In this document: positions 1 through 64,000 of the stretch, one piece after another
How positions within the stretch are numbered: the first letter of the stretch is position 1
Layout: each line of letters opens with the position of its first letter
From: Phyllobates terribilis
Lineage: Eukaryota
NCBI RefSeq assembly: GCF_046119375.1
Contig: NW_027362765.1
Span: 434,186,001-434,250,000 of the forward strand
Direction of reading: 5' to 3'
Length of the DNA stretch: 64,000 nucleotides
The notes under the pieces: model-generated
What the model was told of the DNA's origin: nothing
Database searches by the model: none
What the model saw: the letters and a program-made list of their open reading frames with translations, nothing else
Program-made: the position numbers and the translations under genes

Positions 1-98
1 GGATAGTTTTCTGTTGGGATCTCTGACTTGAGACCTCCTGGTACAGGTCAGAGAGCGAAGGAGCCTGGGGGCCACCGGGTTCCATGGCTTGTGCTAAC

Positions 99-835
99 TG
101 TTACGGGTCCAGGTGGTGGAACCTCTGTGCTTCGGTGCAAGTAGGGACCAGAGGGGCATAACTAAGTGCCTACTCAGCCTGACCCAGGTCACATGGTGGC
201 TTAGTCAACTCCGTGAACCAGGGAGGGACCGGGCTGGTGAGCCAGGTGCCACTCTGGGACCAACCTTGTGTGAGAGCAGGCGACTCCCACGGGTCAGACG
301 ACAGGAGGTGACTGGTACTGCGGATGAACACGGCAGGCGGGCTGGCTGGTGGTCTGGGTAGATAAGCAGGCAGGTACGGCTGATAGCCAGACAGGCACTC
401 CGGGTAGGCAAGCAGGCGGGCATGACAGGTTACTTGGCAGGTGCACCGGGTAGGCAGGTTGGTGGGCACGGCAGGCAACTGGCAGGTGCTCCGGGTAGGC
501 AGGCTGGCGGGCACGGCAGGTAACTGGCAGGTGCTCCAGGTAGACAGGCTGGTGGGCATGGCAGGTAACTGGCAGGCTGGCGGGCAGAACTATGGACAGA
601 CTGGCGGGCTAGACTGTAGACATACTGGTGGGCTGGACTGTTAGACAGAGGGACCTGAGGGATGAAGCAAGTGTTAGCACACGGAACAACAACCTTGCAT
701 AGGCACTTCCATTTTGGAGGAGGTGCCTTATACAGGAAAAGTCCTCCGGCCATTGGCCGGGGACTTTTTAGGATGGCACGCGCGTCCCCTTTAAGAGGGA
801 GGGAGCGCGCGCACGTGCCGTAAGCATAGTGCCTG
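99..835. mobile_element. LTR-like fragment (probable Gypsy solo LTR) containing a 45-bp tandem repeat
   Basis: Starts with TGTTAC at 99. GC-rich with an internal 45-bp repeat, TTATAC and CCATTGG boxes, resembling anuran Gypsy LTRs as I recall them. No TSD found and the right boundary is uncertain. Confidence 0.4.
436..570 (+). repeat. 45-bp tandem repeat, 3 copies plus a partial copy
   Basis: Unit GGCAGGTGCTCCGGGTAGGCAGGCTGGCGGGCACGGCAGGTAACT starts at 436, 481 and 526, with a partial copy at 571. Confidence 0.9.
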
Positions 836-1285
836 GGAAGTAACAGTAAATAGCAAGTGCTAGTAAAAAGATGATTAAAAACAGGTTATTTAGTTGACAC
901 GTTTTTTGCAAAAAATGTATACTAAGCCGCTCTACCAACGTCAAGGTAACCCAGATCAGAGCAGTCCCTATCTGATGTATTTAAAACCTGATCATGTGTA
1001 CGGTACCTATATGAGAAGATCTAAAAGGTAAAGTCCATGTGGACACGCTGCAGAGGACGGCATTTTATGTGCATGGAAACCTCCCTAATCTTGCAAAAGC
1101 AAGAAACAATTGAATTGAATACAAACACATGGGCCATGCACACAGTGAACAATTGTGCAGAACAGTGTTCACACCACCAAAAGACTGAAACACAAGAACA
1201 CAGTAAAAAAACCTATAAAAATACTCTGTTGTAAAAAAGTAACAGTAAATATAGCAAGTGCTAGTAAAAAGATGATAAAAAAACA

Positions 1286-1568
1286 GGGTGTTTGGGTGAA
1301 GCCAGAGAGCCAGAGAGCAACACCGGAGGACTAGTGTTTGCTGGGACTTTATCATGCTACCCAGAGCGGGCCGGGCCGGGCCGGGCCTCATTTGATATCA
1401 GACTCTGTCACACCTTATCTTTTGTTTTCCTGTTAACCCCGAGAGGGTCTGTTTACTTTTTTGGGACACTACTGGAGTTTATGCTGCAGAATAAACTAGC
1501 CGGAAGTTTAATTCAGACCATGTGTTCTGTGTCTGCCTCTGGAGAGCCGTGCAAGTCGCTTTACCACA
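1286..1568 (+). repeat. 5' LTR (5'-truncated) of the Gmr1-type element
   Basis: Aligns to ~6040-6308 of the 3' LTR with roughly 13-15% mismatch by eye. The upstream half is missing. Confidence 0.85.
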
Positions 1569-1570
1569 GT

Positions 1571-1584
1571 TGGTGTGAGAGTGC
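1571..1584 (+). promoter_or_regulatory. Degenerate primer-binding site (tRNA-Leu-like)
   Basis: TGGTGTGAGAGTGC lies 2 nt after the LTR end and resembles TGGTGTCAGAAGTGG, the complement of the tRNA-Leu 3' end. Confidence 0.45.
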
Positions 1585-2645
1585 ATGCAAGATTCTAGCA
1601 ACATGTGTACCTGCCACAGAGACCAGTGGATGTCCTGGGTGAAGGCCGCCAGCCCGCCAGAGAAGTCCAGCAACCAGCCAGAGAAGTCCGGCAGCATGGA
1701 GGAACTCATTAAGCACCTGGTGCAGAGCCAACAACAGAGGCACAAGCAGCACTTGGGGAGCCAGCAGAGCATGCAGCAGAGCATGCAGGAGCAGCACCAG
1801 GAGATGACCAAACTGTTCCTGCAACAGATCAATTTGCAGCAAAAGGAGCAGCAGCAGCATCAGCAGGAGCAGCATCAGCAGATACAACTTCTGGCTGACG
1901 CCATCCATGGCAGGGCAACCTCCCCACCCACAGGGCACACTGATGATTTCCTTGTCAGGAAGGCGGTAAGATGGACCATGCAGAAGATGACACCTGGAGA
2001 TAATATAGAAGCATTTCTGACCGTCTTTGTGAGAATGGCAAATCGGGAGAGACTTCCACCAGAACAGTGGGCAGAGGTTCTGGCGCCATATTTGTCAAGT
2101 GAACCCCAAAAGGCATATTACAACTTGGCACTGCAGGATGCCATGGAATTCGCCAAGCTAAAGATAGAGATCTTGGAACGCCTGGGAGTGAATATGGCAG
2201 TGAGAGCCCAGCGAGTCCACCACTGGACGTATGACAGCGACAAACCCCTCGCTCGCAGATGTTTGACCTACTGCATCTCATTCAGAAGTGGTTGCAGCCA
2301 GAATCTTCCACTCCGGTCCAGATGGTCGAGCGGGTGGTGATTGATAGGATCGTGCACTCCCTTCCCAAGTCGGTGCTGACTTATGTTGCCCAGGGAGATC
2401 CCCAGAATGCAGATGACTTCATCAGCCTGGTAGAGAGGTACCAGGTGATTGAGAAATCCCCCGGGAAACCTGATATAGTCACTTCTCTTTACTGGGATAC
2501 CCAAAAGGGAGCGGGTTCACAACGGATGTGGTCTTGATCCTCCACTGGGGGGTGTCCCACTCCCACTGAAGGGCCACAAGGACTGTTGTTAAAGAGATAG
2601 TCTGTTAGCGGTGTCAAAACCCTGGTCACGTAGCCGCCAGGTGTC
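1585..2645 (+). pseudogene. Gag with Gln-rich coiled coil, SCAN-like domain and CCHC knuckle (frameshifted)
   Basis: ORF 1585-2340 (MQKMTPGDNIEAFLTVF...WAEVLAPYLSSEPQKAYYNL) shifts into 2259-2537 (LIQKWLQPESSTPVQMVERVVIDRIVHSLP). A C-x-x-C-x4-H-x4-C remnant (C*RCQNPGHVAARC) lies at ~2603-2645. Confidence 0.8.
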
Positions 2646-2709
2646 ATATGCCCCCTTAGCCCATAGACTTCAGCTTTGACTCAAAGGTCTCCTATTATGC
2701 TTATCCTAT

Positions 2710-4426
2710 TCAGCCTGCAGTGTCCATTAATGGAGTAAAGGTGCTTGGACTGTTGGACTTTGGGAGTCTGGCAACCTTAATCAGAGCTACCCTTCCCACC
2801 AGTTCATCCCTTCCGAAACTGTGGGCATCTGGTGCATCCATGAGGACGCCAAGGACTATACTGTGGCCACAGTGACAGTGGGAACCGACTCTGGTGTCCA
2901 GTCCCACGAGGTCGGGGTGGTTAAGGACTAATACATCCCATCATACTGGGCCATGATTTTTCTTTATTTTGGGACTTGTGAGGGATGGAAACCTTACTCA
3001 GGAGCGTGGGCAAATGCCAGGTCTCTGGAGAAGAACCCCCAATAAAGTATAAATTGGAAAATTTCCCACTGTGCGTCCCTGCCTGCGATGAGGGCAAGAC
3101 GGTGACTGAGGAGGCCGACCTCCCTGAGTTAAATGAGTCCGGAGAGAACTTTAGGACTGGTTAAGTTTGGGACCTGACCACCTGACCCTAAAAGGGGCAT
3201 TTGACCAGGTTTCTGTATGTAACGGGGTTGTCCAAGAGCTGAGGGTCTATACCAGGTTCCTCCACTTTGCAGTTCAAGGGGAGTTTCTATATCGGGTGGC
3301 TAAACTAAGGGATGGTGAGACAGTGGACCAGCTGTTAGTGCCGGGGCCATACAGACGGAGGGTACTGGATATTACCCATTCACATGTTCTGGGGGGACAC
3401 CTAGGGGTCGAGAAATCTCAGGAGACGATTTTAAGGTTTTATTGGCCTGGGTGTTACCAAAAAATGCCCTACCTGCCAAATAACCGCTCCCTCTTCCCAC
3501 TTCCAGAGTCCATTAGTTCCACTGTTAGTGATAGTGATACCCTTTGATATGATTGCTAAGAACCTAGTAGGGCCCTTATTCAAGCCAGCACAAGGCCACC
3601 AATACATTCTGGTGATCATGCACTATGTGACCCAGTATCCAGAAGCAGTACCGCTAAGAAGTTCATCAAGTAAATGCATAGCCAGGGAACTTATCCATAT
3701 ATTTGCCAGGACCGGTCTGCCGAAGGAAATCCTAATGGACCAAGTGACCCCATTCATGAGCAAAGTAATGAAGGAGCTGTGCAGGGTCCTCAAGATTACT
3801 CAACTGCGAAGCTCCGTTTACCATCCCCAGACAGACGGCTTAGTAGAGCGTTTTAGCAAGAACCTGAAAGCGATGCTCAAGAAAGTTGTAGAGAAGCATG
3901 GACGTGAGTGGGACTACCTACTGTCCTTCCTGCTCTTCTCTGTAAGGGAGATTCCATAAGCCTCTAACGTTTTTTTCTCCGTTTGAGCTCCAGTATGGAC
4001 AACATCCACGAGGCCTGGATATCGCTAAGGAATCCTGGGAAGCTGAGGTTACGCCACACCGGAGCATCGTTGAATGTGTCACCCAGATGCAAGAAAGAAT
4101 AGCGAAAGTGATGCCAATCGTGAAGTCTCCTCCAGGCGCAGGAAGCCCAGGCAAGGATCTATAATCGATTGGCGAGGCTGAGGCAGTTTCAGCCCGAGGG
4201 CCGTATTTTGCGGCTAATCCCTACAGTCGAGAGCAAGTTCTTGGCCAAATGGCAAGGTCCATATGAGGTGGTGGAGAAAGTCAGCGAAGTTAATTATAAA
4301 ATCCACCAGCCTGGCCGAAAAAAAATGCACCAAGTATACTATGTGAACTTGATCAAGCCGTGGCGGGAGCGGGAACCTGTGGAAAATCAATGCCTGGGAG
4401 CCGCCCCTGAAGGCAAAGTGGAATAA
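2710..4426 (+). pseudogene. Aspartic protease remnant followed by integrase (H2C2 zinc domain, rve core, C-terminal SH3-like domain)
   Basis: VSINGVKVLGLLDFG at ~2720-2765. HSHVLGGHLG...FYWPG (3167-3547). PFDMIAKNLVGPL...YPEAVPL...SVYHPQTDGLVERF (3528-3959). WQGPYEVVEK...VNLIKPW (4169-4426). Confidence 0.85.
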
Positions 4427-4449
4427 GTCACTATAGCAGAAACTCTATT

Positions 4450-5720
4450 GCTAGCCAATAAGCAACAGTGTCGAGAACTGCTTCAGTGAAATCCGAAGTT
4501 GTTCTCAGAGTCACATGTAAGAGTGAATCTGAAGCCATACCGGATTCTGGAAGCACGCTGGCAGGTGATCTCCGACAAGGTGAAGAGGATGCTACACCTC
4601 GGAGTGATAGTTGGGTCAAAGAGTTGGTGGTCGAGCCCAATCGTCCTTCTGTCAAAACCCAATGGAAGTGAAGGTTTTGCAATGATTATTGCCGGCTGAT
4701 TGAGGTGTCCAAGTGTAACGCGTACCCGATGCACCGCGTTGACGAACTTATCGAGAGGCTTGGATCGGCAAGGTACATCACCACTCTAACCAGACAAAGG
4801 GCTACTGATCCCCATGTCCCAGACGGACAGAGAAGACAGCTTTATCGACACCTGGTGGGTGCTTTCAATAAATTCAGGTGCCGTTCAGACTACAGGGGGC
4901 CCCAGCCACCTTCCAGAGGGCTATGGATCGGATCTTAGCTCCACATAACATGTTAAACCTTGTAGTTTTTAGCCCAGACTAATCTAGTCATCTACCTAAA
5001 CTGCAGGCCATTCTGAATGCACTGACAAAGCGGAATTTACTATAAATCCGAGAAAATGTGCCGTTGTGAAAGAGGAGACCAAGTACCATATACCTTGGGC
5101 TATGTGGTCGGGAGAGGCGAAATCAAGCCGCAAGTCAATAAAGTGGAGGCAATCCAGACCTGGCCGCAACCACTCTCCAAGAAGCAAGTAAGAGCATTCC
5201 TGGGAATGGTGCGATATTGTCAGCGGTTTACCCCGAATTTTGCCATGATGACCGCGCAGGCATCAGATCGACGATGGTGAAATGGGCGGAGGAAACAGAC
5301 AACGTTCCAACAGTTGAAGCTAGCACTGTGTAAACAGCCAGTATAGGTCGCACCAGACTTTAAGAAAGAGTTTGTGGTCCAGACAGACGCTTCAGAGGTT
5401 GGTCTAGGAGCCGTACTCTCTTAAAAGATAAATGAGGAAGAAGATCCCATTCTCTCCCTGAGACGGAAACTTTCTTCCTGCGAGACGAACTACGCAATAG
5501 TGGAAAAAGAGTGTTTAGCCATAAAGTGGTCCGTTGATACTCTAAGTATTACCTACTAGGCCGGAAGTTTAAGTTGGTGTCAGACCATGCTCCTTTTTGT
5601 TGGTTAAGGCAAAAGATGCCAGAGTAACTAGATGGTTCCTAGGTCTTCAGGACATTAACTTTCACGTGAAGCATAGGCCTGGGAAGTTTCACAGTAAAGT
5701 GGATACCCTCTCTAGGATTT
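4450..5720 (+). pseudogene. Gypsy reverse transcriptase and RNase H (frameshifted)
   Basis: PYRI...VKRMLHLGVIV..SKSWWSSPIVLLSKPNGS, NAYPMHRVDELIERLG, KKQVRAFLGMVRYCQRFTPNFA, a QTDASEVGLGAVL remnant at ~5375-5420, and ARVTRWFLGLQDINFHVKHRPGK. Confidence 0.85.
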
Positions 5721-5776
5721 CCTGCCTGGTATCGGAAAGTGCCCGAACCCCAGGCTTTGGGCAGATGGGGCAAATA

Positions 5777-6308
5777 TGTGACAAACTCACTTGTATGATA
5801 TACGAGAGGAGGTATGTGTCACTCAGGCTGCTGTCCTGTGTGAACTAAAACCTAATCAATTTCTGTCAGCATGTTATATGCTCGGGGTTAGCGCTCTTAA
5901 AGCGTGTGGTTTTATGGGAATGGCAAAGAGGGTGGGAGGCCATTCCCCTATCTCCCCTCAGGGTGTGGCTCAGCAAGGTTTAAATGTTCAGTCAGTTTTT
6001 TTTTCTCTGAGTAGTGTGTGGCCTGGAGAGTGAGGTCTCCAGGCTGTGTTTGGGAAAAGCCAGAGATCAACACCAGAGGACTGGTGTTTGCTGGGACTTT
6101 ATCAAGTTACCTGGAGCAGGCCGAGCCTCGATTGATATAGGACTCTGTTATAACTTATCTTTTGTCATCCCATTAACCCCGTGAGGGTCTGTTTATTTTT
6201 ATGGGACACTGCTGGAGTTTATGCTACAGAATAAACCAGCAGGAAGTTTAACTCGAACCGTGTGTCGTGTGTCTGCCTCTGGAGAGCCGTGCAAGTCGCT
6301 TTACCACA
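5777..6308 (+). repeat. 3' LTR (532 bp) of the Gmr1-type element
   Basis: TG...CA ends (TGTGAC at 5777, ACCACA at 6308). Preceded by a purine-rich GGGCAGATGGGGCAAATA (PPT). Contains AATAAA. Confidence 0.85.
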
Positions 6309-7074
6309 ATATTTACATCTATGCTATCCTTTAATTCTTTTTTGGGCAAATTTACTTTATTGACCTCTTCATTCACCAAAAATCTGAATTGTTTGGGGAC
6401 GTGACATTATAATGATCTTTTAGTGTGTTCCTTATATTGCTGATAATGATTTTTCTGTTCTCCCTTTATAACATGATAAACATCTATCATTATTTCATTG
6501 AATAATTCATCCACAACTCACACTTTTAAACTCATTGCTTAACTCCATCATCAAAAGAAGGGATGTCTATAGTAGTGTTGAGCCACCCCCGTAGTGTTCG
6601 AGTTCGGTTCGGTTCGTCGAACACCCGTGTGTTCGCCGAACTGTTCGTCGAACTGTTCGTCGAACACCTTCGAACACCGTTAAAACCAATGGCAGGCAAA
6701 CAAAAACACATAGAAACACATAGAAAACACCTTCAAAGGTGTCCAAAAGCTGGCAAACTGCTCAGAAGACATAACTAACACATGGAAAAGTGACAAGTAC
6801 ATATAGTCATGCGAAAATAAAAGAGGTGGAGGAGTAAAAGGAGGGGGAGACACAGATATAGGCATGTCATGCCCTTCTAAAATCCAAAAAGTGAGAAGCC
6901 GACACGGCCAGTCCGCTCCTGCCCGTGCCACCTCCGTGTCGCCGGGTTTGTGCCAGAGCCGCGGTGAACCCTGATAGCCAGCCCCCCTCTCCCAATACTG
7001 GTGCCTGTCCGCTGGTGGGTCGAGCGAGCCCCCCTGTGGTGGAGGCAGCTCTAAGCTTTTTAATTTAAATTGTC

Positions 7075-7343
7075 TCTCTAATTTGAATGAATACACTTTA
7101 AATCCATTTACAAGGATCTATTGGAGGGCAAGTCTCATGCCAGCAGCCGCGTAATTCCAGCTCCAGTAGCGTCCACTAAAGCTGCTGCAGTTAAAAAGCT
7201 TTTATAAGGATCGAGCTCGGCTGTCCACCGCAAGGCATCCTACTGCCAGTCCCAGCCCCTATGCCTTGGGGTGCCTCCTGATGCTCTTCACTGAGTATCC
7301 CGTGGTCCCGAAGCATTTCCTTTGAAAAAATGAAGTGTCCAAA
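7075..7343 (+). rRNA. 18S rRNA-derived fragment (degenerate, non-functional) inside hAT copy 1
   Basis: ACACTTTAAATCC...GGATCTATTGGAGGGCAAGTCT.ATGCCAGCAGCCGCGTAATTCCAGCTCCA.TAGCG...GCTGCAGTTAAAAAGCT...GATGCTCTT.ACTGAGT.TCCCG...TTTGAAAAAAT is colinear with vertebrate 18S around helix 18 and the start of V4. Confidence 0.9.
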
Positions 7344-7454
7344 CTACAGGTGGTGTAGCTTGCTTAACAGCCGGGATAATCCGCTGACTAGCAGACCCTG
7401 CTACTAGGCACAAAGTATTTCCTGGGCTAGATGCAGTTAAAAATTTGGAATTAG

Positions 7455-9280
7455 ATACTCTCGTTGGATGCTGAGAAAGCATTCCTTAGAGTCTCCTGGC
7501 ACGCCATATATGATTCTCTTAAAAAGCTTGGGGTAGGGGTCTAGGGGACCCTTTTATAGCCAAAATCACGGCCCTGTATCGCAATACGTCACCTAGGCTG
7601 AAGATAAATGGAACTGTAGCACCCTGAGGGCTCGATTGCTTCAGAGGTATTGCACCTCACCCAGAGGTGTGACATCTCACTCTCAGGTAAGGATGTAGTG
7701 TGGATCAGGACCCGACACCTGCATGCATTACACCACATTGCCGTGGGGCAGGGCGACCAATATGCCCCTGAGATGGGCACGACAGTCCCTGTCCCTGGCT
7801 GGAGTGGGGGGAGGGAACACTGAGGAAGGGGAACCCTGTAGTGCAGGAGCAGGGAGGAAGCAGTTCCTGGGTGCATTGAGAAGGGAGTATAAAAGGTGGG
7901 CACCATCTTAGTTCAGTGCAGAGAAGTCTGAGCAGAAGTGGCAGGGAGCAGGGGCTCTGCATGAGCTCTGCTCCGGAGGCGGGCCTAGTAACAGAGGCCC
8001 AGGCCTGGAAGAGGGAGAAGGAAGGAAGAGGAGCGGAGAAGGCTCCAGGAACGAGGAACGAAGGGATCTCAGGGGTGCGGACGGGCGAGTCGCCACCGCA
8101 CGCCAGAATCCACCTGCGTGGAGGGGTCAGGCCAAAGGGGGAGACCGGTCCCCGAAACTAGTGGAGGCAGGAAACGACCCTCAGCTAGAAACAGGAGGCT
8201 GTGACATTTTATGTGGCGCAGCCCCTCGCTACACCCGCTAGGAAGGCACCACATAGGGTCAGGGAAACTGGCGCCAAGTTTACCAAGAGGAGGCCCGAGG
8301 TAGCCGGACAGAAGGGTTGGTAAGAAAGGCCAGACAAAGGACACACAAAGGGGGTCCTGTGAAGTGCTCCAAAGTTATCTGGGAGTTGTCTGAGCCCCTC
8401 ACCTGGTGAGCACAGTACGACGTGGTCAGCCGTTACCTGCAGACGTGGTCTGGATAATAAGAACTGTGAGTAAAGGCCCTGGACTGCATCACTGACTCCG
8501 TGTCATTACTGCTGCTGCCCTGCACCATCACCCCCATCCTCCGCATACACTGCCCTGAGGCTATACTCCTCCCGTGGGGAGTTATGCTACGCTCTGCTGC
8601 ACCCACAACACCAGCCTCAGCGGTCTGCCCTGGAGCGGCGGTTCACTCTGACCGCAATCCACGGGTGGCGTAGTCGGACATTTAAACATCAAAACCACAT
8701 AAATAGTTCCGCCACTGGTTTGACCGCCCTGAGCCACGGAACCGGGTTGCCGCCACGGAGACTACAACCACCAGCATCCACCAAAAAGGGTCCGGCTCCG
8801 GGTGTCCCAAGGCCCAGGGGGCGCGTCAGAACATTTTCATCACCTTTCACAATCACCAATGGGACAAGGCAGGGATGTTCTCTGTCCCCTCTCTTATACA
8901 TCCTAGTGACGGAGCACCTGCTCTCATCAATTCGCCAAAACCCCAATATTAGGTGGATTGAGGTGGGAGGCACCGAGTACAAGTGCTCTCTATTTGCTGA
9001 TGATGTCCTAGTATATATCACTCAATCACATATATCCATCCATGCTGTTATGGCTGAAATAGATCACTTTGTTACATGGTCAAATTTTAAAATCAATGCA
9101 GCGAAGTCTGAGGCCCTCGATGCCTCCCTCCCCAAATCCATATAGGATTCCATCCAGTCCAACTTTCCCTGTGCCTGGCCCTCACAGGGTATCAAATACT
9201 TAGGAATTCCTATTCATAGAGACCTCTCCCATCTATGTTATCTTAATTTTGGGCCCTTTATTGAACAACTCCATACAGAC
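7455..9280 (+). pseudogene. L1-clade LINE reverse transcriptase fragment, interrupted by a solo LTR
   Basis: ILSLDAEKAF.RVSW at ~7455-7500 and RLKING up to 7614, resuming at 8833 with FSSPF...GTRQGCSLSPLL...FADD...KINAAKSEAL. It is contiguous in copy 3 (45370-46122). Confidence 0.85.
7615..8828 (+). mobile_element. Solo LTR (1214 bp), Gypsy-like, 4-bp TSD GAAC
   Basis: TGTAGCACC...GGCGCGTCA ends. GAAC at 7611-7614 and 8829-8832. AGTAAA at ~8469. Absent at the equivalent site of copy 3 (~45957-45965). Confidence 0.85.
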
Positions 9281-9350
9281 CACGGTTGGCAAGTTAGAAC
9301 TGTAAGATTCACTACGTGAACCACTGGTGTTTTGTGGAAAAGCACATGTA

Positions 9351-10723
9351 CACTGTGTTCCAAATTATTATGCAAAAAGTGTTTAGGAGTGATAAGGGAA
9401 GAATTTGTTTGTTTGTCAGTTAAACTCATTGATGGTGATGTGTGTCAGGGCTCTTTATATCACTGTAAGCAATTGCAGACACCAGTGCTAATTAGTTTGG
9501 CAGGTGTGTCCAATGAAAGGCAAGACTACTTAAGAAGGCTCTCTCACATTATTCAGCAGCCTACATTTTCTGCCAAAATGGGAAAGAAAAAGGATGTGTC
9601 GGCTGCTGAGAAGCAACAAATTGTGGAGTGTTTAGGTCAAGGCATGACTACAATCAACATTGTGCGATGATCAGGATGAAGTGTCTTGGCAATCAAGAAG
9701 TATGTAGCTGATTCACAGTACACACGTGTGCGTGCTGATAAGGGCAAATTGAGGACTCTTTCCTACAGGCAATTACGTCAGGTTGAAAGAGCAGCGGCAA
9801 AAAAGCCTTGTCATAGCAGCAGACAAGTTTTTGAAGCTGCTTGTGCCTCCAACGTCCCCCGAACAACAAGATGCCGGGTCCTTCAGAGGTTTGCAGCTGT
9901 GCATATGCCATCCTGTCGACCTCCTCTATCCACTTCACACAAGCAGAAACGGCTCCAGTGGGCCAAACATTACATGAAGACTGATTTCAAAACTGTTTTG
10001 TTCACGGATGAGTGCCGTGCAGCGCTCGATGGTCCAGATGGATGGAGTGGAGGATGGCTGGTTGATGGACACCCCACGCAAACATGGCTACAGCGCCAAC
10101 AAGGAGGAGGTGGAGTAATGTTTTGGGCTGGAATCATGGGGAGAGAGATTGTCGGCCCCTTTAGGATCCCTGAAGGCGCTAAAGATGAACTCCATAATGT
10201 ATGTGGATTTTCTCAAACAGCACTTCCTGCCATGGTTCAAGAAGAAGAACCATGTATTTCACAGCAAGATCATTTTTCTGCATGATAATGCACCATCTCA
10301 TGCTGCACATAAAACATCTGCATCTCTGGCTGATATGGGCATAAAAGGGGACAAACTTATGGTGTGCCCCCATGCTCCCCTGACCTCTACCCCATTCAGA
10401 ACCTTTGGAGCATCATTAAAAGGAGTGTCTATGATGGCGGGAGGCAGTTCACATCTAAGCAACAGCTCTGGGGAGGGTACTCTGTCCTCATGCAAAACAA
10501 TTGAAGCAGAAACCATCCAAAACCTGACAAATTCAATGGACGAGAGAGTTCAGAAGCTCCTTTCGAACAAGGCGTCCTATGTGAAAATGTAACATCACCT
10601 AGAATAAAGTTTTGAGTTGAAAACTGTTTGATTTCAGTTTCTAACAACCTGCTAATGCTTATAATTTCAAAAATGACCATTTTTTTGGTCTTTATTAAAA
10701 TGAAAAGGTTGATCGAAAAGTTT
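9351..10723 (+). mobile_element. Tc1/mariner element with DD37E spacing, decayed, one TIR lost
   Basis: TA|CACTGTGTTCCAAATTATTATGCA left end. MGKKKDVSAAEKQQIVECL at 9578, VLFTDECRAALDGPDGW, HDNAPSH, and 37 residues to the E position (mutated to Q in DLYPIQN). Frameshifted. Confidence 0.85.
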
Positions 10724-10830
10724 GGGGGATCTAAGAGTGTGGCAACCCAGTAGTCATGATTACTTCGAATTCTGACAATATGAGGGTCATGCTGCAGGTA
10801 GTGCAGCAAGAAGGCACTTATGTGTCTTGC
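10724..10830 (-). pseudogene. Remnant of a second hAT transposase (continues at 9281-9350 beyond the Tc1)
   Basis: Encodes AFLLHYLQHDPHIVRIRSNHDYWVATLLDP. 9281-9350 matches the TCAFPQNT...SNLPTV segment of the main ORF (11505-11570). Confidence 0.8.
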
Positions 10831-11049
10831 GGATCTCGGAGCCCCAAAATTATTTTCCGGGCTAGATGCAGCTAAAAATTATTTTTAATTTTAAATCTGG
10901 TGGAGCTTATTATAGATGGCCTAATAGGATCAGTGCTGCACACTGCTACAAAGCCCAGATTATTTTCCAGTCAAGATACAGATAAACATGATTAGTAATT
11001 TGAAAGCTTAAAACGGTTGGTAGGGTGATTTTAAACAATCATCAAGCTT

Positions 11050-14000
11050 TTACTCTCCCCAGGATGACACAGGGGTAGAAAAGTCGTTTCGGATCCATGA
11101 TTTGTTCATCTTTATGAACGTGAGTCTGTCTACATTATCAGTGGAGAGCCGCGTGCGCTTATCTGTCAGCACACCACCAGCAGCGCTGAACACACGTTCA
11201 GACAGAACGCTGGCTGCGGGGCATGACAAGATCTCCAAGGCGCAAGTGGCTAGCTCCGGCCATTTATCCAGATTGGAAGCCCAAAAAGAGCAAGGGTCCA
11301 GTGACACAGTCGTGGCTTCAATGTTTACTTGGAGATACTCCTGTACCATCGTCTCTAGGAGTTGACTATGTGTCAGACTTCTTGTCTCCTGTGGCCTTGC
11401 AAAGGATGGGCTAAAAAAGTGGTGAAATGATTCCGCAAAATTGATGTTACCACCAGATACTGTGGTTCTGTTATGGTTTGAGTGCTGAACACTTGACGGT
11501 CCCACGGTTGGCAAGTTGGAACTGTGAGATTCACTACGTGCACCTCTGGTATTTTGTGGAAAAGCACATGTAAGATTCTGCAACAGTCTCTGCTGATACT
11601 CCTGCATGCGTGCATCCCTTTCTATGGCAGGAATAATTTCTGCAAATTTACTTTTGTACCGGGGATCTAACAGTGTGGCAACCCAGTAGTCAGGATTATT
11701 TCTAATTCTCACAATTCGAGGGTCATGTTGCAGCAAGAAGGCACTCATGTGTGTTGCGCATCCAGGAGCACCAAGTCCCTGTTGTGTTGGTGGCGAGGTA
11801 ACAATCATGCTTCCTTCCTCTGTCCTCTCCCCCCAACCTCGCACAACAGAAATGTGATCAAGGTCTCCCTCATCTAATGAGTCTTCCATCAGTTCGTCCT
11901 CCACTTCTTCCTGGGCTCCTGCACCTTCCTCACTAGTTTGGCTGCTACCATGCGCCCTGGTAAAACCATCTCCCCCACCCTCCCATGCCTGCCGCCTTGG
12001 TGCTGCCGACCGTCTGGACCTTGCAGATGTTAGCCCTTCCGCATACAACTCCTCCTCCTCTACTTCCTCCACCTCCTCTTGTGCCACCACCTGACTCCGA
12101 ATTCTGTTTAACATGTGCTCCAGCATGTAAATCACCGGAATAGTGATGCTGATAATGACATCGTCAGCACTAAACATCTTCGTCGCCATTTCAAAACTGT
12201 GCAGAAGGGTGCATAGGTCCCTGATCTGAGACCACTCCTCCAGCGTGATTTGCCCCACCTCTGAATCTCGTTGGCCCAGGCTATACGTCAGAACGTATTG
12301 CACCAGGGCTTGTCGGTGCTGCCACAGTCGCTGCAACATGTGCAGAGTTGAATTCCACCGGGTAGGCACATCGCATTTTAGCCGGTGAAGTGGCAGGCCC
12401 AACGACTTCTGTAGAGATGTAAGTCGCTGAGCTGCGGGATGCGAACGGCGGAAGTGAGCACACAGCGACCGTGCCCTCTGCAGAAGGCCATCTAGTCTGG
12501 GATAGTGGGCTAAAAATTGCTGGACAACCAGGTTCAACACGTGAGCCATACAAGGCACGTGTGTGACATTGCCCCGGCGAAGGGCCGCACCCAGGTTTGC
12601 AGCATTGTCGCAAACGGCCTTCCCTGGTTTCAGGTCCAGTGGAGACAACCATTCATGAAATTGGTTCTCCAGAGCTGACCACAACTCCTCAGCTGTGTGA
12701 CTCACATTTCCCAGACATTTCAATGTAAAAACCGCCTGATGACGTTGAGCCCTACTGCCAGCATAGTAAGGAGGTGTGCAGGATCCCTTCTGCGCAGTTA
12801 GAAAGCTTGTGGCATGACCAGACAGGCTTTGGGTGCAGGTGGAAGACCGAGAGGAGGTTGAGGAGGCAGAAGCAGTGGAGGAACTTTGACATAAAGAGGA
12901 TTGACGCACAACTCGTGGGAACGGCAAGACTTGGACAGCAGCCCCTTGTCCTGCTGTCACCATAGTTACCCAGTGCCCAGTCAGTGACATGTAACGCCCC
13001 TGTCCATGCCTACTCGTCCAAGTGTCTGTGGTGAAATGCACCCTGTCACACACAGAGTTTCTCAAAGAAGCGGTGATGTTGTGTGCGACATGCTGGTGGA
13101 GCGCAGGCACACCTTTCTTTGAGAAGTAGTGCCGACTGGGCATCTGGTGCTGGGGCACTGCGACGGACATAAGGTCTCGAAAATCCTCTGTGTCCACCAG
13201 GCGGAAAGGCAGCATTTCTGTAGCCAAGAGCTTGCAGATGGTGAAATTCAACCTCTTAGCTTTCTCATGGCTAGGAGGAAATGGTCTTTTACTTGTCCAC
13301 ATCTGAGGGACCGAGGGCTGGCTATTGTGCTTAGACGGGGTTGATAAGGGTGTCCCCGGCAAACTGCCGGTCTGTGAGGAAGATGCAGGCGGACATGTTA
13401 GGTTGCCTTGATCCAAAGGTGGTGCTATCGATGTCGGACAGCGCTCAACACCAGCTGCTGTTACCACCTCCAAAGAAAATGATGACCTGCCAATCATGCT
13501 GGCTGTTGCGGGTAAAGAGGTTGCAGGTCTGCGCCCCAAAACAGGTGTGACTGCTGTCCCCCCAGTCACAGAGGATGAAGAGGCCGCGGATGCACAAGAT
13601 ATGGCAGACGGTGGTTGGCCCGGCCGGCTAGGCCGCATTGTAGCACACTGAGCTTCCCACTGCAACTTATGCTTCATGTCCATGTGCCGGTTCATGCATG
13701 AAGTACTCAAACTATGTATTTTTTGGCCTCTACTTAGCTTTTGCTGACAAATGTTACAGATAACACGAGTTGGGTCATCTTTATCGATCTGAAAAAATGC
13801 CCAGGCTATGCAAGGCTTAGCACCCATGCGACCTGAAGAGCCACCACGACTTGTGGTGAGAGGCAGAGTTGTGTTTGAGGATGCAGTTGTTGACGTGCTT
13901 CCAGTACTACGTCTCTGTCCAGGAAGGCGCAACCTGACCTCGTCGTCACTAGCATCTTCCTCCACCTCCTCTGCTGACCTCATCTCTTGGCTGACTGTGG

Positions 14001-14742
14001 GTTGACAGTAAGTGGGATCTCCAAACTCATCATCATCACCCTGTGTGTTATCACACCCGTCGTCCTCAGAGCCAACCTGTTCCTGCCCTGACAAAAAACT
14101 AAAGTTTTCGCTCCAATCGGGTATTTGAGTCTTATCATCGTCTTCCTCATTGTCTCCACCAACAGGAGTTACAGTTTGGGAATGAGGGTCTACATTATGG
14201 TCAGAACCTTCTGCGTCTGGTCCTGGATCCGACTCATAAAGATTCTGGGCATCAGTGCAGATCATTTCCTCGTCTGGATTCACAGAAGCGCTGGAGTCGA
14301 CCTCGGATTCCCAGGCTATAGTATGAGTAAACAGCTCTGCAGACTCAACCATCTGTTCTACCTCATACTCAGACGGGCAGCTGGAGATTTGGGAGCTGTG
14401 AGGAAGCAAGTGCGATTTGGGTGACACCTTTGAGGACTGGAGTATTTGTGATGTTGAAGTTGATGTGGAGGAGAGCCCACTTAAAGGAGCACTTGATATC
14501 CGTTGAAGCACCTGCTGTTTTTGTGCCTCATCTGGAATTTGTAGCGATTGGCGTGGCCGTAAGAAAGGGATCTTATTACATTGTCCGCTAAAAGAAGTAG
14601 ACATTTTAGTTTGGCTGGAAGATGGTCTTTCTTCTGCAGATGTTACTGTTGCTTTAACACCTACCCCACGGACACAACCTTTTTTCCCCTTCCCAACACG
14701 CCTATTCCCCTTTCCACCAGCAGCAGGCCTTTTTCCACTCAT
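11050..14742 (-). CDS. hAT transposase, 1230 aa, uninterrupted ORF (BED finger, DDE core, C-terminal dimerisation domain)
   Basis: BED finger (AWAFF...VICNICQQKLSRG...STSCMNRHMDMKH). Catalytic motifs TTDTWTS, VCDNAAN, CMAH, TRWNS and SERVFS. C-terminal ELATCALEILSCPAAS...RTRLS...LTFIKMN. Confidence 0.92.
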   Translation of the reverse strand: MSGKRPAAGGKGNRRVGKGKKGCVRGVGVKATVTSAEERPSSSQTKMSTSFSGQCNKIPFLRPRQSLQIPDEAQKQQVLQRISSAPLSGLSSTSTSTSQILQSSKVSPKSHLLPHSSQISSCPSEYEVEQMVESAELFTHTIAWESEVDSSASVNPDEEMICTDAQNLYESDPGPDAEGSDHNVDPHSQTVTPVGGDNEEDDDKTQIPDWSENFSFLSGQEQVGSEDDGCDNTQGDDDEFGDPTYCQPTVSQEMRSAEEVEEDASDDEVRLRLPGQRRSTGSTSTTASSNTTLPLTTSRGGSSGRMGAKPCIAWAFFQIDKDDPTRVICNICQQKLSRGQKIHSLSTSCMNRHMDMKHKLQWEAQCATMRPSRPGQPPSAISCASAASSSSVTGGTAVTPVLGRRPATSLPATASMIGRSSFSLEVVTAAGVERCPTSIAPPLDQGNLTCPPASSSQTGSLPGTPLSTPSKHNSQPSVPQMWTSKRPFPPSHEKAKRLNFTICKLLATEMLPFRLVDTEDFRDLMSVAVPQHQMPSRHYFSKKGVPALHQHVAHNITASLRNSVCDRVHFTTDTWTSRHGQGRYMSLTGHWVTMVTAGQGAAVQVLPFPRVVRQSSLCQSSSTASASSTSSRSSTCTQSLSGHATSFLTAQKGSCTPPYYAGSRAQRHQAVFTLKCLGNVSHTAEELWSALENQFHEWLSPLDLKPGKAVCDNAANLGAALRRGNVTHVPCMAHVLNLVVQQFLAHYPRLDGLLQRARSLCAHFRRSHPAAQRLTSLQKSLGLPLHRLKCDVPTRWNSTLHMLQRLWQHRQALVQYVLTYSLGQRDSEVGQITLEEWSQIRDLCTLLHSFEMATKMFSADDVIISITIPVIYMLEHMLNRIRSQVVAQEEVEEVEEEELYAEGLTSARSRRSAAPRRQAWEGGGDGFTRAHGSSQTSEEGAGAQEEVEDELMEDSLDEGDLDHISVVRGWGERTEEGSMIVTSPPTQQGLGAPGCATHMSAFLLQHDPRIVRIRNNPDYWVATLLDPRYKSKFAEIIPAIERDARMQEYQQRLLQNLTCAFPQNTRGARSESHSSNLPTVGPSSVQHSNHNRTTVSGGNINFAESFHHFFSPSFARPQETRSLTHSQLLETMVQEYLQVNIEATTVSLDPCSFWASNLDKWPELATCALEILSCPAASVLSERVFSAAGGVLTDKRTRLSTDNVDRLTFIKMNKSWIRNDFSTPVSSWGE

Positions 14743-14856
14743 TTTGGTGGTTAACTAATTCACAACTCTGGAGTTGTTTGCACAAAAAAACAATGGATGG
14801 TAACCGAGCAGAGCTGAGTGGCCAAACTGTGGTATTAGGCCAAAACTATTGGCTGG

Positions 14857-15420
14857 GTTAGATGCAGAAAAAAATATATTCACTATATTTTTTCAGAGGT
14901 ACTGTAGATGCAGATAAAAATTAGTTTTAATTTGCAACCTGATGGAGGTCAGTATAGATGGACTAATAGAGAAAGTCCGACACACTGCTAGAAGGCCAAA
15001 TATTTTTTCAGAGCTAGATGCAGAAAAAAATTATATTCAGTTTGCAACCTGATGGAGGTCAGTATAGATGGATTAATAGAACAAGACCCACACACAGCTA
15101 GAAGCCCAATATTTTTTCAGAGGTAGATGCAGAAAAAAATATATTCAGTTTGCAACCTGATGGAGGTCAGTATAGATGGACTAATACAACAAGTCCCACA
15201 CACAGCTAGAAGCCCAAATATTTTTTCAGAGGTACTGTAGATGCAGATAAAAATTATTTTTAATTTGCAACCTGATGGACGTCAGTATAGATGGACTAAT
15301 ACAACAAGTCCCACACACAGCTAGAAGCCCAAATATTTTTTCAGAGGTACTGTAGATGCAGATAAAAATTAGTTTTAATTTGCAACCTGATGGAGGTCAG
15401 TATAGATGGACTAATAGAAT
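14857..15420 (-). repeat. ~110-bp tandem repeat upstream of the transposase, ~5 copies
   Basis: GACTAATA(G/C)A recurs at 14961, 15071, 15179, 15294 and 15409. Same unit as 21921-23088. Confidence 0.9.
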
Positions 15421-16536
15421 GATGCTATGCCCAAAAGATTTTACTTCACTAGGTGCAGTAAAAAAATTGGTATTCTATACACAGGTGGTATATCTTGCAA
15501 CACAGATAGGCTACTCCACTGACTAACACACTCTGCAATAGGCCAAAAAGGATTAGCTTTGCTAGATTCAGCCAAATGCTGTGAAAAAAACTTGCACAGC
15601 ACTGGCACAGACCTGCCTGGCAAAAACTGATAGGAACTGATGTAACCTAGTCCTGAAAAGGACTCCAATTACAATTAGTCTTTACTCCCACAACCTATCT
15701 ATTTAAGAGCACAGACCTCCCTGATAAAAGTCGTAGGAAATGCTGTAACCTAGTCCTTAAAAGGACTGCAATCACAACTATTTCCTACTCCCAAGCTATC
15801 TGTATATTTGTGCGAAAATTGGCTTGAAATTAACAAGGTATAGCGCACACAGCAACAGCGGTGCCGTCTAACATGCAGCTGCAGCAGTGAGAAAATGGTG
15901 GCGATGGGGAAAATGGCTTGGTCTTATAGGGCAAGGACATGTGACATACACTGCCAATGACACATGCCCTTGCTTGTGTGAAAAAAAGCACTTCGCTCCG
16001 TGTGTGCGCTGCTGATAGGCTCACAGATTGCACCTCCCCACTGCAAATGCGGGAAAGAGAAAAAAAAATGGAGATCTTCATTGTTCCTGCAGAGATCCAT
16101 CCCCTGCCCCTCCCCCCACCCCGCTGTACACTCAAACTGCGTATTAACATTAATTTTCATCATTACTGAGAAAAAATCCAGTTATGATTTTGGTGCACGA
16201 ACAGTTATCGAACATAACCTCGAACAGCCGAATTTTTCTCAAATTGTTCGTGTTCGCCGAACGGCTCGAACACCGCCCAAAACAGCTCGAATTTGAGATT
16301 GGCGAACAGTTCGAGTAGAACAACGCTCATCTCTAGTCTATAGCCATAAATATAATAATGTCTTAGGAGACAAGGGGGTCAGTGGGCTTATACCACTAAT
16401 GCGGACTCCTTTTCCCGTTGGCATAATACTACTCAGACAACAGAGAGTGAAGGTAAAACAGTGTGGCAATACTTTATTGGGCCACCAAACATACAATAAC
16501 ATAGAACATTCCCAGCAAAATACCCAAGATGGTGCA

Positions 16537-17696
16537 TGTCAGAGATTCACAGGGATTCACAAGCACACGATTCCGATTACTCACTAAATAGCTATCGGCA
16601 AGCGACCAGTGAGTTTATGGTGTACACACCTCCAGATTCCAATGCATGGAATATGTGTATATGCCCCCATACGGTCACTGCCAGCTTCACGATAGCCCGA
16701 CTACGATTATGCACTGCAAACACGATCAGATTTGAATAACAATACAGGCCTGATCGGACGCCGTTATTACTGGTAGCATATGGCTTTGGGGGAGGAATGA
16801 TTACAGAGCAAAACAAACAAAACTATTAAATTTTATATTTAATCCAAAAGGGAAGCAGTGTTTATGAAAAATGTACAAAGGTTTTACAAATGGAGACAAT
16901 GCAGTACAGAATATATAGTTACACCAAAATAAAAAGGATTAATACAAGACTTACTAGACCGATCTCAGAGATGATTCAGTTTAGCTGGAGGGAAGGTGCT
17001 ACAAAATATGTAACTTCCGGAATGAGTATGGGCCCATCTTCAGCTGAGTCTTTAATGCCGAAGGGGGGACCTGCCCACACACGCCCCTGTGATGACCTCA
17101 CATGAGTGAGGCTCCACCCTTCAAGTTTTTATTAAAAACACTAACTTCTGGGATAACTCCTTGCTGGTTGATCGCCGAAGCTCGCAAGAGATACCATATT
17201 TTTTATTACGAGTTTACCTTTCTTCAGAGACCACACATGGCAAAGCTTTGGACTGTTATTGTTGTACTTTGGCATTATGGCTCACCGGAAGTGTTCACAG
17301 ATCCGGAAAAATGTGTATTGTTCCTTAGCAGACCCTGCTGCTAAAAATATGTGTCCTAATATTATCGGAAGTGAAGAACTTCCGATATTCTATATTTTGT
17401 GTCGGTGCCGGCGAGACTGCAGATTTCTGCTGACCAAATGAGGACGCTCTGGAAGTGAGAGGGAATTCTTTTTGAAGCTGGGAGCTGCATCCTCCTTACC
17501 TGGGTGTATATTTATCACAGGCTTGTGCTACTAGGAAATACATTTGTATGTTAATTTGAATGGACAAGTGAGTTTGCCACCTCTCCTGTGTGTGCTGTGA
17601 TTTGCATGGAGAGCTTCTTTTACTCTGACAGATGGTTGATAAGGGAGGGGGGAAGAGGGGCTTGGGGGAGAGATATTCTTAATATTTTCAATGACA
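16537..17696. mobile_element. Probable solo-LTR-like insertion (~1.16 kb)
   Basis: TGTCA...TGACA inverted ends. Absent from the paralogous intron (~32245). Flanks GTGCA/GTATA give only an imperfect TSD. Confidence 0.45.
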
Positions 17697-18669
17697 GTAT
17701 AAAATTACACAGTCTCATTTTCCGCTGACTCACCGGGATTAGAGCATAGGTTTTGCAGAACAAAAAAATGCACTCTAACATAAAATTAAAGTGCATAGGT
17801 TATCATAGTGGATAGACTGCGGTAGAAACCTATAAATCAATAAATAAAAGAAATACAAGTGCCTTTTTAATAAGTTCTACCTATATTATCCAGAGCCATT
17901 ACTTATTGTAGCCATTAACATTGCAGATTTGTATGGGAAGTGCATATTCATTCAAAGTAGCCACATTCAAGATAGTCACATAGTATTACTTGCAGTCTTT
18001 AGATAGTGAGCCTGTGTGTCTGAGCCACCACCCAGACACACACAGGCTTAGACACACACAGCCCAGATACAATCGGCCAATCAGTGACCACTTTGCTCTC
18101 CCTTCTTTGGACAAATCAATCATCCAGGGGAAATTAGAGCTGTGGCTGGAACCTCAAGCCCCCACGGGAGGTGAGTATAGATGGTACTATTTGATAAGGG
18201 GAAAACACGGTGAATGAGTATGGGTTATCGTTGTAGTGAACAACCTTTTTAACTCCTGTCTCTGATTTTCCTTCTCTTGGTATAGTGTTGTACTCCTTAG
18301 TTACACTGGTACCAGAGTCTGATTCTAAAGCTTTACTTAATTTTGTTTCCACTTATAGACGTTCTCCATTTAATAAATTCTTAAACTCCTTAAAGTGGTA
18401 TCTTCAGCTTCATTCTTAATATGCTCTTTTAGGTTAAAGGAGAAAATGCACTCCTGTAACACATCTATGGTGGAAGGATGGCAGGGTCCACACTGCTGGC
18501 ATCCTGATTCAGACCGCAGTTGTCCAGTTCAGTGCCCCTGGCCAGCAGTGTAGCCTTATCATTGTTTATTACACATTTATATAATGTTTCATGCAGAATA
18601 GGAATACTTTTTTGACAATATTTCAGTGAATTATTTTTGGAAATTACCATTTTCCTTATCTTTTTTTAG

Positions 18670-18987
18670 GTTCAGACATGTCTTTAACACTGGTAAATGG
18701 CAATGGTCAATGTAATGGCCGTGTTGAAATCCTTTATAACGGAGCATGGGGAACTGTGTGCGATGATTATTGGGATATTAATGCTGCACAAGTTGTATGC
18801 CGGCAGTTAAATTGTGGCCAAGCTCTTGCATTTAATGGCAGTGCTGCATTTGGCCAAGGACAAGGATTAATTGTATTGGATGATGTGCAATGTACTGGTA
18901 ATGAACTACACGTATGGGACTGTCCACACCAATCATTTACAGTACATAACTGTGGACACAATGAAGATGCTGGAGTCGTCTGCTCAG
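18670..18987 (+). CDS. Exon encoding group B SRCR domain A1 of a DMBT1-like scavenger receptor
   Basis: AG at 18668-9 and GT at 18988-9. 318 bp, phase 1-1. [28 protein letters not shown]...[14 protein letters not shown] with 8 Cys. The ortholog cannot be assigned from the domain alone. Confidence 0.92.
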
Positions 18988-19520
18988 GTATATTTGAATG
19001 GATTAAATCCTATGTAGTCATCTGTTATCCTATCATGTTGTTTGCATAGATGTTCAAGTTGAGCATATCTTCATACTTTCTAACACTAAGGATGCCTCAA
19101 ACAATAAATAGCTTTTCTTAAGAAAATCTTAATGGACTGAGGTACTTTGGTTCCTTCCTTATTGTATCTCAATTAGTAAGTGGTTTTATGTGGGAGCAGA
19201 ATTCCTTTGTGAGGTCATCAACACCCCAATAATGTAATCCTGATGGTTTTTCAACAGTAGCAATGATCTAACAAAGAACATTTTAAACTTTCAACGCTTC
19301 TTATTATAATTTTATTTTAGAAATGTTATTCTTTTTTCTAAATGAATTATCAAGAGAGATTAGGATTAATTATCCTGATAGATTAGGGTCCCAGGGGTGG
19401 GACTTGAATCTGTTACCTAATAATGGCATATCCAAATAATAAATGTGTTAGTTGGGAATATACCCTTGAGATAATGTATGGTAGATTGTTTTTGGAAGTC
19501 ACTGATTATCTTTTTCTTTG

Positions 19521-19706
19521 GACGTGGTTTTGAGGCTGATAAAAGATAGTGGTTCTGTAGAAATCCTCTTTAATGAATCAGGAGAAACTAGTTTTGATAA
19601 TTACTGTCAAACAAGGGATGCACAAGTTGTATGCCAGTAGTTAGAGTTTGACAATGCTCTTATATTTCAAAGCAATGCTGCTTTTTGCCAAGAGCAAGGA
19701 GTCATA
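19521..19706 (+). pseudogene. Degenerate SRCR pseudo-exon (5' half)
   Basis: LRLIKDSGSVEILFNES...DAQVVCQ*LEFDNALIFQSNAAFCQEQGVI aligns with LRLVNG...GRVEILYNG...[30 protein letters not shown]. Has a stop codon and is truncated by a repeat. Confidence 0.65.
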
Positions 19707-20358
19707 TTTTTACAAAAAAAAATTCTCTTTTAGCCCCAAATTTAGCATTTTTACAAGGGTAACAGAAGAATATGCATCAAAAAATATGTTGTGCAATTTC
19801 TCTGGCGTATGCCGATATCTCACATATGGTGGAAAGGTACTATTTGGTCGCATGGCAGGTCTAGAAAGGAAAGGAGCGCTATTTGACTTTTGGAACTCAA
19901 AATTGTCTGGAATCTTTAGCGGATATAATATCACATTTGGAGATCCCCTGATGTGCCTAAACAGAGGAATGTCCCCCCATTTAGGAAATTACACCCCTCC
20001 AGAAATTAATCCAGATGTGTGGTGAACACTTTGAACCCCCAGGTGCTTCACAGAATTTTATAACTTTGAGCCGTGACAATAAAAGAATCAAACTTTTCCG
20101 ACAAAAATGTGGTTTAGCCCAATTTTTTTTTATTTTACAAGTGAAACAAGATAAATTACACCCTATAACTTTTTGTACAATTTCTCTTGAGTACACTGAC
20201 ACCCCATATGTGGAAAAAAAAGTAATGTTTGTTCGCACACCAGGGCTCAGAAGGGAAGGAGAGTTATTTGACGTTTTGAACTCAAAATTGGCTGAAATCG
20301 TTGGTTGATTCCATGTCGCATTTGGAGAGCCCCTGATGTGCCTAAACAGTGAAAACTT
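19706..20358. repeat. DNA-transposon internal fragment with ~386-bp period (piggyBac/Tx1D-like from recall)
   Basis: GAGA(T/G)CCCCTGATGTGCCTAAACAG at ~19939 and ~20325. No TIRs seen. Family assignment is from memory only. Confidence 0.45.
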
Positions 20359-20407
20359 CCACAGTAAATTGATTTTGGAAATGACCATTCTACCTTTTTT
20401 ATTTCAG

Positions 20408-20725
20408 GTTTAGACATGTCTTTAAGACTTGTAAATGGCAATGGTCAATGTAACGGTCGTGTTGAAATCCTCTATAACGGAGCGTGGGGAACTGTGTGTG
20501 ATGATTATTGGGATATTAATGCTGCACAAGTTGTATGCCGGCAATTAAAATGTGGCCAAGCTCTGGCATTTAATGGCAGTGCTGCATTTGGCCAAGGACA
20601 AGGACTAATTGTATTGGATGATGTGCAATGTACCGGTAATGAACAACACGTATGGGACTGTCCACACCAACCATTTACAGTACATAACTGTGGACACAAT
20701 GAAGATGCTGGCGTCGTCTGCTCAG
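20408..20725 (+). CDS. Exon encoding group B SRCR domain B1
   Basis: AG at 20406-7 and GT at 20726-7. 318 bp, phase 1-1, 8 Cys. Confidence 0.92.
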
Positions 20726-21920
20726 GTATAGTTGAACTAATGAAATCTTATTTAGTCATTTGTTATCATGCGTTTAACATAGATGTTCATACAGATCATA
20801 TTTCATTTTAAATATTCTACTATATATATTTTTAATACTTTTCTGTAAATATTTTTTTGCATATTTGTCAAAGCACGAGTAAATCTCATGTACTAACATG
20901 TTCTACCACAATCAGGTCCCACCAATAAGATCCACTTCTATTTTGAACAGAGGGCCAGACTACTGTCATTGAAGAGGTGGCTGCTCATGTGAGGGTTTAC
21001 CAATAGAGATGAGCGTTGTTCTACTCGAACTGTTCGCCAATCTCAAATTCGAGCTGTTTTGGGCGGTGTTCGAGCCGGTCGGCGAACACGAACAATTTGA
21101 GAAAAATTCGGCTGTTCGAGGTTATGTTCGATAACTGTTCGTGCACCAAAATCATAACTGGATTTTTTCTCAGTAATGATGAAAATTAATGTTAATACGC
21201 AGTTTGAGTGTACAGCGGGGCGGGGGGAGGGGCAGGGGATGGATCTCTGCAGGAACAATGAAGATCTCCATTTTTTTTTCTCTTTCCCGCATTTGCAGTG
21301 GGGAGGTGCAATCTGTCAGCCTATCAGCAGCGCACACACGGAGCGAAGTGCTTTTTTTCACACAAGCAAGGGCATGTGTGATTGGCAGTGTATGTCACAT
21401 GTCCTTGCCCTATAAGACCAAGCCATTTTCCCCGTTGCCACCATTTTCTCACTGCTGCAGCTGCGTGTTAGACGGCACCGCTGTTGCTGTGTGCGCTATA
21501 CCTTGTTAATTTAAAGCCAATTTTCGCACAAATATACAGATAGCTTGGGAGTAGGCAATAGTTGTGATTGCAGTCCTTTTAAGGACTAGGTTACAGCATT
21601 TCCTACGACTTTTATCAGGCAGGTCTGTGCTCTTAAATAGATAGATTGTGGGAGTAAAGACTAATTGTAATTGGAGTCCTTTTCAGGACTAGGTTACATC
21701 AGTTCCTATCAGTTTTTGCCAGGCAGGTCTGTGCCAGTGCTGTGCAAGTTTTTTTCACAGCATTTGGCTGAATCTAGCAAAGCTAATCCTTTTTGGCCTA
21801 TTGCAGAGTGTGTTAGTCAGTGGAGTAGCCTATCTGTGTTGCAAGATATACCACCTGTGTATAGAATACCAATTTTTTTACTGCACCTAGTGAAGTAAAA
21901 TCTTTTGGGCATAGCATCAT

Positions 21921-23088
21921 TCTATTAGTCCATTTATACTGACCTCCATCAGGTTGCAAATTAAAAATAATTTTTTTCTTCATTTAGCTCTGAAAAAATA
22001 TTTGGGCTTCTAGCAGTGTGTGGGACTTGGTCTATTAGTCCATCTATACTGACCTCCATCAGGTTGCAAATTAAAAATAATTTTTTTCTTCATTTAGCTC
22101 TGAAAAAATATTTGGGCTTCTAGCAGTGTGTGGGACTTGGTCTATTAGTCCATCTATACTGACCTCCATCAGGTTGCAAATTAAAAATATTTTTTTTCTT
22201 CATTTAGCTCTGAAAAAATATTTGGGCTTCTAGCAGTGTGTGGGACTTGTTCTATTAGTCCTTCTATACTGACGTCCAGCAGGTTGCAAATTGAATATAA
22301 TTTTTTTCTGCATCTAGCTCTGAAAAAATATTTGGGCTTCTAGCGGTGTGTGGGACTTGGTCTATTAGTCCATCTATACTGACCTCCATCAGGTTGCAAA
22401 TTAAAAATAATTTTTTTCTGCATCTAGCTCTGAAAAAATATTTGGGCTTCTAGCAGTGTGTGGGACTTGGTCTATTAGTCCATCTATACTGACCTCCATC
22501 AGGTTGCAAATTAAAAATAATTTTTTTCTTCATTTAGCTCTGAAAAAATATTTGGGCTTCTAGCAGTGTGTGGGACTTGTTCTATTAGTCCTTCTATACT
22601 GACCTCCAGCAGGTTGCAAATTGAATATAATTTTTTTCTGCATCTAGCTCTGAAAAAATATTTGGGCTTCTAGCGGTGTGTGGGACTTGGTCTATTAGTC
22701 CATCTATACTGACCTCCATCAGGTTGCAAATTAAAAATAATTTTTTTCTGCATCTAGCTCTGAAAAAATATTTGGGCTTCTAGCGGTGTTTGGGACTTGG
22801 TCTATTAGTCCATCTATACTGACCTCCATCAGGTTGCAAATTAAAAATAATTTTTTTCTGCATCTAGCTCTGAAAAAATATTTGGGCTTCTAGCAGTGTG
22901 TGGGACTTGGTCTATTAGTCCATCTATACTGACCTCCATCAGGTTGCAAATTGAATAAAAAAATTTTCTGCATCTAGCTCTGAAAAAATATTTGGGCTTC
23001 TAGCGGTGTGTGGGACTTGGTCTATTAGTCCATCTATACTGACCTCCATCAGGTTGCAAATTCAAAATAATTTTTTTCTGCATCTAAC
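21921..23088 (+). repeat. 110-bp tandem repeat, ~10.6 copies
   Basis: TCTATTAGTC at 21921, 22031, 22141 ... 23021 with an exact 110-bp period. Ends ~115 bp before the transposase ATG. Confidence 0.97.
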
Positions 23089-23201
23089 CCAGCCAATAGT
23101 TTTGGCCTAATACCACAGTTTGGCCACTCAGCTCTGCTCGGTTACCATCCATTGTTTTTTGTGCAAACAACTCCAGAGTTGTGAATTAGTTAACCACCAA
23201 A

Positions 23202-26200
23202 ATGAGTGGAAAAAGGCCTGCTGCTGGTGGAAAGGGGAATAGGCGTGTTGGAAAGGGGAAAAAAGGTTGTGTCCGTGGGGTAGGTGCAGAAGAAAGACCA
23301 TCTTCCAGCCAAACTAAAATGTCTACTTCTTTTAGCGGACAATGTGATAAGATCCCTTTCTTACGGCCACGCCAATCGCTACAAATTCCAGATGAGGCAC
23401 AAAAACAGCAGGTGCTTCAACGGATATCAAGTGCTCCTTTAAGTGGGCTCTCCTCCACATCAACTTCAACATCACAAATACTCCAGTCCTCAAAGGTGTC
23501 ACCCAAATCGCACTTGCTTCCTCACAGCTCCCAAATCTCCAGCTGCCCGTCTGAGTATGAGGTAGAACAGATGGTTGAGTCTGCAGAGCTGTTTACTCAT
23601 ACTATAGCCTGGGAATCAGAGGTCGACTCCAGCGCTTCTGTGAATCCAGACGAGGAAATGATCTGCACTGATGCCCAGAATCTTTATGAGTCGGATCCAG
23701 GACCAGACGCAGAAGGTTCTGACCATAATGTAGACCCTCATTCCCAAACTGTAACTCCTGTTGGTGGAGACAATGAGGAAGACGATGATAAGACTCAAAT
23801 ACCTGATTGGAGCGACAACTTTAGTTTTTTGTCAGGGCAGGAACAGGTTGGCTCTGAGGACGACGGGTGTGATAACGCACAGGGTGATGATGATGAGGTC
23901 GGAGATCCCACTTACTGTCAACCCACAGTCAGCCAAGAGATGAGGTCAGCAGAGGAGGTGGAGGAAGATGCTAGTGACGACGAGGTCAGGTTGCGCCTTC
24001 CTGGACAGAGACGTAGTACTGGAAGCACGTCAACAACTGCATCCTCAAACACAACTCTGCCTCTCACCACAAGTCGTGGTGGCTCTTCAGGTCGCATGGG
24101 TGCTAAGCCTTGCATAGCCTGGGCATTTTTTCAGATCGATAAAGATGACCCAACTCGTGTTATCTGTAACATTTGTCAGCAAAAGCTAAGTAGAGGCCAA
24201 AAAATACATAGTTTGAGTACTTCATGCATGAACCGGCACATGGACATGAAGCATAAGTTGCAGTGGGAAGCTCAGTGTGCTACAATGCGGTCTAGCCGGC
24301 CGGGCCAACCACCGTCTGCCATATCTTGTGCATCCGCGGCCTCTTCATCCTCTGTGACTGGGGGGACAGCAGTCACACCTGTTTTGGGGCGCAGACCTGC
24401 CACCTCTTTACCCGCAACAGCCAGCGTGATTGGCAGGTCATCATTTTCTTTGGAGGTGGTAACACCAGCTGGTCTTGAGCGCTGTCCGACATCGATAGCA
24501 CCACCTTTGGATCAAGGCAACCTAACATGTCCGCCTGCATCTGCCTCACAGACCGGCAGTTTGCCGGGGACACCCTTATCAACCCCGTCTAAGCACAATA
24601 GCCAGCCCTCGGTCCCTCAGATGTGGACAAGTAAAAGACCATTTCCTCCTAGCCATGAGAAAGCTAAGAGGTTGAATTTCACCATCTGCAAGCTCTTGGC
24701 TACAGAAATGCTGCCTTTCCGCCTGGTGGACACAGAGGATTTTCGAGACCTTATGTCCGTCGCAGTGCCCCAGTACCAGATGCCCAGTCGGCACTACTTC
24801 TCAAAGAAAGGTGTGCCTGCGCTCCACCAGCATGTCGCACACAACATCACCGCTTCATTGAGAAACTCTGTGTGACAGGGTGTATTTCACCACAGACACT
24901 TGGACGAGTAGGCATGGACAGGGGCGTTACATGTCGCTGACTGGGCACTGGGTAACTATGGTGACAGCAGGACAAGGGGCTGCTGTCCAAGTCTTGCCGT
25001 CCCCACGAGTTGTGCGTCAATCCTCTTTATGTCATTTTTCCTCCACTGCTTCTGCCTCCTCAACCTCCTCTCGGTCTTCCACCTGCACCCAAAGCCTGTC
25101 TGGTCATGCCACAAGCTTTCTAACTGCGCAGAAGGGATCCTGCACACCTCCTTACTATGCTGGCAGTAGGGCTCAACGTCATCAGGCGGTTTTTACATTG
25201 AAATGTCTGGGAAATGTGAGTCACACAGCTGAGGAGTTGTGGTCAGCTCTGGAGAACCAATTTCATGAATGGTTGTCTCCACTGGACCTGAAACCAGGGA
25301 AGGCCGTGTGCGACAATGCTGCAAACCTGGGTGCGGCCCTTCGCCGGGGCAGTGTCACACACGTGCCTTGTATGGCTCACGTGTTGAACCTGGTTGTCCA
25401 GCAATTTTTAGCCCACTATCCCAGACTAGATGGCCTTCTGCAGAGGGCACGGTCGCTGTGTGCTCACTTCCGCCGTTCGCATCCCGCAGCTCAGCGACTT
25501 ACATCTCTACAGAAGTCGTTGGGCCTGCCACTTCACCGGCTAAAATGCGATGTGCCTACCCGGTGGAATTCAACTCTGCACATGTTGCAGCGACTGTGGC
25601 AGCACCGACAAGCCCTGGTGCAATACGTTCTGACGTATAGCCTGGGCCAACGAGATTCAGAGGTGGGGCAAATCACGCTGGAGGAGTGGTCTCAGATCAG
25701 GGACCTATGCACCCTTCTGCACAGTTTTGAAATGGCGACGAAGATGTTTAGTGCTGACGATGCCATTATCAGCATGACTATTCCGGTGATTTACATGCTG
25801 GAGCACATGTTAAACAGAATTCGGAGTCAGGTGGTGGCACAAGAGGAGGTGGAGGAAGTAGAGGAGGAGGAGTTGTATGCGGAAGGGCTAACATCTGCAA
25901 GGTCCAGACGGTCGGCAGCACCAGGGCGGCAGGCATGTGAGGGTGGGGGAGATGATTTTACCAGGGCGCATGGTAGCAGCCAAACTAGTGAGGAAGGTGC
26001 AGGAGCCCAGGAAGAAGTGGAGGACGAACTGATGGAAGACTCATCAGATGAGGGAGACCTTGATCACATTTCTGTTGTGCGAGGTTGGGGGGAGAGGACA
26101 GAGGAAGGAAGCATGATTGTTACCTCGCCACCAACACAACAGGGACTTGGTGCTCCTGGATGCGCAACACACATGAGTGCCTTCTTGCTGCACTACCTGC

Positions 26201-26880
26201 AACATGACCCTCGAATTGTGAGAATTAGAAATAATCCTGACTACTGGGTTGCCACACTGTTAGATCCCCAGTACAAAAGTAAATTTGCAGAAATTATTCC
26301 TGCCATAGAAAGGGATGCACGCATGCAGGAGTATCAGCAGAGACTGTTGCAGAATCTTACATGTGCTTTTCCACAAAATACCAGTGGTGCACGTAGTGAA
26401 TCTCACAGTTCCAACTTGCCAACCGTGGGACCGTCAAGTGTTCAGCACTCAAACCGTAACAGAACCACAGTATCTGCTGGTAACATCAATTTTGCGGAAT
26501 CATTTCACCACTTTTTTAGCCCATCCTTTGCAAGGCCACAGGAGACAAGAAGTCTGACACATAGTCAACGCCTAGAGACGATGGTACAGGAGTATCTCCA
26601 AGTAAACATTGAAGCCACGACTGTGTCACTGGACCCTTGCTCTTTTTGGGCTTCCAATCTGGATAAATGGCCGGAGCTAGCCACTTACGCCTTGGAGATC
26701 TTGTCATGCCCCGCAGCCAGCGTTCTGTCTGAACGTGTGTTCAGCGCTGCTGGTGGTGTGCTGACAGATAAGCGCACGCGGCTCTCCACTGATAATGTAG
26801 ACAGACTCACGTTCATAAAGATGAACAAATCATGGATCCGAAACGACTTTTCTACCCCTGTGTCATCCTGGGGAGAGTAA
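23202..26880 (+). pseudogene. hAT transposase, copy 2, with a single frameshift
   Basis: ORFs 23202-24875 and 24880-26880. A 2-bp loss in the (TG)n run at ~24870 (GTG TGA CAG versus GTG TGT GAC) splits it. Also has a 21-bp in-frame N-terminal deletion. Confidence 0.92.
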
Positions 26881-27204
26881 AAGCTTGATGATTGGTTAAA
26901 ATCACCCTACCAACCGTTTTAAGCTTTCAAATTACTAATCATGTTTATCTGTATCTTGACTGGAAAATAATTTGGGCTTTGTAGCAGTGTGCAGCACTGA
27001 TCCTATTAGGCCATCTATAATAAGCTTCACCAGATTTAAAATTAAAAATAATTTTTAGCTGCATCTAGCCCGGAAAATAATTTTGGGGCTCCGAGATGCG
27101 CAAGACACATAAGTGCCTTCTTGCTGCACTACCTGCAGCATGACCCTCATATTGTCAGAATTCGAAGTAATCATGACTACTGGGTTGCCACACTCTTAGA
27201 TCCC

Positions 27205-28579
27205 CCAAACTTTTCGATCAACCTTTTCATTTTAATAAAGACCAAAAAAATGGTCATTTTTGAAATTATAAGCATTAGCAGGTTGTTAGAAACTGAAATC
27301 AAACAGTTTTCAACTCAAAACTTTATTCTAGGTGATGTTACATTTTCACATAGGACGCCTTGTTCGAAAGGAGCTTCTGAACTCTCTCGTCCATTGAATT
27401 TGTCAGGTTTTGGATGGTTTCTGCTTCAATTGTTTTGCATGAGGACAGAATACCCTCCCAGAGCTGTTGCTTAGATGTGAACTGCCTCCCGCCATCATAG
27501 ACACTCCTTTTAATGATGCTCCAAAGGTTCTGAATGGGGTAGAGGTCAGGGGAGCATGGGGGTCACACCATAAGTTTGTCCCCTTTTATGCCCATATCAG
27601 CCAGAGATGCAGATGTTTTATGTGCAGCATGAGATGGTGCATTATCATGCAGAAAAATGATCTTGCTGTGAAATACACGGTTCTTCTTCTTGAACCATGG
27701 CAGGAAGTGCTGTTTGAGAAAATCCACATACATTATGGAGTTCATCTTTAGCGCCTTCAGGGATCCTAAAGGGGCCGACAATCTCTCTCCCCATGATTCC
27801 AGCCCAAAACATTACTCCACCTCCTCCTTGTTGGCGCTGTAGCCGTGTTTGCGTGGGGTGTCCATCAACCAGCCATCCTCCACTCCATTCATCTGGACCA
27901 TCGAGCGCTGCACGGCACTCATCCGTGAACAAAACAGTTTTGAAATCAGTCTTCATGTAATGTTTGGCCCACTGGAGCCGTTTCTGCTTGTGTGAAGTGG
28001 ATAGAGGAGGTCGACAGGATGGCGTATGCACAGCTGCAAACCTCTGAAGTACCCTGCATCTTGTTGTTTGGGGGACGTTGGAGGCACAAGCAGCTTCAAA
28101 AACTTGTCTGCTGCTATGACAAGGCTTATTTGCCGCTGCTCTTTCAACCTGACGTAATTGCCTGTAGGAAAGAGTCCTCAATTTGCCCTTATCAGCACGC
28201 ACACGTGTGTACTGTGAATCAGCTACATACTTCTTGATTGCCAAGACACTTCATCCTGATCATCGCACAATGTTGATTGTAGTCATGCCTTGACCTAAAC
28301 ACTCCACAATTTGTTGCTTCTCAGCAGCCGACACATCCTTTTTCTTTCCCATTTTGGCAGAAAATGTAGGCTGCTTAATAATGTGAGAGAGCCTTCTTAA
28401 GTAGTCTTGCCTTTCATTGGACACACCTGCCAAACTAATTAGCACAGGTGTCTGCAATTGCTTACAGTGATATAAAGAGCCCTGACACACATCACCATCA
28501 ATGAGTTTAACTGACAAACAAACAAATTCTTCCCTTATCACTCCTAAACACTTTTTGCATAATAATTTGGAACGCGGTG
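27205..28579 (-). mobile_element. DD37E Tc1 element inside hAT copy 2
   Basis: Mirror of 9351-10723. TIR ends at 28579 followed by TA. ORF fragments 28260-28598, 27645-28244 and 27563-27781. Confidence 0.85.
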
Positions 28580-28659
28580 TACATGTGCTTTTCCACAAAA
28601 CACCAGTGGTTCACGTAGTGAATCTTACAGTTCTAACTTGCCAACCGTGGTCTGTATGG

Positions 28660-30472
28660 AATTGTTCAATAAAGGGCCCAAAATTAAGATAACATAGATG
28701 GGAGAGATCTCTATGAATAGGAATTCCTAAGTATTTGATACCCTGTGAGGGCCAGGCAAAGGGAAAGTTGGACTGGATGGAATCCTATATGGATTTAGGG
28801 AGGGAGACATCGAGGGCCTCAGACTTCGCTGCATTGATTTTAAAATTTTACCATGTAACAAAGTGATCTATTTCAGCCATAACAGCAGGGACGGATATAT
28901 GTGATTGAGTGATATATACTAGGACATCATCAGCAAATAGAGAGCACTTGTACTCGGTGCCTCCCACCTCAATCCACCTAATATTGGGGTTATGGCGAAT
29001 TGATGAGAGCAGGTGCTCCGTCACTAGGATGTATAAGAGAGGGGACAGAGGACATCCCTGCCTTGTCCCATTGGTGATTGTGAAAGGTGATGAAAATGTT
29101 CTGACGCACCCCCTGGGCCTTGGGACACCCGGAGCCGGACCCTTTTTGGTGGATGCTGGTGGTTGTAGTCTTCGTGGCGGCGATCCGGTTCCGTGGCTCA
29201 GGGCGGTCAAACCAGTGGCGGAACTATTTATGTGGTTTTGATGTTTAAATGTCCGACTACGCCACCCGTGGATTGCGGTCAGAGTGAACCGCCGCTACAG
29301 GGCAGACCGCTAAGGCTGGTGTTGTGGGTGCAGCAGAGCGTAGCATAACTCCCCACGGGAGGAGTATAGCCTCAGGGCAGTGTATGCGGAGGATGGGGGT
29401 GATGGTGCAGGGCAGCAGCAGTAACGACACGGAGTCAGTGATGCAGTTCAGGGCCTTTACTCACAGTTCTTATTATCCAGACCACGTCTGCAGTAACGGC
29501 TGCCCACGTCGTACTGTGCTCACCAGGTGAGGGGCTCAGACAACTCCCAGATAACTTTGGAGCGCTTCACAGGACCCCCTTTGTGTGTCCTTTGTCTGGC
29601 CTTTCTTACCAACACTTCTGTCCGGCTGCCTCGGGCCTCCTCTTGGTAAACTTGGCGCCAGTTTCCCTGACCCTATGTGGTGCCTTCCTAGCGGGTGGAG
29701 CAAGGGGCTGCGCCACATAAAATGTCAGAGCCTCCGGTTTCTAGCTGAGGGTCGTTTCCTGCCTCCACTAGTTCGGGGACCGGTCTCCCCCTTTGGCCTG
29801 ACCCCTCCACGCAGGTGGATTCGGGCGTGCGGTGGCGACTCGCCCGTCCGCACCCCTGGGATCCCTTCATTCCTCGTTCCTGGAGCCTTCTCCGCTCCTC
29901 TTCCTTCCTTCTCCCTCTTGCAGGCCTGGGCCTCTGTTACTAGGCCCGCCTCCGGAGCAGAGCTCATGCAGAGCCCCTGCTCCCTGCCACTTCTGCTCAG
30001 ACTTCTCTGCACTGAACTAAGATGGTGCCCACCTTTTATACTCCCTTCTCAATGCACCCAGGAACTGCTTCCTCCCTGCTCCTGCACTGCAGGGTTCCCC
30101 TTCCTCAGTGTTCCCTCCCCCCACTCCAGCCAGGGACAGGGACTGTCGTGCCCATCTCAGGGGCATATTGGTCGCCCTGCCCCACGGCAATGTGGTGTAA
30201 TGCATGCAGGTGTCGGGTCCTGATCCACACTCCATCCTTATCTGAGAGTGAGATATCACACCTCTGGGTGAGGTGCAATACGTCTGTAGCAACCGAGCCC
30301 TCGGTGCTACAGTTCCATTTATCTTCAGCCTAGGTGACGTATTGTGATACAGGGCCGTGATTTTGGCTATAAAAGGGGCCCTAGACCCCTACCCCAAGCT
30401 TTTTAAGAGAATCATATATGGCGTGCCAGGAGACTCTATGGAATGCTTTCTCAGCATCCAACGAGAGTATCT
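28660..30472 (-). pseudogene. L1 RT fragment interrupted by a solo LTR (copy 2)
   Basis: GTRQGCPLSPLL...FADD (ORF 28848-29210). Mirror of 7455-9280. Confidence 0.85.
29102..30311 (-). mobile_element. Solo LTR (1210 bp), 4-bp TSD GTTC
   Basis: TGACGCACC...GGTGCTACA, with GTTC at 29098-29101 and 30312-30315. Confidence 0.88.
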
Positions 30473-30581
30473 ACTTACAAATTTTTAACTGCATCTAGCC
30501 CACGAAATACTTTGTGCCTAGTAGCAGTGTCTGCTAGTCAGCGGATTATCCCGGCTGTTAAGCAAGCTACACCACCTGTAG

Positions 30582-30850
30582 TTTGGACACTTAATTTTTT
30601 CAAAGGAAATGCTACGGGACCACGGGATACTTAGTGAAGAGCATCAGGAGGCACCCCAAGGCATAGGGGCTGGGACTGGCACTAGGATGCCTTGCGGTGG
30701 ACAGCCGAGCTCGATACTTATAAAAGCTTTTTAACTGCAGCAGCTTTAGTGGACGCTACTGGAGCTGGAATTACGCGGCTGCTGGCATGAGACTTGCCCT
30801 CCAATAGATCCTTGTAAATGGATTTAAAGTGTATTCATTCAAATTAGAGG
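30582..30850 (-). rRNA. 18S rRNA-derived fragment (degenerate) inside hAT copy 2
   Basis: Reverse complement of the 7075-7343 fragment (CTGGAATTACGCGGCTGCTGGCATGAGACTTGCCCTCCAATAGATCC). Confidence 0.9.
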
Positions 30851-32899
30851 GACAATTTAAATTAAAAAGCTTAGAGCTGCCTCCACCACAGGGGGGCTCT
30901 CTCGACCCACCAGCGGACAGGCACCAGTATTGGGAGAGGGGGGCTGGCCGTCAGGGTTCACCGCGGCTCTGGCACAAACCCGGCGACACGGAGGTGGCAC
31001 GGGCAGGAGCGGACTGGCCGTCTCGGCTTCTCACTTTTTGGATTTTAGAAGGGCATGACATGCCTATATCTATGTCTCCCCCTCCTTTTACTCCTCCACC
31101 TCTTTTCTTTTCGCATGACTATATGTACTTGTCACTTTTCCATGTGTTAGTTGTGTCTTCTGAGCAGTTTGTCAGCTTTTGGACACCTTTGAAGGTGTTT
31201 TCTATGTGTTTCTATGTGTTTTTGTTTGCCTGCCATTGGTTTTAACGGTGTTCGAAGGTGTTCGACGAACAGTTCGACGAACAGTTCGGCGAACACACGG
31301 GTGTTCGACGAACCGAACCGAACTCGAACACTACGGGGGTGGCTCAACACTATTTACCAATTCATCTAAATCCTTAGTGACATATGACTTATTGGTATGT
31401 CTTATGTCGGCCCCTTAAATTTGATGCAGGCCCAGCTCAGCTGTTAATTCGGCTGTTAACCTGTAAAATATTGCTGTCAAGTGTGATTTACAGCAGACAT
31501 CTTGTAAGGCGCGTTGTCCTAACCACACATCAGTAGTGCACTCACAAGGCGATCTTGAGCGGGTGTCAAATAGGTTGTCATGTGGTGCCAGGTATCTGGT
31601 GCCTTATTTATAACAGTTATACTCAGGCTAAAAATACCTGTTACCTCCCATTTAATGTATTGGGGCTGGGACTTTGTCTTGGTTTCCTTTCCAATTTTCC
31701 TCAACCAACTTTCCTTTCTAACGAGTGTTGGGATTTTGCATTTTACCCATTGCCATGATATATATTTACATCTATGCTTTGTATTTGGGCATCCTTTATT
31801 TTCTTTTGGGCAAATTTTTTTTATTCACCTCTTTAGTCACCAAAAATGTGAATTTTTTGGAAACGTGACATTATATTGAACTTTAGTGTGTTCCTTATAG
31901 TGGTGATAATGATTCCTGTGATATCCTTTTTTAACAAGAGAAACATCTGTCTTTATTACATTGAATAAATCATCCACTATCCACACTTTTAAACTCTTTG
32001 TTTAACTCTGTCATCAAAAGAAGGGGTGTCTATAGCCATAATTAAAATAATATCTGTGGAGATAGGGGGCAGTGGGTGCATTCTTCCGCACCAGGGCTCA
32101 TCCCACTGGTGCGGACTCCTTTTCCCATAGGCATAATACTACTCAGACAACACAGGGTGAAAGTAAAACAGTGTGTCAATACTTTATAGAGCCACCAAAC
32201 AGACAATAACATATAGAACATTCCCAGTAAAATACTCAAGATTGTGCAAAGTTACAGAGTCTCACTTTCCACTGACTCACTGGGATTAGAGCAGCTGCGA
32301 ATCTGAGGCTTCCAGAACTGACAACCCCCACTAGTGGCACCACGCTTTTGGCGGGCACCCACAGAGTGGAGGTAATGACAAGCTTAGGAAGCTGACAGTC
32401 CATTTAGGAACTTGGCCAGGCAACAGTATGATGCCCAACCTAGCTACTTTGAACGTCTCCACTGAGCCAGGTCACCGAATTGTCCCAACCTGAATTCTCC
32501 AAATGTATCCCTGGGGGTCAAGTGACTGGAGGTTCAATGTTATTCAATGGAGTAGATATGTGTTATTCCTGCTGGGGCTGTGGTCCCCAAAACTGACATC
32601 CTGTAGAAAGTCAAAACTATATCCCTCTTAATGGAGCCATGTTGTCCTACTTGTTGCTCTGGCAATTCACTCTGATTACTTTTTCAGAACTATAGAAATC
32701 CTTTTTTATACCCACATCTATGTCTCCGGTCATCATCCACAGATCAGGGGGGAGGTGGAATGAGTTTCACTCTCATCGTTTGAGAATTTAATCGATCTAC
32801 ATAGTTTGTTCTTCTCTGTTTTGTGGGTCAACAAGCCACAGGGTCCACACAATGGTCAATCAAAAACATGCATTGTTCACAGACCCTGTAAATATCAAC

Positions 32900-33862
32900 T
32901 CAAGTGTCAATATGCAGAAATGCTCCGGATTTTTCCTGAGTGTTTATGCATCTCCCTGGCAGAAAAAACGCATGCAGATTTTACATGCATTTTTTTTCTG
33001 CCAGGTAGAAGCGTTTGTCAAGCATTTTTAACATGCATTTCCGCACGTGTTTTGTCAAGAGCTTTTCCAAGTGATTTTGAGCATCACTTGGAAAAGTGCT
33101 TAACATCTTGGTCACAAAATATAAATCCATGCAACCGCCATGGATATATATTTTGTGACCATCTGCTTCTTTAAATGCAGCATCTATAGTAAAATAAAAA
33201 GAATTAAAATGTAAAAAAAAAGACAAAAAAACATTATACTCACCTTCTGATGGCCCCCGATTTCCTCAGCGATGTGTCCTGGCTACCCGGCGGCTCTTGA
33301 TGGTGTAAATGGACCTGCCGTGACATCATTTTGTCATGTGACAGGTCACGCGTCCGCCGACGTCAGCGGTCGAGTGACCAGTACATGACTAAATGACGTC
33401 ATGGAAAGTCCTTTTACACCATCGCAAACCACCGGGGAGCCAGAACGCATCGCTGAGGAGACCTGGTGCCATCAGAAGGTGAGTATAATGTTTTATTTCA
33501 TTTTAATTATTTTTTAACTACAGGTACTATGGTACCTGGGTCTGGAGGAGAGTCTTCTCTTCTCCAGACCTGGGTACCATCTGCGCATTGAATCGCATAA
33601 CATCCGCATGCATACTTGTATGCATGCAGATGTTATGCAGTTCAATGCAAGTCAATGGCGGCGATTTTGCCAAATTAGTGGACATGCTGCGGATTTTTCC
33701 GCAATAATCATCCGCAGCGGAAATTTCTGCAGCATGTGCACAGCACATGCTGATTATCATTGGGAAACATGGCAGACAACTTAACATGAGATTTTAATGC
33801 GTTTTCGCAGCAGAAATGCAGCCGTGGAAACGTATTAAATCCGCATTGTGTGGACGCAGCCT
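32900..33862. mobile_element. Palindromic MITE-like element
   Basis: Internal inverted arms AACATTATACTCACCTTCTGATGGC...CCTCAGCGATG (~33230-33275) and CATCGCTGAGG...GCCATCAGAAGGTGAGTATAATGTT (~33448-33492). Right end TGTGTGGACGCAGCCT. Absent from the paralogous intron. Left end uncertain. Confidence 0.55.
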
Positions 33863-34825
33863 ACAAGTAAAGGTATCACACAAAGTAGCACATAGACATC
33901 ATGGGTTTTGCAGAACAAAAAAATGCACTCTAACATATAAGCAAAGGACATAGGTTATCATAGTGGATAGACTGCGGTAGAAACCTATAAATCAATAAAT
34001 AAAAAAAATACAAGTGCCTTTTTAATAGGTTCTTCCTATATTATCCAGAGTTATTATTTATTGTAGCCATTAACATTGCAGATTTGTATGGGAAGTGCAT
34101 ATTCATTCAAAGTAGTCACATTCAAGATAGTCACATAGTAGTACTTGCAGTCTTTAGATAGTGAGCCTGTGTGTCTGAGCCACCACCCAGACACACACAG
34201 GCTTAGACACACACAGCCCAGATACAATCGGCCAATCAGTGACCACTTTGCTCTCCCTTCTTTGGACAAATCAAATATCCAGAGGAAATTAGAGCTGTGG
34301 CTGGAATCTCAAGCCCCCACGGGAGGTGAGTATAGATGGTACTATTTGATAAGGGGAAAACACGGTGAATGAGAATGGGTTATCGTAGTAGTGGACAACA
34401 TTTTTAACTCCTGTCTCTGATTTTCCTTCTCTTGGTATAGTGTTGTACTCCTTAGTTACACTGGTACCAGAGTCTGATTCTAAAGCTTTACTTAATTTTG
34501 TTTCCACTTATAGACGTTCTCCATTTAATAAATTCTTAACCTCCTTCAAGTGTTATCTTCAGCTTCATTCTTAATATGCTCTTTTAAGTTAAAGGAGAAA
34601 ATGCACTCCTGTAACACATCTATGGTGGAAGGATGGCAGGGTCCAGACTGCTCGCATCCCGATTCAGACCGCAGTTGTCCAGTTCAGTGCCCCTGGCCAT
34701 CAGTGTAGCCTTATCATTGTTTATTACACATTTTTATAATGTTTCATGCAGAATGGGAATACTTTTTTGACAATATTTCAGTGAATTATTTTTGGAAATG
34801 ACCATATTCCTTATCATTTTTTTAG

Positions 34826-35143
34826 GTTCAGACATGTCTTTAAGACTGGTAAATGGCAATGGTCAATGTAATGGCCGTGTTGAAATCCTTTATAATGGAG
34901 CATGGGGAACTGTGTGCGATGATTATTGGGATATTAATGCTGCAGAAGTTGTATGCCGGCAGTTAAATTGTGGCCAAGCTCTTGCATTTAATGGCAGTGC
35001 TGCATTTGGCCAAGGACAAGGATTAATTGTATTGGATGATGTGCAATGTACTGGTAATGAACTACACGTATGGGACTGTCCACACCAACCATTTACAGTA
35101 CATAACTGTGGACACAATGAAGATGCTGGAGTCGTCTGCTCAG
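34826..35143 (+). CDS. Exon encoding group B SRCR domain A2
   Basis: AG at 34824-5 and GT at 35144-5. 318 bp, phase 1-1, 8 Cys. Three aa differences from A1. Confidence 0.92.
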
Positions 35144-35677
35144 GTATATTTGAATGGATTAAATCCTATGTAGTCATCTGTTATCCTATCATGTTGTTTG
35201 CATAGATGTTCAAGTTGAGCATATTTTCAAACTTTCTAACACTAAGGGCGCCTCATACAATAAATAGCTTTTCTTAATAAAATCTTAATGGACTGAGGTA
35301 CTTTGGTTCCTTCCATATTGTATCCCAATTAGTAAGTGGTTTTATGTGGGAGTAGAATTCCTTTGTGAGGTCATCAACACCCCAATAATGGAATCCTGAT
35401 GGGTTTTTCAACAGTAGCAATGATCTAACAAAGAACATTTTAAACTTTCAACGCTTCTCATTATAATTTTATTTTAGAAATGTTATTATTTTTTCTAAAT
35501 GAATTATCAATAGAGATTACCATTAATTATCCAGATAGATTAGGGTCCCAGGGGTGAGACTTGAATCTGTTATACAATAATGACATATCCAATTAATAAA
35601 TGTGTTAGTTGGGAATATACCCTTGAGATAATGTATGGTAGATTGTTTTTGGAAGTCACTGATTATCTTTTTCTTTG

Positions 35678-35862
35678 GACGTGGTTTTGAGACTGATAAA
35701 AGATAGTGGTTTTGTGGAAATCCTCTTTAATGAATCATGAGGTACTAGTTATGATAATTACTGTCATACAAGGGATGCACAAGTTGTATGCCAGTGGTTA
35801 GAGTTTGGCAATGCTCTTATATTTCAAAACAATGCTGCTTTTTGCCAAGAGCAAGGAGTCAT
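35678..35862 (+). pseudogene. Degenerate SRCR pseudo-exon (paralog of 19521-19706)
   Basis: VEILFNES*...DAQVVCQWLEFGNALIFQNNAAFCQEQGVI, followed by the same repeat fragment (35862-36515). Confidence 0.65.
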
Positions 35863-36563
35863 ATTTTTACAAAAAAATTCTCTTTTAGCTCCAAATTTTG
35901 CATTTTTACAAGGGTAACAGAAGAATATGCATAAAAAAATATGTTGTGCAATTTCTCCTGAGTATGTAGATACCTCAGATATGGTGGAAAGGTACTATTT
36001 GGTCGCATGGCAGGGCTAGAAAGGGAAGGAGCGCTATTTGGCTTTTGGAACTTAAAATTGTCTGGAATCTTTAGCGGATGTAATATCCCATTTGGAGAGC
36101 CCCTGATGTACCTAAACAGAGGAATTTCCCCCTATTTAGGAAATTACACCCCTCCAGAAATTAATCTAGATGTGTGGTGAACACTTTGAACCCCCAGGTG
36201 CTTCACAGAATTTTATAACGTTGAGCCGTGACAATAAAAAAATCAAACTTTTCCGACAAAAATGTGGTTTAGCCCAATTTTTTTTTATTTTACAAGTGAA
36301 ACAAGATATATGGTGTAATTTAACTTTTTTTTACAATTTCTCTTGTGTACACTGATACCCCATATGTGGAAAAAAAAATAATGTTTGTTCGCACGCCAGG
36401 GCTCAGAAGTGAAGGAGAGTTATTTGACGTTTTGAACTCAAAATTGGCTGAAATCGTTGGTTGATGCCATGTCGCATTTGGAGAGCCCCTGATGTGCCTA
36501 AACAGTGAAAACTTCCACAGAAAATTGATTTTGGAAATGACCATTCTACCTTTTTTATTTCAG

Positions 36564-36881
36564 GTTTAGACATGTCTTTAAGACTGGTAAATGGCAATGG
36601 TCAATGTAACGGTCGAGTTGAAATCCTCTATAACGGAGCATGGGGAACTGTGTGTGATGATTATTGGGATATTAATGCTGCACAAGTTGTATGCCGACAG
36701 TTAAACTGTGGCCAAGCTCTTGCATTTAATGGCAGTGCTGCATTTGGCCAAGGACAAGGACTAATTGTATTGGATGATGTGCAATGTTCCGGCAATGAAC
36801 AACACGTATGGGACTGTCCACACCAACCATTTACAGTACATAACTGTGGACACAATGAAGATGCTGGCGTCGTCTGCTCAG
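36564..36881 (+). CDS. Exon encoding group B SRCR domain B2
   Basis: AG at 36562-3 and GT at 36882-3. 318 bp, phase 1-1, 8 Cys. Two aa differences from B1. Confidence 0.92.
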
Positions 36882-37371
36882 GTATAGTTGAATGAATGAA
36901 ATCTTATTTAGTCATTTGTTATCATGCATTTAACATAGATGTTCATACAGATCATATTTTCATGTTTTTTACCACTAAGGGTGCTGCAAACAAGAAATTG
37001 CCTTTTTAAGAGAATCTTACTGGATTGGTGTCACCTTGATTCCTGCCCCATTAACCCCTAGATGATAACTGGTTTTATATTTGAAGAGGATTCCTTTGTG
37101 AGATCACCAAAATCCCAACACTGGCAGCAACCTTATAAAGCACATTTTAACCTTTTAACGCTTCTTATATTATATATTATATTATATTACATTTTAAATA
37201 TTCTACTATACATACTTTTTAATACTTTCCTGTAAATATTTTTTTGCATATTTGTCAAAGCACAAGTAAATCTCATGTACAAACATGTTCTACCAAAATC
37301 AGGTCCCACCAATGAGATCCACTTCTATTTTGGAAAGAGGGCCAGACCTCTGTCATTGAAGAGGTGGCTGC

Positions 37372-38124
37372 TAGAGATGAGCGGTGTTCGACTTGAACTG
37401 TTCGCCAATCTCAAATTCGAGCTGTTTTGGGCGGTGTTCGAACCTTTCGGCGAACACTAACGATTTGAAAAAATCCGGCTGTTCGAGGTTATGTTCGATA
37501 ACTGTTCGTGCACCAAAATCATAACTTGATTTTTTCACAGTAATACTGATAATCAATGTTAATACGCAGTTTGAGTGTACAGTGGAGCGGGGGTGGGGGG
37601 AGGGGATGGATCTCTTCAGAAATAATGAAGAGCTCCATTTTTTTCTCTTTCCCACATTTACAGTGGGGACGTGCAATCTGTCAGGCTATCAGCAGCGCAC
37701 ACACAGAGCGAACTGCTTTTTTCACACAAGCAAGGGCATGTGTCATTGGCTGTGTATGTCACAAGTCCTTGCCCTATAAGACCCAGCTATTTTCCCCATC
37801 GCCACCATTTTCTCACTGCTGCAGCTGCGTGTTAGACGGCACTGCTGTTGCTGTGTGCGCTATACTTTGTTAATTTCAAGACAATTTTTGCAGACATCTA
37901 CAGATAGCTTGGGAGTAGGGAATAGTTGTGAATGCAGTACTTTTAAGGACTAGGTTAGATCATTTCCTACGACTTTTATCAGGCAGGTTTGTGCTCTTAA
38001 ATAGATAGGTTGGGAGTAAAGACTAATTGTAATTGCAGTCCTTTTCAGGGCTAGGTTACATCAGTTCCTATCACTTTTATCAGGCAGGTCTGTGCTCTTA
38101 AATAGATAGGTCGGGAGTAAAGAC
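37372..38124 (+). mobile_element. Older, diverged left end of the same hAT family (copy 3a), interrupted by copy 3
   Basis: TAGAGATGAGCGGTG at 37372. Colinear with 21004-21680 but with many substitutions. Stops at GTAAAGAC, where a new TIR begins. Confidence 0.88.
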
Positions 38125-39041
38125 TAGAGATGAGCGTTGTTCTACTCGAACTGTTCGCCAATCTCAAATTCGAGCTGTTTTGGGCGGTGTTCGAGCCGTT
38201 CGGCGAACACGAACAATTTGAGAAAAATTCGGCTGTTCGAGGTTATGTTCGATAACTGTTCGTGCACCAAAATCATAACTGGATTTTTTCTCAGTAATGA
38301 TGAAAATTAATGTTAATACGCAGTTTGAGTGTACAGCGGGGTGGGGGGAGGGGCAGGGGATGGATCTCTGCAGGAACAATGAAGATCTCCATTTTTTTTT
38401 CTCTTTCCCGCATTTACATTGGGGACGTGCAATCTGTCAGCCTATCAGCAGCGCACACACGGAGCAAAGTGCTTTTTTTCACACAAGCAAGGGCATGTGT
38501 CATTGGCAGTGTATGTCACATGTCCTTGCCCTATAAGACCAAGCCATTTTCCCCGTCGCCACCATTTTCTCACTGCTGCAGCTGCGTGTTAGACGGCACC
38601 GCTGTTGCTGTGTGCGTTATACCTTGTTAATTTCAAGCCAATTTTCGCACAAATATACAGATAGCTTGGGAGTAGGGAATAGTTGTGATTGCAGTCCTTT
38701 TAAGGACTAGGTTACAGCATTTCCTACGACTTTTATCAGGCAGGTCTGTGCTCTTAAATAGATAGGTTGTGGGAGTAAAGACTAATTGTAATTGGAGTCC
38801 TTTTCAGGACTAGGTTACATCAGTTCCTATCAGTTTTTGCCAGGCAGGTCTGTGCCAGTGCTGTGCAAGTTTTTTTCACAGCATTTGACTAAATCTAGCA
38901 AAGGAAATCCTTTTTGGCCTATTGCAGAGTGTGTTAGTCAGTGGAGTAGCCTATCTGTATTGCGAGCTACACCACCTGTGTATAGAATACCAATTTTTTT
39001 ACTGCACCTAGTGAAGTAAAACCTTTTGGGCATAGCAACAT

Positions 39042-39330
39042 TCTATTAGTCCATCTATACTAACATCCACCAGGTTGCAAATTCAATAGAATTTTTTTCT
39101 GCATCTAGCTCTGAAAAAATATTTCGGCTTGTAGCAGTGTGTGGGACTTGTTCTATTAGTCCATCTATACTAACCTCCACCAGGTTGCAAATTCAATATA
39201 ATTTTTTTCTGCTTCTAGCTCTGAAAAAATATTTTGGCTTTTAGCAGTGTGGGGGACTTGTTCTATTAGTCCATCTATACTAACCTCCACCATGATGCAA
39301 ATTCAAAATAATTTTTATCTGCATCTAACC
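39042..39330 (+). repeat. 110-bp tandem repeat, ~2.6 copies
   Basis: TCTATTAGTC at 39042, 39152 and 39262. Confidence 0.9.
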
Positions 39331-39442
39331 CAGTCAATACTATTGGGCTAATACCACAGTTTGGCCACTCAGCTCTGCTCGGTTCCCATCCATTGTTTTT
39401 TGTGCAAGCAACTCCAGAGTTATGAATTAGTTAACCATCAAA

Positions 39443-42400
39443 ATGAGTGGAAAAAGGCCTGCTGCTGGTGGAAAGGGGAATAGGCATGTTGGGAAGGGAA
39501 AAAAAGGTTGTGTCCGTGGGGTAGGTGTTAAAGCAACAGTAACATCTGCAGAAGAAAGACCATCTTCCAGCCAAACTAAGTTGTCTACTTCTTTTAGCGG
39601 ACAATGTGATAAGATCCCTTTCTTACGGCCACGCCAATCGCTGCAAATTCCAGATGAGGCACAAAAACAGCAGGTGCTTCAACGGATATCAAGTGCTCCT
39701 TTAAGTGGGCTCTCCTCCACCTCAACTTCAACATCACAAATACTCCAGTCCTCAGAGGTGTCACCCCAATTGCACTTGCTTCCTCACAGCTCCCAAGTCT
39801 CCAGCTGCCCGTCTTAGTATGTGGTAGAACAGATGGTTGAGTCTGCAGAGCTGTTTATTCATACTATAGCCTGGGAATCAGAGGTCGGCTCAAGAGCTTC
39901 TGTGAATCCAGACGAGGAAATGATCTGCACTGATGCCCAGAATCTTTATGAGTCGGATCCAGGACCAGACGCAGAAGGTTTTGACCATAATGTCGACCCA
40001 AGTTCCCAAACTGTAACTCCTGTTGGTGGAGACAATGAGGAAGACGATGATGAGACTCAAATACCTGATTGGAGCGACAACTTTAGTTTTTTATCAGGGC
40101 AGGAAGAGGTTGGCTCTGAGGACGACGGGTGTGATAACACACAGGGTGATGATGACGAGGTTGGAGATCCCACTTACTGTCAACCCACAGTCAGCCAGTC
40201 GATGAGGTCAGCAGAGGAGGTGGAGGAGGATGCTTGTGACGACGAGGTCAGATTACGCCTTCCTGGACTAAGACGTAGTATTGGAATCACGTCAACAACT
40301 GCATCCTCAAACAAAACTCTGCCTCTGACAACAAGTCGTGGTGGCTCTTCAGGTCGCATGGGTACTAAGCCTTGCATAGCCTGGGCATTTTTTCAGATCG
40401 ATAAAGATGACCCAACTCGTGTTATCTGTAACATTTGTCAGCAAAAGCTAAGTAGAGGCCAAAAAATACATAGTTTGAGTACTTCATGCATGAACCGGCA
40501 CATGGATATGAAGCATAAGTTGCAGTGGGAAGCTCACTGTGCTACAATGCGGCCTAGCCGGCCGGGCCAACCACCTTCTGCCACATCTTATGCATCCGCG
40601 GCCTCTTCATCCTCTGTGACTGGGGGGACAGCAGTCACACCTGTTTTGGGACGCAGACCTGCCACCTCTTTACTCGCAACAGCCAGCGTGATTGGCAGGT
40701 CATCATTTTCTTTGGAGGTGGAAACACCAGCTGGTGTTCAGCGCTGTCCGACATCGATAGCACCACCTTTGGATCAAGGCAACCTAACATGTCCGCCTGC
40801 ATCTTCTTCACAGACCGGCAGTTTGCCGGGGACACCCTTCTCAACCCCGTCTAAGCACAACAGCCAGCCTTCGGTCCCTCAGATGTGGACAAGTAAAAGA
40901 CCATTTCCTCCTAGCCATGAGAAAGCTAAGAGGTTGAATTTCACCATCTGCAAGCTCTTGGCTACAGAAATGCTGCCTTTCCGCCTGGTGGACACAGAGG
41001 ATTTTCGAGACCTTATGTCCGTCGCAGTGCCCCAGTACAAGATGCCCAGTCGGCACTACTTCTCAATGAAAGGTGTGCCTGTGCTCCACCAGCATGTCGC
41101 ACACAACATCACCGCTTCTTTGAAAAATTCTGTGTGTGACAGGGTGCATTTCACCCCAGACACTTGGACGAGTAGGCATGGACACGGGCGTTACATGTCA
41201 CTGACTGGGCACTGGGTAACTATGGTGACAGCAGGACAAGGGGCGGCTGTCCAAGTCTTGCCGTCCCCACGAGTTGTGCGTCAATCCTCTTTATCTCAAA
41301 GTTCCTCCACTGCTTCTGCCTCCTCAACCTCCTCTCGGTCCTCCACCTGCACCCAAAGCCTGTCTGGTCATGCCACAAGCTTTCTAACTGCGCAGAAGGG
41401 ATCCTGCACACCTCCTTACTATGCTGGCAGCAGGGCTCAACATCATCAGGCGGTTTTTACTTTGAAATGTCTGGGAAATGTGAGTCACGCAGCTGAGGAG
41501 TTGTGGTCAGCTCTGGAGAACCAGTTTCATGAATGGTTGTCTCCACTGGACCTGAAACCAGGGAAGGCCGTGTGCGACAATGCTGCAAACCTGGGTGCGG
41601 CCCTTCGCCGGGGCAATGTCACACATGTGCCTTGTATGGCTCACGTGTTGAACCTGGTTGTCCAGCAATTTTTAGCCCACTATCCTGGACTAGATGGCCT
41701 TCTGCAGAGGGCACGGTCGATGTGTGCTCACTTCCGCCGTTCGCATCCCGCAGCTCAGCGACTTACATCTCTACAGAAGTCGTTAGGCCTGCCACTTCAC
41801 CGGCTAAAATGCGATGTGCCTACCCGGTGGAATTCAACTCTGCACATGTTGCAGTGACTGTGGCAGCACCGACAAGCCCTGGTGCAATACGTTCTGACGT
41901 ATAGCCTGGGCCAACGAGATCCAGAGGTGGGGCAAATCACGCTGGGGGAGTGGTCTCAGATCAGGGACCTATGCACCCTTCTGCACAGTTTTGAAATGGC
42001 GACGAAGATGTTTAGTGCTGACGATGCCATTATCAGCATGACTATTCCGGTGATTTACATGCTGGAGCACATGTTAAACAGAATTCAGAGTCAGGTGGTG
42101 GCACAAGAGGAGGTGGAGGAAATAGAGGAGGAGGAGTTGTATGCGGATGGGCTAACATCTTCAGGCATGTGAGGGTGAGGGAGATGGTTTTACCAGGGCG
42201 CATGGTAGCAGCCAAACTAGTGAGGAAGGTGCAGGAGCCCAGGAAGAAGTGGAGGACGAACTGATGGAAGACTCATCAGATAAGGGAGACCTTGATCACA
42301 TTTCTGTTGTGCGAGGTTGGGGGGGAGAGGGCAGAGGAAGGAAGCATGATTGTTATCTTGCCACCAACACAACAGGGACCTGGTGCTCCTGGATGCGGAA

Positions 42401-43113
42401 GACACATGAGTGCCTGCTTGCTGCACTACCTGCAACATGACCCTCGAATTGTGATAATTAGAAATAATCCTGACTACTGGGTTGCCACACTGTTAGATCC
42501 CCGGTACAAAAGTAAATTTTCAGAAATTATTCCTGCCATAGAAAGGGATGCACGCATGCAGGAGTATCAGCAGAGACTGTTGCAGAATCTTACATGTGCT
42601 TTTCCACAAAACACCAGTGGTGCACGTAGTGAATCTCACAGTTCCAACTTGCCAATCGTGGGACCGTCGAGTGTTCAGCACTCAAACCGTGACAGAAACA
42701 CAGTATCTGCTGGTAACAGCAATTTTGCGGTATCATTTCACAGCTTTTTTAGCCCATCCTTTGCAAGGCCACAGGAGACAAGAAGTCTGACACATAGTCA
42801 ACGCCTAGAGACGATGGTACAGGAGTATCTCCAAGTAAACATCGAAGCCATGACTGTGTCACTGGACCGTTGCTCTTTTTGGGCTTCCTATCTGGATAAA
42901 TGGCCGGAGCTCGCCACTTACGCCTTGGAGATCTTGTCATGCCCCGCAGCCAGCGTTATCTCTGAACGTGTGTTCAGCGCTGCTGGTGGTGTGCTGACAG
43001 ATAAGCGCACGTGGCTGTCCACTGAGAATGTAGACAGAATCGCGTGCATAAAGATGAACAAATCATGGATCCGCAAGGACTTTTCTACCCCTGTGTCATC
43101 CTGGGGAGCATAA
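39443..43113 (+). pseudogene. hAT transposase, copy 3, with several lesions
   Basis: In-frame TAG at 39815-7, TGA at 41855-7, and a deletion/frameshift near 42165. The same motifs as the 1230-aa ORF are present. Confidence 0.92.
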
Positions 43114-43959
43114 AAGCTTGACGATTTTGTAAAATCACCTCACCAACCGTTTTAAGCTTTCAAATTACTAATCATTTTTAGCTGCATCTTGTCTGGAAAA
43201 TAATTTTGGGCCTGTAGCAGTGTGCGATACTCGTTCTATTATGCCATCTATACTAAGCTCCACTAGCTTGCAAATTACTAATAATTTTTAGCTGCATCTT
43301 GTCTGGAAAATAATTGTGGGCATAGTAGCAGGGGGTGGTGCTCATTCTAACCAACCGTTTTAAGCAACTCTGGGGCAATTGATGCCACTTAAGTGGTGTC
43401 TGTGCCACAAATTTTTTTAAAAAATGGAGACTCTTTTTGGAGTTCCCTTGCTTTATTTTACGTGACGTTGCCATCGTCAATTAGAGGTGGGTTGGGTCCC
43501 CCCCCCTTTTAACTGTAAGAAACTACATACACTATGGCTTGGGGTAACACAGATGGTTGAGTCTGAAGAGGTCTCAGAGGTCTGCTCCAAAGCTTCATTG
43601 TCTGCTAGTCAGTGTAGTAACCCAGCTGCGAAGCAAGCTGCACCACCTGTGTATCTAATAATGATTTTTAAATGCATATATCCTAGGCAGACTGTGGGGA
43701 CCCCTAACCAAACCCCGACGCTCAGCCCCTTAATGCCCCCCTTTCATTGACAATACAATCATGTAACTCTTACAACTGGATGGGTGAGGATCGGTCACAG
43801 CTTTATTAACTGTTTATACTCATTCCATTAGAAATACATTTTATTTCTAAAATTCAGCTTGTTGCAGCATGCCCTGTGTCTCCAGTCTCCACAACGGCAA
43901 GTTGTCCAACAAGTGTAACTCTCCAACATGTCCTTTCTATTTCCAGGCCACGGAGGATC

Positions 43960-44400
43960 CTGCTTACTTGTATGCAGGACTCTGACCCCCATCCATCACT
44001 CTTAATGCTTGTTCCACTCCATCCTGGAGTCCTGACAAGAATATGTCCAGTCCAATATCCATTAAGTGAACACCGTCGGGCCGTATGAGGCCTGCTTTAT
44101 CTCCTTCCTGTTGTCGGTGTCGTATCACTACACAGCCTCTGTCTCTTATAAATTTTGCCATCCGAATATTTATTACCTGCCTTGTCCATTCAATGGACGT
44201 GATGTCTCACGCACCTTGCCATACCGTTCTCGGCACAATCTCTGACCACACTATAGTTAGTTTTGTGAAAAATTCCCTGAAGCGCTCAGTGTCTAGTTTC
44301 ATTATTGCCATTAGTTATGCGCTCTTGTGATAAGCTATGTCGTTTCCCCCAGCCTGTATAACTAAGATGACCGGACCTCTTGCCTCTCTCCCTACCTTGA
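43960..44400 (-). pseudogene. SGNH hydrolase fragment (DIRS/Ngaro-type retrotransposon accessory ORF)
   Basis: The minus strand reads VILVIQAGGND...IVWSEIVPRTVWQGA*...IRHRQQEGDKAGLIRPDGVHLMDIGLDIFL, which contains SGNH blocks GxND and DxxH. Contains stops. Confidence 0.65.
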
Positions 44401-45104
44401 TTACCTCCACTAGTACCTTGGCCATTGCAGGCCTCTAATACCTCTCCAGTTCAAATATGTGTTATGAAACTCCAATTTCCTCCCGCCAGGGTGGACTTTC
44501 ACCCTTCTTTCTGCACAATATATATACGAGTTCTTAATCATTGCATAGTAAAAAAACAGCAAGGAAGTGGTATTTATATGTCATGTCCTGCTATGCACCT
44601 GTTCAAGGCTGAGTTAATCAGAAATGTAAACACCCATACTATGTTAAAATCGTATAGCATAGAAACAATGCATATAAATGTAAATAATCAAAAAGAAAAA
44701 GAAAAGAAGAAAAAAGGAACATATATATAATAATAATCTATAAATGATCACTCATAATGATACAGCAAATCATCTGATGTTTAAACCCGCTGGTACACGT
44801 GTATTTAAAGTATAAATTCACCAACTTTCTCTATTACGGAGCTTTCTCCTATAATCATCCACCAAATCTCCACCAATCGCCACGGCCCACAGAGGGGCCA
44901 CCACAGTCAGTATATCCTTCCTTATTTAGTATAGAGTCTACCAATACTTTGGGCATATTAGCCCAGCTGCGAAGCCAGCTGCACCGCCTGTGTATCTAAT
45001 GAAAATTTTTAACTACATCTAGCCTAGGCAGACTGTGGGGACCCCCAACAAAACCCAGACGCTCTGCATCTAACCCAGCCAATCATTTGATAGTATTACT
45101 AGTA

Positions 45105-45369
45105 GCAGAGTCACATGGGCTCTAAACCTTGCATAGCCTGTGCATTTTTTCAGATCGCTAAGAATGACCCAACTCGTTTTATCTGTAACATTTGTCACCA
45201 AAAGCTAAGTAGAGCCAAAAAATCCATAGTTTGAGCACTTCATGCATGAACTGTCACATGGATATGAAGCATAAGTTGCAGTGCGAAGCTCACTGTGCTA
45301 CAATGCGGCCTAGCGGGCCGGGACAACCACCATCTGCCCCACCTGTGTCATGCTGGGGAGACTAAAAGC
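45105..45369 (+). pseudogene. Internally deleted hAT transposase remnant (BED region fused to the 3' end)
   Basis: CCTTGCATAGCCTG...ATCTGTAACATTTGTCA...AAGCATAAGTTGCAG joined directly to CCTGTGTCATGCTGGGGAGACTAAAAGCT, the terminal codons of the transposase. Confidence 0.8.
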
Positions 45370-46122
45370 TACCACGTAGTCTTTTCCAAAAATTTGAGTG
45401 AATTACCGCGGGAATGGTTTGGAAGAGGTATAAGAGTTTAGGTAGGACGTTAATTTTTAGTATACTTATTCTGCCGAACCAGGAAAAATCCTTCACCGTC
45501 CAAGAAGTAAGATCTTTATGGAGTTGTTCAATAATGGGCCCAAAATTAAGATAAAATAGATGGGAGAGGTCTCTATGAATACGAATTCCTAAGTATTTGA
45601 TACCCTGTGAGGGCCAGGCAAAGGGAAAGTTGGACTGGATGGAATCCTGTATGGATTTGGGGAGGGAGACATCGAGTGCCTCAGACTTCGCTGCATTGAT
45701 TTTAAAATTTGACCATGTAACAAAGTGATCTATTTCAGCCATAACAGCAGGGATGGATATATGTGATTGAGTGATATATACTAGGACATCATCGGCAAAT
45801 GCTGAGCACTTGTACTCGGTGCCTCCCACCTCAATCCACCTAATATTGGGGTTATCGCGAATTGATGAGAGCAGGTGCTCCATCTCTAGAATGTATAAGA
45901 GAGGGGACAGAGGACATCCCTGCCTTGTCCCATTGGTGATTATGAAAGGTGATGAAAATGTTCCATTTATCTTCAGCCTAGCTGACTGATTGTGATACAG
46001 GGCCATGATTTTGGCTATAAAAGGGTCCCCTAGACCCCTACCCCAAGCTTTTTAAGAGAATAATATATGGCATGCCAGGAGACTCTCTGGAATGCTTTCT
46101 CAGCATCCAACGAGAGTGTCTA
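45370..46122 (-). pseudogene. L1 RT fragment without the solo LTR (ancestral state)
   Basis: ORF 45362-46006: RLKINGTFSSPF...GTRQGCPLSPLL...FADD...KYLGI...WFGRISILKINVLPKLLYLFQ. Confidence 0.9.
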
Positions 46123-46230
46123 ATTACAAATTTTTAACTACATCTAGCCCAGGCAATACTTTGGGCCTAGTAGCAGTGTCTGCTAGTCAGCGGATTATCC
46201 CACCTGTTAAGCAAGCTACACCACCTGTAG

Positions 46231-46420
46231 TTTGGAGACTTAATTTTTTCAAAGGAAATGCTTCGGGCCCACGGGACACTCAGTGAAGAGCATTGGGGAG
46301 GCACCCCAAGTCACAGGGGCTGGGACTGGCGGTAGAACGCCTTGTGGTGGACCGCCAAGCTCGATCCTTATAAAAGCTTTTTAACTGCAGCAGCTTTAGT
46401 GGACGCTACTGGAGCTGGAA
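46231..46420 (-). rRNA. 18S-derived fragment, 3' part (downstream of the Tx1 insertion point), duplicate A
   Basis: ...TTAACTGCAGCAGCTTTAGTGGACGCTACTGGAGCTGGAA abuts the Tx1 3' end. Confidence 0.85.
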
Positions 46421-49400
46421 CTCTTTTTTTATTTTATAGAAAAAGTACAAAAACATAAAACCCCCGCAACACTCCATCAAACCCTCCCCATGTCATATAT
46501 CACCAACAATTTTCCATAACAAAAGAGAGGCTAAGCCGCCAATAAATAACACACAATATGTAAACCCAGAAACTATAACCCCCCCTATGTCATACAATAA
46601 CCAAACTGAAAAGAAATCTAAGCTGCCTTAAAAATAAGCAAGGAACGATACTAAGCATACCATGAAAGTCCCCGCTAGGTCCAGATGAAACTCTAGGTGC
46701 GGGTTCTCCATTCAGAGCCACAGGAGTCCATTGAGTCCGTAAGAGTCCTTGAGAGAGTCCAAGAGAGTCCCAGAGTCCTAGAGTCCGTGAGTCCCCACAT
46801 TAAAGTTTATGCTCGGCTCGGCTCTGCTCCGCTCCACCCCTGCTCTTTTTGCTCCTCTCCTTTGGCCTTGCTACTTTCTTATTCCCTTTCCATTAGCCTC
46901 CTTCCCGGCTCGATGTTCCATATAGGAAGACAAACAGAAAAAGGGGACCGCATTACCATACCTTCAGATCAACCACAGACAACCTTAACACACAGCCTGA
47001 AAATAAAACCTGGTCCATCACCCAACATAACATACCCAACATAAGCATAATAACCACTGTAGAAGAAAAAAAAAACAACCCTAACTGAAACTTAGAACCC
47101 TACATACACACCCATGTGTTGTTGTTTTTTTGTGTTTTTTTTTCTTATTTTTATTTTTTTTTATTTATTTGTTTTTTATTTTTATTTATTTTTATTTTTT
47201 TTCCTACTGGCATAAAATATGACATACACTAATACTACCACATGACAATATTACTACTTAAATAATTTTTTTTTTTTGCGATATCTCGGTGGGGTTTACC
47301 TTCACCCCACCTTATTACCCTACTACCCTACTGCCTTATATGGAATACCTCACAACTTAGCATAATAACTCAACAACTTAACAACATTATAACCTGACTG
47401 ACGACAATCTAACAATTACCACTTACACTTTAAGCCATGGCTCGGTGCTTGCGAGCCCCATACACCTCAGTACTTCTTGAAAACAAAAAGCTACCAGTGA
47501 AAGTTGACAGCCCACCACCGGAAAAGCAGGCACTCTCCCTGATACAAGGAAAAATATAAATATAAACCTACCTTTCCCTTACTATCTATAAAGCTATCCC
47601 TAATTTAAAAGACCTGTCCCTATCTGTCCCTCCCTGCCCCTATCGCCCTATCTACCTCACCTCGTGCCTAACTATCTTTCCCTCCTCTGTCCCTAACTGT
47701 CCCTATGAATATCTCTCCCTACTGCCTAAATACCTGCCCCTACTACTATAAAAATAAAATTAATCTGGCCCTCAAGGCACTTCAAATGAGAGACACGTTG
47801 CAGCATTCCTCATGGGGGCAACCCCGGTCATCGGAATTCCTGTACTTCAAATTGCCCCTTACATACAGCCTCCCGTGAAAGCAGCGCCAGGCCAAGTTCC
47901 AAAACTTCAAGGGGATCCGAGTAGAATTTAACAACCTCAGCCCCACCTCCAGATCCCGACCTGGGCAATCCTTGAGGGCCAGAGGCTTCTGGAAATGGGT
48001 CAACAGAACCCTCCTGTCAAGGAATTTCCTCGGCATGGTTCTGATCTCCCACATTCCCAGACTCCACCGGCGTATCACTTTCAAAACCAGGGTAGCATAA
48101 GCCGGGAGATGCCCGTGCGGTGTGCGTAGGTCCTTCACTCGCCCTCCTGACTCCCATTCCTGGAAGAAGGGTCGAAGCCATCCCCTGCAGGAGAATACCC
48201 ACGGAGGAGCCCTCTCTGGCCAGAGGTTCGCTATGTTGATTTTAAGGAAGGCATTCACTAAGAATACCACCGGGTTGACCATACCCAACCCGCCTAGTCT
48301 CCTCGTACGGTACGTGACCTCTCTTTTGACTAGGTTGAGCCTGTTTCCCCATAACATCTGAAAAAACAGGCCGTAGACCCGTGTCCAAAGAGGCTCTGGC
48401 AAAATGCAGACGCTGCCCAAATAGTTCAGCAAAGGCAGAAGGTAACCCTTGATCAGGTTCACCCGCTCCCTTAGGGTTAAAGTCCAACCCTTCCACTGGT
48501 CCACCTTTTGAGCGGCAATCTTCAGCCTGCCCTCCCAATTTAGCTGGGGGTAATCACCCGGGCCAAAATTGATGCCTAAGATCTTAGCTGTTGGTTGAGG
48601 TTCTGGGAGGGTGTCCGGGAGACCAAAACTAGGGTCTCCCCCTCCCAGCCAGAGACTCTCACACTACTCCTGGTTGATCTTAGACCCAGATGCCTCCGAG
48701 TAGCGGTCAACCTCAGACATCACCCAGTCCGCCTCCTCTTTCGAGGATACAAACAAGGAGACATCATTGGCATATGCCACTGCCCTCCAGGTGGCCTCTG
48801 GAGCCGCCTGGTCCATCCGGACTCCTGCCAACGGTCCACCCTCGATCCTCCTTAAAAAGGGGTCGATTGCGAACACGTATAACAGCGAGCTCAACGGACA
48901 GCCCTGGCGAACCCCAGCTTCCACCTCAAAAGGGCGGCCAGACCAACCAACGCTATCATAAGCCAGCCAGCCATTGGAGCCTCCCCGGTCACGTAATCTT
49001 GTGACGGTGTTGAAGTCCCCTCCAAAGACCACCTGCCGACTCGTAAAAAGATAGGGCTTGATCTTCAGGAAGAGACATTTGCGGTCCCACTTTCATTGGG
49101 GACCGTAGATGTTTATGAGCCGAAGCTCCTGTCCCCCCATGAAGACGTCTAAAACCAAGCACCTTCCCATTTCTACTTCGATAACCCTCTGGCATTCTAC
49201 CGCTGCGGTCTTATAAAGGACCGCCACCCCGCTATACGGCTCGGCCGTAAGAGACCAGTATGAGGGCCCACACCTCCACTCACTCCTTGCCTTGTGAATG
49301 GCCCCCATGTCCGTTAGTCTGGTCTCCTGCAAAAATAAAATTTCAGCCTCAAACCGGGTGAGAAAATCAAATGCCGTAAATTTAGCCGCATCTGATTTTA

Positions 49401-50683
49401 TGCTGGCAACATTAATGGACGCCAGCGTCAACGGGGTGGGTGCAGCCATTGGGTGATCGAATTAGATGGCTTTCGTCTTCCCTCCACCCCCCTCACCGTC
49501 CGACAAAGACCCCTTGCTGTCACGCTCACGGCGTTTGAGGGACACTGTCATATCCATAGAACCCCCCCTCCCCTTTCTACCTCACCCCCAGGTTCAGGGA
49601 CAGTCCCTCCCCCAGTGGAAGATGGTATACCCCCTGAGGGAAGGACTTTGCTGTCCCCCACAGGCCCCTCAGGTGGCTCCCCCAGCTCTTTGCCCTCGAC
49701 CCCCGCCACATCAGGGTCCTTGAGGACTCCAAACCGGTTGGAGACAGAGATCAGAGGGGAGATCGTGGAGCCTTCCGCCGGCACCTTGCTGGTCAGGGGG
49801 GGGGACAGATTTTTTAACCCCCTTCCCATTGATCTTCCTCTTCCTCCTTCGCCTTTTTTTGGGGTTTCACTGTCACCCTTTGCTGTAGGCTGCGCAACCT
49901 CGTCCTCCTCAACACTTTCATATTGGGAGGAATCTGAAAGCGGAGCCGCCTCCTCCCTCTCCATCCTCCTGGTCTCTTCGCTCAGCGCCTCCTCCCCCAG
50001 GGCCTCAGTGGCACCGGTCGAGACCCCTGGAGGGGGGACAGTCATCACACCAGTTGCCTGGGGATCCCCCTGCCCTTCCCCAACCAGGCGCCTCTCCTGC
50101 CTCCGATGATAAGAGGGGCCCCGGACCTTCCTGTTCTTCACTGGCCCCTCAGCCCCCTCGCTTCCACCAGCCCCAGGCTCAGCAGAGGGTGCACTGCCAG
50201 GATCCACCCCAACACGGCCACCCTCCGCCTGACCAAAGACGGCGTTGGCGAAAGAACGAGGGCAGCAACTGAACGGATGCCCGACGGCATCACACAGGTG
50301 GCACCGAACCGTACCACAGGAGGCGGCGAGATGGCATATCCCACCACACAGGGTGCATTTCTGCACCCTGCATGCTGCACTAAAGTGCGTGGGATCACCG
50401 CACCTGTGGCACACTTTCGGCTGCCCCTGGTAGAAAACCAGGATCCTGTCCCTCCCAAGGAAAGCCGAGGAAGGGATGTGGGTGACAGTGCCGCCGGACC
50501 TCTTCAACCTCATCATGAAGGTCCAGCCCCCTGACCAAATGCCCTCATCCATTATTTTTTTTGGAACCTCCACCACTTCTCCATGCCTACTGAGCCAAGT
50601 CATAATGTTGACTCCTGAAAGTGACTCATTGCATGTCAGCACGGTCACCTTCTTGGGCCCATTCTGGCGGGATATCGCCTCAG
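46421..50683 (-). mobile_element. Tx1-clade non-LTR retrotransposon, partial duplicate A (5'-truncated, 1380-bp internal deletion)
   Basis: Offset 4556 bp from copy B. The junction GACCAACCA|ACGCTATC at ~48948 removes B 53506-54885. Ends in ORF1 at CGCCTCAG (50683). Confidence 0.9.
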
Positions 50684-50786
50684 AAATTTTTAACTACATC
50701 TAGCCCAGGCAATACTTTGGGCCTAGTAGCAGTGTCTGCTAGTCAGCGGATTATCCCACCTGTTAAGCAAGCTACACCACCTGTAG

Positions 50787-50976
50787 TTTGGAGACTTAAT
50801 TTTTTCAAAGGAAATGCTTCGGGCCCACGGGACACTCAGTGAAGAGCATTGGGGAGGCACCCCAAGTCACAGGGGCTGGGACTGGCGGTAGAACGCCTTG
50901 TGGTGGACCGCCAAGCTCGATCCTTATAAAAGCTTTTTAACTGCAGCAGCTTTAGTGGACGCTACTGGAGCTGGAA
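50787..50976 (-). rRNA. 18S-derived fragment, 3' part, duplicate B
   Basis: No differences seen versus 46231-46420. Confidence 0.85.
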
Positions 50977-52327
50977 CTCTTTTTTTATTTTATAGAAAAA
51001 GTACAAAAACATAAAACCCCCGCAACACTCCATCAAACCCTCCCCATGTCATATATCACCAACAATTTTCCATAACAAAAGAGAGGCTAAGCCGCCAATA
51101 AATAACACACAATATGTAAACCCAGAAACTATAACCCCCCCTATGTCATACAATAACCAAACTGAAAAGAAGGCTAAGCTGCCTTAAAAATAAGCAAGGA
51201 ACGATACTAAGCATACCATGAAAGTCCCCGCTAGGTCCAGATGAAACTCTAGGTGCGGGTTCTCCATTCAGAGCCACAGGAGTCCATTGAGTCCGTAAGA
51301 GTCCTTGAGAGAGTCCAAGAGAGTCCCAGAGTCCTAGAGTCCGTGAGTCCCCACATTAAAGTTTATGCTCGGCTCGGCTCTGCTCCGCTCCACCCCTGCT
51401 CTTTTTGCTCCTCTCCTTTGGCCTTGCTACTTTCTTATTCCCTTTCCATTAGCCTCCTTCCCGGCTCGATGTTCCATATAGGAAGACAAACAGAAAAAGG
51501 GGACCGCATTACCATACCTTCAGATCAACCACAGACAACCTTAACACACAGCCTGAAAATAAAACCTGGTCCATCACCCAACATAACATACCCAACATAA
51601 GCATAATAACCACTGTAGAAGAAAAAAAAAACAACCCTAACTGAAACTTAGAACCCTACATACACACCCATGTGTTGTTGTTTTTTTGTGTTTTTTTTTC
51701 TTATTTTTATTTTTTTTTATTTATTTGTTTTTTATTTTTATTTATTTTTATTTTTTTTCCTACTGGCATAAAATATGACATACACTAATACTACCACATG
51801 ACAATATTACTACTTAAATAATTTTTTTTTTTTGCGATATCTCGGTGGGGTTTACCTTCACCCCACCTTATTACCCTACTACCCTACTGCCTTATATGGA
51901 ATACCTCACAACTTAGCATAATAACTCAACAACTTAACAACATTATAACCTGACTGACGACAATCTAACAATTACCACTTACACTTTAAGCCATGGCTCG
52001 GTGCTTGCGAGCCCCATACACCTCAGTACTTCTTGAAAACAAAAAGCTACCAGTGAAAGTTGACAGCCCACCACCGGAAAAGCAGGCACTCTCCCTGATA
52101 CAAGGAAAAATATAAATATAAACCTACCTTTCCCTTACTATCTATAAAGCTATCCCTAATTTAAAAGACCTGTCCCTATCTGTCCCTCCCTGCCCCTATC
52201 GCCCTATCTACCTCACCTCGTGCCTAACTATCTTTCCCTCCTCTGTCCCTAACTGTCCCTATGAATATCTCTCCCTACTGCCTAAATACCTGCCCCTACT
52301 ACTATAAAAATAAAATTAATCTGGCCC

Positions 52328-55300
52328 TCAAGGCACTTCAAATGAGAGACACGTTGCAGCATTCCTCATGGGGGCAACCCCGGTCATCGGAATTCCTGTA
52401 CTTCAAATTGCCCCTTACATACAGCCTCCCGTGAAAGCAGCGCCAGGCCAAGTCCCAAAACTTCAAGGGGATCCGAGTAGAATTTAACAACCTCAGCCCC
52501 ACCTCCAGATCCCGACCTGGGCAATCCTTGAGGGCCAGAGGCTTCTGGAAATGGGTCAACAGAACCCTCCTGTCAAGGAATTTCCTCGGCATGGTTCTGA
52601 TCTCCCACATTCCCAGACTCCACCGGCGTATCACTTTCAAAACCAGGGTAGCATAAGCCGGGAGATGCCCGTGCGGTGTGCGTAGGTCCTTCACTCGCCC
52701 TCCTGACTCCCATTCCTGGAAGAAGGGTCGAAGCCATCCCCTGCAGGAGAATACCCACGGAGGAGCCCTCTCTGGCCAGAGGTTCGCTATGTTGATTTTA
52801 AGGAAGGCATTCACTAAGAATACCACCGGGTTGACCATACCCAACCCGCCTAGTCTCCTCGTACGGTACGTGACCTCTCTTTTGACTAGGTTGAGCCTGT
52901 TTCCCCATAACATCTGAAAAAACAGGCCGTAGACCCGTGTCCAAAGAGGCTCTGGCAAAATGCAGACGCTGCCCAAATAGTTCAGCAAAGGCAGAAGGTA
53001 ACCCTTGATCAGGTTCACCCGCTCCCTTAGGGTTAAAGTCCAACCCTTCCACTGGTCCACCTTTTGAGCGGCAATCTTCAGCCTGCCCTCCCAATTTAGC
53101 TGGGGGTAATCACCCGGGCCAAAATTGATGCCTAAGATCTTAGCTGTTGGTTGAGGTTCTGGGAGGGTGTCCGGGAGACCAAAACTAGGGTCTCCCCCTC
53201 CCAGCCAGAGACTCTCACACTACTCCTGGTTGATCTTAGACCCAGATGCCTCCGAGTAGCGGTCAACCTCAGACATCACCCAGTCCGCCTCCTCTTTCGA
53301 GGATACAAACAAGGAGACATCATTGGCATATGCCACTGCCCTCAAGGTGGCCTCTGGAGCCGCCTGGTCCATCCGGACTCCTGCCAACGGTCCACCCTCG
53401 ATCCTCCTTAAAAAGGGGTCGATTGCGAACACGTATAACAGCGAGCTCAACGGACAGCCCTGGCGAACCCCAGATTCCACCTCAAAAGGGCGGCCAGACC
53501 AACCATTCACCAGCGGGAAAGTCTCAGCCCCTGCATACAATGCCTTTAACCAATTTACGAACCCCCCGGGCAGACCGTACCTCAAAAGGACAGACCAGAG
53601 GTAGTCGTGGTTCACCCGATCAAACGCCTTTGCCTGATCTAGGGACAGCAGAAACCCCTTCCAGAGTCCAGCCCTACCCTACTCCACTGCCTCCCGGACA
53701 CCGAGTACAGCACTAAATGTGCTGCGGCCTGGAACAGAGCAATGCTGGGACCCGGAAAGGAGCCGGGGCGCAAATTTCACCAGCCGATTAAAGAGCACCC
53801 TTGCCAGAACCTTCCAGTCCGTATTGAGAAGCGCTATTTGACGCCAGTTCTCAATACGGGACGAGTCCTTACCCTTTGACAGGATAATCAGGGCAGACCT
53901 CCTCATTGAACGGGGAAGAGCACCCGAGGAAAGGCACTCGTTGAACACCTCCGTCAAGAGGGGGACCAAGGAGTACCTAAAGGTCTTATAAAATTCAGAC
54001 GTTAAGCCGTCTGGACCTGGCGATTTCTTGAGCAAAAGCCCATCAATGGCCAGTCTCACTTCCTCTCCCCTGATTGCCTCAGTCAAAGCGCTGAGAGAGG
54101 GGTCATCCCCTGGCTCAGGAACGGCTTCGGCCAGGAAAGTCGACGTCACGTCTCGATCTAGTTCCGTCTTTCCCAAGAGGCGTGAGTAGAACGACCTGAT
54201 GACTTCCAGGATCCCTGATTTGGATCTGTTCAGGGAACCTATACTATCGATCAGGCCGGTCACTACTTTACGATTCACTGACATCTTACAGTTTCTGTAG
54301 GGGTCAGGCGAGCGGTACTTCCCGAAATCCCTCTCAAAAACCAAAGATGTGTGTCTATCATACTGACTCCTCTTGAGCAAAGACTTCACTCTGGAGATCT
54401 CCTCACGGTCACCTCCAGTCGAGACAAGCTGTTCGAGTTTCCTCCTCAGGCTCTGGTACAGGCGGTACCTGCTCAGGCTCCTGAGGCTAGAGAGCTGGCG
54501 GAAGAAACTCGCAACCCGATCTTTGAACATCTCCCACCACTCAGACTTAGTGCTACACAGATCCAACAGCGGTACCTGGCTCTGAAGAAAATCCTCAAAG
54601 GATTGTCTCACCTCCGCTTCTTCCAGCAGTGACGAATTCAGCTTCCATAGTCCTCTCCCCATCCGGGGGGTTTCTGAAACATTCAAGGAAAAGAAAATTA
54701 GACAGTGATCGGAGAATTCCACCTCCACAGCGGACACTGCTGAAGAGACGGCCTCCTCCTTTAAAAAAAACCTGTCTATTCTAGACCTACAACTACCCCT
54801 ATAATAGGTGAAACCACTGTGACCTGGGGTGTGCCGGATGTGTACATCCACCAGGCGAGCATCACTAGCTATGCTATTCAGAGTCACGCTATCATAAGCC
54901 AGCCAGCCATTGGAGCCTACCCGGTCACGTAATCTTGTGACGGTGTTGAAGTCCCCTCCAAAGACCACCTGCCGACTCGTAAAAAGATAGGGCTTGATCT
55001 TCAGGAAGAGACATTTGCGGTCCCACTTTCATTGGGGACCGTAGATGTTTATGAGCCGAAGCTCCTGTCCCCCCATGAAGACGTCTAAAACCAAGCACCT
55101 TCCCATTTCTACTTCGATAACCCTCTGGCATTCTACCGCTGCGGTCTTATAAAGGACCGCCACCCCGCTATACGGCTCGGCTGCAAGAGACCAGTATGAG
55201 GGCCCACACCTCCACTCACTCCTTGCCTTGTGAATGGCCCCCATGTCCGTTAGTCTGGTCTCCTGCAAAAATAAAATTTCAGCCTCAAACCGGGTGAGAA

Positions 55301-55385
55301 AATCAAAGGCCGTAAATCTAGCCGCATCTGATTTTATGCTGGCAACATTAATGGACGCCAGCGTCAACGGGGTGGGTGCAGCCAT
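52328..55385 (-). pseudogene. Tx1 ORF2 (AP endonuclease, RT, zf-RVT) with nonsense mutations
   Basis: SINVASIK...FLQET...GGDFN...SRIDRF...SDH; KKSPGPDGLTSEFY; DQAKAFDRVNH; QGCPLS; YANDVS (YADD mutated); LAWRCFHGRL...RGCP. Three in-frame stops and a C-terminal deletion before SFEVP*. Confidence 0.92.
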
Positions 55386-55399
55386 TGGGTGATCGAATT

Positions 55400-58300
55400 A
55401 GATGGCTTTCGTCTTCCCTCCACCCCCCTCACCGTCCGACAAAGACCCCTTGCTGTCACGCTCACGGCGTTTGAGGGACACTGTCATATCCATAGAACCC
55501 CCCCTCCCCTTTCTACCTCACCCCCAGGTTCAGGGACAGTCCCTCCCCCAGTGGAAGATGGTATACCCCCTGAGGGAAGGACTTTGCCGTCCCCCACATG
55601 CCCCTCAGGTGGCTCCCCCAGCTCTTTGCCCTCGACCCCCGCAACATCAGGGTCCTCGAGGACTCCAAACCGGTTGGAGACAGAGATCAGAGGCGAGATC
55701 GTGGAGCCTTCCGCCGGCACCTTGCTGGTCAGGGGGGAGACAGATTTTTTAACCCCCTTCCCATTGATCTTCCTCTTCCTCCTTCGCCTTTTTTTGGGGT
55801 TTCACTGTCACCCTTTGCTGTAGGCTGCGCAACCTCGTCCTCCTCAACACTTTCATATTGGGAGGAATCTGAGAGCGCAGCCGCCTCCTCCCTCTCCATC
55901 CTCCTGGTCTCTTCGCTCAGCGCCTCCTCCCCCAGGGCCTCAGTGGCACCGGTCGAGACCCCTGGAGGGGGGACAGTCATCACATCAGTTGCCTGGGGAT
56001 CCCCCTGCCCTTCCCCAACCAGGCGCCTCTCCTGCCTCCGATGATAAGAGGGGCCCCGGACCTTCCTGTTCTTCACTGGCCCCTCAGCCCCCTCGCTTCC
56101 ACCAGCCCCAGGCTCAGCAGAGGGTGCACTGCCAGGATCCACCCCAACACGGCCACCCTCTGCCTGACCAAAGACGGCGTTGGCGAAAGAACGAGGGCAG
56201 CAACTGAACGGATGCCCGACGGCATCACACAGGTGGCACCGAACCGTACCACAGGAGGCGGCGAGATGGCCTATCCCACCACACAGGGTGCATTTCTGCA
56301 CCCTGCATGCTGCACTAAAGTGCGTGGGATCACCGCACCTGTGGCACACTTTCGGCTGCCCCTGGTAGAAAACCAGGATCCTGTCCCTCCCAAAGAAAGC
56401 CGAGGAAGGGATGTGGGTGACAGTGCCGCCGGACCTCTTCAACCTCATCATGAAGGTCCAGCCCCCTGACCAAATGCCCTCATCCATTATTTTTTTTGGA
56501 ACCTCCACCACTTCTCCATGCCTACTGAGCCAGGTCATAATGTCGACTCCTGAAAGTGACTCATTGCATGTCAGCACGGTCACCTTCTTGGGCCCATTCT
56601 GGCGGGATATCGCCTCAGCGACGAGACCCCACCAACCGGGCGTCTCCTTTGCCAGCTCGTAGTTCGACGAAAAAAGCTCCATGCCCTCCGGCCGAACAAA
56701 GCTAACATCAAAGATGGGGGTGCCAAAAGGATGTATCAGGGCAAAGATGTCATTCGCCCTGAAACCCATCTCCAGGAGGAGCTTCACCACCCTTGATCTT
56801 GATGGGCACGCATCATCACCCCTCCACCGGAGACGGACCACATTCCTCCTGGACTCCCCCCGCCCGGCTGTAGGGAGAGACCATACAGTCTCTCCCCCCC
56901 TTTTCTCTTGGAAGGCGGCCTGTCCGAATTTGTCCAACCAAAAAGACAGGTCCACATCCCTCCCCTCTACTGAGATCGTCCGATCCCCACGCCTCAGGGC
57001 CTGCACGAGACCGCGATAGAAATCTCCGTCTCCTGAGCCTGAAGGTGAGGAAGACCCCACCACAGCCCCAGAAAAATTCAAAACATTGCCTGCAGGGGGC
57101 GATGGACCGGCCCCCCCACTGTCACCACTCACCCCTCTTGTATCACCTCTCACATTGCCCCCCCCCTGGCAGGGCTGGCCATTCCTCCATTTCTATACAC
57201 TCCCCATTCTCTCCAATCACACTTCCACCTAAACCCTCATCCACACCATGCGTTTTTTCCCCTCCCCCCATATTATTCACACCCTGCGTTCTCCCTGCTC
57301 CACTTACAGGTGCAGCCCCTTTCTCTGCTCTTCCCTTGCCGGTGTTGTTACTTCCTGGACTTTTGCTTGGGAGATTCTGGCTGGTTGCCGCTTTAAGATT
57401 TTTCTCGCGTACTGCCACTTTAAGGGATTCACAGCCACTGCTGGAAATAGGTACACCCAGCTTTCCAGCAGAGCATGCAGCAGCAACAGCCAGCTCAGCA
57501 GCAGAACATTCCTCCTGCACTCCATGCTGCAGGACATCGAGCCCTGAGGGAGCAGCCACTGCCGAGGACCCTGCCGACCCAGGTGACAAAATGCCAACAG
57601 GGGACCCCGAAGGTGCGACCCCCCCCCCACCCTGTGGCTGGGGGCGGGACTTCCATGTTTACTACTTTGGATGTTTTTGATGTTATTTTCACCTCATTTG
57701 CACTGCACATGTCCTTTACTTTAACCGGCACCGGGGTCCCTGCCACCACAGGTGGTACAAGGCTGGCAGGAGACCCTGGCAGCACCGCACCCCCTGCCGG
57801 GGTTGCAATCAGGGACGCGGCCAGCTGTGTTGCCACGGTTTTAACTCTTAAGCTCCCGCCCTTACATATTGTCGGCGCCGAGGCCCCTGCGGCCCCAGAT
57901 TGTGGCAGGCACACAGGGGACCCCGGAAACACCGCCCCCACCGCCGGTGGTGCGGTCCGGGACACGGCCGGCTGTACCTCAGCCACGACACTCCTCTCGC
58001 CCTTTGATGTTACCGGCGCCAAGGCCCCCGCAGCCCCAGGTGGAAGCGGGCTCACAGGAGGCCCCGGCTGGCCGGCCCCCACTGCCGAGGGTGCGGGCGG
58101 GGGTAGGATGGCGGCGGCTATCACGGCCGACCCCTTGCTCTCACTAGTTGGCCCCAGGGCCCCCGCAGACCCAGTAGATGACACACTTGCCAGGGACCCC
58201 GGCAGCACAACCTCCCCCACCAAGGTGGGGTCGCGGGTCAGCCGGACCTCCGGCACCATCCTCATGTTAGGTCCCTTTCCCCCATCCATGCTACGATCAG

Positions 58301-59332
58301 CATGGATGGTAGCCTTCACCGTGATTACATTTCTCTTCCCGCCCCCTTGCACTTGGCCCACACCAGAACCCAGGCCGGGGTGGGTAGTGGGCACATAGTG
58401 GGACCGGGGGATCCCAGGAAGGGGGACATAGACAAGTTTTTCCTCCATTCTGATCTTATTCTAACCTTTTTTATTCCTCCCTTTCCCAGTTGCCTCTTCC
58501 AGGCAGCCCTCCTCCCCAAATGTAAGCTGGGAGAAATCCACTCCCGGGGACTCGAGCTGCCGGATCTGGCGCATGAGTCAACCCCCCTTGCTACCACTGT
58601 CACTACTCCCATCATCATCCTCCACACTGCTGGCATCCGATGGGAGCGCGACTTGGTGATGATCTAATTGCCCACTATGTGTGACCTGGTGATCACTTAC
58701 CAGGTCCCCCCAGGCAGGCTGTCCGGCTTCTCCTCCTCCATAGCAGATTCCCCAGCCTCCTCCTCCTCTGCCTGGGTCGAGCGGCCAGACCCCTCTAGCG
58801 CCCCTCTGGCGGCGGTGGTGGTGGTAGTGGTTATTCCCAAGAACCTCTCATCGTTGTCAAGTTTCTCTTGGAAGGGACCGGCATTAGCCTGAATCTCTTG
58901 CTTCCTCTTCTGCAAGGCCTTTATTGAGCTTTTCAGCTCCTTTACTTTAGCTGACAGGGCCAAGCTAGGGCCACGAGATGCGCTGTTTGCTGCTAGCTGA
59001 GCACACCGCAGCTCCTCCCGAAGCCGCCTCAAGGTCTTTATGGCTTCCCCGTGTTCACTGAGGTACATGTCCAGGCGAGAGCCGAAGGTGGAAGTTGGCT
59101 CCCCCTCAGCCTGGACACCCCAGTCCTTATGGACGGCCATTGTACTCCGGCAAGCACCAGGCTCTTCCCCAGGAGGAGAGATCTGTCCCACTTGCGGCCC
59201 GGCTACGGCCCCGGCTGGTACCCTGCCGCTCCTCTTTGCCTGTTTAGCCTCCTTGGCCTTAGCCTCCATCGCTCTCACATCTTTGGCTTTTCCTTCCTTG
59301 GCCTTTTTGGCCTTAGAGGTGCTGCCTTTCAT
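55400..59332 (-). pseudogene. Tx1 ORF1 (~1300 codons, frameshifted; coiled coil, low-complexity spacer, ZCCHC3-like RRM/CCHC module)
   Basis: Successive ORFs 58697-59332, 58325-58636, 57495-58448, 57143-57589 and 55729-57153. RRNVVRLRW...FDVSF...CHRCGDPTHFSAAC..CTLCGGIGHLAASC..CHLCDAVGHPFSCC. Confidence 0.75.
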
Positions 59333-59581
59333 TGTAGGGGCTCAGTACAAAATAAAGTCACCATAAAGTTCAAAAATAAAGTCCAAAAACAGGACTCCCA
59401 CCCCCGGTATAAACCGAGGGGTGGAAGACGGGGACAAGCCCCACTGCTGTCCTCAACCACCCTCCCTCTCCTGGATCCAAGAGGGGGGGGTCCTTCCAGG
59501 TGAAAAACAAGCCTCACGGCCCAGGAGCTCTTCAGTCCACCACCTCTCTCCTCAGCTGCAGTCCACACACTGACACACCCA

Positions 59582-59668
59582 GGAATTACCGCAGCTGCTG
59601 GCATCAGACTTGCCCTCCAATAGATCCTTGTAAATGGATTTAAAGTGTACTCATTCAAATTACAGAGA
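59582..59668 (-). rRNA. 18S-derived fragment, 5' part (upstream of the Tx1 insertion point)
   Basis: The minus strand reads CTGTAATTTGAATGAGTACACTTTAAATCC...GGATCTATTGGAGGGCAAGTCTGATGCCAGCAGCTGCGGTAATTCC. Confidence 0.9.
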
Positions 59669-59938
59669 CAATTTAAATTAAAGAGCTTAGACCTGCCTCC
59701 ACCGCAGGGGGGCTCGCTCGACCCACCAGCGGACAGGCACCAGAATTGGGAGAAGGGGGCTGGCCGTCATGGTCCACCGCAGCTCTGGCACAAACCCGGC
59801 GACACGGAGGTCGCATGGGCAGGAACGGACTGGCCGTGTCAGCTTCGCACTTTTTTGGTTTTAGAAGGGCATGACATGCCCTTATCTGTGTCTCCCCCTC
59901 CTTTTACTCCTCCACCTCTTTTCTTTTCGCGTGACTAT

Positions 59939-62101
59939 TAGTGTTGAGCGAGCACTAAAATGCTCGGGTGCTCGAAGCTCGGGCCGAGCTCGCCGTGATA
60001 CTCGGGTGCTCGACCCGAGCAACGAGCCCAATGTTAGTCTATGCGAGACTCGAGCATTTTTGCGGTGGCACCCCCGGCAGTCTTTTAAAAGCCTAACAAG
60101 TGCCCAAAACGATAGTGACAGTGCTCAAATGACATGGGGACAGCATGGGGATCGCCCCAGGAAGCATTTCTGACCCCAAGGTCACTGCTGTCAACAACGT
60201 GGTCAGAGGTATTAAGCCACTTTTACAGGCTCACAATAAAACGAAAGTGAAACTTTTTTCCTGTGAAATATGTTAAGGAACATCCTTTCCAGGGAAAAGA
60301 CTTGTGTATAAGTTAAAATAAATGACCATAAACAAAAATACTCCTCCACACCTTCGGCTATGTTCACAAGTAGCATTTTTTATGCGTTTTTGCACTTTTG
60401 TATTGCTTTCAACTATGACAAATGCATTCACCGGGAAATGTCATTTTAACATTTTACAACCTTATCTGGCCATGTGCTGTGTGACACATGCATAAAGTGC
60501 TGAAAAGACATGGGAACAGCATGGGGAAGACCCCTGGAAGCATCTCTGACTCCCAGGTCACTGTCTAAAAGTGTGCCCATCATAAGTGATCCTTGCCGCA
60601 TCAGAAGATGCAGACTTGCAACTACCCCCATGCAAGTTCTAGTCCCAGGGCAGTGTTCAATTGTACCTCCCCCATTCCTTGCAATACAAGCGCAAGTATG
60701 CAGCCTACCACCCACCCACCCCCAGGCTGCAATACCATACTGCTTGCTTGCTTGAACTTGAAATTGGGCCTTTAAGGCATGTGGAGGCGGAATCTGGCCA
60801 CCACGTCATGGCTGTGTTGGCGGCCTGGAATTCATACTCAGTCCCCAGCCGCCCGGCGGACGGGTGTCCATACTCAGTCCCCAGCCGCCCCGCGGCCGAG
60901 TGTCCACACGGTCCCCAGCCGCCTGGGGACAGTCGGGTGTCCATAAACTGTCCCCAGCCGCCCCCATTTCTCCTTGGAACATCCCCCCACACACTTTTCT
61001 TAGCCCGGCCTGCTTTAGGCAGCATTGGACGAGCCCACCAGAGAACCAGACTCCTCCGGTGGGCCATGACTTCTCCATCGGTGGAGTTGAGAGTGCCAAG
61101 GTGAGGAGCATGATGATGATGACAGAATTTAGCATCTGCTATGTTTTCTTTTAATGCAAGTGTAAGTGTGCAGCCTGCAACCCACCCACCCCCAGACTGC
61201 AATTCATACTGCTAGCTTGCACTTGAAATGGGGCCTTTTAGTTTAGAGGAGGCCGAAGCTGGCCACTACCTCATGGCTGCTTCGACAGCGAGGTATCCAT
61301 ACTCAGTCCCCAGCCGCCCCTATTTGTCCTAGTGTGCCTTATACATAAGATTAAGCGCGTATACCAAAGCATTACCTGTGCCCTCCCCAGTGCATTTAGT
61401 GGGAAGGAGAGCCTATTCCGCTGTAGTGTGTGCATGCCGAACCCCTGTTCATGGTACATGCGAAGATGCCTCCCACCTTGCACCTGTCATTGCAGACTTG
61501 CAACTATCCCCATTCAAGTCCTTGTCCCAGGGCAGTGTTCAATTGTACCTCTCCCATTCCTTGCAATGCAAGCGCAAGTATGCAGCCTGCCACCCACCCA
61601 CCCCCAGGCTGCAATACCATACTGCTTGCTTGCTTTCACTTTAAATTGGGCCTTTTAGGCATGTGGAGGCGGAATCTGGCCACCACGCCATGGCTGTGTC
61701 GGCGGCCTGGTATCCATACTCAGTCCCCAGCCGCCTGGTTGCCGGGTGTCCCCGCTTGCTCCCCAGCCTCCAGGGGGTGGCCGGGTGTCCATACTCGGTC
61801 CCCAGCCACCCCTATTTGTACCGGTAACCTTTCCCACAATTTTCTTAGCCTGGCCTGCTTTAGGGCAGCATTGGCCGAGCCCACCGGACTATCAGACTCC
61901 TCCAGTGGGCCCTGGCTTCTCCATCAGGGGAGTTGAGAGTGCCAAGGTGAGGAGCATGATGAGGATGATAGAAGTTAGCATCTGCTTTGTTTTGTTGTAA
62001 TGCACGCGCATGTATGTAGTAGCGGCTAGGCCTGAGGAGGTCAGCGTTTTGGCGCAAATCCTACCTCCTCCGAGGATTGCTGGATGTTTTCCTGCTACTA
62101 T
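59939..62101. mobile_element. Non-autonomous hAT-type element of another family, nested in the right end of copy 3
   Basis: Starts TAGTGTTGAGCG with CTCG/CGAG-rich subterminal repeats. Interrupts copy 3 after GTGACTAT. No coding capacity seen. The other end is not in the window. Confidence 0.7.
60590..62000 (+). repeat. Imperfect ~880-bp duplication with internal ~30-bp repeats
   Basis: GCAGACTTGCAACTA at ~60611 and ~61492. CCATACTCAGTCCCCAGCCGCC is repeated at 60830-60965, ~61295 and 61710-61810. Confidence 0.75.
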
Positions 62102-62603
62102 TAGTGTTGAGCCACCCCCGTAGTGTTCGAGTTCGGTTCGGTTCGTCGAACACCCGTGTGTTCGCCGAACTGTTCGTCGAACTGTTCGTCGAACACCTTC
62201 GAACACCGTTAAAACCAATGGCAGGCAAACAAAAACACATAGAAACACATAGAAAACACCTTCAAAGGTGTCCAAAAGCTGACAAACTGCTCAGAAGACA
62301 CAACTAACACATGGAAAAGTGACAAGTACATATAGTCATGCGAAAAGAAAAGAGGTGGAGGAGTAAAAGGAGGGGGAGACACAGATATAGGCATGTCATG
62401 CCCTTCTAAAATCCAAAAAGTGAGAAGCCGAGACGGCCAGTCCGCTCCTGCCCGTGCCACCTCCGTGTCGCCGGGTTTGTGCCAGAGCCGCCGTGAACCC
62501 TGACGGCCAGCCCCCCTCTCCCAATACTGGTGCCTGTCCGCTGGTGGGTCGAGAGAGCCCCCCTGTGGTGGAGGCAGCTCTAAGCTTTTTAATTTAAATT
62601 GTC

Positions 62604-62872
62604 CCTCTAATTTGAATGAATACACTTTAAATCCATTTACAAGGATCTATTGGAGGGCAAGTTTCATGCCAGCAGCCGCGTAATTCCAGCTCCAGTAGCG
62701 TCCACTAAAGCTGCTGCAGTTAAAAAGCTTTTATAAGGATCGAGCTCGGCTGTCCACCGCAAGGCATCCTAGTGCCAGTCCCAGCCCCTATGCCTTGGGG
62801 TGCCTCCTGATGCTCTTCACTAAGTATCCCGTGGTCCCGAAGCATTTCCTTTGAAAAAATTAAGTGTCCAAA
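62604..62872 (+). rRNA. 18S rRNA-derived fragment (degenerate) inside hAT copy 4
   Basis: Same fragment as 7075-7343. Confidence 0.9.
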
Positions 62873-63143
62873 CTACAGGTGGTGTAGCTTGCTTAACAGC
62901 CGGGATAATCCGCTGACTAGCAGACACTGCTACTAGGCACAAAGTATTTCCTGGGCTAGATGCAGTTAAAAATTTGTAAGTAGATACTCTCGTTGGATGC
63001 TGAGAAAGCATTCCATAGAGTCTCCTGGCACGCCATATATGATTCTCTTAAAAAGCTTGGGGTAGGGGTCTAGGGGACCCTTTTATAGCCAAAATCACGG
63101 CCCTGTATCACAATACGTCACCTAGGCTGAAGATAAATGGAAC

Positions 63144-64000
63144 TGTAGCACCGAGGGCTCGGTTGCTACAGATGTATTGCACCTCACCCAGAGGTGTGAT
63201 ATCTCACTCTCAGATAAGGATGGAGTGTGGATCAGGACCCGACACCTGCATGCATTACACCACATTGCCGTGGGGCAGGGCGACCAATATGCCCCTGAGA
63301 TGGGCACGACAGTCCCTGTCCCTGGCTGGAGTGGGGGGAGGGAACACTGAGGAAGGGGAACCCTGCAGTGCAGGAGCAGGGAGGAAGCAGTTCCTGGGTG
63401 CATTGAGAAGGGAGTATAAAAGGTGGGCACCATCTTAGTTCAGTGCAGAGAAGTCTGAGCAGAAGTGGCAGGGAGCAGGGGCTCTGCATGAGCTCTGCTC
63501 CGGAGGCGGGCCTAGTAACAGAGGCCCAGGCCTGCAAGAGGGAGAAGGAAGGAAGAGGAGCGGAGAAGGCTCCTGGAACGAGGAATGAAGGGATCCCAGG
63601 GGTGCGGACGGGCGAGTCGCCACCGCACGCCCGAATCCACCTGCGTGGAGGGGTCAGGCCAAAGGGGGAGACCGGTCCCCGAACTAGTGGAGGCAGGAAA
63701 CGACCCTCAGCTAGAAACCGGAGGCTCTGACATTTTATGTGGCGCAGCCCCTTGCTCCACCCGCTAGGAAGGCACCACATAGGGTCAGGGAAACTGGCGC
63801 CAAGTTTACCAAGAGGAGGCCCGAGGCAGCCGGACAGAAGTGTTGGTAAGAAAGGCCAGACAAAGGACACACAAAGGGGGTCCTGTGAAGCGCTCCAAAG
63901 TTATCTGGGAGTTGTCTGAGCCCCTCACCTGGTGAGCACAGTACGACGTGGGCAGCCGTTACCTGCAGACGTGGTCTGGATAATAAGAACTGTGAGTAAA
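63144..64000 (+). mobile_element. Solo LTR inside hAT copy 4 (partial)
   Basis: GAAC|TGTAGCACC at 63140-63152, the same insertion point as in copies 1 and 2. Confidence 0.85.

Follow-up and report, generated by a model that had tools for sequence, protein, structure and literature searches.

The window, i.e., the whole 64-kb stretch of poison-frog DNA analysed here, holds several members of what is very probably a high-copy, Ac-type hAT family in which the full 10-kb segment from one TIR to the other is the unit that moves, with cargo that was gained stepwise and then spread in a burst. That the entire TIR-to-TIR segment moves as one piece is supported by target site duplications (TSDs) that are distinct, by cargo lesions that copies 1 and 2 have in common, and by flat read depth and bridging contigs in other sequencing runs. 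An initial annotation had already proposed movement as a single unit and was right in this; its treatment of the cargo as an alternative to nesting, its identification of one remnant, its claim of autonomy and its implied novelty need to be changed. The members of the family and the empty site of copy 1 are as follows:

6573..16335, minus strand: copy 1, complete hAT element of 9763 bp with TIRs and the TSD GTCTATAG at 6565-6572 and 16336-16343
21004..31352, plus strand: copy 2, complete, cargo as in copy 1, TSD TTTACCAA on each side, inverted relative to copy 1
32028..32035, plus strand: single target octamer GTCTATAG, empty counterpart of the copy 1 site in the paralogue (from flank alignment)
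37372..38124, plus strand: older left-end fragment (ca. 91.5%), host site of copy 3
38125..59938, plus strand: copy 3, of an older subfamily, holding L1 and 18S cargo; right end beyond the window
62102..64000, minus strand: copy 4, a right end that includes 18S, L1 and partial LTR and extends past the window edge

An 8-bp TSD, as expected of hAT elements, is present in 2 of 2 complete copies, both of them within the window, and a perfect 8-mer repeat would arise at random with a chance of 1.5e-5 per element. The ends likewise have the short TIRs (9 of 11 bases matching in copy 1) and subterminal repeats of hATs, with nine GTTCG/CGAAC motifs within the left 236 bp and twelve within the right 228 bp, ca. 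25-30 times the mean density of the whole window (1.6 per kb). The earlier description of two near-identical copies in opposite orientation, each with its own perfect TSD and with the same order of modules between the TIRs, is borne out, and the divergence between them is 0.95-2.6% per module. The same is true of the empty site of copy 1 in a paralogous intron, where a single GTCTATAG was found; aligning the flanks of copy 1 over this site gives 59 differences in 399 columns with a gap-free junction. Sharing of sequence beyond the TSDs would mean segmental duplication, but the immediate flanks of the copies are unrelated: comparison of six flanks of 600 bp each revealed one shared stretch (192 bp, 80%, inverted) that sits 85 and 410 bp from the element ends and belongs to the tandem duplication of the host rather than having been co-duplicated with the element.

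Copy 4 repeats the right end, as had been reported, and differs from copy 2 by 0.47%. Copy 3 had been overlooked and bears part of the same cargo. Its transposase gene is broken and 3.6-3.7% diverged from those of copies 1 and 2, and it is without LTR and Tc1, has other remnants of a second gene at 45110-45370 and shows an empty LTR site at 45960-45963. Its 18S piece is interrupted by a Tx1-like LINE (50977-59581), a single insertion. The modules of copy 1, from its left to its right end, are:

15419..16335, minus strand: left end with TIR, subterminal GTTCG/CGAAC motifs and 5' spacer
14885..15418, minus strand: 110-bp VNTR upstream of the transposase gene
11050..14742, minus strand: transposase ORF, 1230 aa (Pfam domains, motifs, Hermes match)
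10835..11010, minus strand: degenerate 110-bp units on the 3' side of the gene, repeating the upstream VNTR in direct orientation (nhmmer E values 1e-15 and 4e-6)
10725..10847, minus strand: remnant of a second transposase gene, the element's own, matching 11661-11774 with 11% divergence (sequence match)
9351..10724, plus strand: Tc1 element at a TA inside the remnant (insertion signature, Pfam)
9280..9350, minus strand: second-transposase-gene remnant matching 11502-11572 with 6% divergence (sequence match)
8829..9279, plus strand: internal L1-type RT fragment, 3' part (Pfam RVT_1)
7615..8828, plus strand: insertion of 1214 bp resembling a solo LTR, with TG..CA ends and a 4-bp duplication, GAAC (empty site in copy 3)
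7446..7614, plus strand: 5' part of the L1-type RT fragment, which in copy 3 runs on directly into the counterpart of 8829-9279
7346..7445, minus strand: element-derived stretch similar to the 5' spacer and 110-bp unit
7085..7345, plus strand: internal fragment of 18S rRNA, decayed (good Rfam alignment to ca. 7210)
6573..7084, minus strand: right end with TIR plus subterminal motifs (6573-6800), followed by GC-rich sequence

The VNTR comprises 4.7, 10.6 and 2.6 units of 110 bp in copies 1, 2 and 3, respectively. Tc1 was identified by a weak match to Pfam HTH_Tnp_Tc3_2 (E 2.5e-4, below the curated cut-off); its stops and one frameshift are common to copies 1 and 2, and a search for its far TIR in copy 1 found none. 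The 3' part of the L1 RT has a stop in copies 1 and 2 that copy 3 does not have. The solo-LTR-like insertion contains TATAAA at 7888 and AGTAAA at 8469, and no relatives of it were found elsewhere in the window. For the 18S piece, Rfam SSU_rRNA_eukarya matches at 7053-7172, and the extension from ca. 7210 to 7345 is what we take to be further 18S sequence. Neither this piece nor the L1 piece has ends or TSDs. The cargo and its rDNA are as real as the initial annotation had it, but the four transposon classes it counted shrink to three foreign types, and what it called a remnant hAT is a second, wrecked copy of the transposase gene of the element itself.

Following the biochemistry of Hermes and Ac, the transposase would bind the TIRs and subterminal repeats, excise everything in between and integrate it under duplication of 8 bp, and the cargo would be functionless for the element. 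The 3' third would be the wreck of a tandem second transposase gene that turned into a harmless landing pad. Its earliest entries would be the 18S and L1 RT pieces, either captured by template switching in gap repair or trimmed by deletion. Tc1 would have inserted at a TA, for which the signature is seen, and an LTR element, now a solo LTR, would have entered the L1 piece once the copy-3 lineage had branched off. One master lineage would then have burst recently (1-2% divergence) and copied all passengers along, with the intact upstream gene most likely supplying transposase. This order of stepwise gain in the master lineage before amplification is read from the insertion signatures of LTR and Tc1 and from the empty LTR site in copy 3. 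Joint amplification of the modules, as previously claimed, hence agrees with our reading, but not its opposition to independent nesting, since LTR and Tc1 were each nested once in the ancestor.

It is quite possible, though on the doubtful side, that the landing pad arose otherwise, i.e., that a young copy in or beside a decayed one was deprived of its right end and adopted the old right end together with its junk at once. This concerns only the origin, where it would take the place of unequal exchange at the 110-bp direct repeats, and the unit would still move as a whole. Self-nesting does occur in the family (copy 3 lies inside the 37372 fragment), the remnants are 6-11% diverged from the gene, and inter-element recombination has been reported for hobo_AC (PMC3014272). 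However, the direct 110-bp repeats around the gene would permit tandem duplication, and the LTR was gained after the copy-3 split, so that the cargo was not all acquired in one step. Tandem duplication of the gene with stepwise gain of cargo is the reading that we follow below.

Evidence from beyond the window comes from public sequencing runs. In three of them, depth is approximately flat across cargo and transposase and drops sharply beyond the TIR: over cargo and gene it is 6.2-11 in X10, 299-1702 in X11 (most bins 300-600) and 1.7-4.6 million in X4, compared to 0, 0 and 1-2e4 in the flank bins of the right end, which is the flank that was covered. Contigs of X10 and X11 that are ca. 1% from copy 1 bridge 18S, L1 and LTR; LTR, L1 and remnant; and Tc1, remnant and gene. 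The junction between remnant and Tc1 has 30 letters on one side, one below the bridging threshold, and none of the contigs listed spans the entire element; the 24 listed also include no contig across a junction of element and flank. Run X4 also contains the LTR-less joint 7610>8829. By a rough calibration, the family probably has ca. 3,000 copies, on the order of 10^3-10^4, an estimate that rests on simulation; summed depth itself is not a copy number.

Eight runs of organism A have a word share of 0.91-0.94. We rejected this as proof of copy 1 as such in several individuals because single variants recur among thousands of copies. Runs under the coded labels B, C and D (possibly related species or metagenome labels) have shares of 0.72-0.74, which is what a family consensus ca. 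1% from copy 1 should give; we therefore claim neither horizontal transfer nor presence in several species. Among metagenome contigs, the protein pattern gave 37 matches with 0 confirmed relatives, and the terminal DNA pattern gave 0 matches.

The transposase of copy 1 contains a zf-BED and a hAT dimerisation domain (Pfam) together with the motifs FTTDTW, CDNAAN, CMAH, PTRWNS and LSERVFS. Hermes structures match it with E 4e-20 and align over the second D, CxxH, W and E regions; the first catalytic D is presumably that of the TTDTW motif. The BED finger, DDE core, CxxH motif and C-terminal dimerisation domain that mark a hAT transposase are all present. Its best matches are ZBED4/6-like proteins and Hermes, with 43-52% identity to anuran "ZBED4/6-like" proteins, and the closest named transposases are those of dendrobatid frogs. 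Relatives are graded from 75-88% in Ranitomeya and Phyllobates to 70% in Anomaloglossus. At 4 of 6 ends, the two complete TSDs among them, the target octamers fit nTnnnnAn (P=3e-4; one of the six ends belongs to another family sharing the TIR start). This consensus is a mark of the Ac family (PMC8961557), to which the frog hAT would belong by its target sites.

The element had been called autonomous, and we infer that it probably is. The open 1230-aa ORF of copy 1 speaks for this, and no frameshift is listed for the transposase ORF in X10 and X11; against it, the ORF of copy 1 is shorter by 9 bp in frame than in copies 2 and 3, two of the three full genes are broken, that of copy 2 (23202-26880) by a 2-bp deletion, and RNA run X21 (one library, tissue unspecified) is almost silent, with 1 of 12.7 million records matching. 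Rather than being autonomous, the cargo form could effectively depend on a shorter, cargo-free relative that mobilises it in trans, its own ORF being young and not functional, which we consider unlikely. Besides the broken genes and the near absence of RNA, two observations would fit: in X10 and X11, the cargo reaches ca. 60-75% of the depth of the gene, and other gene-bearing forms therefore exist; and the terminal branches are neutral, with dN/dS of 1.14 and 1.01. However, most gene-bearing copies do contain the cargo, copy 1 retains all motifs in its open ORF, and the internal branch that separates copy 3 from copies 1 and 2 has too few amino-acid changes (dN/dS 0.63 from 37.5 synonymous and 77.5 non-synonymous changes, P=0.02, in a test that ignores transition bias and gives 0.86 for the catalytic core alone). 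Neutral decay, moreover, is the normal fate of any DNA transposon copy after insertion.

It is very unlikely that the element acquired its cargo as one block of host DNA holding old transposon fragments, in the manner of Pack-TIR-type gap filling. The L1 and 18S pieces without ends and TSDs would fit, and the mechanism has been proposed in the accounts of hobo_AC (PMC3014272) and Pack-TIRs (PMC8277862), but the element's own sequence is interleaved with the cargo, Tc1 lies within sequence from the element's own gene, and for the LTR such capture is contradicted by its duplication and the empty site in copy 3. Segmental duplication or misassembly is largely refuted and has a negligible chance, even though the window lies within a tandemly duplicated SRCR-exon array with a 99.8% local duplication at 46128-53505, by TSDs and flanks that the copies do not have in common, by their opposite orientation and divergence of 1-2.6%, and by the same architecture in runs from other studies.

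The novelty implied by the initial annotation does not hold, because hobo_AC of Anolis carolinensis has been published as an autonomous 9-15-kb hAT that amplifies fragments of elements from classes 1 and 2 with which it is filled (PMC3014272). By its description, this element shares the large cargo-laden design. It differs in its ca. 290 copies (roughly 3,000 in the frog), fewer than those of its non-autonomous forms; in TIRs that diverge past the TAG start; and in filler that its authors read as captured host DNA, whereas the frog LTR and Tc1 bear insertion signatures. Unlike the frog family with relatives graded from 88% to 70%, it is thought to be a recent resident, and its account describes no rDNA piece or internal VNTR (PMC3014272). 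As far as that account extends, the frog element thus differs in its scale, its 18S piece and the Tx1-like LINE within the 18S piece of copy 3.

Frog hAT ends also repeatedly move foreign DNA with distinct TSDs in Pack-hAT-N8_XT of Xenopus tropicalis, which is described as small and non-autonomous with a 291-bp host-gene fragment and three copies (PMC8277862). The element studied here instead has a transposase gene and ca. 4 kb of repeat-derived cargo without an identified host-gene piece such as defines Pack-TIRs or Pack-MULEs; apart from the unassigned stretch 6803-7084, the cargo is transposon- or rDNA-derived. With Hermes and Ac it shares the zf-BED and dimerisation domains, the Hermes match and the nTnnnnAn octamers, but its 1230-aa transposase has a long low-complexity N-terminus and inserts as in the anuran "ZBED4/6-like" proteins. 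Other mobile elements spread rDNA fragments like this hAT, e.g., Pokey/mPok, SINE28 and Cassandra, and a table of rDNA-bearing transposons has 5S, 28S and IGS pieces, with no 18S piece and no hAT among its entries (PMC10946416). Tx1-clade LINEs inside DNA transposons, as in copy 3, are described for Tx1L in Tx1D and Tx1-Mar in Mariner-N4_AMi, compared to which the frog LINE is seen as one insertion and in 18S-derived cargo (PMC4494074). ToxhAT, a 14-kb element of wheat-pathogenic fungi, is similarly reported as a large hAT that moves cargo as a unit, yet this cargo is a functional gene and that of the frog is decayed repeat DNA. Our search of openly accessible literature found no description of the frog family or of an 18S-targeting Tx1, and two poison-frog genome papers, in the passages covered, mention hATs as totals only; a consensus of the family may already be catalogued, e.g., in Repbase or Dfam.

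These findings reveal no new mechanism, and the phenomenon is already known. The frog element would be a second vertebrate hAT that tolerates kilobases of filler, apparently on a larger scale than hobo_AC, and the order in which its cargo was gained can be read from empty sites. At its most far-reaching, and we think this improbable, a long-resident hAT lineage would be a major passive amplifier of poison-frog genomes, with the junk-laden 10-kb form outnumbering leaner gene-bearing forms, occupying tens of megabases and providing thousands of 18S decoys that are now targeted by a sequence-specific Tx1-clade LINE. If true, an rDNA-specific LINE would be shifting onto a DNA transposon, possibly as an intermediate to composites of the Tx1L/Tx1D type. 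The transposase may be a candidate vector for large cargo, as the hobo_AC report suggests for that element (PMC3014272). For the repeat landscapes of poison frogs, part of the young Tc1, L1, LTR and 18S signal would be one hAT burst counted four times, which would bias estimates of the transposon classes that have recently been active.

The hAT feature described in the initial annotation is genuine, and it moves as a single unit. By self-comparison of the window, a 9.8-kb segment at 6573-16335 recurs inverted at 21004-31352, and this hAT family takes up 31,710 bp, roughly half of the window:

6573-16335, minus strand: copy 1, complete
21004-31352, plus strand: copy 2, complete
37372-38124: older left-end fragment
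38125-59938, plus strand: copy 3, of an older subfamily, inserted in the older left-end fragment and previously overlooked
62102-64000, minus strand: copy 4, a right end that runs off the window

As had been proposed, copies 1 and 2 are each bounded by their own perfect octamer (GTCTATAG and TTTACCAA, respectively), and the empty site of copy 1 is visible at 32028-32035, where a single GTCTATAG stands in a paralogous unit of the host SRCR-exon array and the sequence flanking copy 1 aligns through it (59 differences over 399 columns). Of six flanks compared, each of 600 bp, a single pair has common sequence, an 80% stretch offset from the element ends that is part of an older host duplication; the sharing of flanks beyond the TSDs, named in the annotation as evidence against its reading, was therefore not found. 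The element ends are imperfect TIRs (9/11 match) with dense GTTCG/CGAAC subterminal motifs, and 4 of the 6 TIR ends examined have target octamers that fit nTnnnnAn (P=3e-4), a pattern described as a mark of the Ac family (PMC8961557). Copies 1 and 2 differ by 0.95% in Tc1, 0.98% in the transposase, 1.2-1.6% at the ends and 2.1-2.6% in 18S, L1 and LTR, while the VNTR, a 110-bp repeat upstream of the gene (4.7 vs 10.6 units), accounts for nearly all of their length difference.

Movement as a single unit is further supported by public sequencing runs. Sixteen of 24 listed runs, under four coded organism labels, contained 50% or more of the words sampled from 6573-14880, and four of the 16 were aligned to 5900-14880 at 90% likeness. 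In two of them, X10 and X11, 28/28 element bins were covered and both flank bins were 0. The X10 contigs (6573-7568, 7564-9349, 9321-10277, 10693-11550 and 11552-14875) show ~0.5-1.6% differences. Contigs from both runs bridge the cargo junctions 18S-L1-LTR and LTR-L1-remnant, and X10 also bridges Tc1-remnant-gene end; at the remnant-Tc1 junction contig cover is just 30 letters on one side, and none of the listed pieces spans the whole element. Past the right TIR, two X11 contigs continue into different flanking sequence. Cargo depth was ~60-75% of gene depth (6.2-7.9 vs 10.5 in X10, 299-372 vs 413-517 in X11), so most copies of this gene are of the cargo form.

In run X4, summed depth reached 1.7-2.6 million in most bins vs 28-43 on three flank contigs, though by the depth tool's own warning such sums are no copy number. 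In a simulation on random sequence, aligning all unitigs inflated depth 18-28-fold, and 3,000 copies at 0.7-2% divergence gave 125,000-478,000 unitigs; read this way, the depth and the 298,470 aligned records suggest roughly 3,000 copies, a figure that would be higher if short unitigs had been filtered out. Thirteen X4 contigs carry an LTR-less joint (7610>8829). At another joint, 8828>12212-12215 (X4 and X11; X11 depth 69), the LTR 3' end meets transposase-like sequence near 12212, which points to a further amplified hAT subfamily in which this LTR occupies a different site.

The annotation had the modules amplified together instead of nesting independently. This holds for the unit, which moves whole, but its cargo would have been acquired stepwise in a master lineage through nesting and capture. 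The supposed remnant hAT in fact comes from a second copy of the element's own transposase gene, pieces of which lie at 10725-10847 and 9280-9350 in the same orientation, 6-11% diverged. Tc1 begins directly after a TA inside this remnant, and its far TIR was not found. An internal L1-type RT fragment (7446-9279) is interrupted by the LTR, a 1214-bp TG..CA insertion with GAAC duplication, and is followed by an element-derived stretch, the 18S fragment (Rfam match, 63.8 bits), which we take to reach past ~7210, and the right end. A GC-rich stretch between right end and 18S piece (6803-7084) is present in all four copies. Tc1 stops and a frameshift, and an L1 stop, are common to copies 1 and 2, and the cargo was thus already dead at the time of copying.

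Copy 3, with a gene 3.6-3.7% from copies 1 and 2, has L1 and 18S pieces, a single GAAC at the LTR site and no L1 stop; the LTR was gained after the split from its lineage, while the Tc1 gain cannot be placed in time, since copy 3 has lost the site. Other parts of the second gene (45110-45370) are retained there, with a longer L1 piece immediately after them, so the common ancestor of both lineages already had L1, 18S and a decaying second transposase gene in tandem. Degenerate 110-bp units downstream of the gene repeat the upstream VNTR in direct orientation, and unequal exchange between such repeats may have produced the second gene, as may nesting in an older copy with an end-swap. Copy 3 holds extra cargo (43727-44955) between direct repeats 43615-43726 and 44956-45067, with a broken frame that presumably resembles an SGNH-hydrolase-like retroelement ORF.

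A LINE of ~8.6 kb on the minus strand (59581 to 50977) lies within the conserved core of copy 3's 18S piece, with TTCC, a 4-bp overlap, at its ends. It carries a ZCCHC3-like ORF1, endonuclease and RT, and from this domain set we take it to be a full-length Tx1-like element. The 3' part and the ORF1/EN part of this LINE recur locally at 98.8-99.8% (46128-50683), either through a tandem duplication that would be very recent or as an artefact of assembly. Tx1-clade elements often favour set targets, DNA transposons among them (PMC4494074); no 18S-targeting Tx1 was found in the literature searched, and a single insertion cannot show target specificity for 18S.

The frame of the copy 1 transposase is open over 1230 aa; the protein contains zf-BED and hAT dimerisation domains and matches Hermes structures (E 4e-20). 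Its full-length relatives are anuran 'ZBED4/6-like' proteins (43-52%), and the closest partial matches come from Ranitomeya (75-88%), Phyllobates (82%) and Anomaloglossus (70%), which makes a dendrobatid frog the most likely host; the hAT lineage looks long resident. The open frame favours the proposed autonomy; against it, the gene has a 2-bp frameshift in copy 2 and stops and indels in copy 3, and a quarter of RNA run X21 (tissue unnamed) gave 1 read in 12.7 million records, which counts against activity. In DNA run X9 from the same sample, 0.74 of words were present. Nine bp missing from copy 1 are present in copies 2 and 3 and in X10 and X11. By dN/dS the terminal branches are neutral (copy 1, 1.14, 19 changes; copy 2, 1.01, 13 changes); on the copy 3 branch the ratio is 0.63 (P=0.02, transition bias ignored), with 0.42-0.51 in the first 490 codons and 0.86 in the core. 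There is modest evidence that a working transposase gene was kept in the lineage, and autonomy is likely but unproven.

Four SRCR exons (18630-20811 and 34771-36895) belong to the tandemly duplicated host gene, which is presumably DMBT1-like. Only 19 bp separate the positions of copy 2 and of the older left-end fragment within paralogous host-repeat units (20996-21003 and 37364-37372), which would reflect either a target hotspot or a young insertion replacing an old one. A different element that shares its TIR start with this family (59939-62101; internal repeats 60609-62004) is inserted in copy 3's right part behind an nTnnnnAn octamer, with copy 4 nested inside, and an LTR retrotransposon (1308-6308; integrase core 3435-3959; short LTRs 83.5% identical) lies just upstream of copy 1.

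No description of this frog hAT family was found in the literature searched, a search that stopped short of Repbase, Dfam and supplements. Multicopy Pack-hATs exist in Xenopus (PMC8277862). In the accessible text of a giant-transposon review (PMC6431247) the term 'hAT' does not occur, so the hobo_AC precedent is little cited, and the table of rDNA in transposons given by another review (PMC10946416) has neither an 18S nor a hAT case. As described in Anolis, hobo_AC is an autonomous hAT of 9-15 kb with ~290 copies, 1.1% from consensus, that is loaded with fragments of Chapaev, RTE, CR1 and SINE elements, has subfamilies distinguished by cargo and, per its authors, increases passenger copy number as it amplifies (PMC3014272). 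On that description the two represent the same phenomenon, a cargo-filled hAT amplifying its passengers, and the element is best read as a new frog counterpart of the hobo_AC-like kind, apparently much more abundant.

What the first reader, a model, noticed from the sequence alone, without database searches (positions are those of the whole stretch)
50973..59668. Tx1-clade retrotransposon inserted exactly at the conserved helix-18 motif of an 18S rRNA sequence: candidate 18S-targeting element
Seen: in rRNA-sense orientation the locus reads ...GCCAGCAGCTGCGGTAA[TTCC]-T-GGGTGTGTCAG...8.6-kb element...AATAAAAAAAGAG-[TTCC]AGCTCCAGTAGCG. This is a clean insertion with a 4-bp duplication, co-oriented with the rRNA strand, beside one of the most conserved SSU motifs (530-loop equivalent). 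Known: Tx1-clade APE elements are often sequence-specific for multicopy targets (Mutsu in 5S, Keno in U2, Dewa in tRNA spacers, Tx1L in Tx1D), and rDNA-specific elements such as R1/R2 insert co-oriented with rRNA transcription. Inference: this family natively targets 18S rDNA at this position. I cannot confirm whether this site has been reported. There is only one independent event in the window.
Basis: partly seen in the sequence, partly recalled or inferred. Interest (0 to 1): 0.85.

Follow-up and report, generated by a model that had tools for sequence, protein, structure and literature searches.

The report
Retrotransposons targeting transposon-borne 18S rRNA fragment
In this (likely frog) genome, about eleven related retrotransposon families sit at one exact base of an 18S rRNA gene fragment that a DNA transposon has spread to some 59,000 places, likely by many independent targeted insertions; whether they also enter real rRNA genes is untested.

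Summary
It is a roughly 270-bp 18S-derived piece near one end of a hAT DNA transposon, with at least 58,700 exact empty sites genome-wide.

Targeting is real. 79 of 80 3' ends of two Tx1-like subfamilies, and 20 of 20 further loci from about nine other families, lie at the same nucleotide. There are 536 exact junctions (control 1). Nearest Tx1 copies differ by about 2.4% while their hAT flanks differ by 6-7%, often in different hAT subtypes, so most insertions are independent.

The TTCC 'duplication' is likely microhomology with the element's own 5' end: 47 of 70 5' junctions lack three target bases instead.

No junction with genuine 18S sequence was found, but the searchable assembly holds no rDNA, so native rDNA targeting is untested. 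A young sister family has moved to a non-rRNA site in another hAT that shares a core of about 10 nt.

Verdict: a new variant of transposon-targeting Tx1 elements; ancestral or present 18S rDNA targeting has a probability of about 0.3.

The parts
50977..59581 (-). Tx1-like non-LTR retrotransposon, near full length, decayed (subfamily 's1')
55398..59332 (-). ORF1 region, broken into several frames; two ZCCHC3-like RNA-binding domains and a CCHC knuckle in the 55729-57192 piece
52350..55385 (-). ORF2 residues 1-1012 of 1132 (APE endonuclease + reverse transcriptase), three in-frame stops; a 341-bp deletion removes most of the C-terminal zinc-binding part
   Evidence: intact copy L062 has APE, RT and a weak zf-RVT match
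50977..52349 (-). 3' UTR ending in AATAAAAAAAGAG
59582..59661 (-). Upstream half of the 18S-derived segment (Rfam model about 508-586); TTCC at 59582-59585 is shared by target and element start
50790..50976 (-). Downstream half of the 18S-derived segment (model about 583-780)
59582..59938 (-). Host hAT copy, outer part (hAT positions 234-589), cut at 59938 by the end of another hAT-like element
46128..50683 (-). Local tandem duplication of part of the element (with an internal deletion) and its 3' flank; second 3' junction at 46420
   Evidence: 99.8% and 98.8% identity
45513..46420 (-). Host hAT copy continuing (subtype B, without the solo LTR)
6573..16335 (.). Complete hAT copy A with an empty site; 8-bp target duplication GTCTATAG (6565-6572, 16336-16343); imperfect TIRs
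11050..14754 (-). hAT transposase frame, 1234 aa stop to stop, BED finger + hAT dimerisation domain
7080..7345 (+). Empty 18S-derived segment in hAT copy A; its site carries the one-G deletion variant (7141-7158)
7615..8828 (.). Solo-LTR-like insert (TG..CA ends, GAAC on both sides) that defines hAT subtype A; label inferred
8829..10600 (+). Further passengers in the same hAT end: fragment of an unrelated reverse transcriptase and a decayed Tc1-like transposase
21004..31352 (.). hAT copy B, empty site (one-G deletion variant)
62102..64000 (.). hAT copy C, partial in the window, empty site (one-G deletion variant)

Best explanation
The element belongs to a radiation of about eleven Tx1-like LINE families that sit at one nucleotide of an 18S-derived segment carried by an abundant hAT transposon, and they likely got there by repeated, independent target-primed reverse transcription directed by their APE endonuclease. 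Shown: same site in 99 of 100 loci, several hAT subtypes used, fixed 3' junction, mostly full-length copies. Inferred: the endonuclease nicks the bottom strand at about GGTAA|TTCC. The RNA runs on into the downstream target sequence and pairs with the nicked primer, which would explain the invariant tail. The top strand is usually opened after GCGG, so three target bases are lost. In some events the element's own 5' start (CACTTCC) anneals to the target's TTCC and mimics a duplication. The hAT acts as a safe, self-renewing landing pad. The 18S piece is most likely one of several passengers that the hAT picked up.
For: Element-side searches: 80 3' ends (39 s1, 41 s2), all with hAT flank, 79 at the same base. 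536 exact junctions, control 1; 20 of 20 sampled new ones belong to about nine other 3'-UTR groups, ORF2 74-95% identical, same site. Both subfamilies occur in hAT subtypes A, B and C, which also exist empty. Nearest-neighbour Tx1 distance 2.4% against flank distance 6.3% and 7.0%; the flank is more diverged in 29 of 29 and 27 of 27 copies; the neighbour sits in a different hAT type in 14 and 22 of them. Tail ends in A5-9GAG in 90 of 100. A sister family nested in the radiation uses a non-rRNA site in another hAT with the shared core A|TTCCAG(C/T)TC. Precedent for Tx1 families that target DNA transposons: PMC4494074.
Against: No biochemical test. Almost no 5'-truncated copies, which is unusual for retrotransposition and is what hitchhiking would give. 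In s1 the Tx1 and flank distances correlate weakly (rho 0.14, p 0.018; s2 -0.05, p 0.83), and seven CAC-junction s1 copies (six in hAT type C, one unclassified) form a clade, so some copying by the hAT or by segmental duplication occurred (L079/L080; the window copy and L037). One contig of a run guessed to be RNA ends in poly(A) before the GAG, which does not fit read-through. The site falls in the most conserved block of a segment that is only about 3% of the hAT, which this reading leaves to chance.
Confidence: 0.62

Rival explanations
1. The lineage is, or was, a true 18S rDNA-targeting Tx1 element. A hAT captured the piece of 18S that contains its site and so handed it tens of thousands of harmless decoy targets, on which it radiated. 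Insertions in real rDNA are rare, purged or unassembled.
For: The site lies in a 27-nt block identical to the Rfam consensus, so real rDNA would carry the whole recognisable core. The element is co-oriented with rRNA sense. The 18S-like site is the ancestral state of the radiation by parsimony, and a Bufo gargarizans protein groups with one of the site-using families (support 0.93, FastTree), so the specificity may be older than the hAT subtypes sampled. RNA genes are common Tx1 targets (U2, U5, 5S). A related pattern is published for YURE elements in U2-derived satellites.
Against: 0 of 100 flanks are genuine 18S. The genuine downstream 18-mer has 2 hits in 10.6 Gb, both without an element. 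A sister family moved readily to a non-rRNA site in another hAT. The 18S piece lies among other captured debris. The Bufo protein is a partial, chimeric gene model and its flank could not be read.
Confidence: 0.3
2. One or a few old insertions were multiplied passively as cargo of the hAT (hitchhiking), without ongoing targeting.
For: Copies are nearly all full length with the same tail; a few pairs share flanks.
Against: About eleven families whose 3' UTRs do not group together share the site while their flanks are mostly 87-95% like the reference hAT. Flanks are older than the elements in every nearest-neighbour pair tested. Filled sites span three hAT subtypes.
Confidence: 0.04
3. Specificity comes mainly from something other than DNA sequence read by the endonuclease, such as tethering to proteins or transcripts at the hAT end, with only a short motif fixing the exact base.
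For: The core shared by the two known targets is only about 10 nt, too short to explain 100 of 100 hAT flanks; both targets are hAT subterminal regions.
Against: The two sites lie at opposite ends relative to the transposase and are not significantly alignable (180, 17 and 51 of 500 shuffles reach the scores). RNA-target pairing can supply the missing specificity.
Confidence: 0.04

Closest known systems
Tx1L of Xenopus laevis (inserts in Tx1D, a non-autonomous piggyBac)
   Same: APE-type LINE confined to one site of a DNA transposon family (PMC4494074, passages).
   Different: Host is a hAT with intact-transposase members; the site is rRNA-derived; about eleven families share it; usually a 3-nt target loss, where Tx1L is recalled to make a 23-bp duplication (recalled; PMC85248 not held).
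Crocodilian Tx1-Mar and Tx1-9_AMi (Mariner-N4_AMi and Harbinger targets)
   Same: Several Tx1 families preferring one abundant DNA transposon, near its end (PMC4494074 sections 14 and 15).
   Different: Here specificity is to the nucleotide in 99 of 100 loci, the transposon is a hAT, and the target is a captured 18S piece.
Keno (U2), Mutsu (5S) and other RNA-gene-targeting Tx1 families
   Same: Target sequence is a conserved RNA-gene motif.
   Different: No insertion in a functional gene copy was seen; no 18S-targeting Tx1 turned up in the literature searches.
R7 (R1 clade, Anopheles) and R8 (R2 clade, Hydra), 18S rDNA-specific
   Same: Non-LTR elements with an 18S target (R8: PMC5035012 passage; R7Ag: reference title in PMC7265360).
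   Different: Other clades and hosts. Their exact 18S positions could not be read, so whether the site coincides is open.
YURE / Utopia in U2-derived satellites
   Same: RNA-gene-specific lineage found in a repeat derived from the gene (PMC4640811 section 8).
   Different: Restriction-like endonuclease; occasional insertion; the repeat is a satellite, not a mobile DNA transposon.

Membership tests
Tx1 clade of non-LTR retrotransposons | ORF2 with N-terminal APE endonuclease, RT and C-terminal zinc-binding region | tested here: met
   on intact copy L062 (zf-RVT below the curated cut-off); on the window copy
Tx1 clade of non-LTR retrotransposons | ORF1 with RNA-binding domains and CCHC knuckles (feature recalled) | tested here: met
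   PF23057, PF23058 and weak PF00098
Tx1 clade of non-LTR retrotransposons | RT phylogeny groups it with named Tx1 families rather than L1 | tested here: inconclusive
   No tree with named Repbase families was possible. phmmer scores: fugu Q76B34 401 bits (recalled to be a Tx1-clade element), a protein named YTX2 285 bits, human L1 ORF2p 231 bits.
Sequence-specific non-LTR element | Independent copies share one flank and one junction | tested here: met
Sequence-specific non-LTR element | Endonuclease cleaves the target selectively | not testable with these tools
   needs a biochemical assay
rDNA-specific elements (R1/R2/R7/R8 type) | Copies inside genuine rDNA units | tested here: inconclusive
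   0 of 100 flanks; but no rDNA unit is searchable in the assembly, and the read tool leaves out human-like records and cut its tables
rDNA-specific elements (R1/R2/R7/R8 type) | Co-oriented with rRNA sense at a conserved position | tested here: met
   (in the derived fragment only)
rDNA-specific elements (R2 type) | 5' self-cleaving ribozyme | tested here: not met
   no Rfam match other than SSU rRNA in 44000-64000 at E<=0.01; undescribed ribozymes would be missed
hAT superfamily (host element) | Transposase with BED finger and hAT dimerisation domain, short TIRs, 8-bp target duplication | tested here: met
   (copy A)

The most novel reading that the evidence does not exclude
A vertebrate 18S-rDNA-targeting Tx1 lineage escaped from the rDNA when a hAT transposon captured its landing site and multiplied it about 59,000-fold. 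The LINEs radiated on this mobile decoy. The hAT then spread a one-base deletion at the cut site (46,586 exact copies; the young haplotype that goes with it was in none of 100 filled flanks), and the surviving active family switched to another hAT and now builds self-targeted 9-kb tandem arrays: a transposon-on-transposon arms race seeded by an rRNA fragment.
Probability: 0.25. Interest if true: 0.8.

Novelty: new variant of a known kind. Interest (0 to 1): 0.58.

Why it matters
It gives a natural record, in one genome, of an APE-type LINE lineage holding single-nucleotide specificity across families 74-95% identical in ORF2, and of one target switch with only about 10 nt of shared core. That makes the determinants of target choice in Tx1 elements directly testable with intact natural copies.

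If the enzyme also cuts genuine 18S, it would be a vertebrate 18S-specific retrotransposon. None was found in the searches made here, and it would bear on rDNA-directed gene insertion, now based on R2.

Separately, tens of thousands of dispersed 18S fragments holding a universal-primer region (primer location recalled) could mislead rDNA copy-number estimates, FISH and 18S amplicon work in these animals.

Tried and rejected
Genuine rDNA in the own genome: the Rfam-family search gave no answer, a 27-nt motif gave 0 hits, and an 18-nt motif gave 2 hits, an old hAT variant and a 24-nt scrap.

Viral and prokaryote collections held no relative and no 18S core. A metagenome scan for the CAC junction gave 14 matches, none with 18S or element context.

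Reads: no RNA holder on record; 4 of 24 runs laid, all contigs. No element-to-genuine-18S joint was among the rows shown, but tables were cut and human-like records are left out, so this is no evidence. Two other organisms (B, C) hold the hAT 18S piece.

A whole-protein search of the own genome with a distant Xenopus relative gave no answer. A maximum-likelihood tree did not finish, so FastTree was used.

Rejected: TTCC as a true target-site duplication; hitchhiking as the main process; homology between the second hAT target and the 18S piece; hAT subtype B as a deletion (it lacks a solo-LTR-like insert).

Literature: nine searches ran; none described an 18S- or hAT-targeting Tx1 or an 18S-carrying frog hAT. 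Repbase and most subscription papers are not searchable, and the supplement of PMC4494074, which may list further Tx1 targets, could not be read. Earlier scan notes: none.
Full report
1. The observation. The two junctions are in the sequence as described. Between them lies an 8.6-kb LINE on the minus strand. ORF1 is broken into several frames and carries ZCCHC3-like RNA-binding domains and a CCHC knuckle. ORF2 has APE and RT domains, three in-frame stops and a 341-bp deletion near its end. Rfam's eukaryotic SSU model matches the upstream flank, and the break falls between model positions 582 and 583 (counted). A second 3' junction at 46420 belongs to a local tandem duplication. The host is likely a frog: the named hits among the 19 proteins above 44% identity to ORF2 are all anuran. 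The assembly has 10.6 Gb.

2. The flank is a transposon, not rDNA. The same 18S-like segment occurs three more times in the window, uninterrupted, inside copies of a 9.8-kb hAT element with a BED/hAT transposase, short TIRs and an 8-bp target duplication. The segment covers about model 508-780. It sits near the end downstream of the transposase, among other passengers: a fragment of an unrelated RT, a Tc1-like transposase and, in subtype A, a solo-LTR-like insert. Exact empty sites number 12,143 with the intact core and 46,586 with a one-G deletion; both controls gave 0.

3. Specificity. A search with the element's last 324 bases scored 40 of 40 candidates. A second subfamily turned up through the 5' end, and its 3' end scored 40 of 42 candidates. 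Together these gave 80 distinct 3' ends, 39 s1 and 41 s2. All are followed by the hAT, 79 at the same base; one has a deletion across the junction. The junction pattern has 536 exact hits against 1 for the control. I fetched 20 hits not yet seen, all from the first part of contig C1. All 20 have the hAT flank and fall into about nine further 3'-UTR groups. ORF2 is 74-95% identical to the intact s2 copy in the 18 with substantial ORF2 in view; 15 show the upstream half-site too, and the rest are interrupted or out of range.

4. Independent insertions or hitchhiking. Both subfamilies occur in hAT subtypes A, B and C (s1 3/22/11, s2 4/25/11, 4 unclassified), and all three subtypes also occur empty (19/6/3 of 30). 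Haplotypes 20 or more bases from the junction follow the hAT subtype on both sides. After dropping 4 rows per subfamily (poor alignment or known duplicates), 29 s1 and 27 s2 copies remained. Their nearest-neighbour element distance is 2.4% and the distance of the same pairs' flanks 6.3% and 7.0%; the flank is the more diverged in all 56. Against this reading: s1 shows a weak correlation of element and flank distances (rho 0.14, p 0.018), seven CAC-junction s1 copies (six of hAT type C) form a clade, two pairs are duplicates, and canonical 5'-truncated copies are missing. Of 14 unpaired 3' ends one is the window's duplicate; among the 13 others examined, none joins an internal position to the intact upstream half-site, and two join it to hAT sequence 140-215 bases further out. 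The window copy and L037, 145 kb away, are duplicates of one insertion.

5. Junction mechanics (inferred from sequence). The tail is fixed: A5-9GAG in 90 of 100. Of 70 5' junctions 47 read GCGG then CACTTCC, with the target's TAA gone; 14 read GAA and 6 TAA before TTCC. Other families start with GACTTCC, TACTTCC or CAGGAAG at the same place. The s1 GAA and most s1 TAA copies form one clade across hAT subtypes. Ten of the 14 GAA junctions also carry a T eight bases upstream that is rare elsewhere (7 of the first 100 empty sites). This suggests that a few upstream target bases are copied from the donor, which would also explain why copies are full length. One contig of a run guessed to be RNA ends in poly(A) before GAG, a weak point against 3' read-through.

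6. History. In an ORF2 tree (39-40 rows, FastTree) the site-using families form one clade that includes a Bufo gargarizans protein next to L233 (support 0.93); Xenopus, Pelobates and Leptobrachium proteins lie outside. Nested inside it is a young family with intact ORF2, units 96.6-99.6% identical and 9,644 first-look candidates for the whole lineage, that forms 9-kb head-to-tail arrays. Its target is a subterminal site of a different hAT with no Rfam match. The two targets share A|TTCCAG(C/T)TC and are otherwise not significantly alignable. The young hAT haplotype marker was in 19 of 30 intact-site empties and 5 of 6 deletion-variant empties, but in 0 of 100 filled flanks. Deletion-variant copies differ by 1.9% (n=6), the youngest s1 clade by 2.8%, so later timing explains the gap as well as resistance does.

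7. Genuine 18S. No flank is genuine 18S. The genuine downstream motif has two hits in the assembly, neither in rDNA nor behind an element, and a longer motif has none, so rDNA is unassembled or withheld and the test is open. The hAT site matches the Rfam consensus over 27 nt around the break, so real rDNA would be a plausible substrate. That the site lies in this block, in a segment that is about 3% of the hAT, is the best argument for an rDNA origin. The ready switch to a non-rRNA hAT site and the precedent of transposon-targeting Tx1 families argue the other way. I put ancestral or present rDNA targeting at about 0.3. Flanks of relatives in other species could not be read, which leaves this open.

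8. Literature. PMC4494074 (passages and sections 14, 15; supplements not held) describes Tx1L in Tx1D, Tx1-Mar, Tx1-9_AMi in Harbinger, and U2, U5, 5S, satellite and microsatellite targets. PMC5035012 (passages) gives R8 in 18S and says no R2 had been identified from amphibians. PMC4640811 (passages and section 8) gives YURE in U2-derived satellites. PMC10946416 (passages), a 2024 review of rDNA and transposons, has no occurrence of 'Tx1'. PMC7265360 and PMC8869645 were seen as passages, PMC5340908 as a search listing only. The Tx1L, R7Ag and R8 primary papers were not held. Nine searches found no report of this site or this hAT; Repbase could not be searched.

9. Verdict. A real and strong site-specific system: a Tx1-like radiation parasitising an 18S-derived landing site on a hAT transposon. 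It works like Tx1L and Tx1-Mar. It cannot be filed as an rDNA-specific element, because copies in rDNA were not shown. New variant of a known kind; interest 0.58.

Noticed in passing
G000 C5:143.63-143.69 Mb (L283-L290), C5:416.32-416.37 Mb (L291-L296) and many more: A young, intact sister LINE family forms 9-kb head-to-tail arrays of six or more units; each unit carries a roughly 28-nt target-like leader, so new copies likely insert at earlier ones. Its native target is a subterminal site of another hAT.
   Followed up: partly
window 7141-7158, 30767-30784, 62670-62687; genome-wide: 79% of exact empty sites (46,586 of 58,729) lack one G at the inferred top-strand cut; the young haplotype that goes with it was in none of 100 filled flanks. 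Escape variant or later burst.
   Followed up: partly
window 7455-10600: The hAT end collects passengers: 18S piece, a fragment of an unrelated RT split by a solo-LTR-like insert, a Tc1-like transposase, and 110-bp tandem units.
   Followed up: partly
L303 (G000:C9:249432957-249435974): An older type-C hAT variant whose 18S piece is closer to the Rfam consensus (83 bits); useful for dating the capture.
   Followed up: no
L304 (G000:C12:128317285-128320302): A 24-nt scrap of the same 18S motif near a solo-LTR-like element, with no hAT or rDNA around it.
   Followed up: no
L180, L188: Two s2 copies are interrupted by an LTR-like element at nearby positions (1019 and 1230 of the element).
   Followed up: no
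G000:C1:969.75-969.80 Mb (L026, L027, L199): Three tandem 19-kb repeats each holding a filled hAT: local amplification of one insertion.
   Followed up: no
window 33204-33517 and 17745-20803 / 33900-36959: An inverted-repeat element of about 314 bp, and a 3-kb segment present twice at 96% identity; not examined.
   Followed up: no

What the first reader, a model, noticed from the sequence alone, without database searches (positions are those of the whole stretch)
59570..59620. Only the hAT copy that retains GCGGTAATTCC was hit: a mobile landing-pad or hyperparasite model
Seen: copies 1, 2 and 4 have a 1-bp deletion (GCCGCG-TAATTCC) immediately upstream of the insertion point and are uninterrupted. 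Copy 3 keeps the canonical GCGGTAATTCC and carries the Tx1. Inference: the hAT disperses rDNA target sites that an rDNA-specific retroelement colonises, letting it leave the rDNA array and hitch-hike, echoing the Xenopus Tx1L-in-Tx1D arrangement. The deletion in the younger subfamily could be an escape variant. With n=4 and non-independent copies this is only suggestive.
Basis: inference. Interest (0 to 1): 0.7.

Follow-up and report, generated by a model that had tools for sequence, protein, structure and literature searches.

The report
Frog LINE nested in rRNA-carrying transposon
A frog retrotransposon sits inside a scrap of ribosomal RNA gene carried by a very common DNA transposon, and so far it has been seen only in the version of that transposon that kept the original target letters, but neither an origin in real rRNA genes nor an escape mutation is shown.

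Summary
In detail: hAT copies 1, 2 and 4 read GCCGCG-TAATTCC and are empty; copy 3 keeps GCGGTAATTCC and holds an 8.6-kb Tx1-type LINE with a 4-bp duplication (TTCC), inside an 18S-rRNA-derived segment. But 1, 2 and 4 are one young subfamily (0.8-2.6% apart) and copy 3 lies about 7% away, so the window gives 2 lineages, not 4 tests. Contigs of four public runs add: empty GG sites are common (occupied share of GG-class depth about 3%); the LINE subfamily appears multi-copy and its main 3' contig runs into this flank; a second, different occupied copy has a hAT-type flank and, by gap arithmetic, the GG allele. No occupied deletion allele and no insertion in a true rRNA gene was seen, but the tables were cut. 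Other passengers (solo LTR, Tc1-like) have hitch-hiked in this hAT. Best reading: a transposon-targeting Tx1-type LINE (like Tx1L or Tx1-Mar) whose site is captured rRNA sequence. 'rDNA-specific' is unsupported; 'escape variant' is open; hitch-hiking of one insertion is not excluded.

The parts
59582..59592 (-). GCGGTAATTCC, the GG allele upstream of the LINE in hAT copy 3; the GG is 59589-59590
59582..59585 (-). 5' copy of the 4-bp target duplication TTCC
   Evidence: joint 50972->59582 with 4 letters fitting both sides
50973..50976 (-). 3' copy of the duplication TTCC, after the A-rich end ATAAAATAAAAAAAGAG
59580..59677 (-). 18S rRNA-like segment upstream of the insertion (Rfam RF01960 positions about 478-594, E 7e-10, below gathering score)
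59582..59938 (-). 5' part of hAT copy 3 (7.0-7.6% substitutions from copies 1, 2, 4)
50977..59581 (-). Tx1-type LINE, 8,605 bp, same sense as the 18S segment, coding frames broken
58697..59341 (-). upstream open frame of the LINE (214 aa stop to stop, no Pfam match)
55729..57192 (-). ORF1 core: two ZCCHC3-like RNA-binding domains and a weak CCHC knuckle match
52338..55385 (-). ORF2: AP-type endonuclease plus reverse transcriptase; 3 internal stops and an early end
54674..58700 (-). probable intron of a LINE transcript (GTAAGT ... pyrimidine tract-CAG, 4,027 nt); removes ORF1 core and the endonuclease
   Evidence: joint 54674->58708 in runs X7 and X10 only; motifs
46128..50683 (-). later tandem duplication of the LINE 3' part plus hAT flank, with an internal deletion
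38125..46420 (-). rest of hAT copy 3: downstream 18S-like segment, RT fragment, broken BED-finger hAT transposase (opposite strand), right end
6573..16335 (+). hAT copy 1, 8-bp duplication GTCTATAG, open 1,233-aa transposase frame; empty deletion allele at 7146-7158
21004..31352 (-). hAT copy 2, 8-bp duplication TTTACCAA; empty deletion allele at 30767-30779
62102..64000 (+). hAT copy 4 (cut by the window end); empty deletion allele at 62675-62687
7615..8828 (+). solo-LTR-like passenger (TG...CA, 4-bp duplication GAAC) shared by copies 1, 2, 4, absent from copy 3
9350..10725 (+). Tc1-like passenger shared by copies 1 and 2 (98.9%), absent from copy 3
   Evidence: (HTH_Tnp_Tc3_2, E 2.5e-4, below cut-off)
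59939..62101 (+). another element starting TAGTGTTGAGC that interrupts the left arm of copy 3
   Evidence: other copies run on normally here (loose end 59938)

Best explanation
A frog Tx1-type LINE lineage prefers one site inside a high-copy hAT family, and that site happens to be a captured piece of 18S rRNA gene. Steps: (1) an ancestral hAT took up an 18S segment (shown by similarity; capture inferred). (2) The LINE endonuclease nicks the antisense strand at GGAA/TTAC and the other strand 4 nt away, giving the TTCC duplication (duplication shown; nick positions inferred from target-primed reverse transcription). (3) It inserted more than once at this point in GG-class hAT copies, filling only a few per cent of them (multi-copy state and shared flank supported by contig depth; independence of the insertions inferred). 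(4) A younger hAT subfamily that had lost one G, among about 7% other changes, then expanded; it has not been seen occupied. Whether the lost G blocks the enzyme or merely marks the subfamily is not settled; the hAT, not the rDNA array, is the only habitat seen.
For: Clean insertion with TSD in the same sense as the 18S segment. One unbranched contig carries the LINE 3' UTR into TTCCAGCTCCA at the depth of the element interior: 183 against 145-176 in X1, 108 against 79-88 in X5 (table 8); its last letter in X1 (50965) is the hAT letter, where the Rfam consensus differs. X7 record 28 spans the 5' junction into hAT-only letters (to 59680), differs from the window at 27 of 973 places, and has the same gap count and net length as X10 record 14 which stops short of the site, so no extra gap: 2 of 2 readable 5' junctions are GG. 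Depth falls from 3' to 5' in both DNA runs (183, 176, 159, 145; 108, 88, 79), as 5' truncation of separate insertions would give. Empty GG-class joints: depth 6,753 (X1) and 3,191 (X5). Precedent: Tx1 families aimed at DNA transposons (PMC4494074, passages and sections read).
Against: No 5'-truncated copy at this site appears among the 15 joints shown (38 more not shown). A single insertion multiplied by the hAT would also give one shared flank, and this hAT demonstrably carries passengers. Depth is not copy number (tool's own warning) and the 3'-to-5' slope rests on 4 and 3 contigs. The GG call for record 28 is indirect. The LINE RNA may start in the hAT (record 28), so the 5' flank allele could be copied from a donor. 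The flanks of the more abundant related subfamilies (summed depth 3,910 at 50996, tens of thousands over ORF2) could not be read.
Confidence: 0.5

Rival explanations
1. Hitch-hiking only: one LINE insertion, specific or not, landed in a GG-class hAT and was multiplied by hAT transposition or segmental duplication. The allele link is then pure ancestry.
For: Shared 3' flank and the same 5' junction in the two full-length copies seen. About three quarters to four fifths of the 3' depth persists near the 5' end (145/183, 79/108). Copies 1 and 2 carry the same solo LTR and Tc1-like inserts at loci with different 8-bp duplications. A change of some kind within 20 bp of any site is expected with probability 0.77 between these subfamilies.
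Against: Monotone 3'-to-5' fall in depth in both DNA runs. The composite would exceed 20 kb. In the crocodilian case the same rival was tested with truncated copies and rejected (PMC4494074 section 14).
Confidence: 0.27
2. One reading: the LINE is an 18S-rDNA-specific element, the hAT is a mobile landing pad that lets it leave the array, and the one-base deletion is an escape variant that helped the young subfamily spread.
For: The site lies in the best-conserved block of the segment and the LINE is in rRNA sense. The deleted G is 4-5 nt from the inferred nick, inside the 7 flanking nucleotides marked for Tx1L endonuclease sites (PMC1950540 passage). Ages overlap: the window's LINE is 1.1% from the main DNA contigs (17 of 1,493) while copies 1, 2, 4 differ by 0.8-2.6%, and the family seems still transcribed, so lack of opportunity does not plainly explain the empty young copies. 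One of only 2 indels in 818 bp falls at the site (chance about 0.05, post hoc). A second empty class has TTCC changed to TTAC (depth 2,535 and 1,116). Tx1-group Mutsu subfamilies discriminate 5S variants (PMC5340908 passages).
Against: No LINE junction with rRNA-gene letters was seen; both main junctions are hAT-type. About 97% of GG-class depth is empty, so selection for escape would be weak. Copy 3 itself departs from the rRNA consensus near the site (GCT for GCC, TGAT for TGGT).
Confidence: 0.15
3. The family is weakly specific (short TTCC/GGAA preference, as in Tx1 groups that enter TTCC or TTC microsatellites) and only this small subfamily is tied to the hAT, for instance because its master copy is transcribed from inside the hAT and carries flank with it.
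For: The duplication is only TTCC; crocodilian Tx1 groups prefer (TTCC)n/(TTTC)n (PMC4494074). Record 28 joins 99 nt of hAT to the first exon. Related subfamilies are far deeper than this one and their flanks are unread.
Against: No microsatellite at the site. Copy 3 is diverged from the young subfamily on both sides and in its transposase, so flank transfer does not explain this locus.
Confidence: 0.08

Closest known systems
Xenopus laevis Tx1L inserted in the DNA transposon Tx1D
   Same: AP-endonuclease LINE at a fixed site inside a DNA transposon of a frog (PMC4494074 and PMC1950540 passages).
   Different: Host here is a hAT with an open transposase frame, not a non-autonomous piggyBac; target is 18S-derived; duplication 4 bp (a much longer one is recalled for Tx1L, not checked). 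No direct sequence comparison with Tx1L was made.
Crocodilian Tx1-Mar (in Mariner-N4_AMi) and Tx1-9_AMi (about 300 bp inside Harbinger 5' ends)
   Same: Tx1 families preferring a position inside an abundant DNA transposon; the hitch-hiking rival was raised and tested there with truncated copies.
   Different: Their targets are not described as rRNA-derived in the sections read; no escape allele is described there.
Mutsu (5S rRNA-specific, zebrafish)
   Same: L1/Tx1-group LINE in an rRNA sequence; subfamilies discriminate target variants (PMC5340908 passages).
   Different: Mutsu sits in real 5S genes; here only a transposon-borne 18S fragment is seen occupied.
R7Ag (Anopheles, R1 clade) and R8 (Hydra, R2 lineage), 18S rDNA-specific
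   Same: 18S sequence as target (PMC7265360 and PMC5035012 passages).
   Different: Other clades, invertebrate hosts, inserted in real rDNA. Whether the nucleotide position is the same could not be checked (paper not held).
Pokey (Daphnia piggyBac)
   Same: DNA transposon that carries rDNA-derived sequence (IGS) (PMC3315735 passage).
   Different: Pokey itself targets 28S; no nested LINE target described in the passages read.

Membership tests
hAT superfamily (host element) | short terminal inverted repeats and 8-bp target duplication | tested here: met
   ends TAGTGTTGAGC / TAGAGATGAGC; GTCTATAG and TTTACCAA duplications for copies 1 and 2
hAT superfamily (host element) | transposase with BED finger and hAT dimerisation domain | tested here: met
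   PF02892 and PF05699 above cut-off in copies 1, 2, 3
L1/Tx1 group LINE | ORF1 plus ORF2 with AP endonuclease and reverse transcriptase, A-rich 3' end, target duplication | tested here: met
   nearest solved structure of the relative P0002 is human L1 ORF2 (E 2e-74)
Tx1 clade proper | RT groups with named Tx1 families (Tx1L, Keno, Mutsu) | tested here: inconclusive
   homologues are frog, turtle, coelacanth and fish RT proteins without family names; the clade label rests on recalled architecture (CCHC-type ORF1, about 1,130-aa ORF2)
rDNA-specific retroelement | copies found at one site in real rRNA genes | tested here: inconclusive
   both main junction contigs are hAT-type; one true-18S contig end seen (X10, 59667) of unknown occupancy; human-like contigs are filtered and tables cut
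transposon-targeting Tx1 (Tx1L / Tx1-Mar type) | more than 20% of copies flanked by the same transposon (criterion in PMC4494074) | tested here: inconclusive
   for this subfamily the main 3' contig runs into the site at full depth in 2 of 2 DNA runs, but copies could not be counted and related subfamilies not read
transposon-targeting Tx1 (Tx1L / Tx1-Mar type) | independent insertions (5'-truncated copies at the same site) | tested here: inconclusive
   depth slope only; no truncated junction among 15 of 53 joints shown
transposon-targeting Tx1 (Tx1L / Tx1-Mar type) | endonuclease nicks the target specifically | not testable with these tools
   needs an in vitro assay
co-mobilised composite (hAT + LINE) | composites at several loci with different 8-bp duplications | not testable with these tools
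   no genome held; shown only for other passengers

The most novel reading that the evidence does not exclude
A vertebrate Tx1-type LINE that recognises the conserved 18S sequence just after the 530 loop has moved, partly or wholly, from rDNA onto a hAT that captured this target; the hAT multiplies the landing sites and supplies upstream transcription, and hAT subfamilies with changes at the nick site (lost G; TTCC to TTAC) out-spread the susceptible form: an arms race between two transposons fought on a borrowed rRNA fragment.
Probability: 0.15. Interest if true: 0.8.

Novelty: new variant of a known kind. Interest (0 to 1): 0.47.

Why it matters
Tx1 LINEs that live inside DNA transposons are known, and so are LINEs specific for rRNA genes. 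A case in which the transposon's target is itself captured rRNA would offer a route for the switch between the two kinds of target, and the natural GG and G alleles give a ready test of whether a transposon can evolve resistance to a nested parasite. Ten searches of the held library listed no report of an 18S-targeting Tx1 in a vertebrate or of a hAT carrying an 18S segment; the library lacks most subscription papers and Repbase entries, so this is weak.

Tried and rejected
Genome-wide 2x2 table: no genome is held. Metagenome scan for an A-rich tail joined to the 18S site: 3 loci, none with rRNA or RT similarity, chance matches. Viral contigs with P0002: no relative. Earlier scan notes: 0 in 3 look-ups. 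No RNA holder is on record among the 22 runs listed; X7 and X10 look like RNA only because of the splice-like joint. Two protein searches gave no named Tx1 family. The second near-match to the motif (45399, 1 mismatch) and the third (54312) are within chance and not in 18S-like sequence. The second 3' junction as an independent insertion: rejected, it is a duplication. That the 3' contigs stop 11-12 nt into the flank because of a G/A fork between hAT and rDNA: considered, but the two runs stop at different letters and a merge of tail variants explains it as well. An RNA-gene head or ribozyme at the LINE 5' end: no Rfam match at E <= 1 in 59400-59950 other than 18S and one noise hit. Share of the GG class among all hAT copies: not determined; three upstream markers give 0.3-2.7% and one downstream 4.9-7.5% for copy-3 letters, but these may be private to copy 3, and the listed joints alone give similar depth for both classes. 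Supplements of PMC4494074, which list flanks and may name frog Tx1 targets, could not be read.

Full report
Setting. The window is a nest of transposons from a frog; the closest named relatives of the LINE protein are anuran. No whole genome is held, so evidence beyond the window comes from one lay of four public contig sets.

The four hAT copies. Copy 1 (6573-16335, +) and copy 2 (21004-31352, -) are complete, with ends TAGTGTTGAGC and TAGAGATGAGC and 8-bp duplications GTCTATAG and TTTACCAA. Copy 4 starts at 62102 and runs off the window. Copy 3 lies on the minus strand from 59938 to a right end at 38125; its left arm is interrupted at 59939 by another element. Copies 1-3 encode BED-finger hAT transposases, open over 1,233 aa in copy 1 and broken in copies 2 and 3. 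About 0.5 kb inside the left end each carries an 18S rRNA-like segment (Rfam RF01960, 3 hits above the gathering score; alignments); similarity is strong over model positions about 510-630 and resumes near 750-780.

The observation. Confirmed: one exact GCGGTAATTCC at 59582-59592 and three exact GCCGCGTAATTCC in the other copies. The LINE occupies 59581-50977 in the same sense as the 18S segment; its 5' end follows ...GGTAATTCC and its 3' end ATAAAATAAAAAAAGAG is followed by TTCCAGCTCC, a 4-bp duplication. It has ZCCHC3-like RNA-binding domains in ORF1 and an endonuclease-RT ORF2 with three stops and an early end. The second 3' junction at 46420 belongs to a later tandem duplication (99.8% over 2,822 bp including hAT flank). 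Copy 3 is not wholly canonical (GCT for GCC three bases upstream of the motif's GG block).

The confound. Copies 1, 2 and 4 differ by 0.8-2.6% around the site; copy 3 differs from them by 6.3-7.6% on both sides and by about 5% in the transposase. In 3 of the 4 substitutions in the upstream 18S-like 92 bp, and at the gap, copy 3 has the letter nearer to 18S (two substitutions and the gap against the Rfam consensus; the third, at the edge of the segment, from recall), so it is the more ancestral form. The window thus holds two lineages. Some difference within 20 bp of any point is expected with probability 0.77; that one of only two indels falls there has a post hoc probability near 0.05.

Public contigs (runs X1, X5, X7, X10 from four studies, 4 of 22 listed; tables cut: 15 of 53 joints, 24 of 974 loose ends, 32 of about 30,700 pieces shown). 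(a) Empty GG sites exist: joint 50972->59582 with four shared letters, depth 4,218 in 8 contigs (X1) and 1,775 in 6 (X5); a GG-class variant with TTCC changed to TTAC adds 2,535 and 1,116; X7 has a matching loose end. (b) Empty deletion sites appear in all four runs as joints, and as the best supported loose ends (24 and 15 contigs at 50976). The deletion type seems the majority, but its share is not measured: copy-3 letters make up 0.3-2.7% of depth at three upstream markers and 4.9-7.5% at one downstream marker, which may be private changes, while the listed joints alone are of similar depth for the two classes (6,753 against 5,331; 3,191 against 4,838). (c) The LINE subfamily looks multi-copy: its main contigs have depth 145-183 in X1 and 79-108 in X5 while contigs of depth 15-18 exist in both, and the window copy differs from them at 17 of 1,493 places in X1. 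The tool warns that depth is no copy number. (d) In both DNA runs one contig runs from the 3' UTR across the tail into TTCCAGCTCCA at the depth of the interior; in X1 it ends on a match at 50965, the first letter where the hAT (G) differs from the Rfam consensus (A). (e) X7 record 28 spans the 5' junction and continues to 59680, through letters that are hAT-specific (a true 18S contig in X10 is clipped at 59667). It differs from the window at 27 of 973 places. It has 10 gap letters and net +8, exactly as X10 record 14, which ends before the site, and X7 and X10 give equal counts in neighbouring pieces (35 and 20 against 35 and 20); hence no further gap, that is the GG allele. This is an inference from counts, not a read of the letters. 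So 2 of 2 readable 5' junctions are GG, in hAT. (f) Occupied share of GG-class depth is about 2.6% (X1) and 3.3% (X5): GG is far from sufficient. (g) An occupied deletion allele would be hidden under the 5% listing threshold; its absence from the tables is no evidence. (h) Related subfamilies are much deeper (3,910 at 50996; tens of thousands over ORF2) and their flanks were not displayed.

Hitch-hiking. Shown for other passengers: a 1,214-bp solo-LTR-like insert with a GAAC duplication is shared by copies 1, 2 and 4, and a 1,376-bp Tc1-like insert by copies 1 and 2, which lie at loci with different 8-bp duplications; copy 3 has the empty LTR site. Not shown for the LINE. Depth falls from 3' to 5' in both DNA runs (183, 176, 159, 145; 108, 88, 79), a weak sign of separate, partly truncated insertions.

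Timing. The LINE copy is 1.1% from the main DNA contigs and 1.8% from the X10 contigs, in the same range as the spread of the deletion subfamily. A splice-like joint seen only in X7 and X10 matches a GTAAGT donor at 58700 and a pyrimidine-CAG acceptor at 54674, which suggests the family is still transcribed. Lack of opportunity therefore does not plainly explain the empty young copies, which keeps the escape idea alive. The same record 28 would be the first exon joined to 99 nt of hAT; if transcripts start in the hAT, the allele seen upstream of an occupied site could come from the donor, so a genome-wide table must type the subfamily from both flanks.

Mechanism. Most likely (0.5) a site-preferring LINE that uses the hAT-borne 18S motif as its target, with the allele link real but of unsettled cause.

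Comparison with what is known. PMC4494074 (abstract, passages, the second half of Results and section 14 read; supplements unavailable) describes Tx1L in Tx1D, Tx1-Mar in Mariner-N4 and Tx1-9_AMi in Harbinger, and tests hitch-hiking with truncated copies. PMC5340908 (passages) shows Mutsu subfamilies discriminating 5S variants. PMC5035012 and PMC7265360 (passages) name R8 and R7Ag as 18S-specific; their exact sites were not seen. PMC1950540 (passages) shows specific nicking by the Tx1L endonuclease. PMC3315735 (passages) notes rDNA-derived sequence in Pokey. PMC8869645 and PMC6719617 (passages) gave background only. Christensen 2000 and Nichuguti 2016 were seen only as reference titles. The element works like Tx1L or Tx1-Mar; its membership of the Tx1 clade and of rDNA-specific elements was not established here. 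The rRNA origin of the target is the new feature; ten searches listed no such case, in a library that lacks Repbase and most subscription papers.

Verdict. Real feature, new variant of a known kind, interest 0.47.

Noticed in passing
window 58700-54674 (-): Probable 4,027-nt GT-AG intron in the LINE RNA, seen as a joint in runs X7 and X10 only; the acceptor falls at ORF2 codon 238, just after the endonuclease domain, so the spliced form would lack ORF1 core and endonuclease. Frame of the fusion not determined.
   Followed up: partly
window 50973-50976 equivalent, joint 50973->59584: A second empty hAT class keeps GG but has TTCC changed to TTAC, inside the duplication itself (depth 2,535 in X1, 1,116 in X5).
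   Followed up: no
window 7155-7215 versus 50916-50976: The 61 bp just downstream of the site are identical in copies 1 and 3 although the subfamilies differ by about 7% (chance about 0.01, post hoc).
   Followed up: no
window 7615-8828 and 9350-10725: Solo-LTR-like and Tc1-like passengers carried by the young hAT subfamily, which also holds an RT fragment (8829-9279); a cargo-rich hAT with an open transposase frame.
   Followed up: partly
window 37372, 38125, 59939, 62102: Serial nesting: copy 3 sits in the right arm of an older copy (end at 37372), is interrupted by a hAT-like element at 59939, in or after which copy 4 lies.
   Followed up: partly
window 20984-21004 and 37364-37372: Two hAT copies are inserted 19 bp apart at the equivalent place of a duplicated 3-kb unit (17745-20803 / 33900-36959), a possible local hot spot.
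   Followed up: no
window 57237-57272: All four runs show a 36-bp tandem repeat here in the LINE that the window copy lacks.
   Followed up: no
window 50996 and 59411: Depth 10-20 times that of this subfamily at the LINE's extreme 3' end and near its 5' end points to more abundant related subfamilies with conserved termini; their targets are unread.
   Followed up: no
window 21920-23086: Tandem array of about 110-bp units between transposase and right end, longer in copy 2 than in copies 1 and 3.
   Followed up: no
window 3435-3959 (+): Open frame with a weak integrase-core match (E 2e-7, just under cut-off).
   Followed up: no
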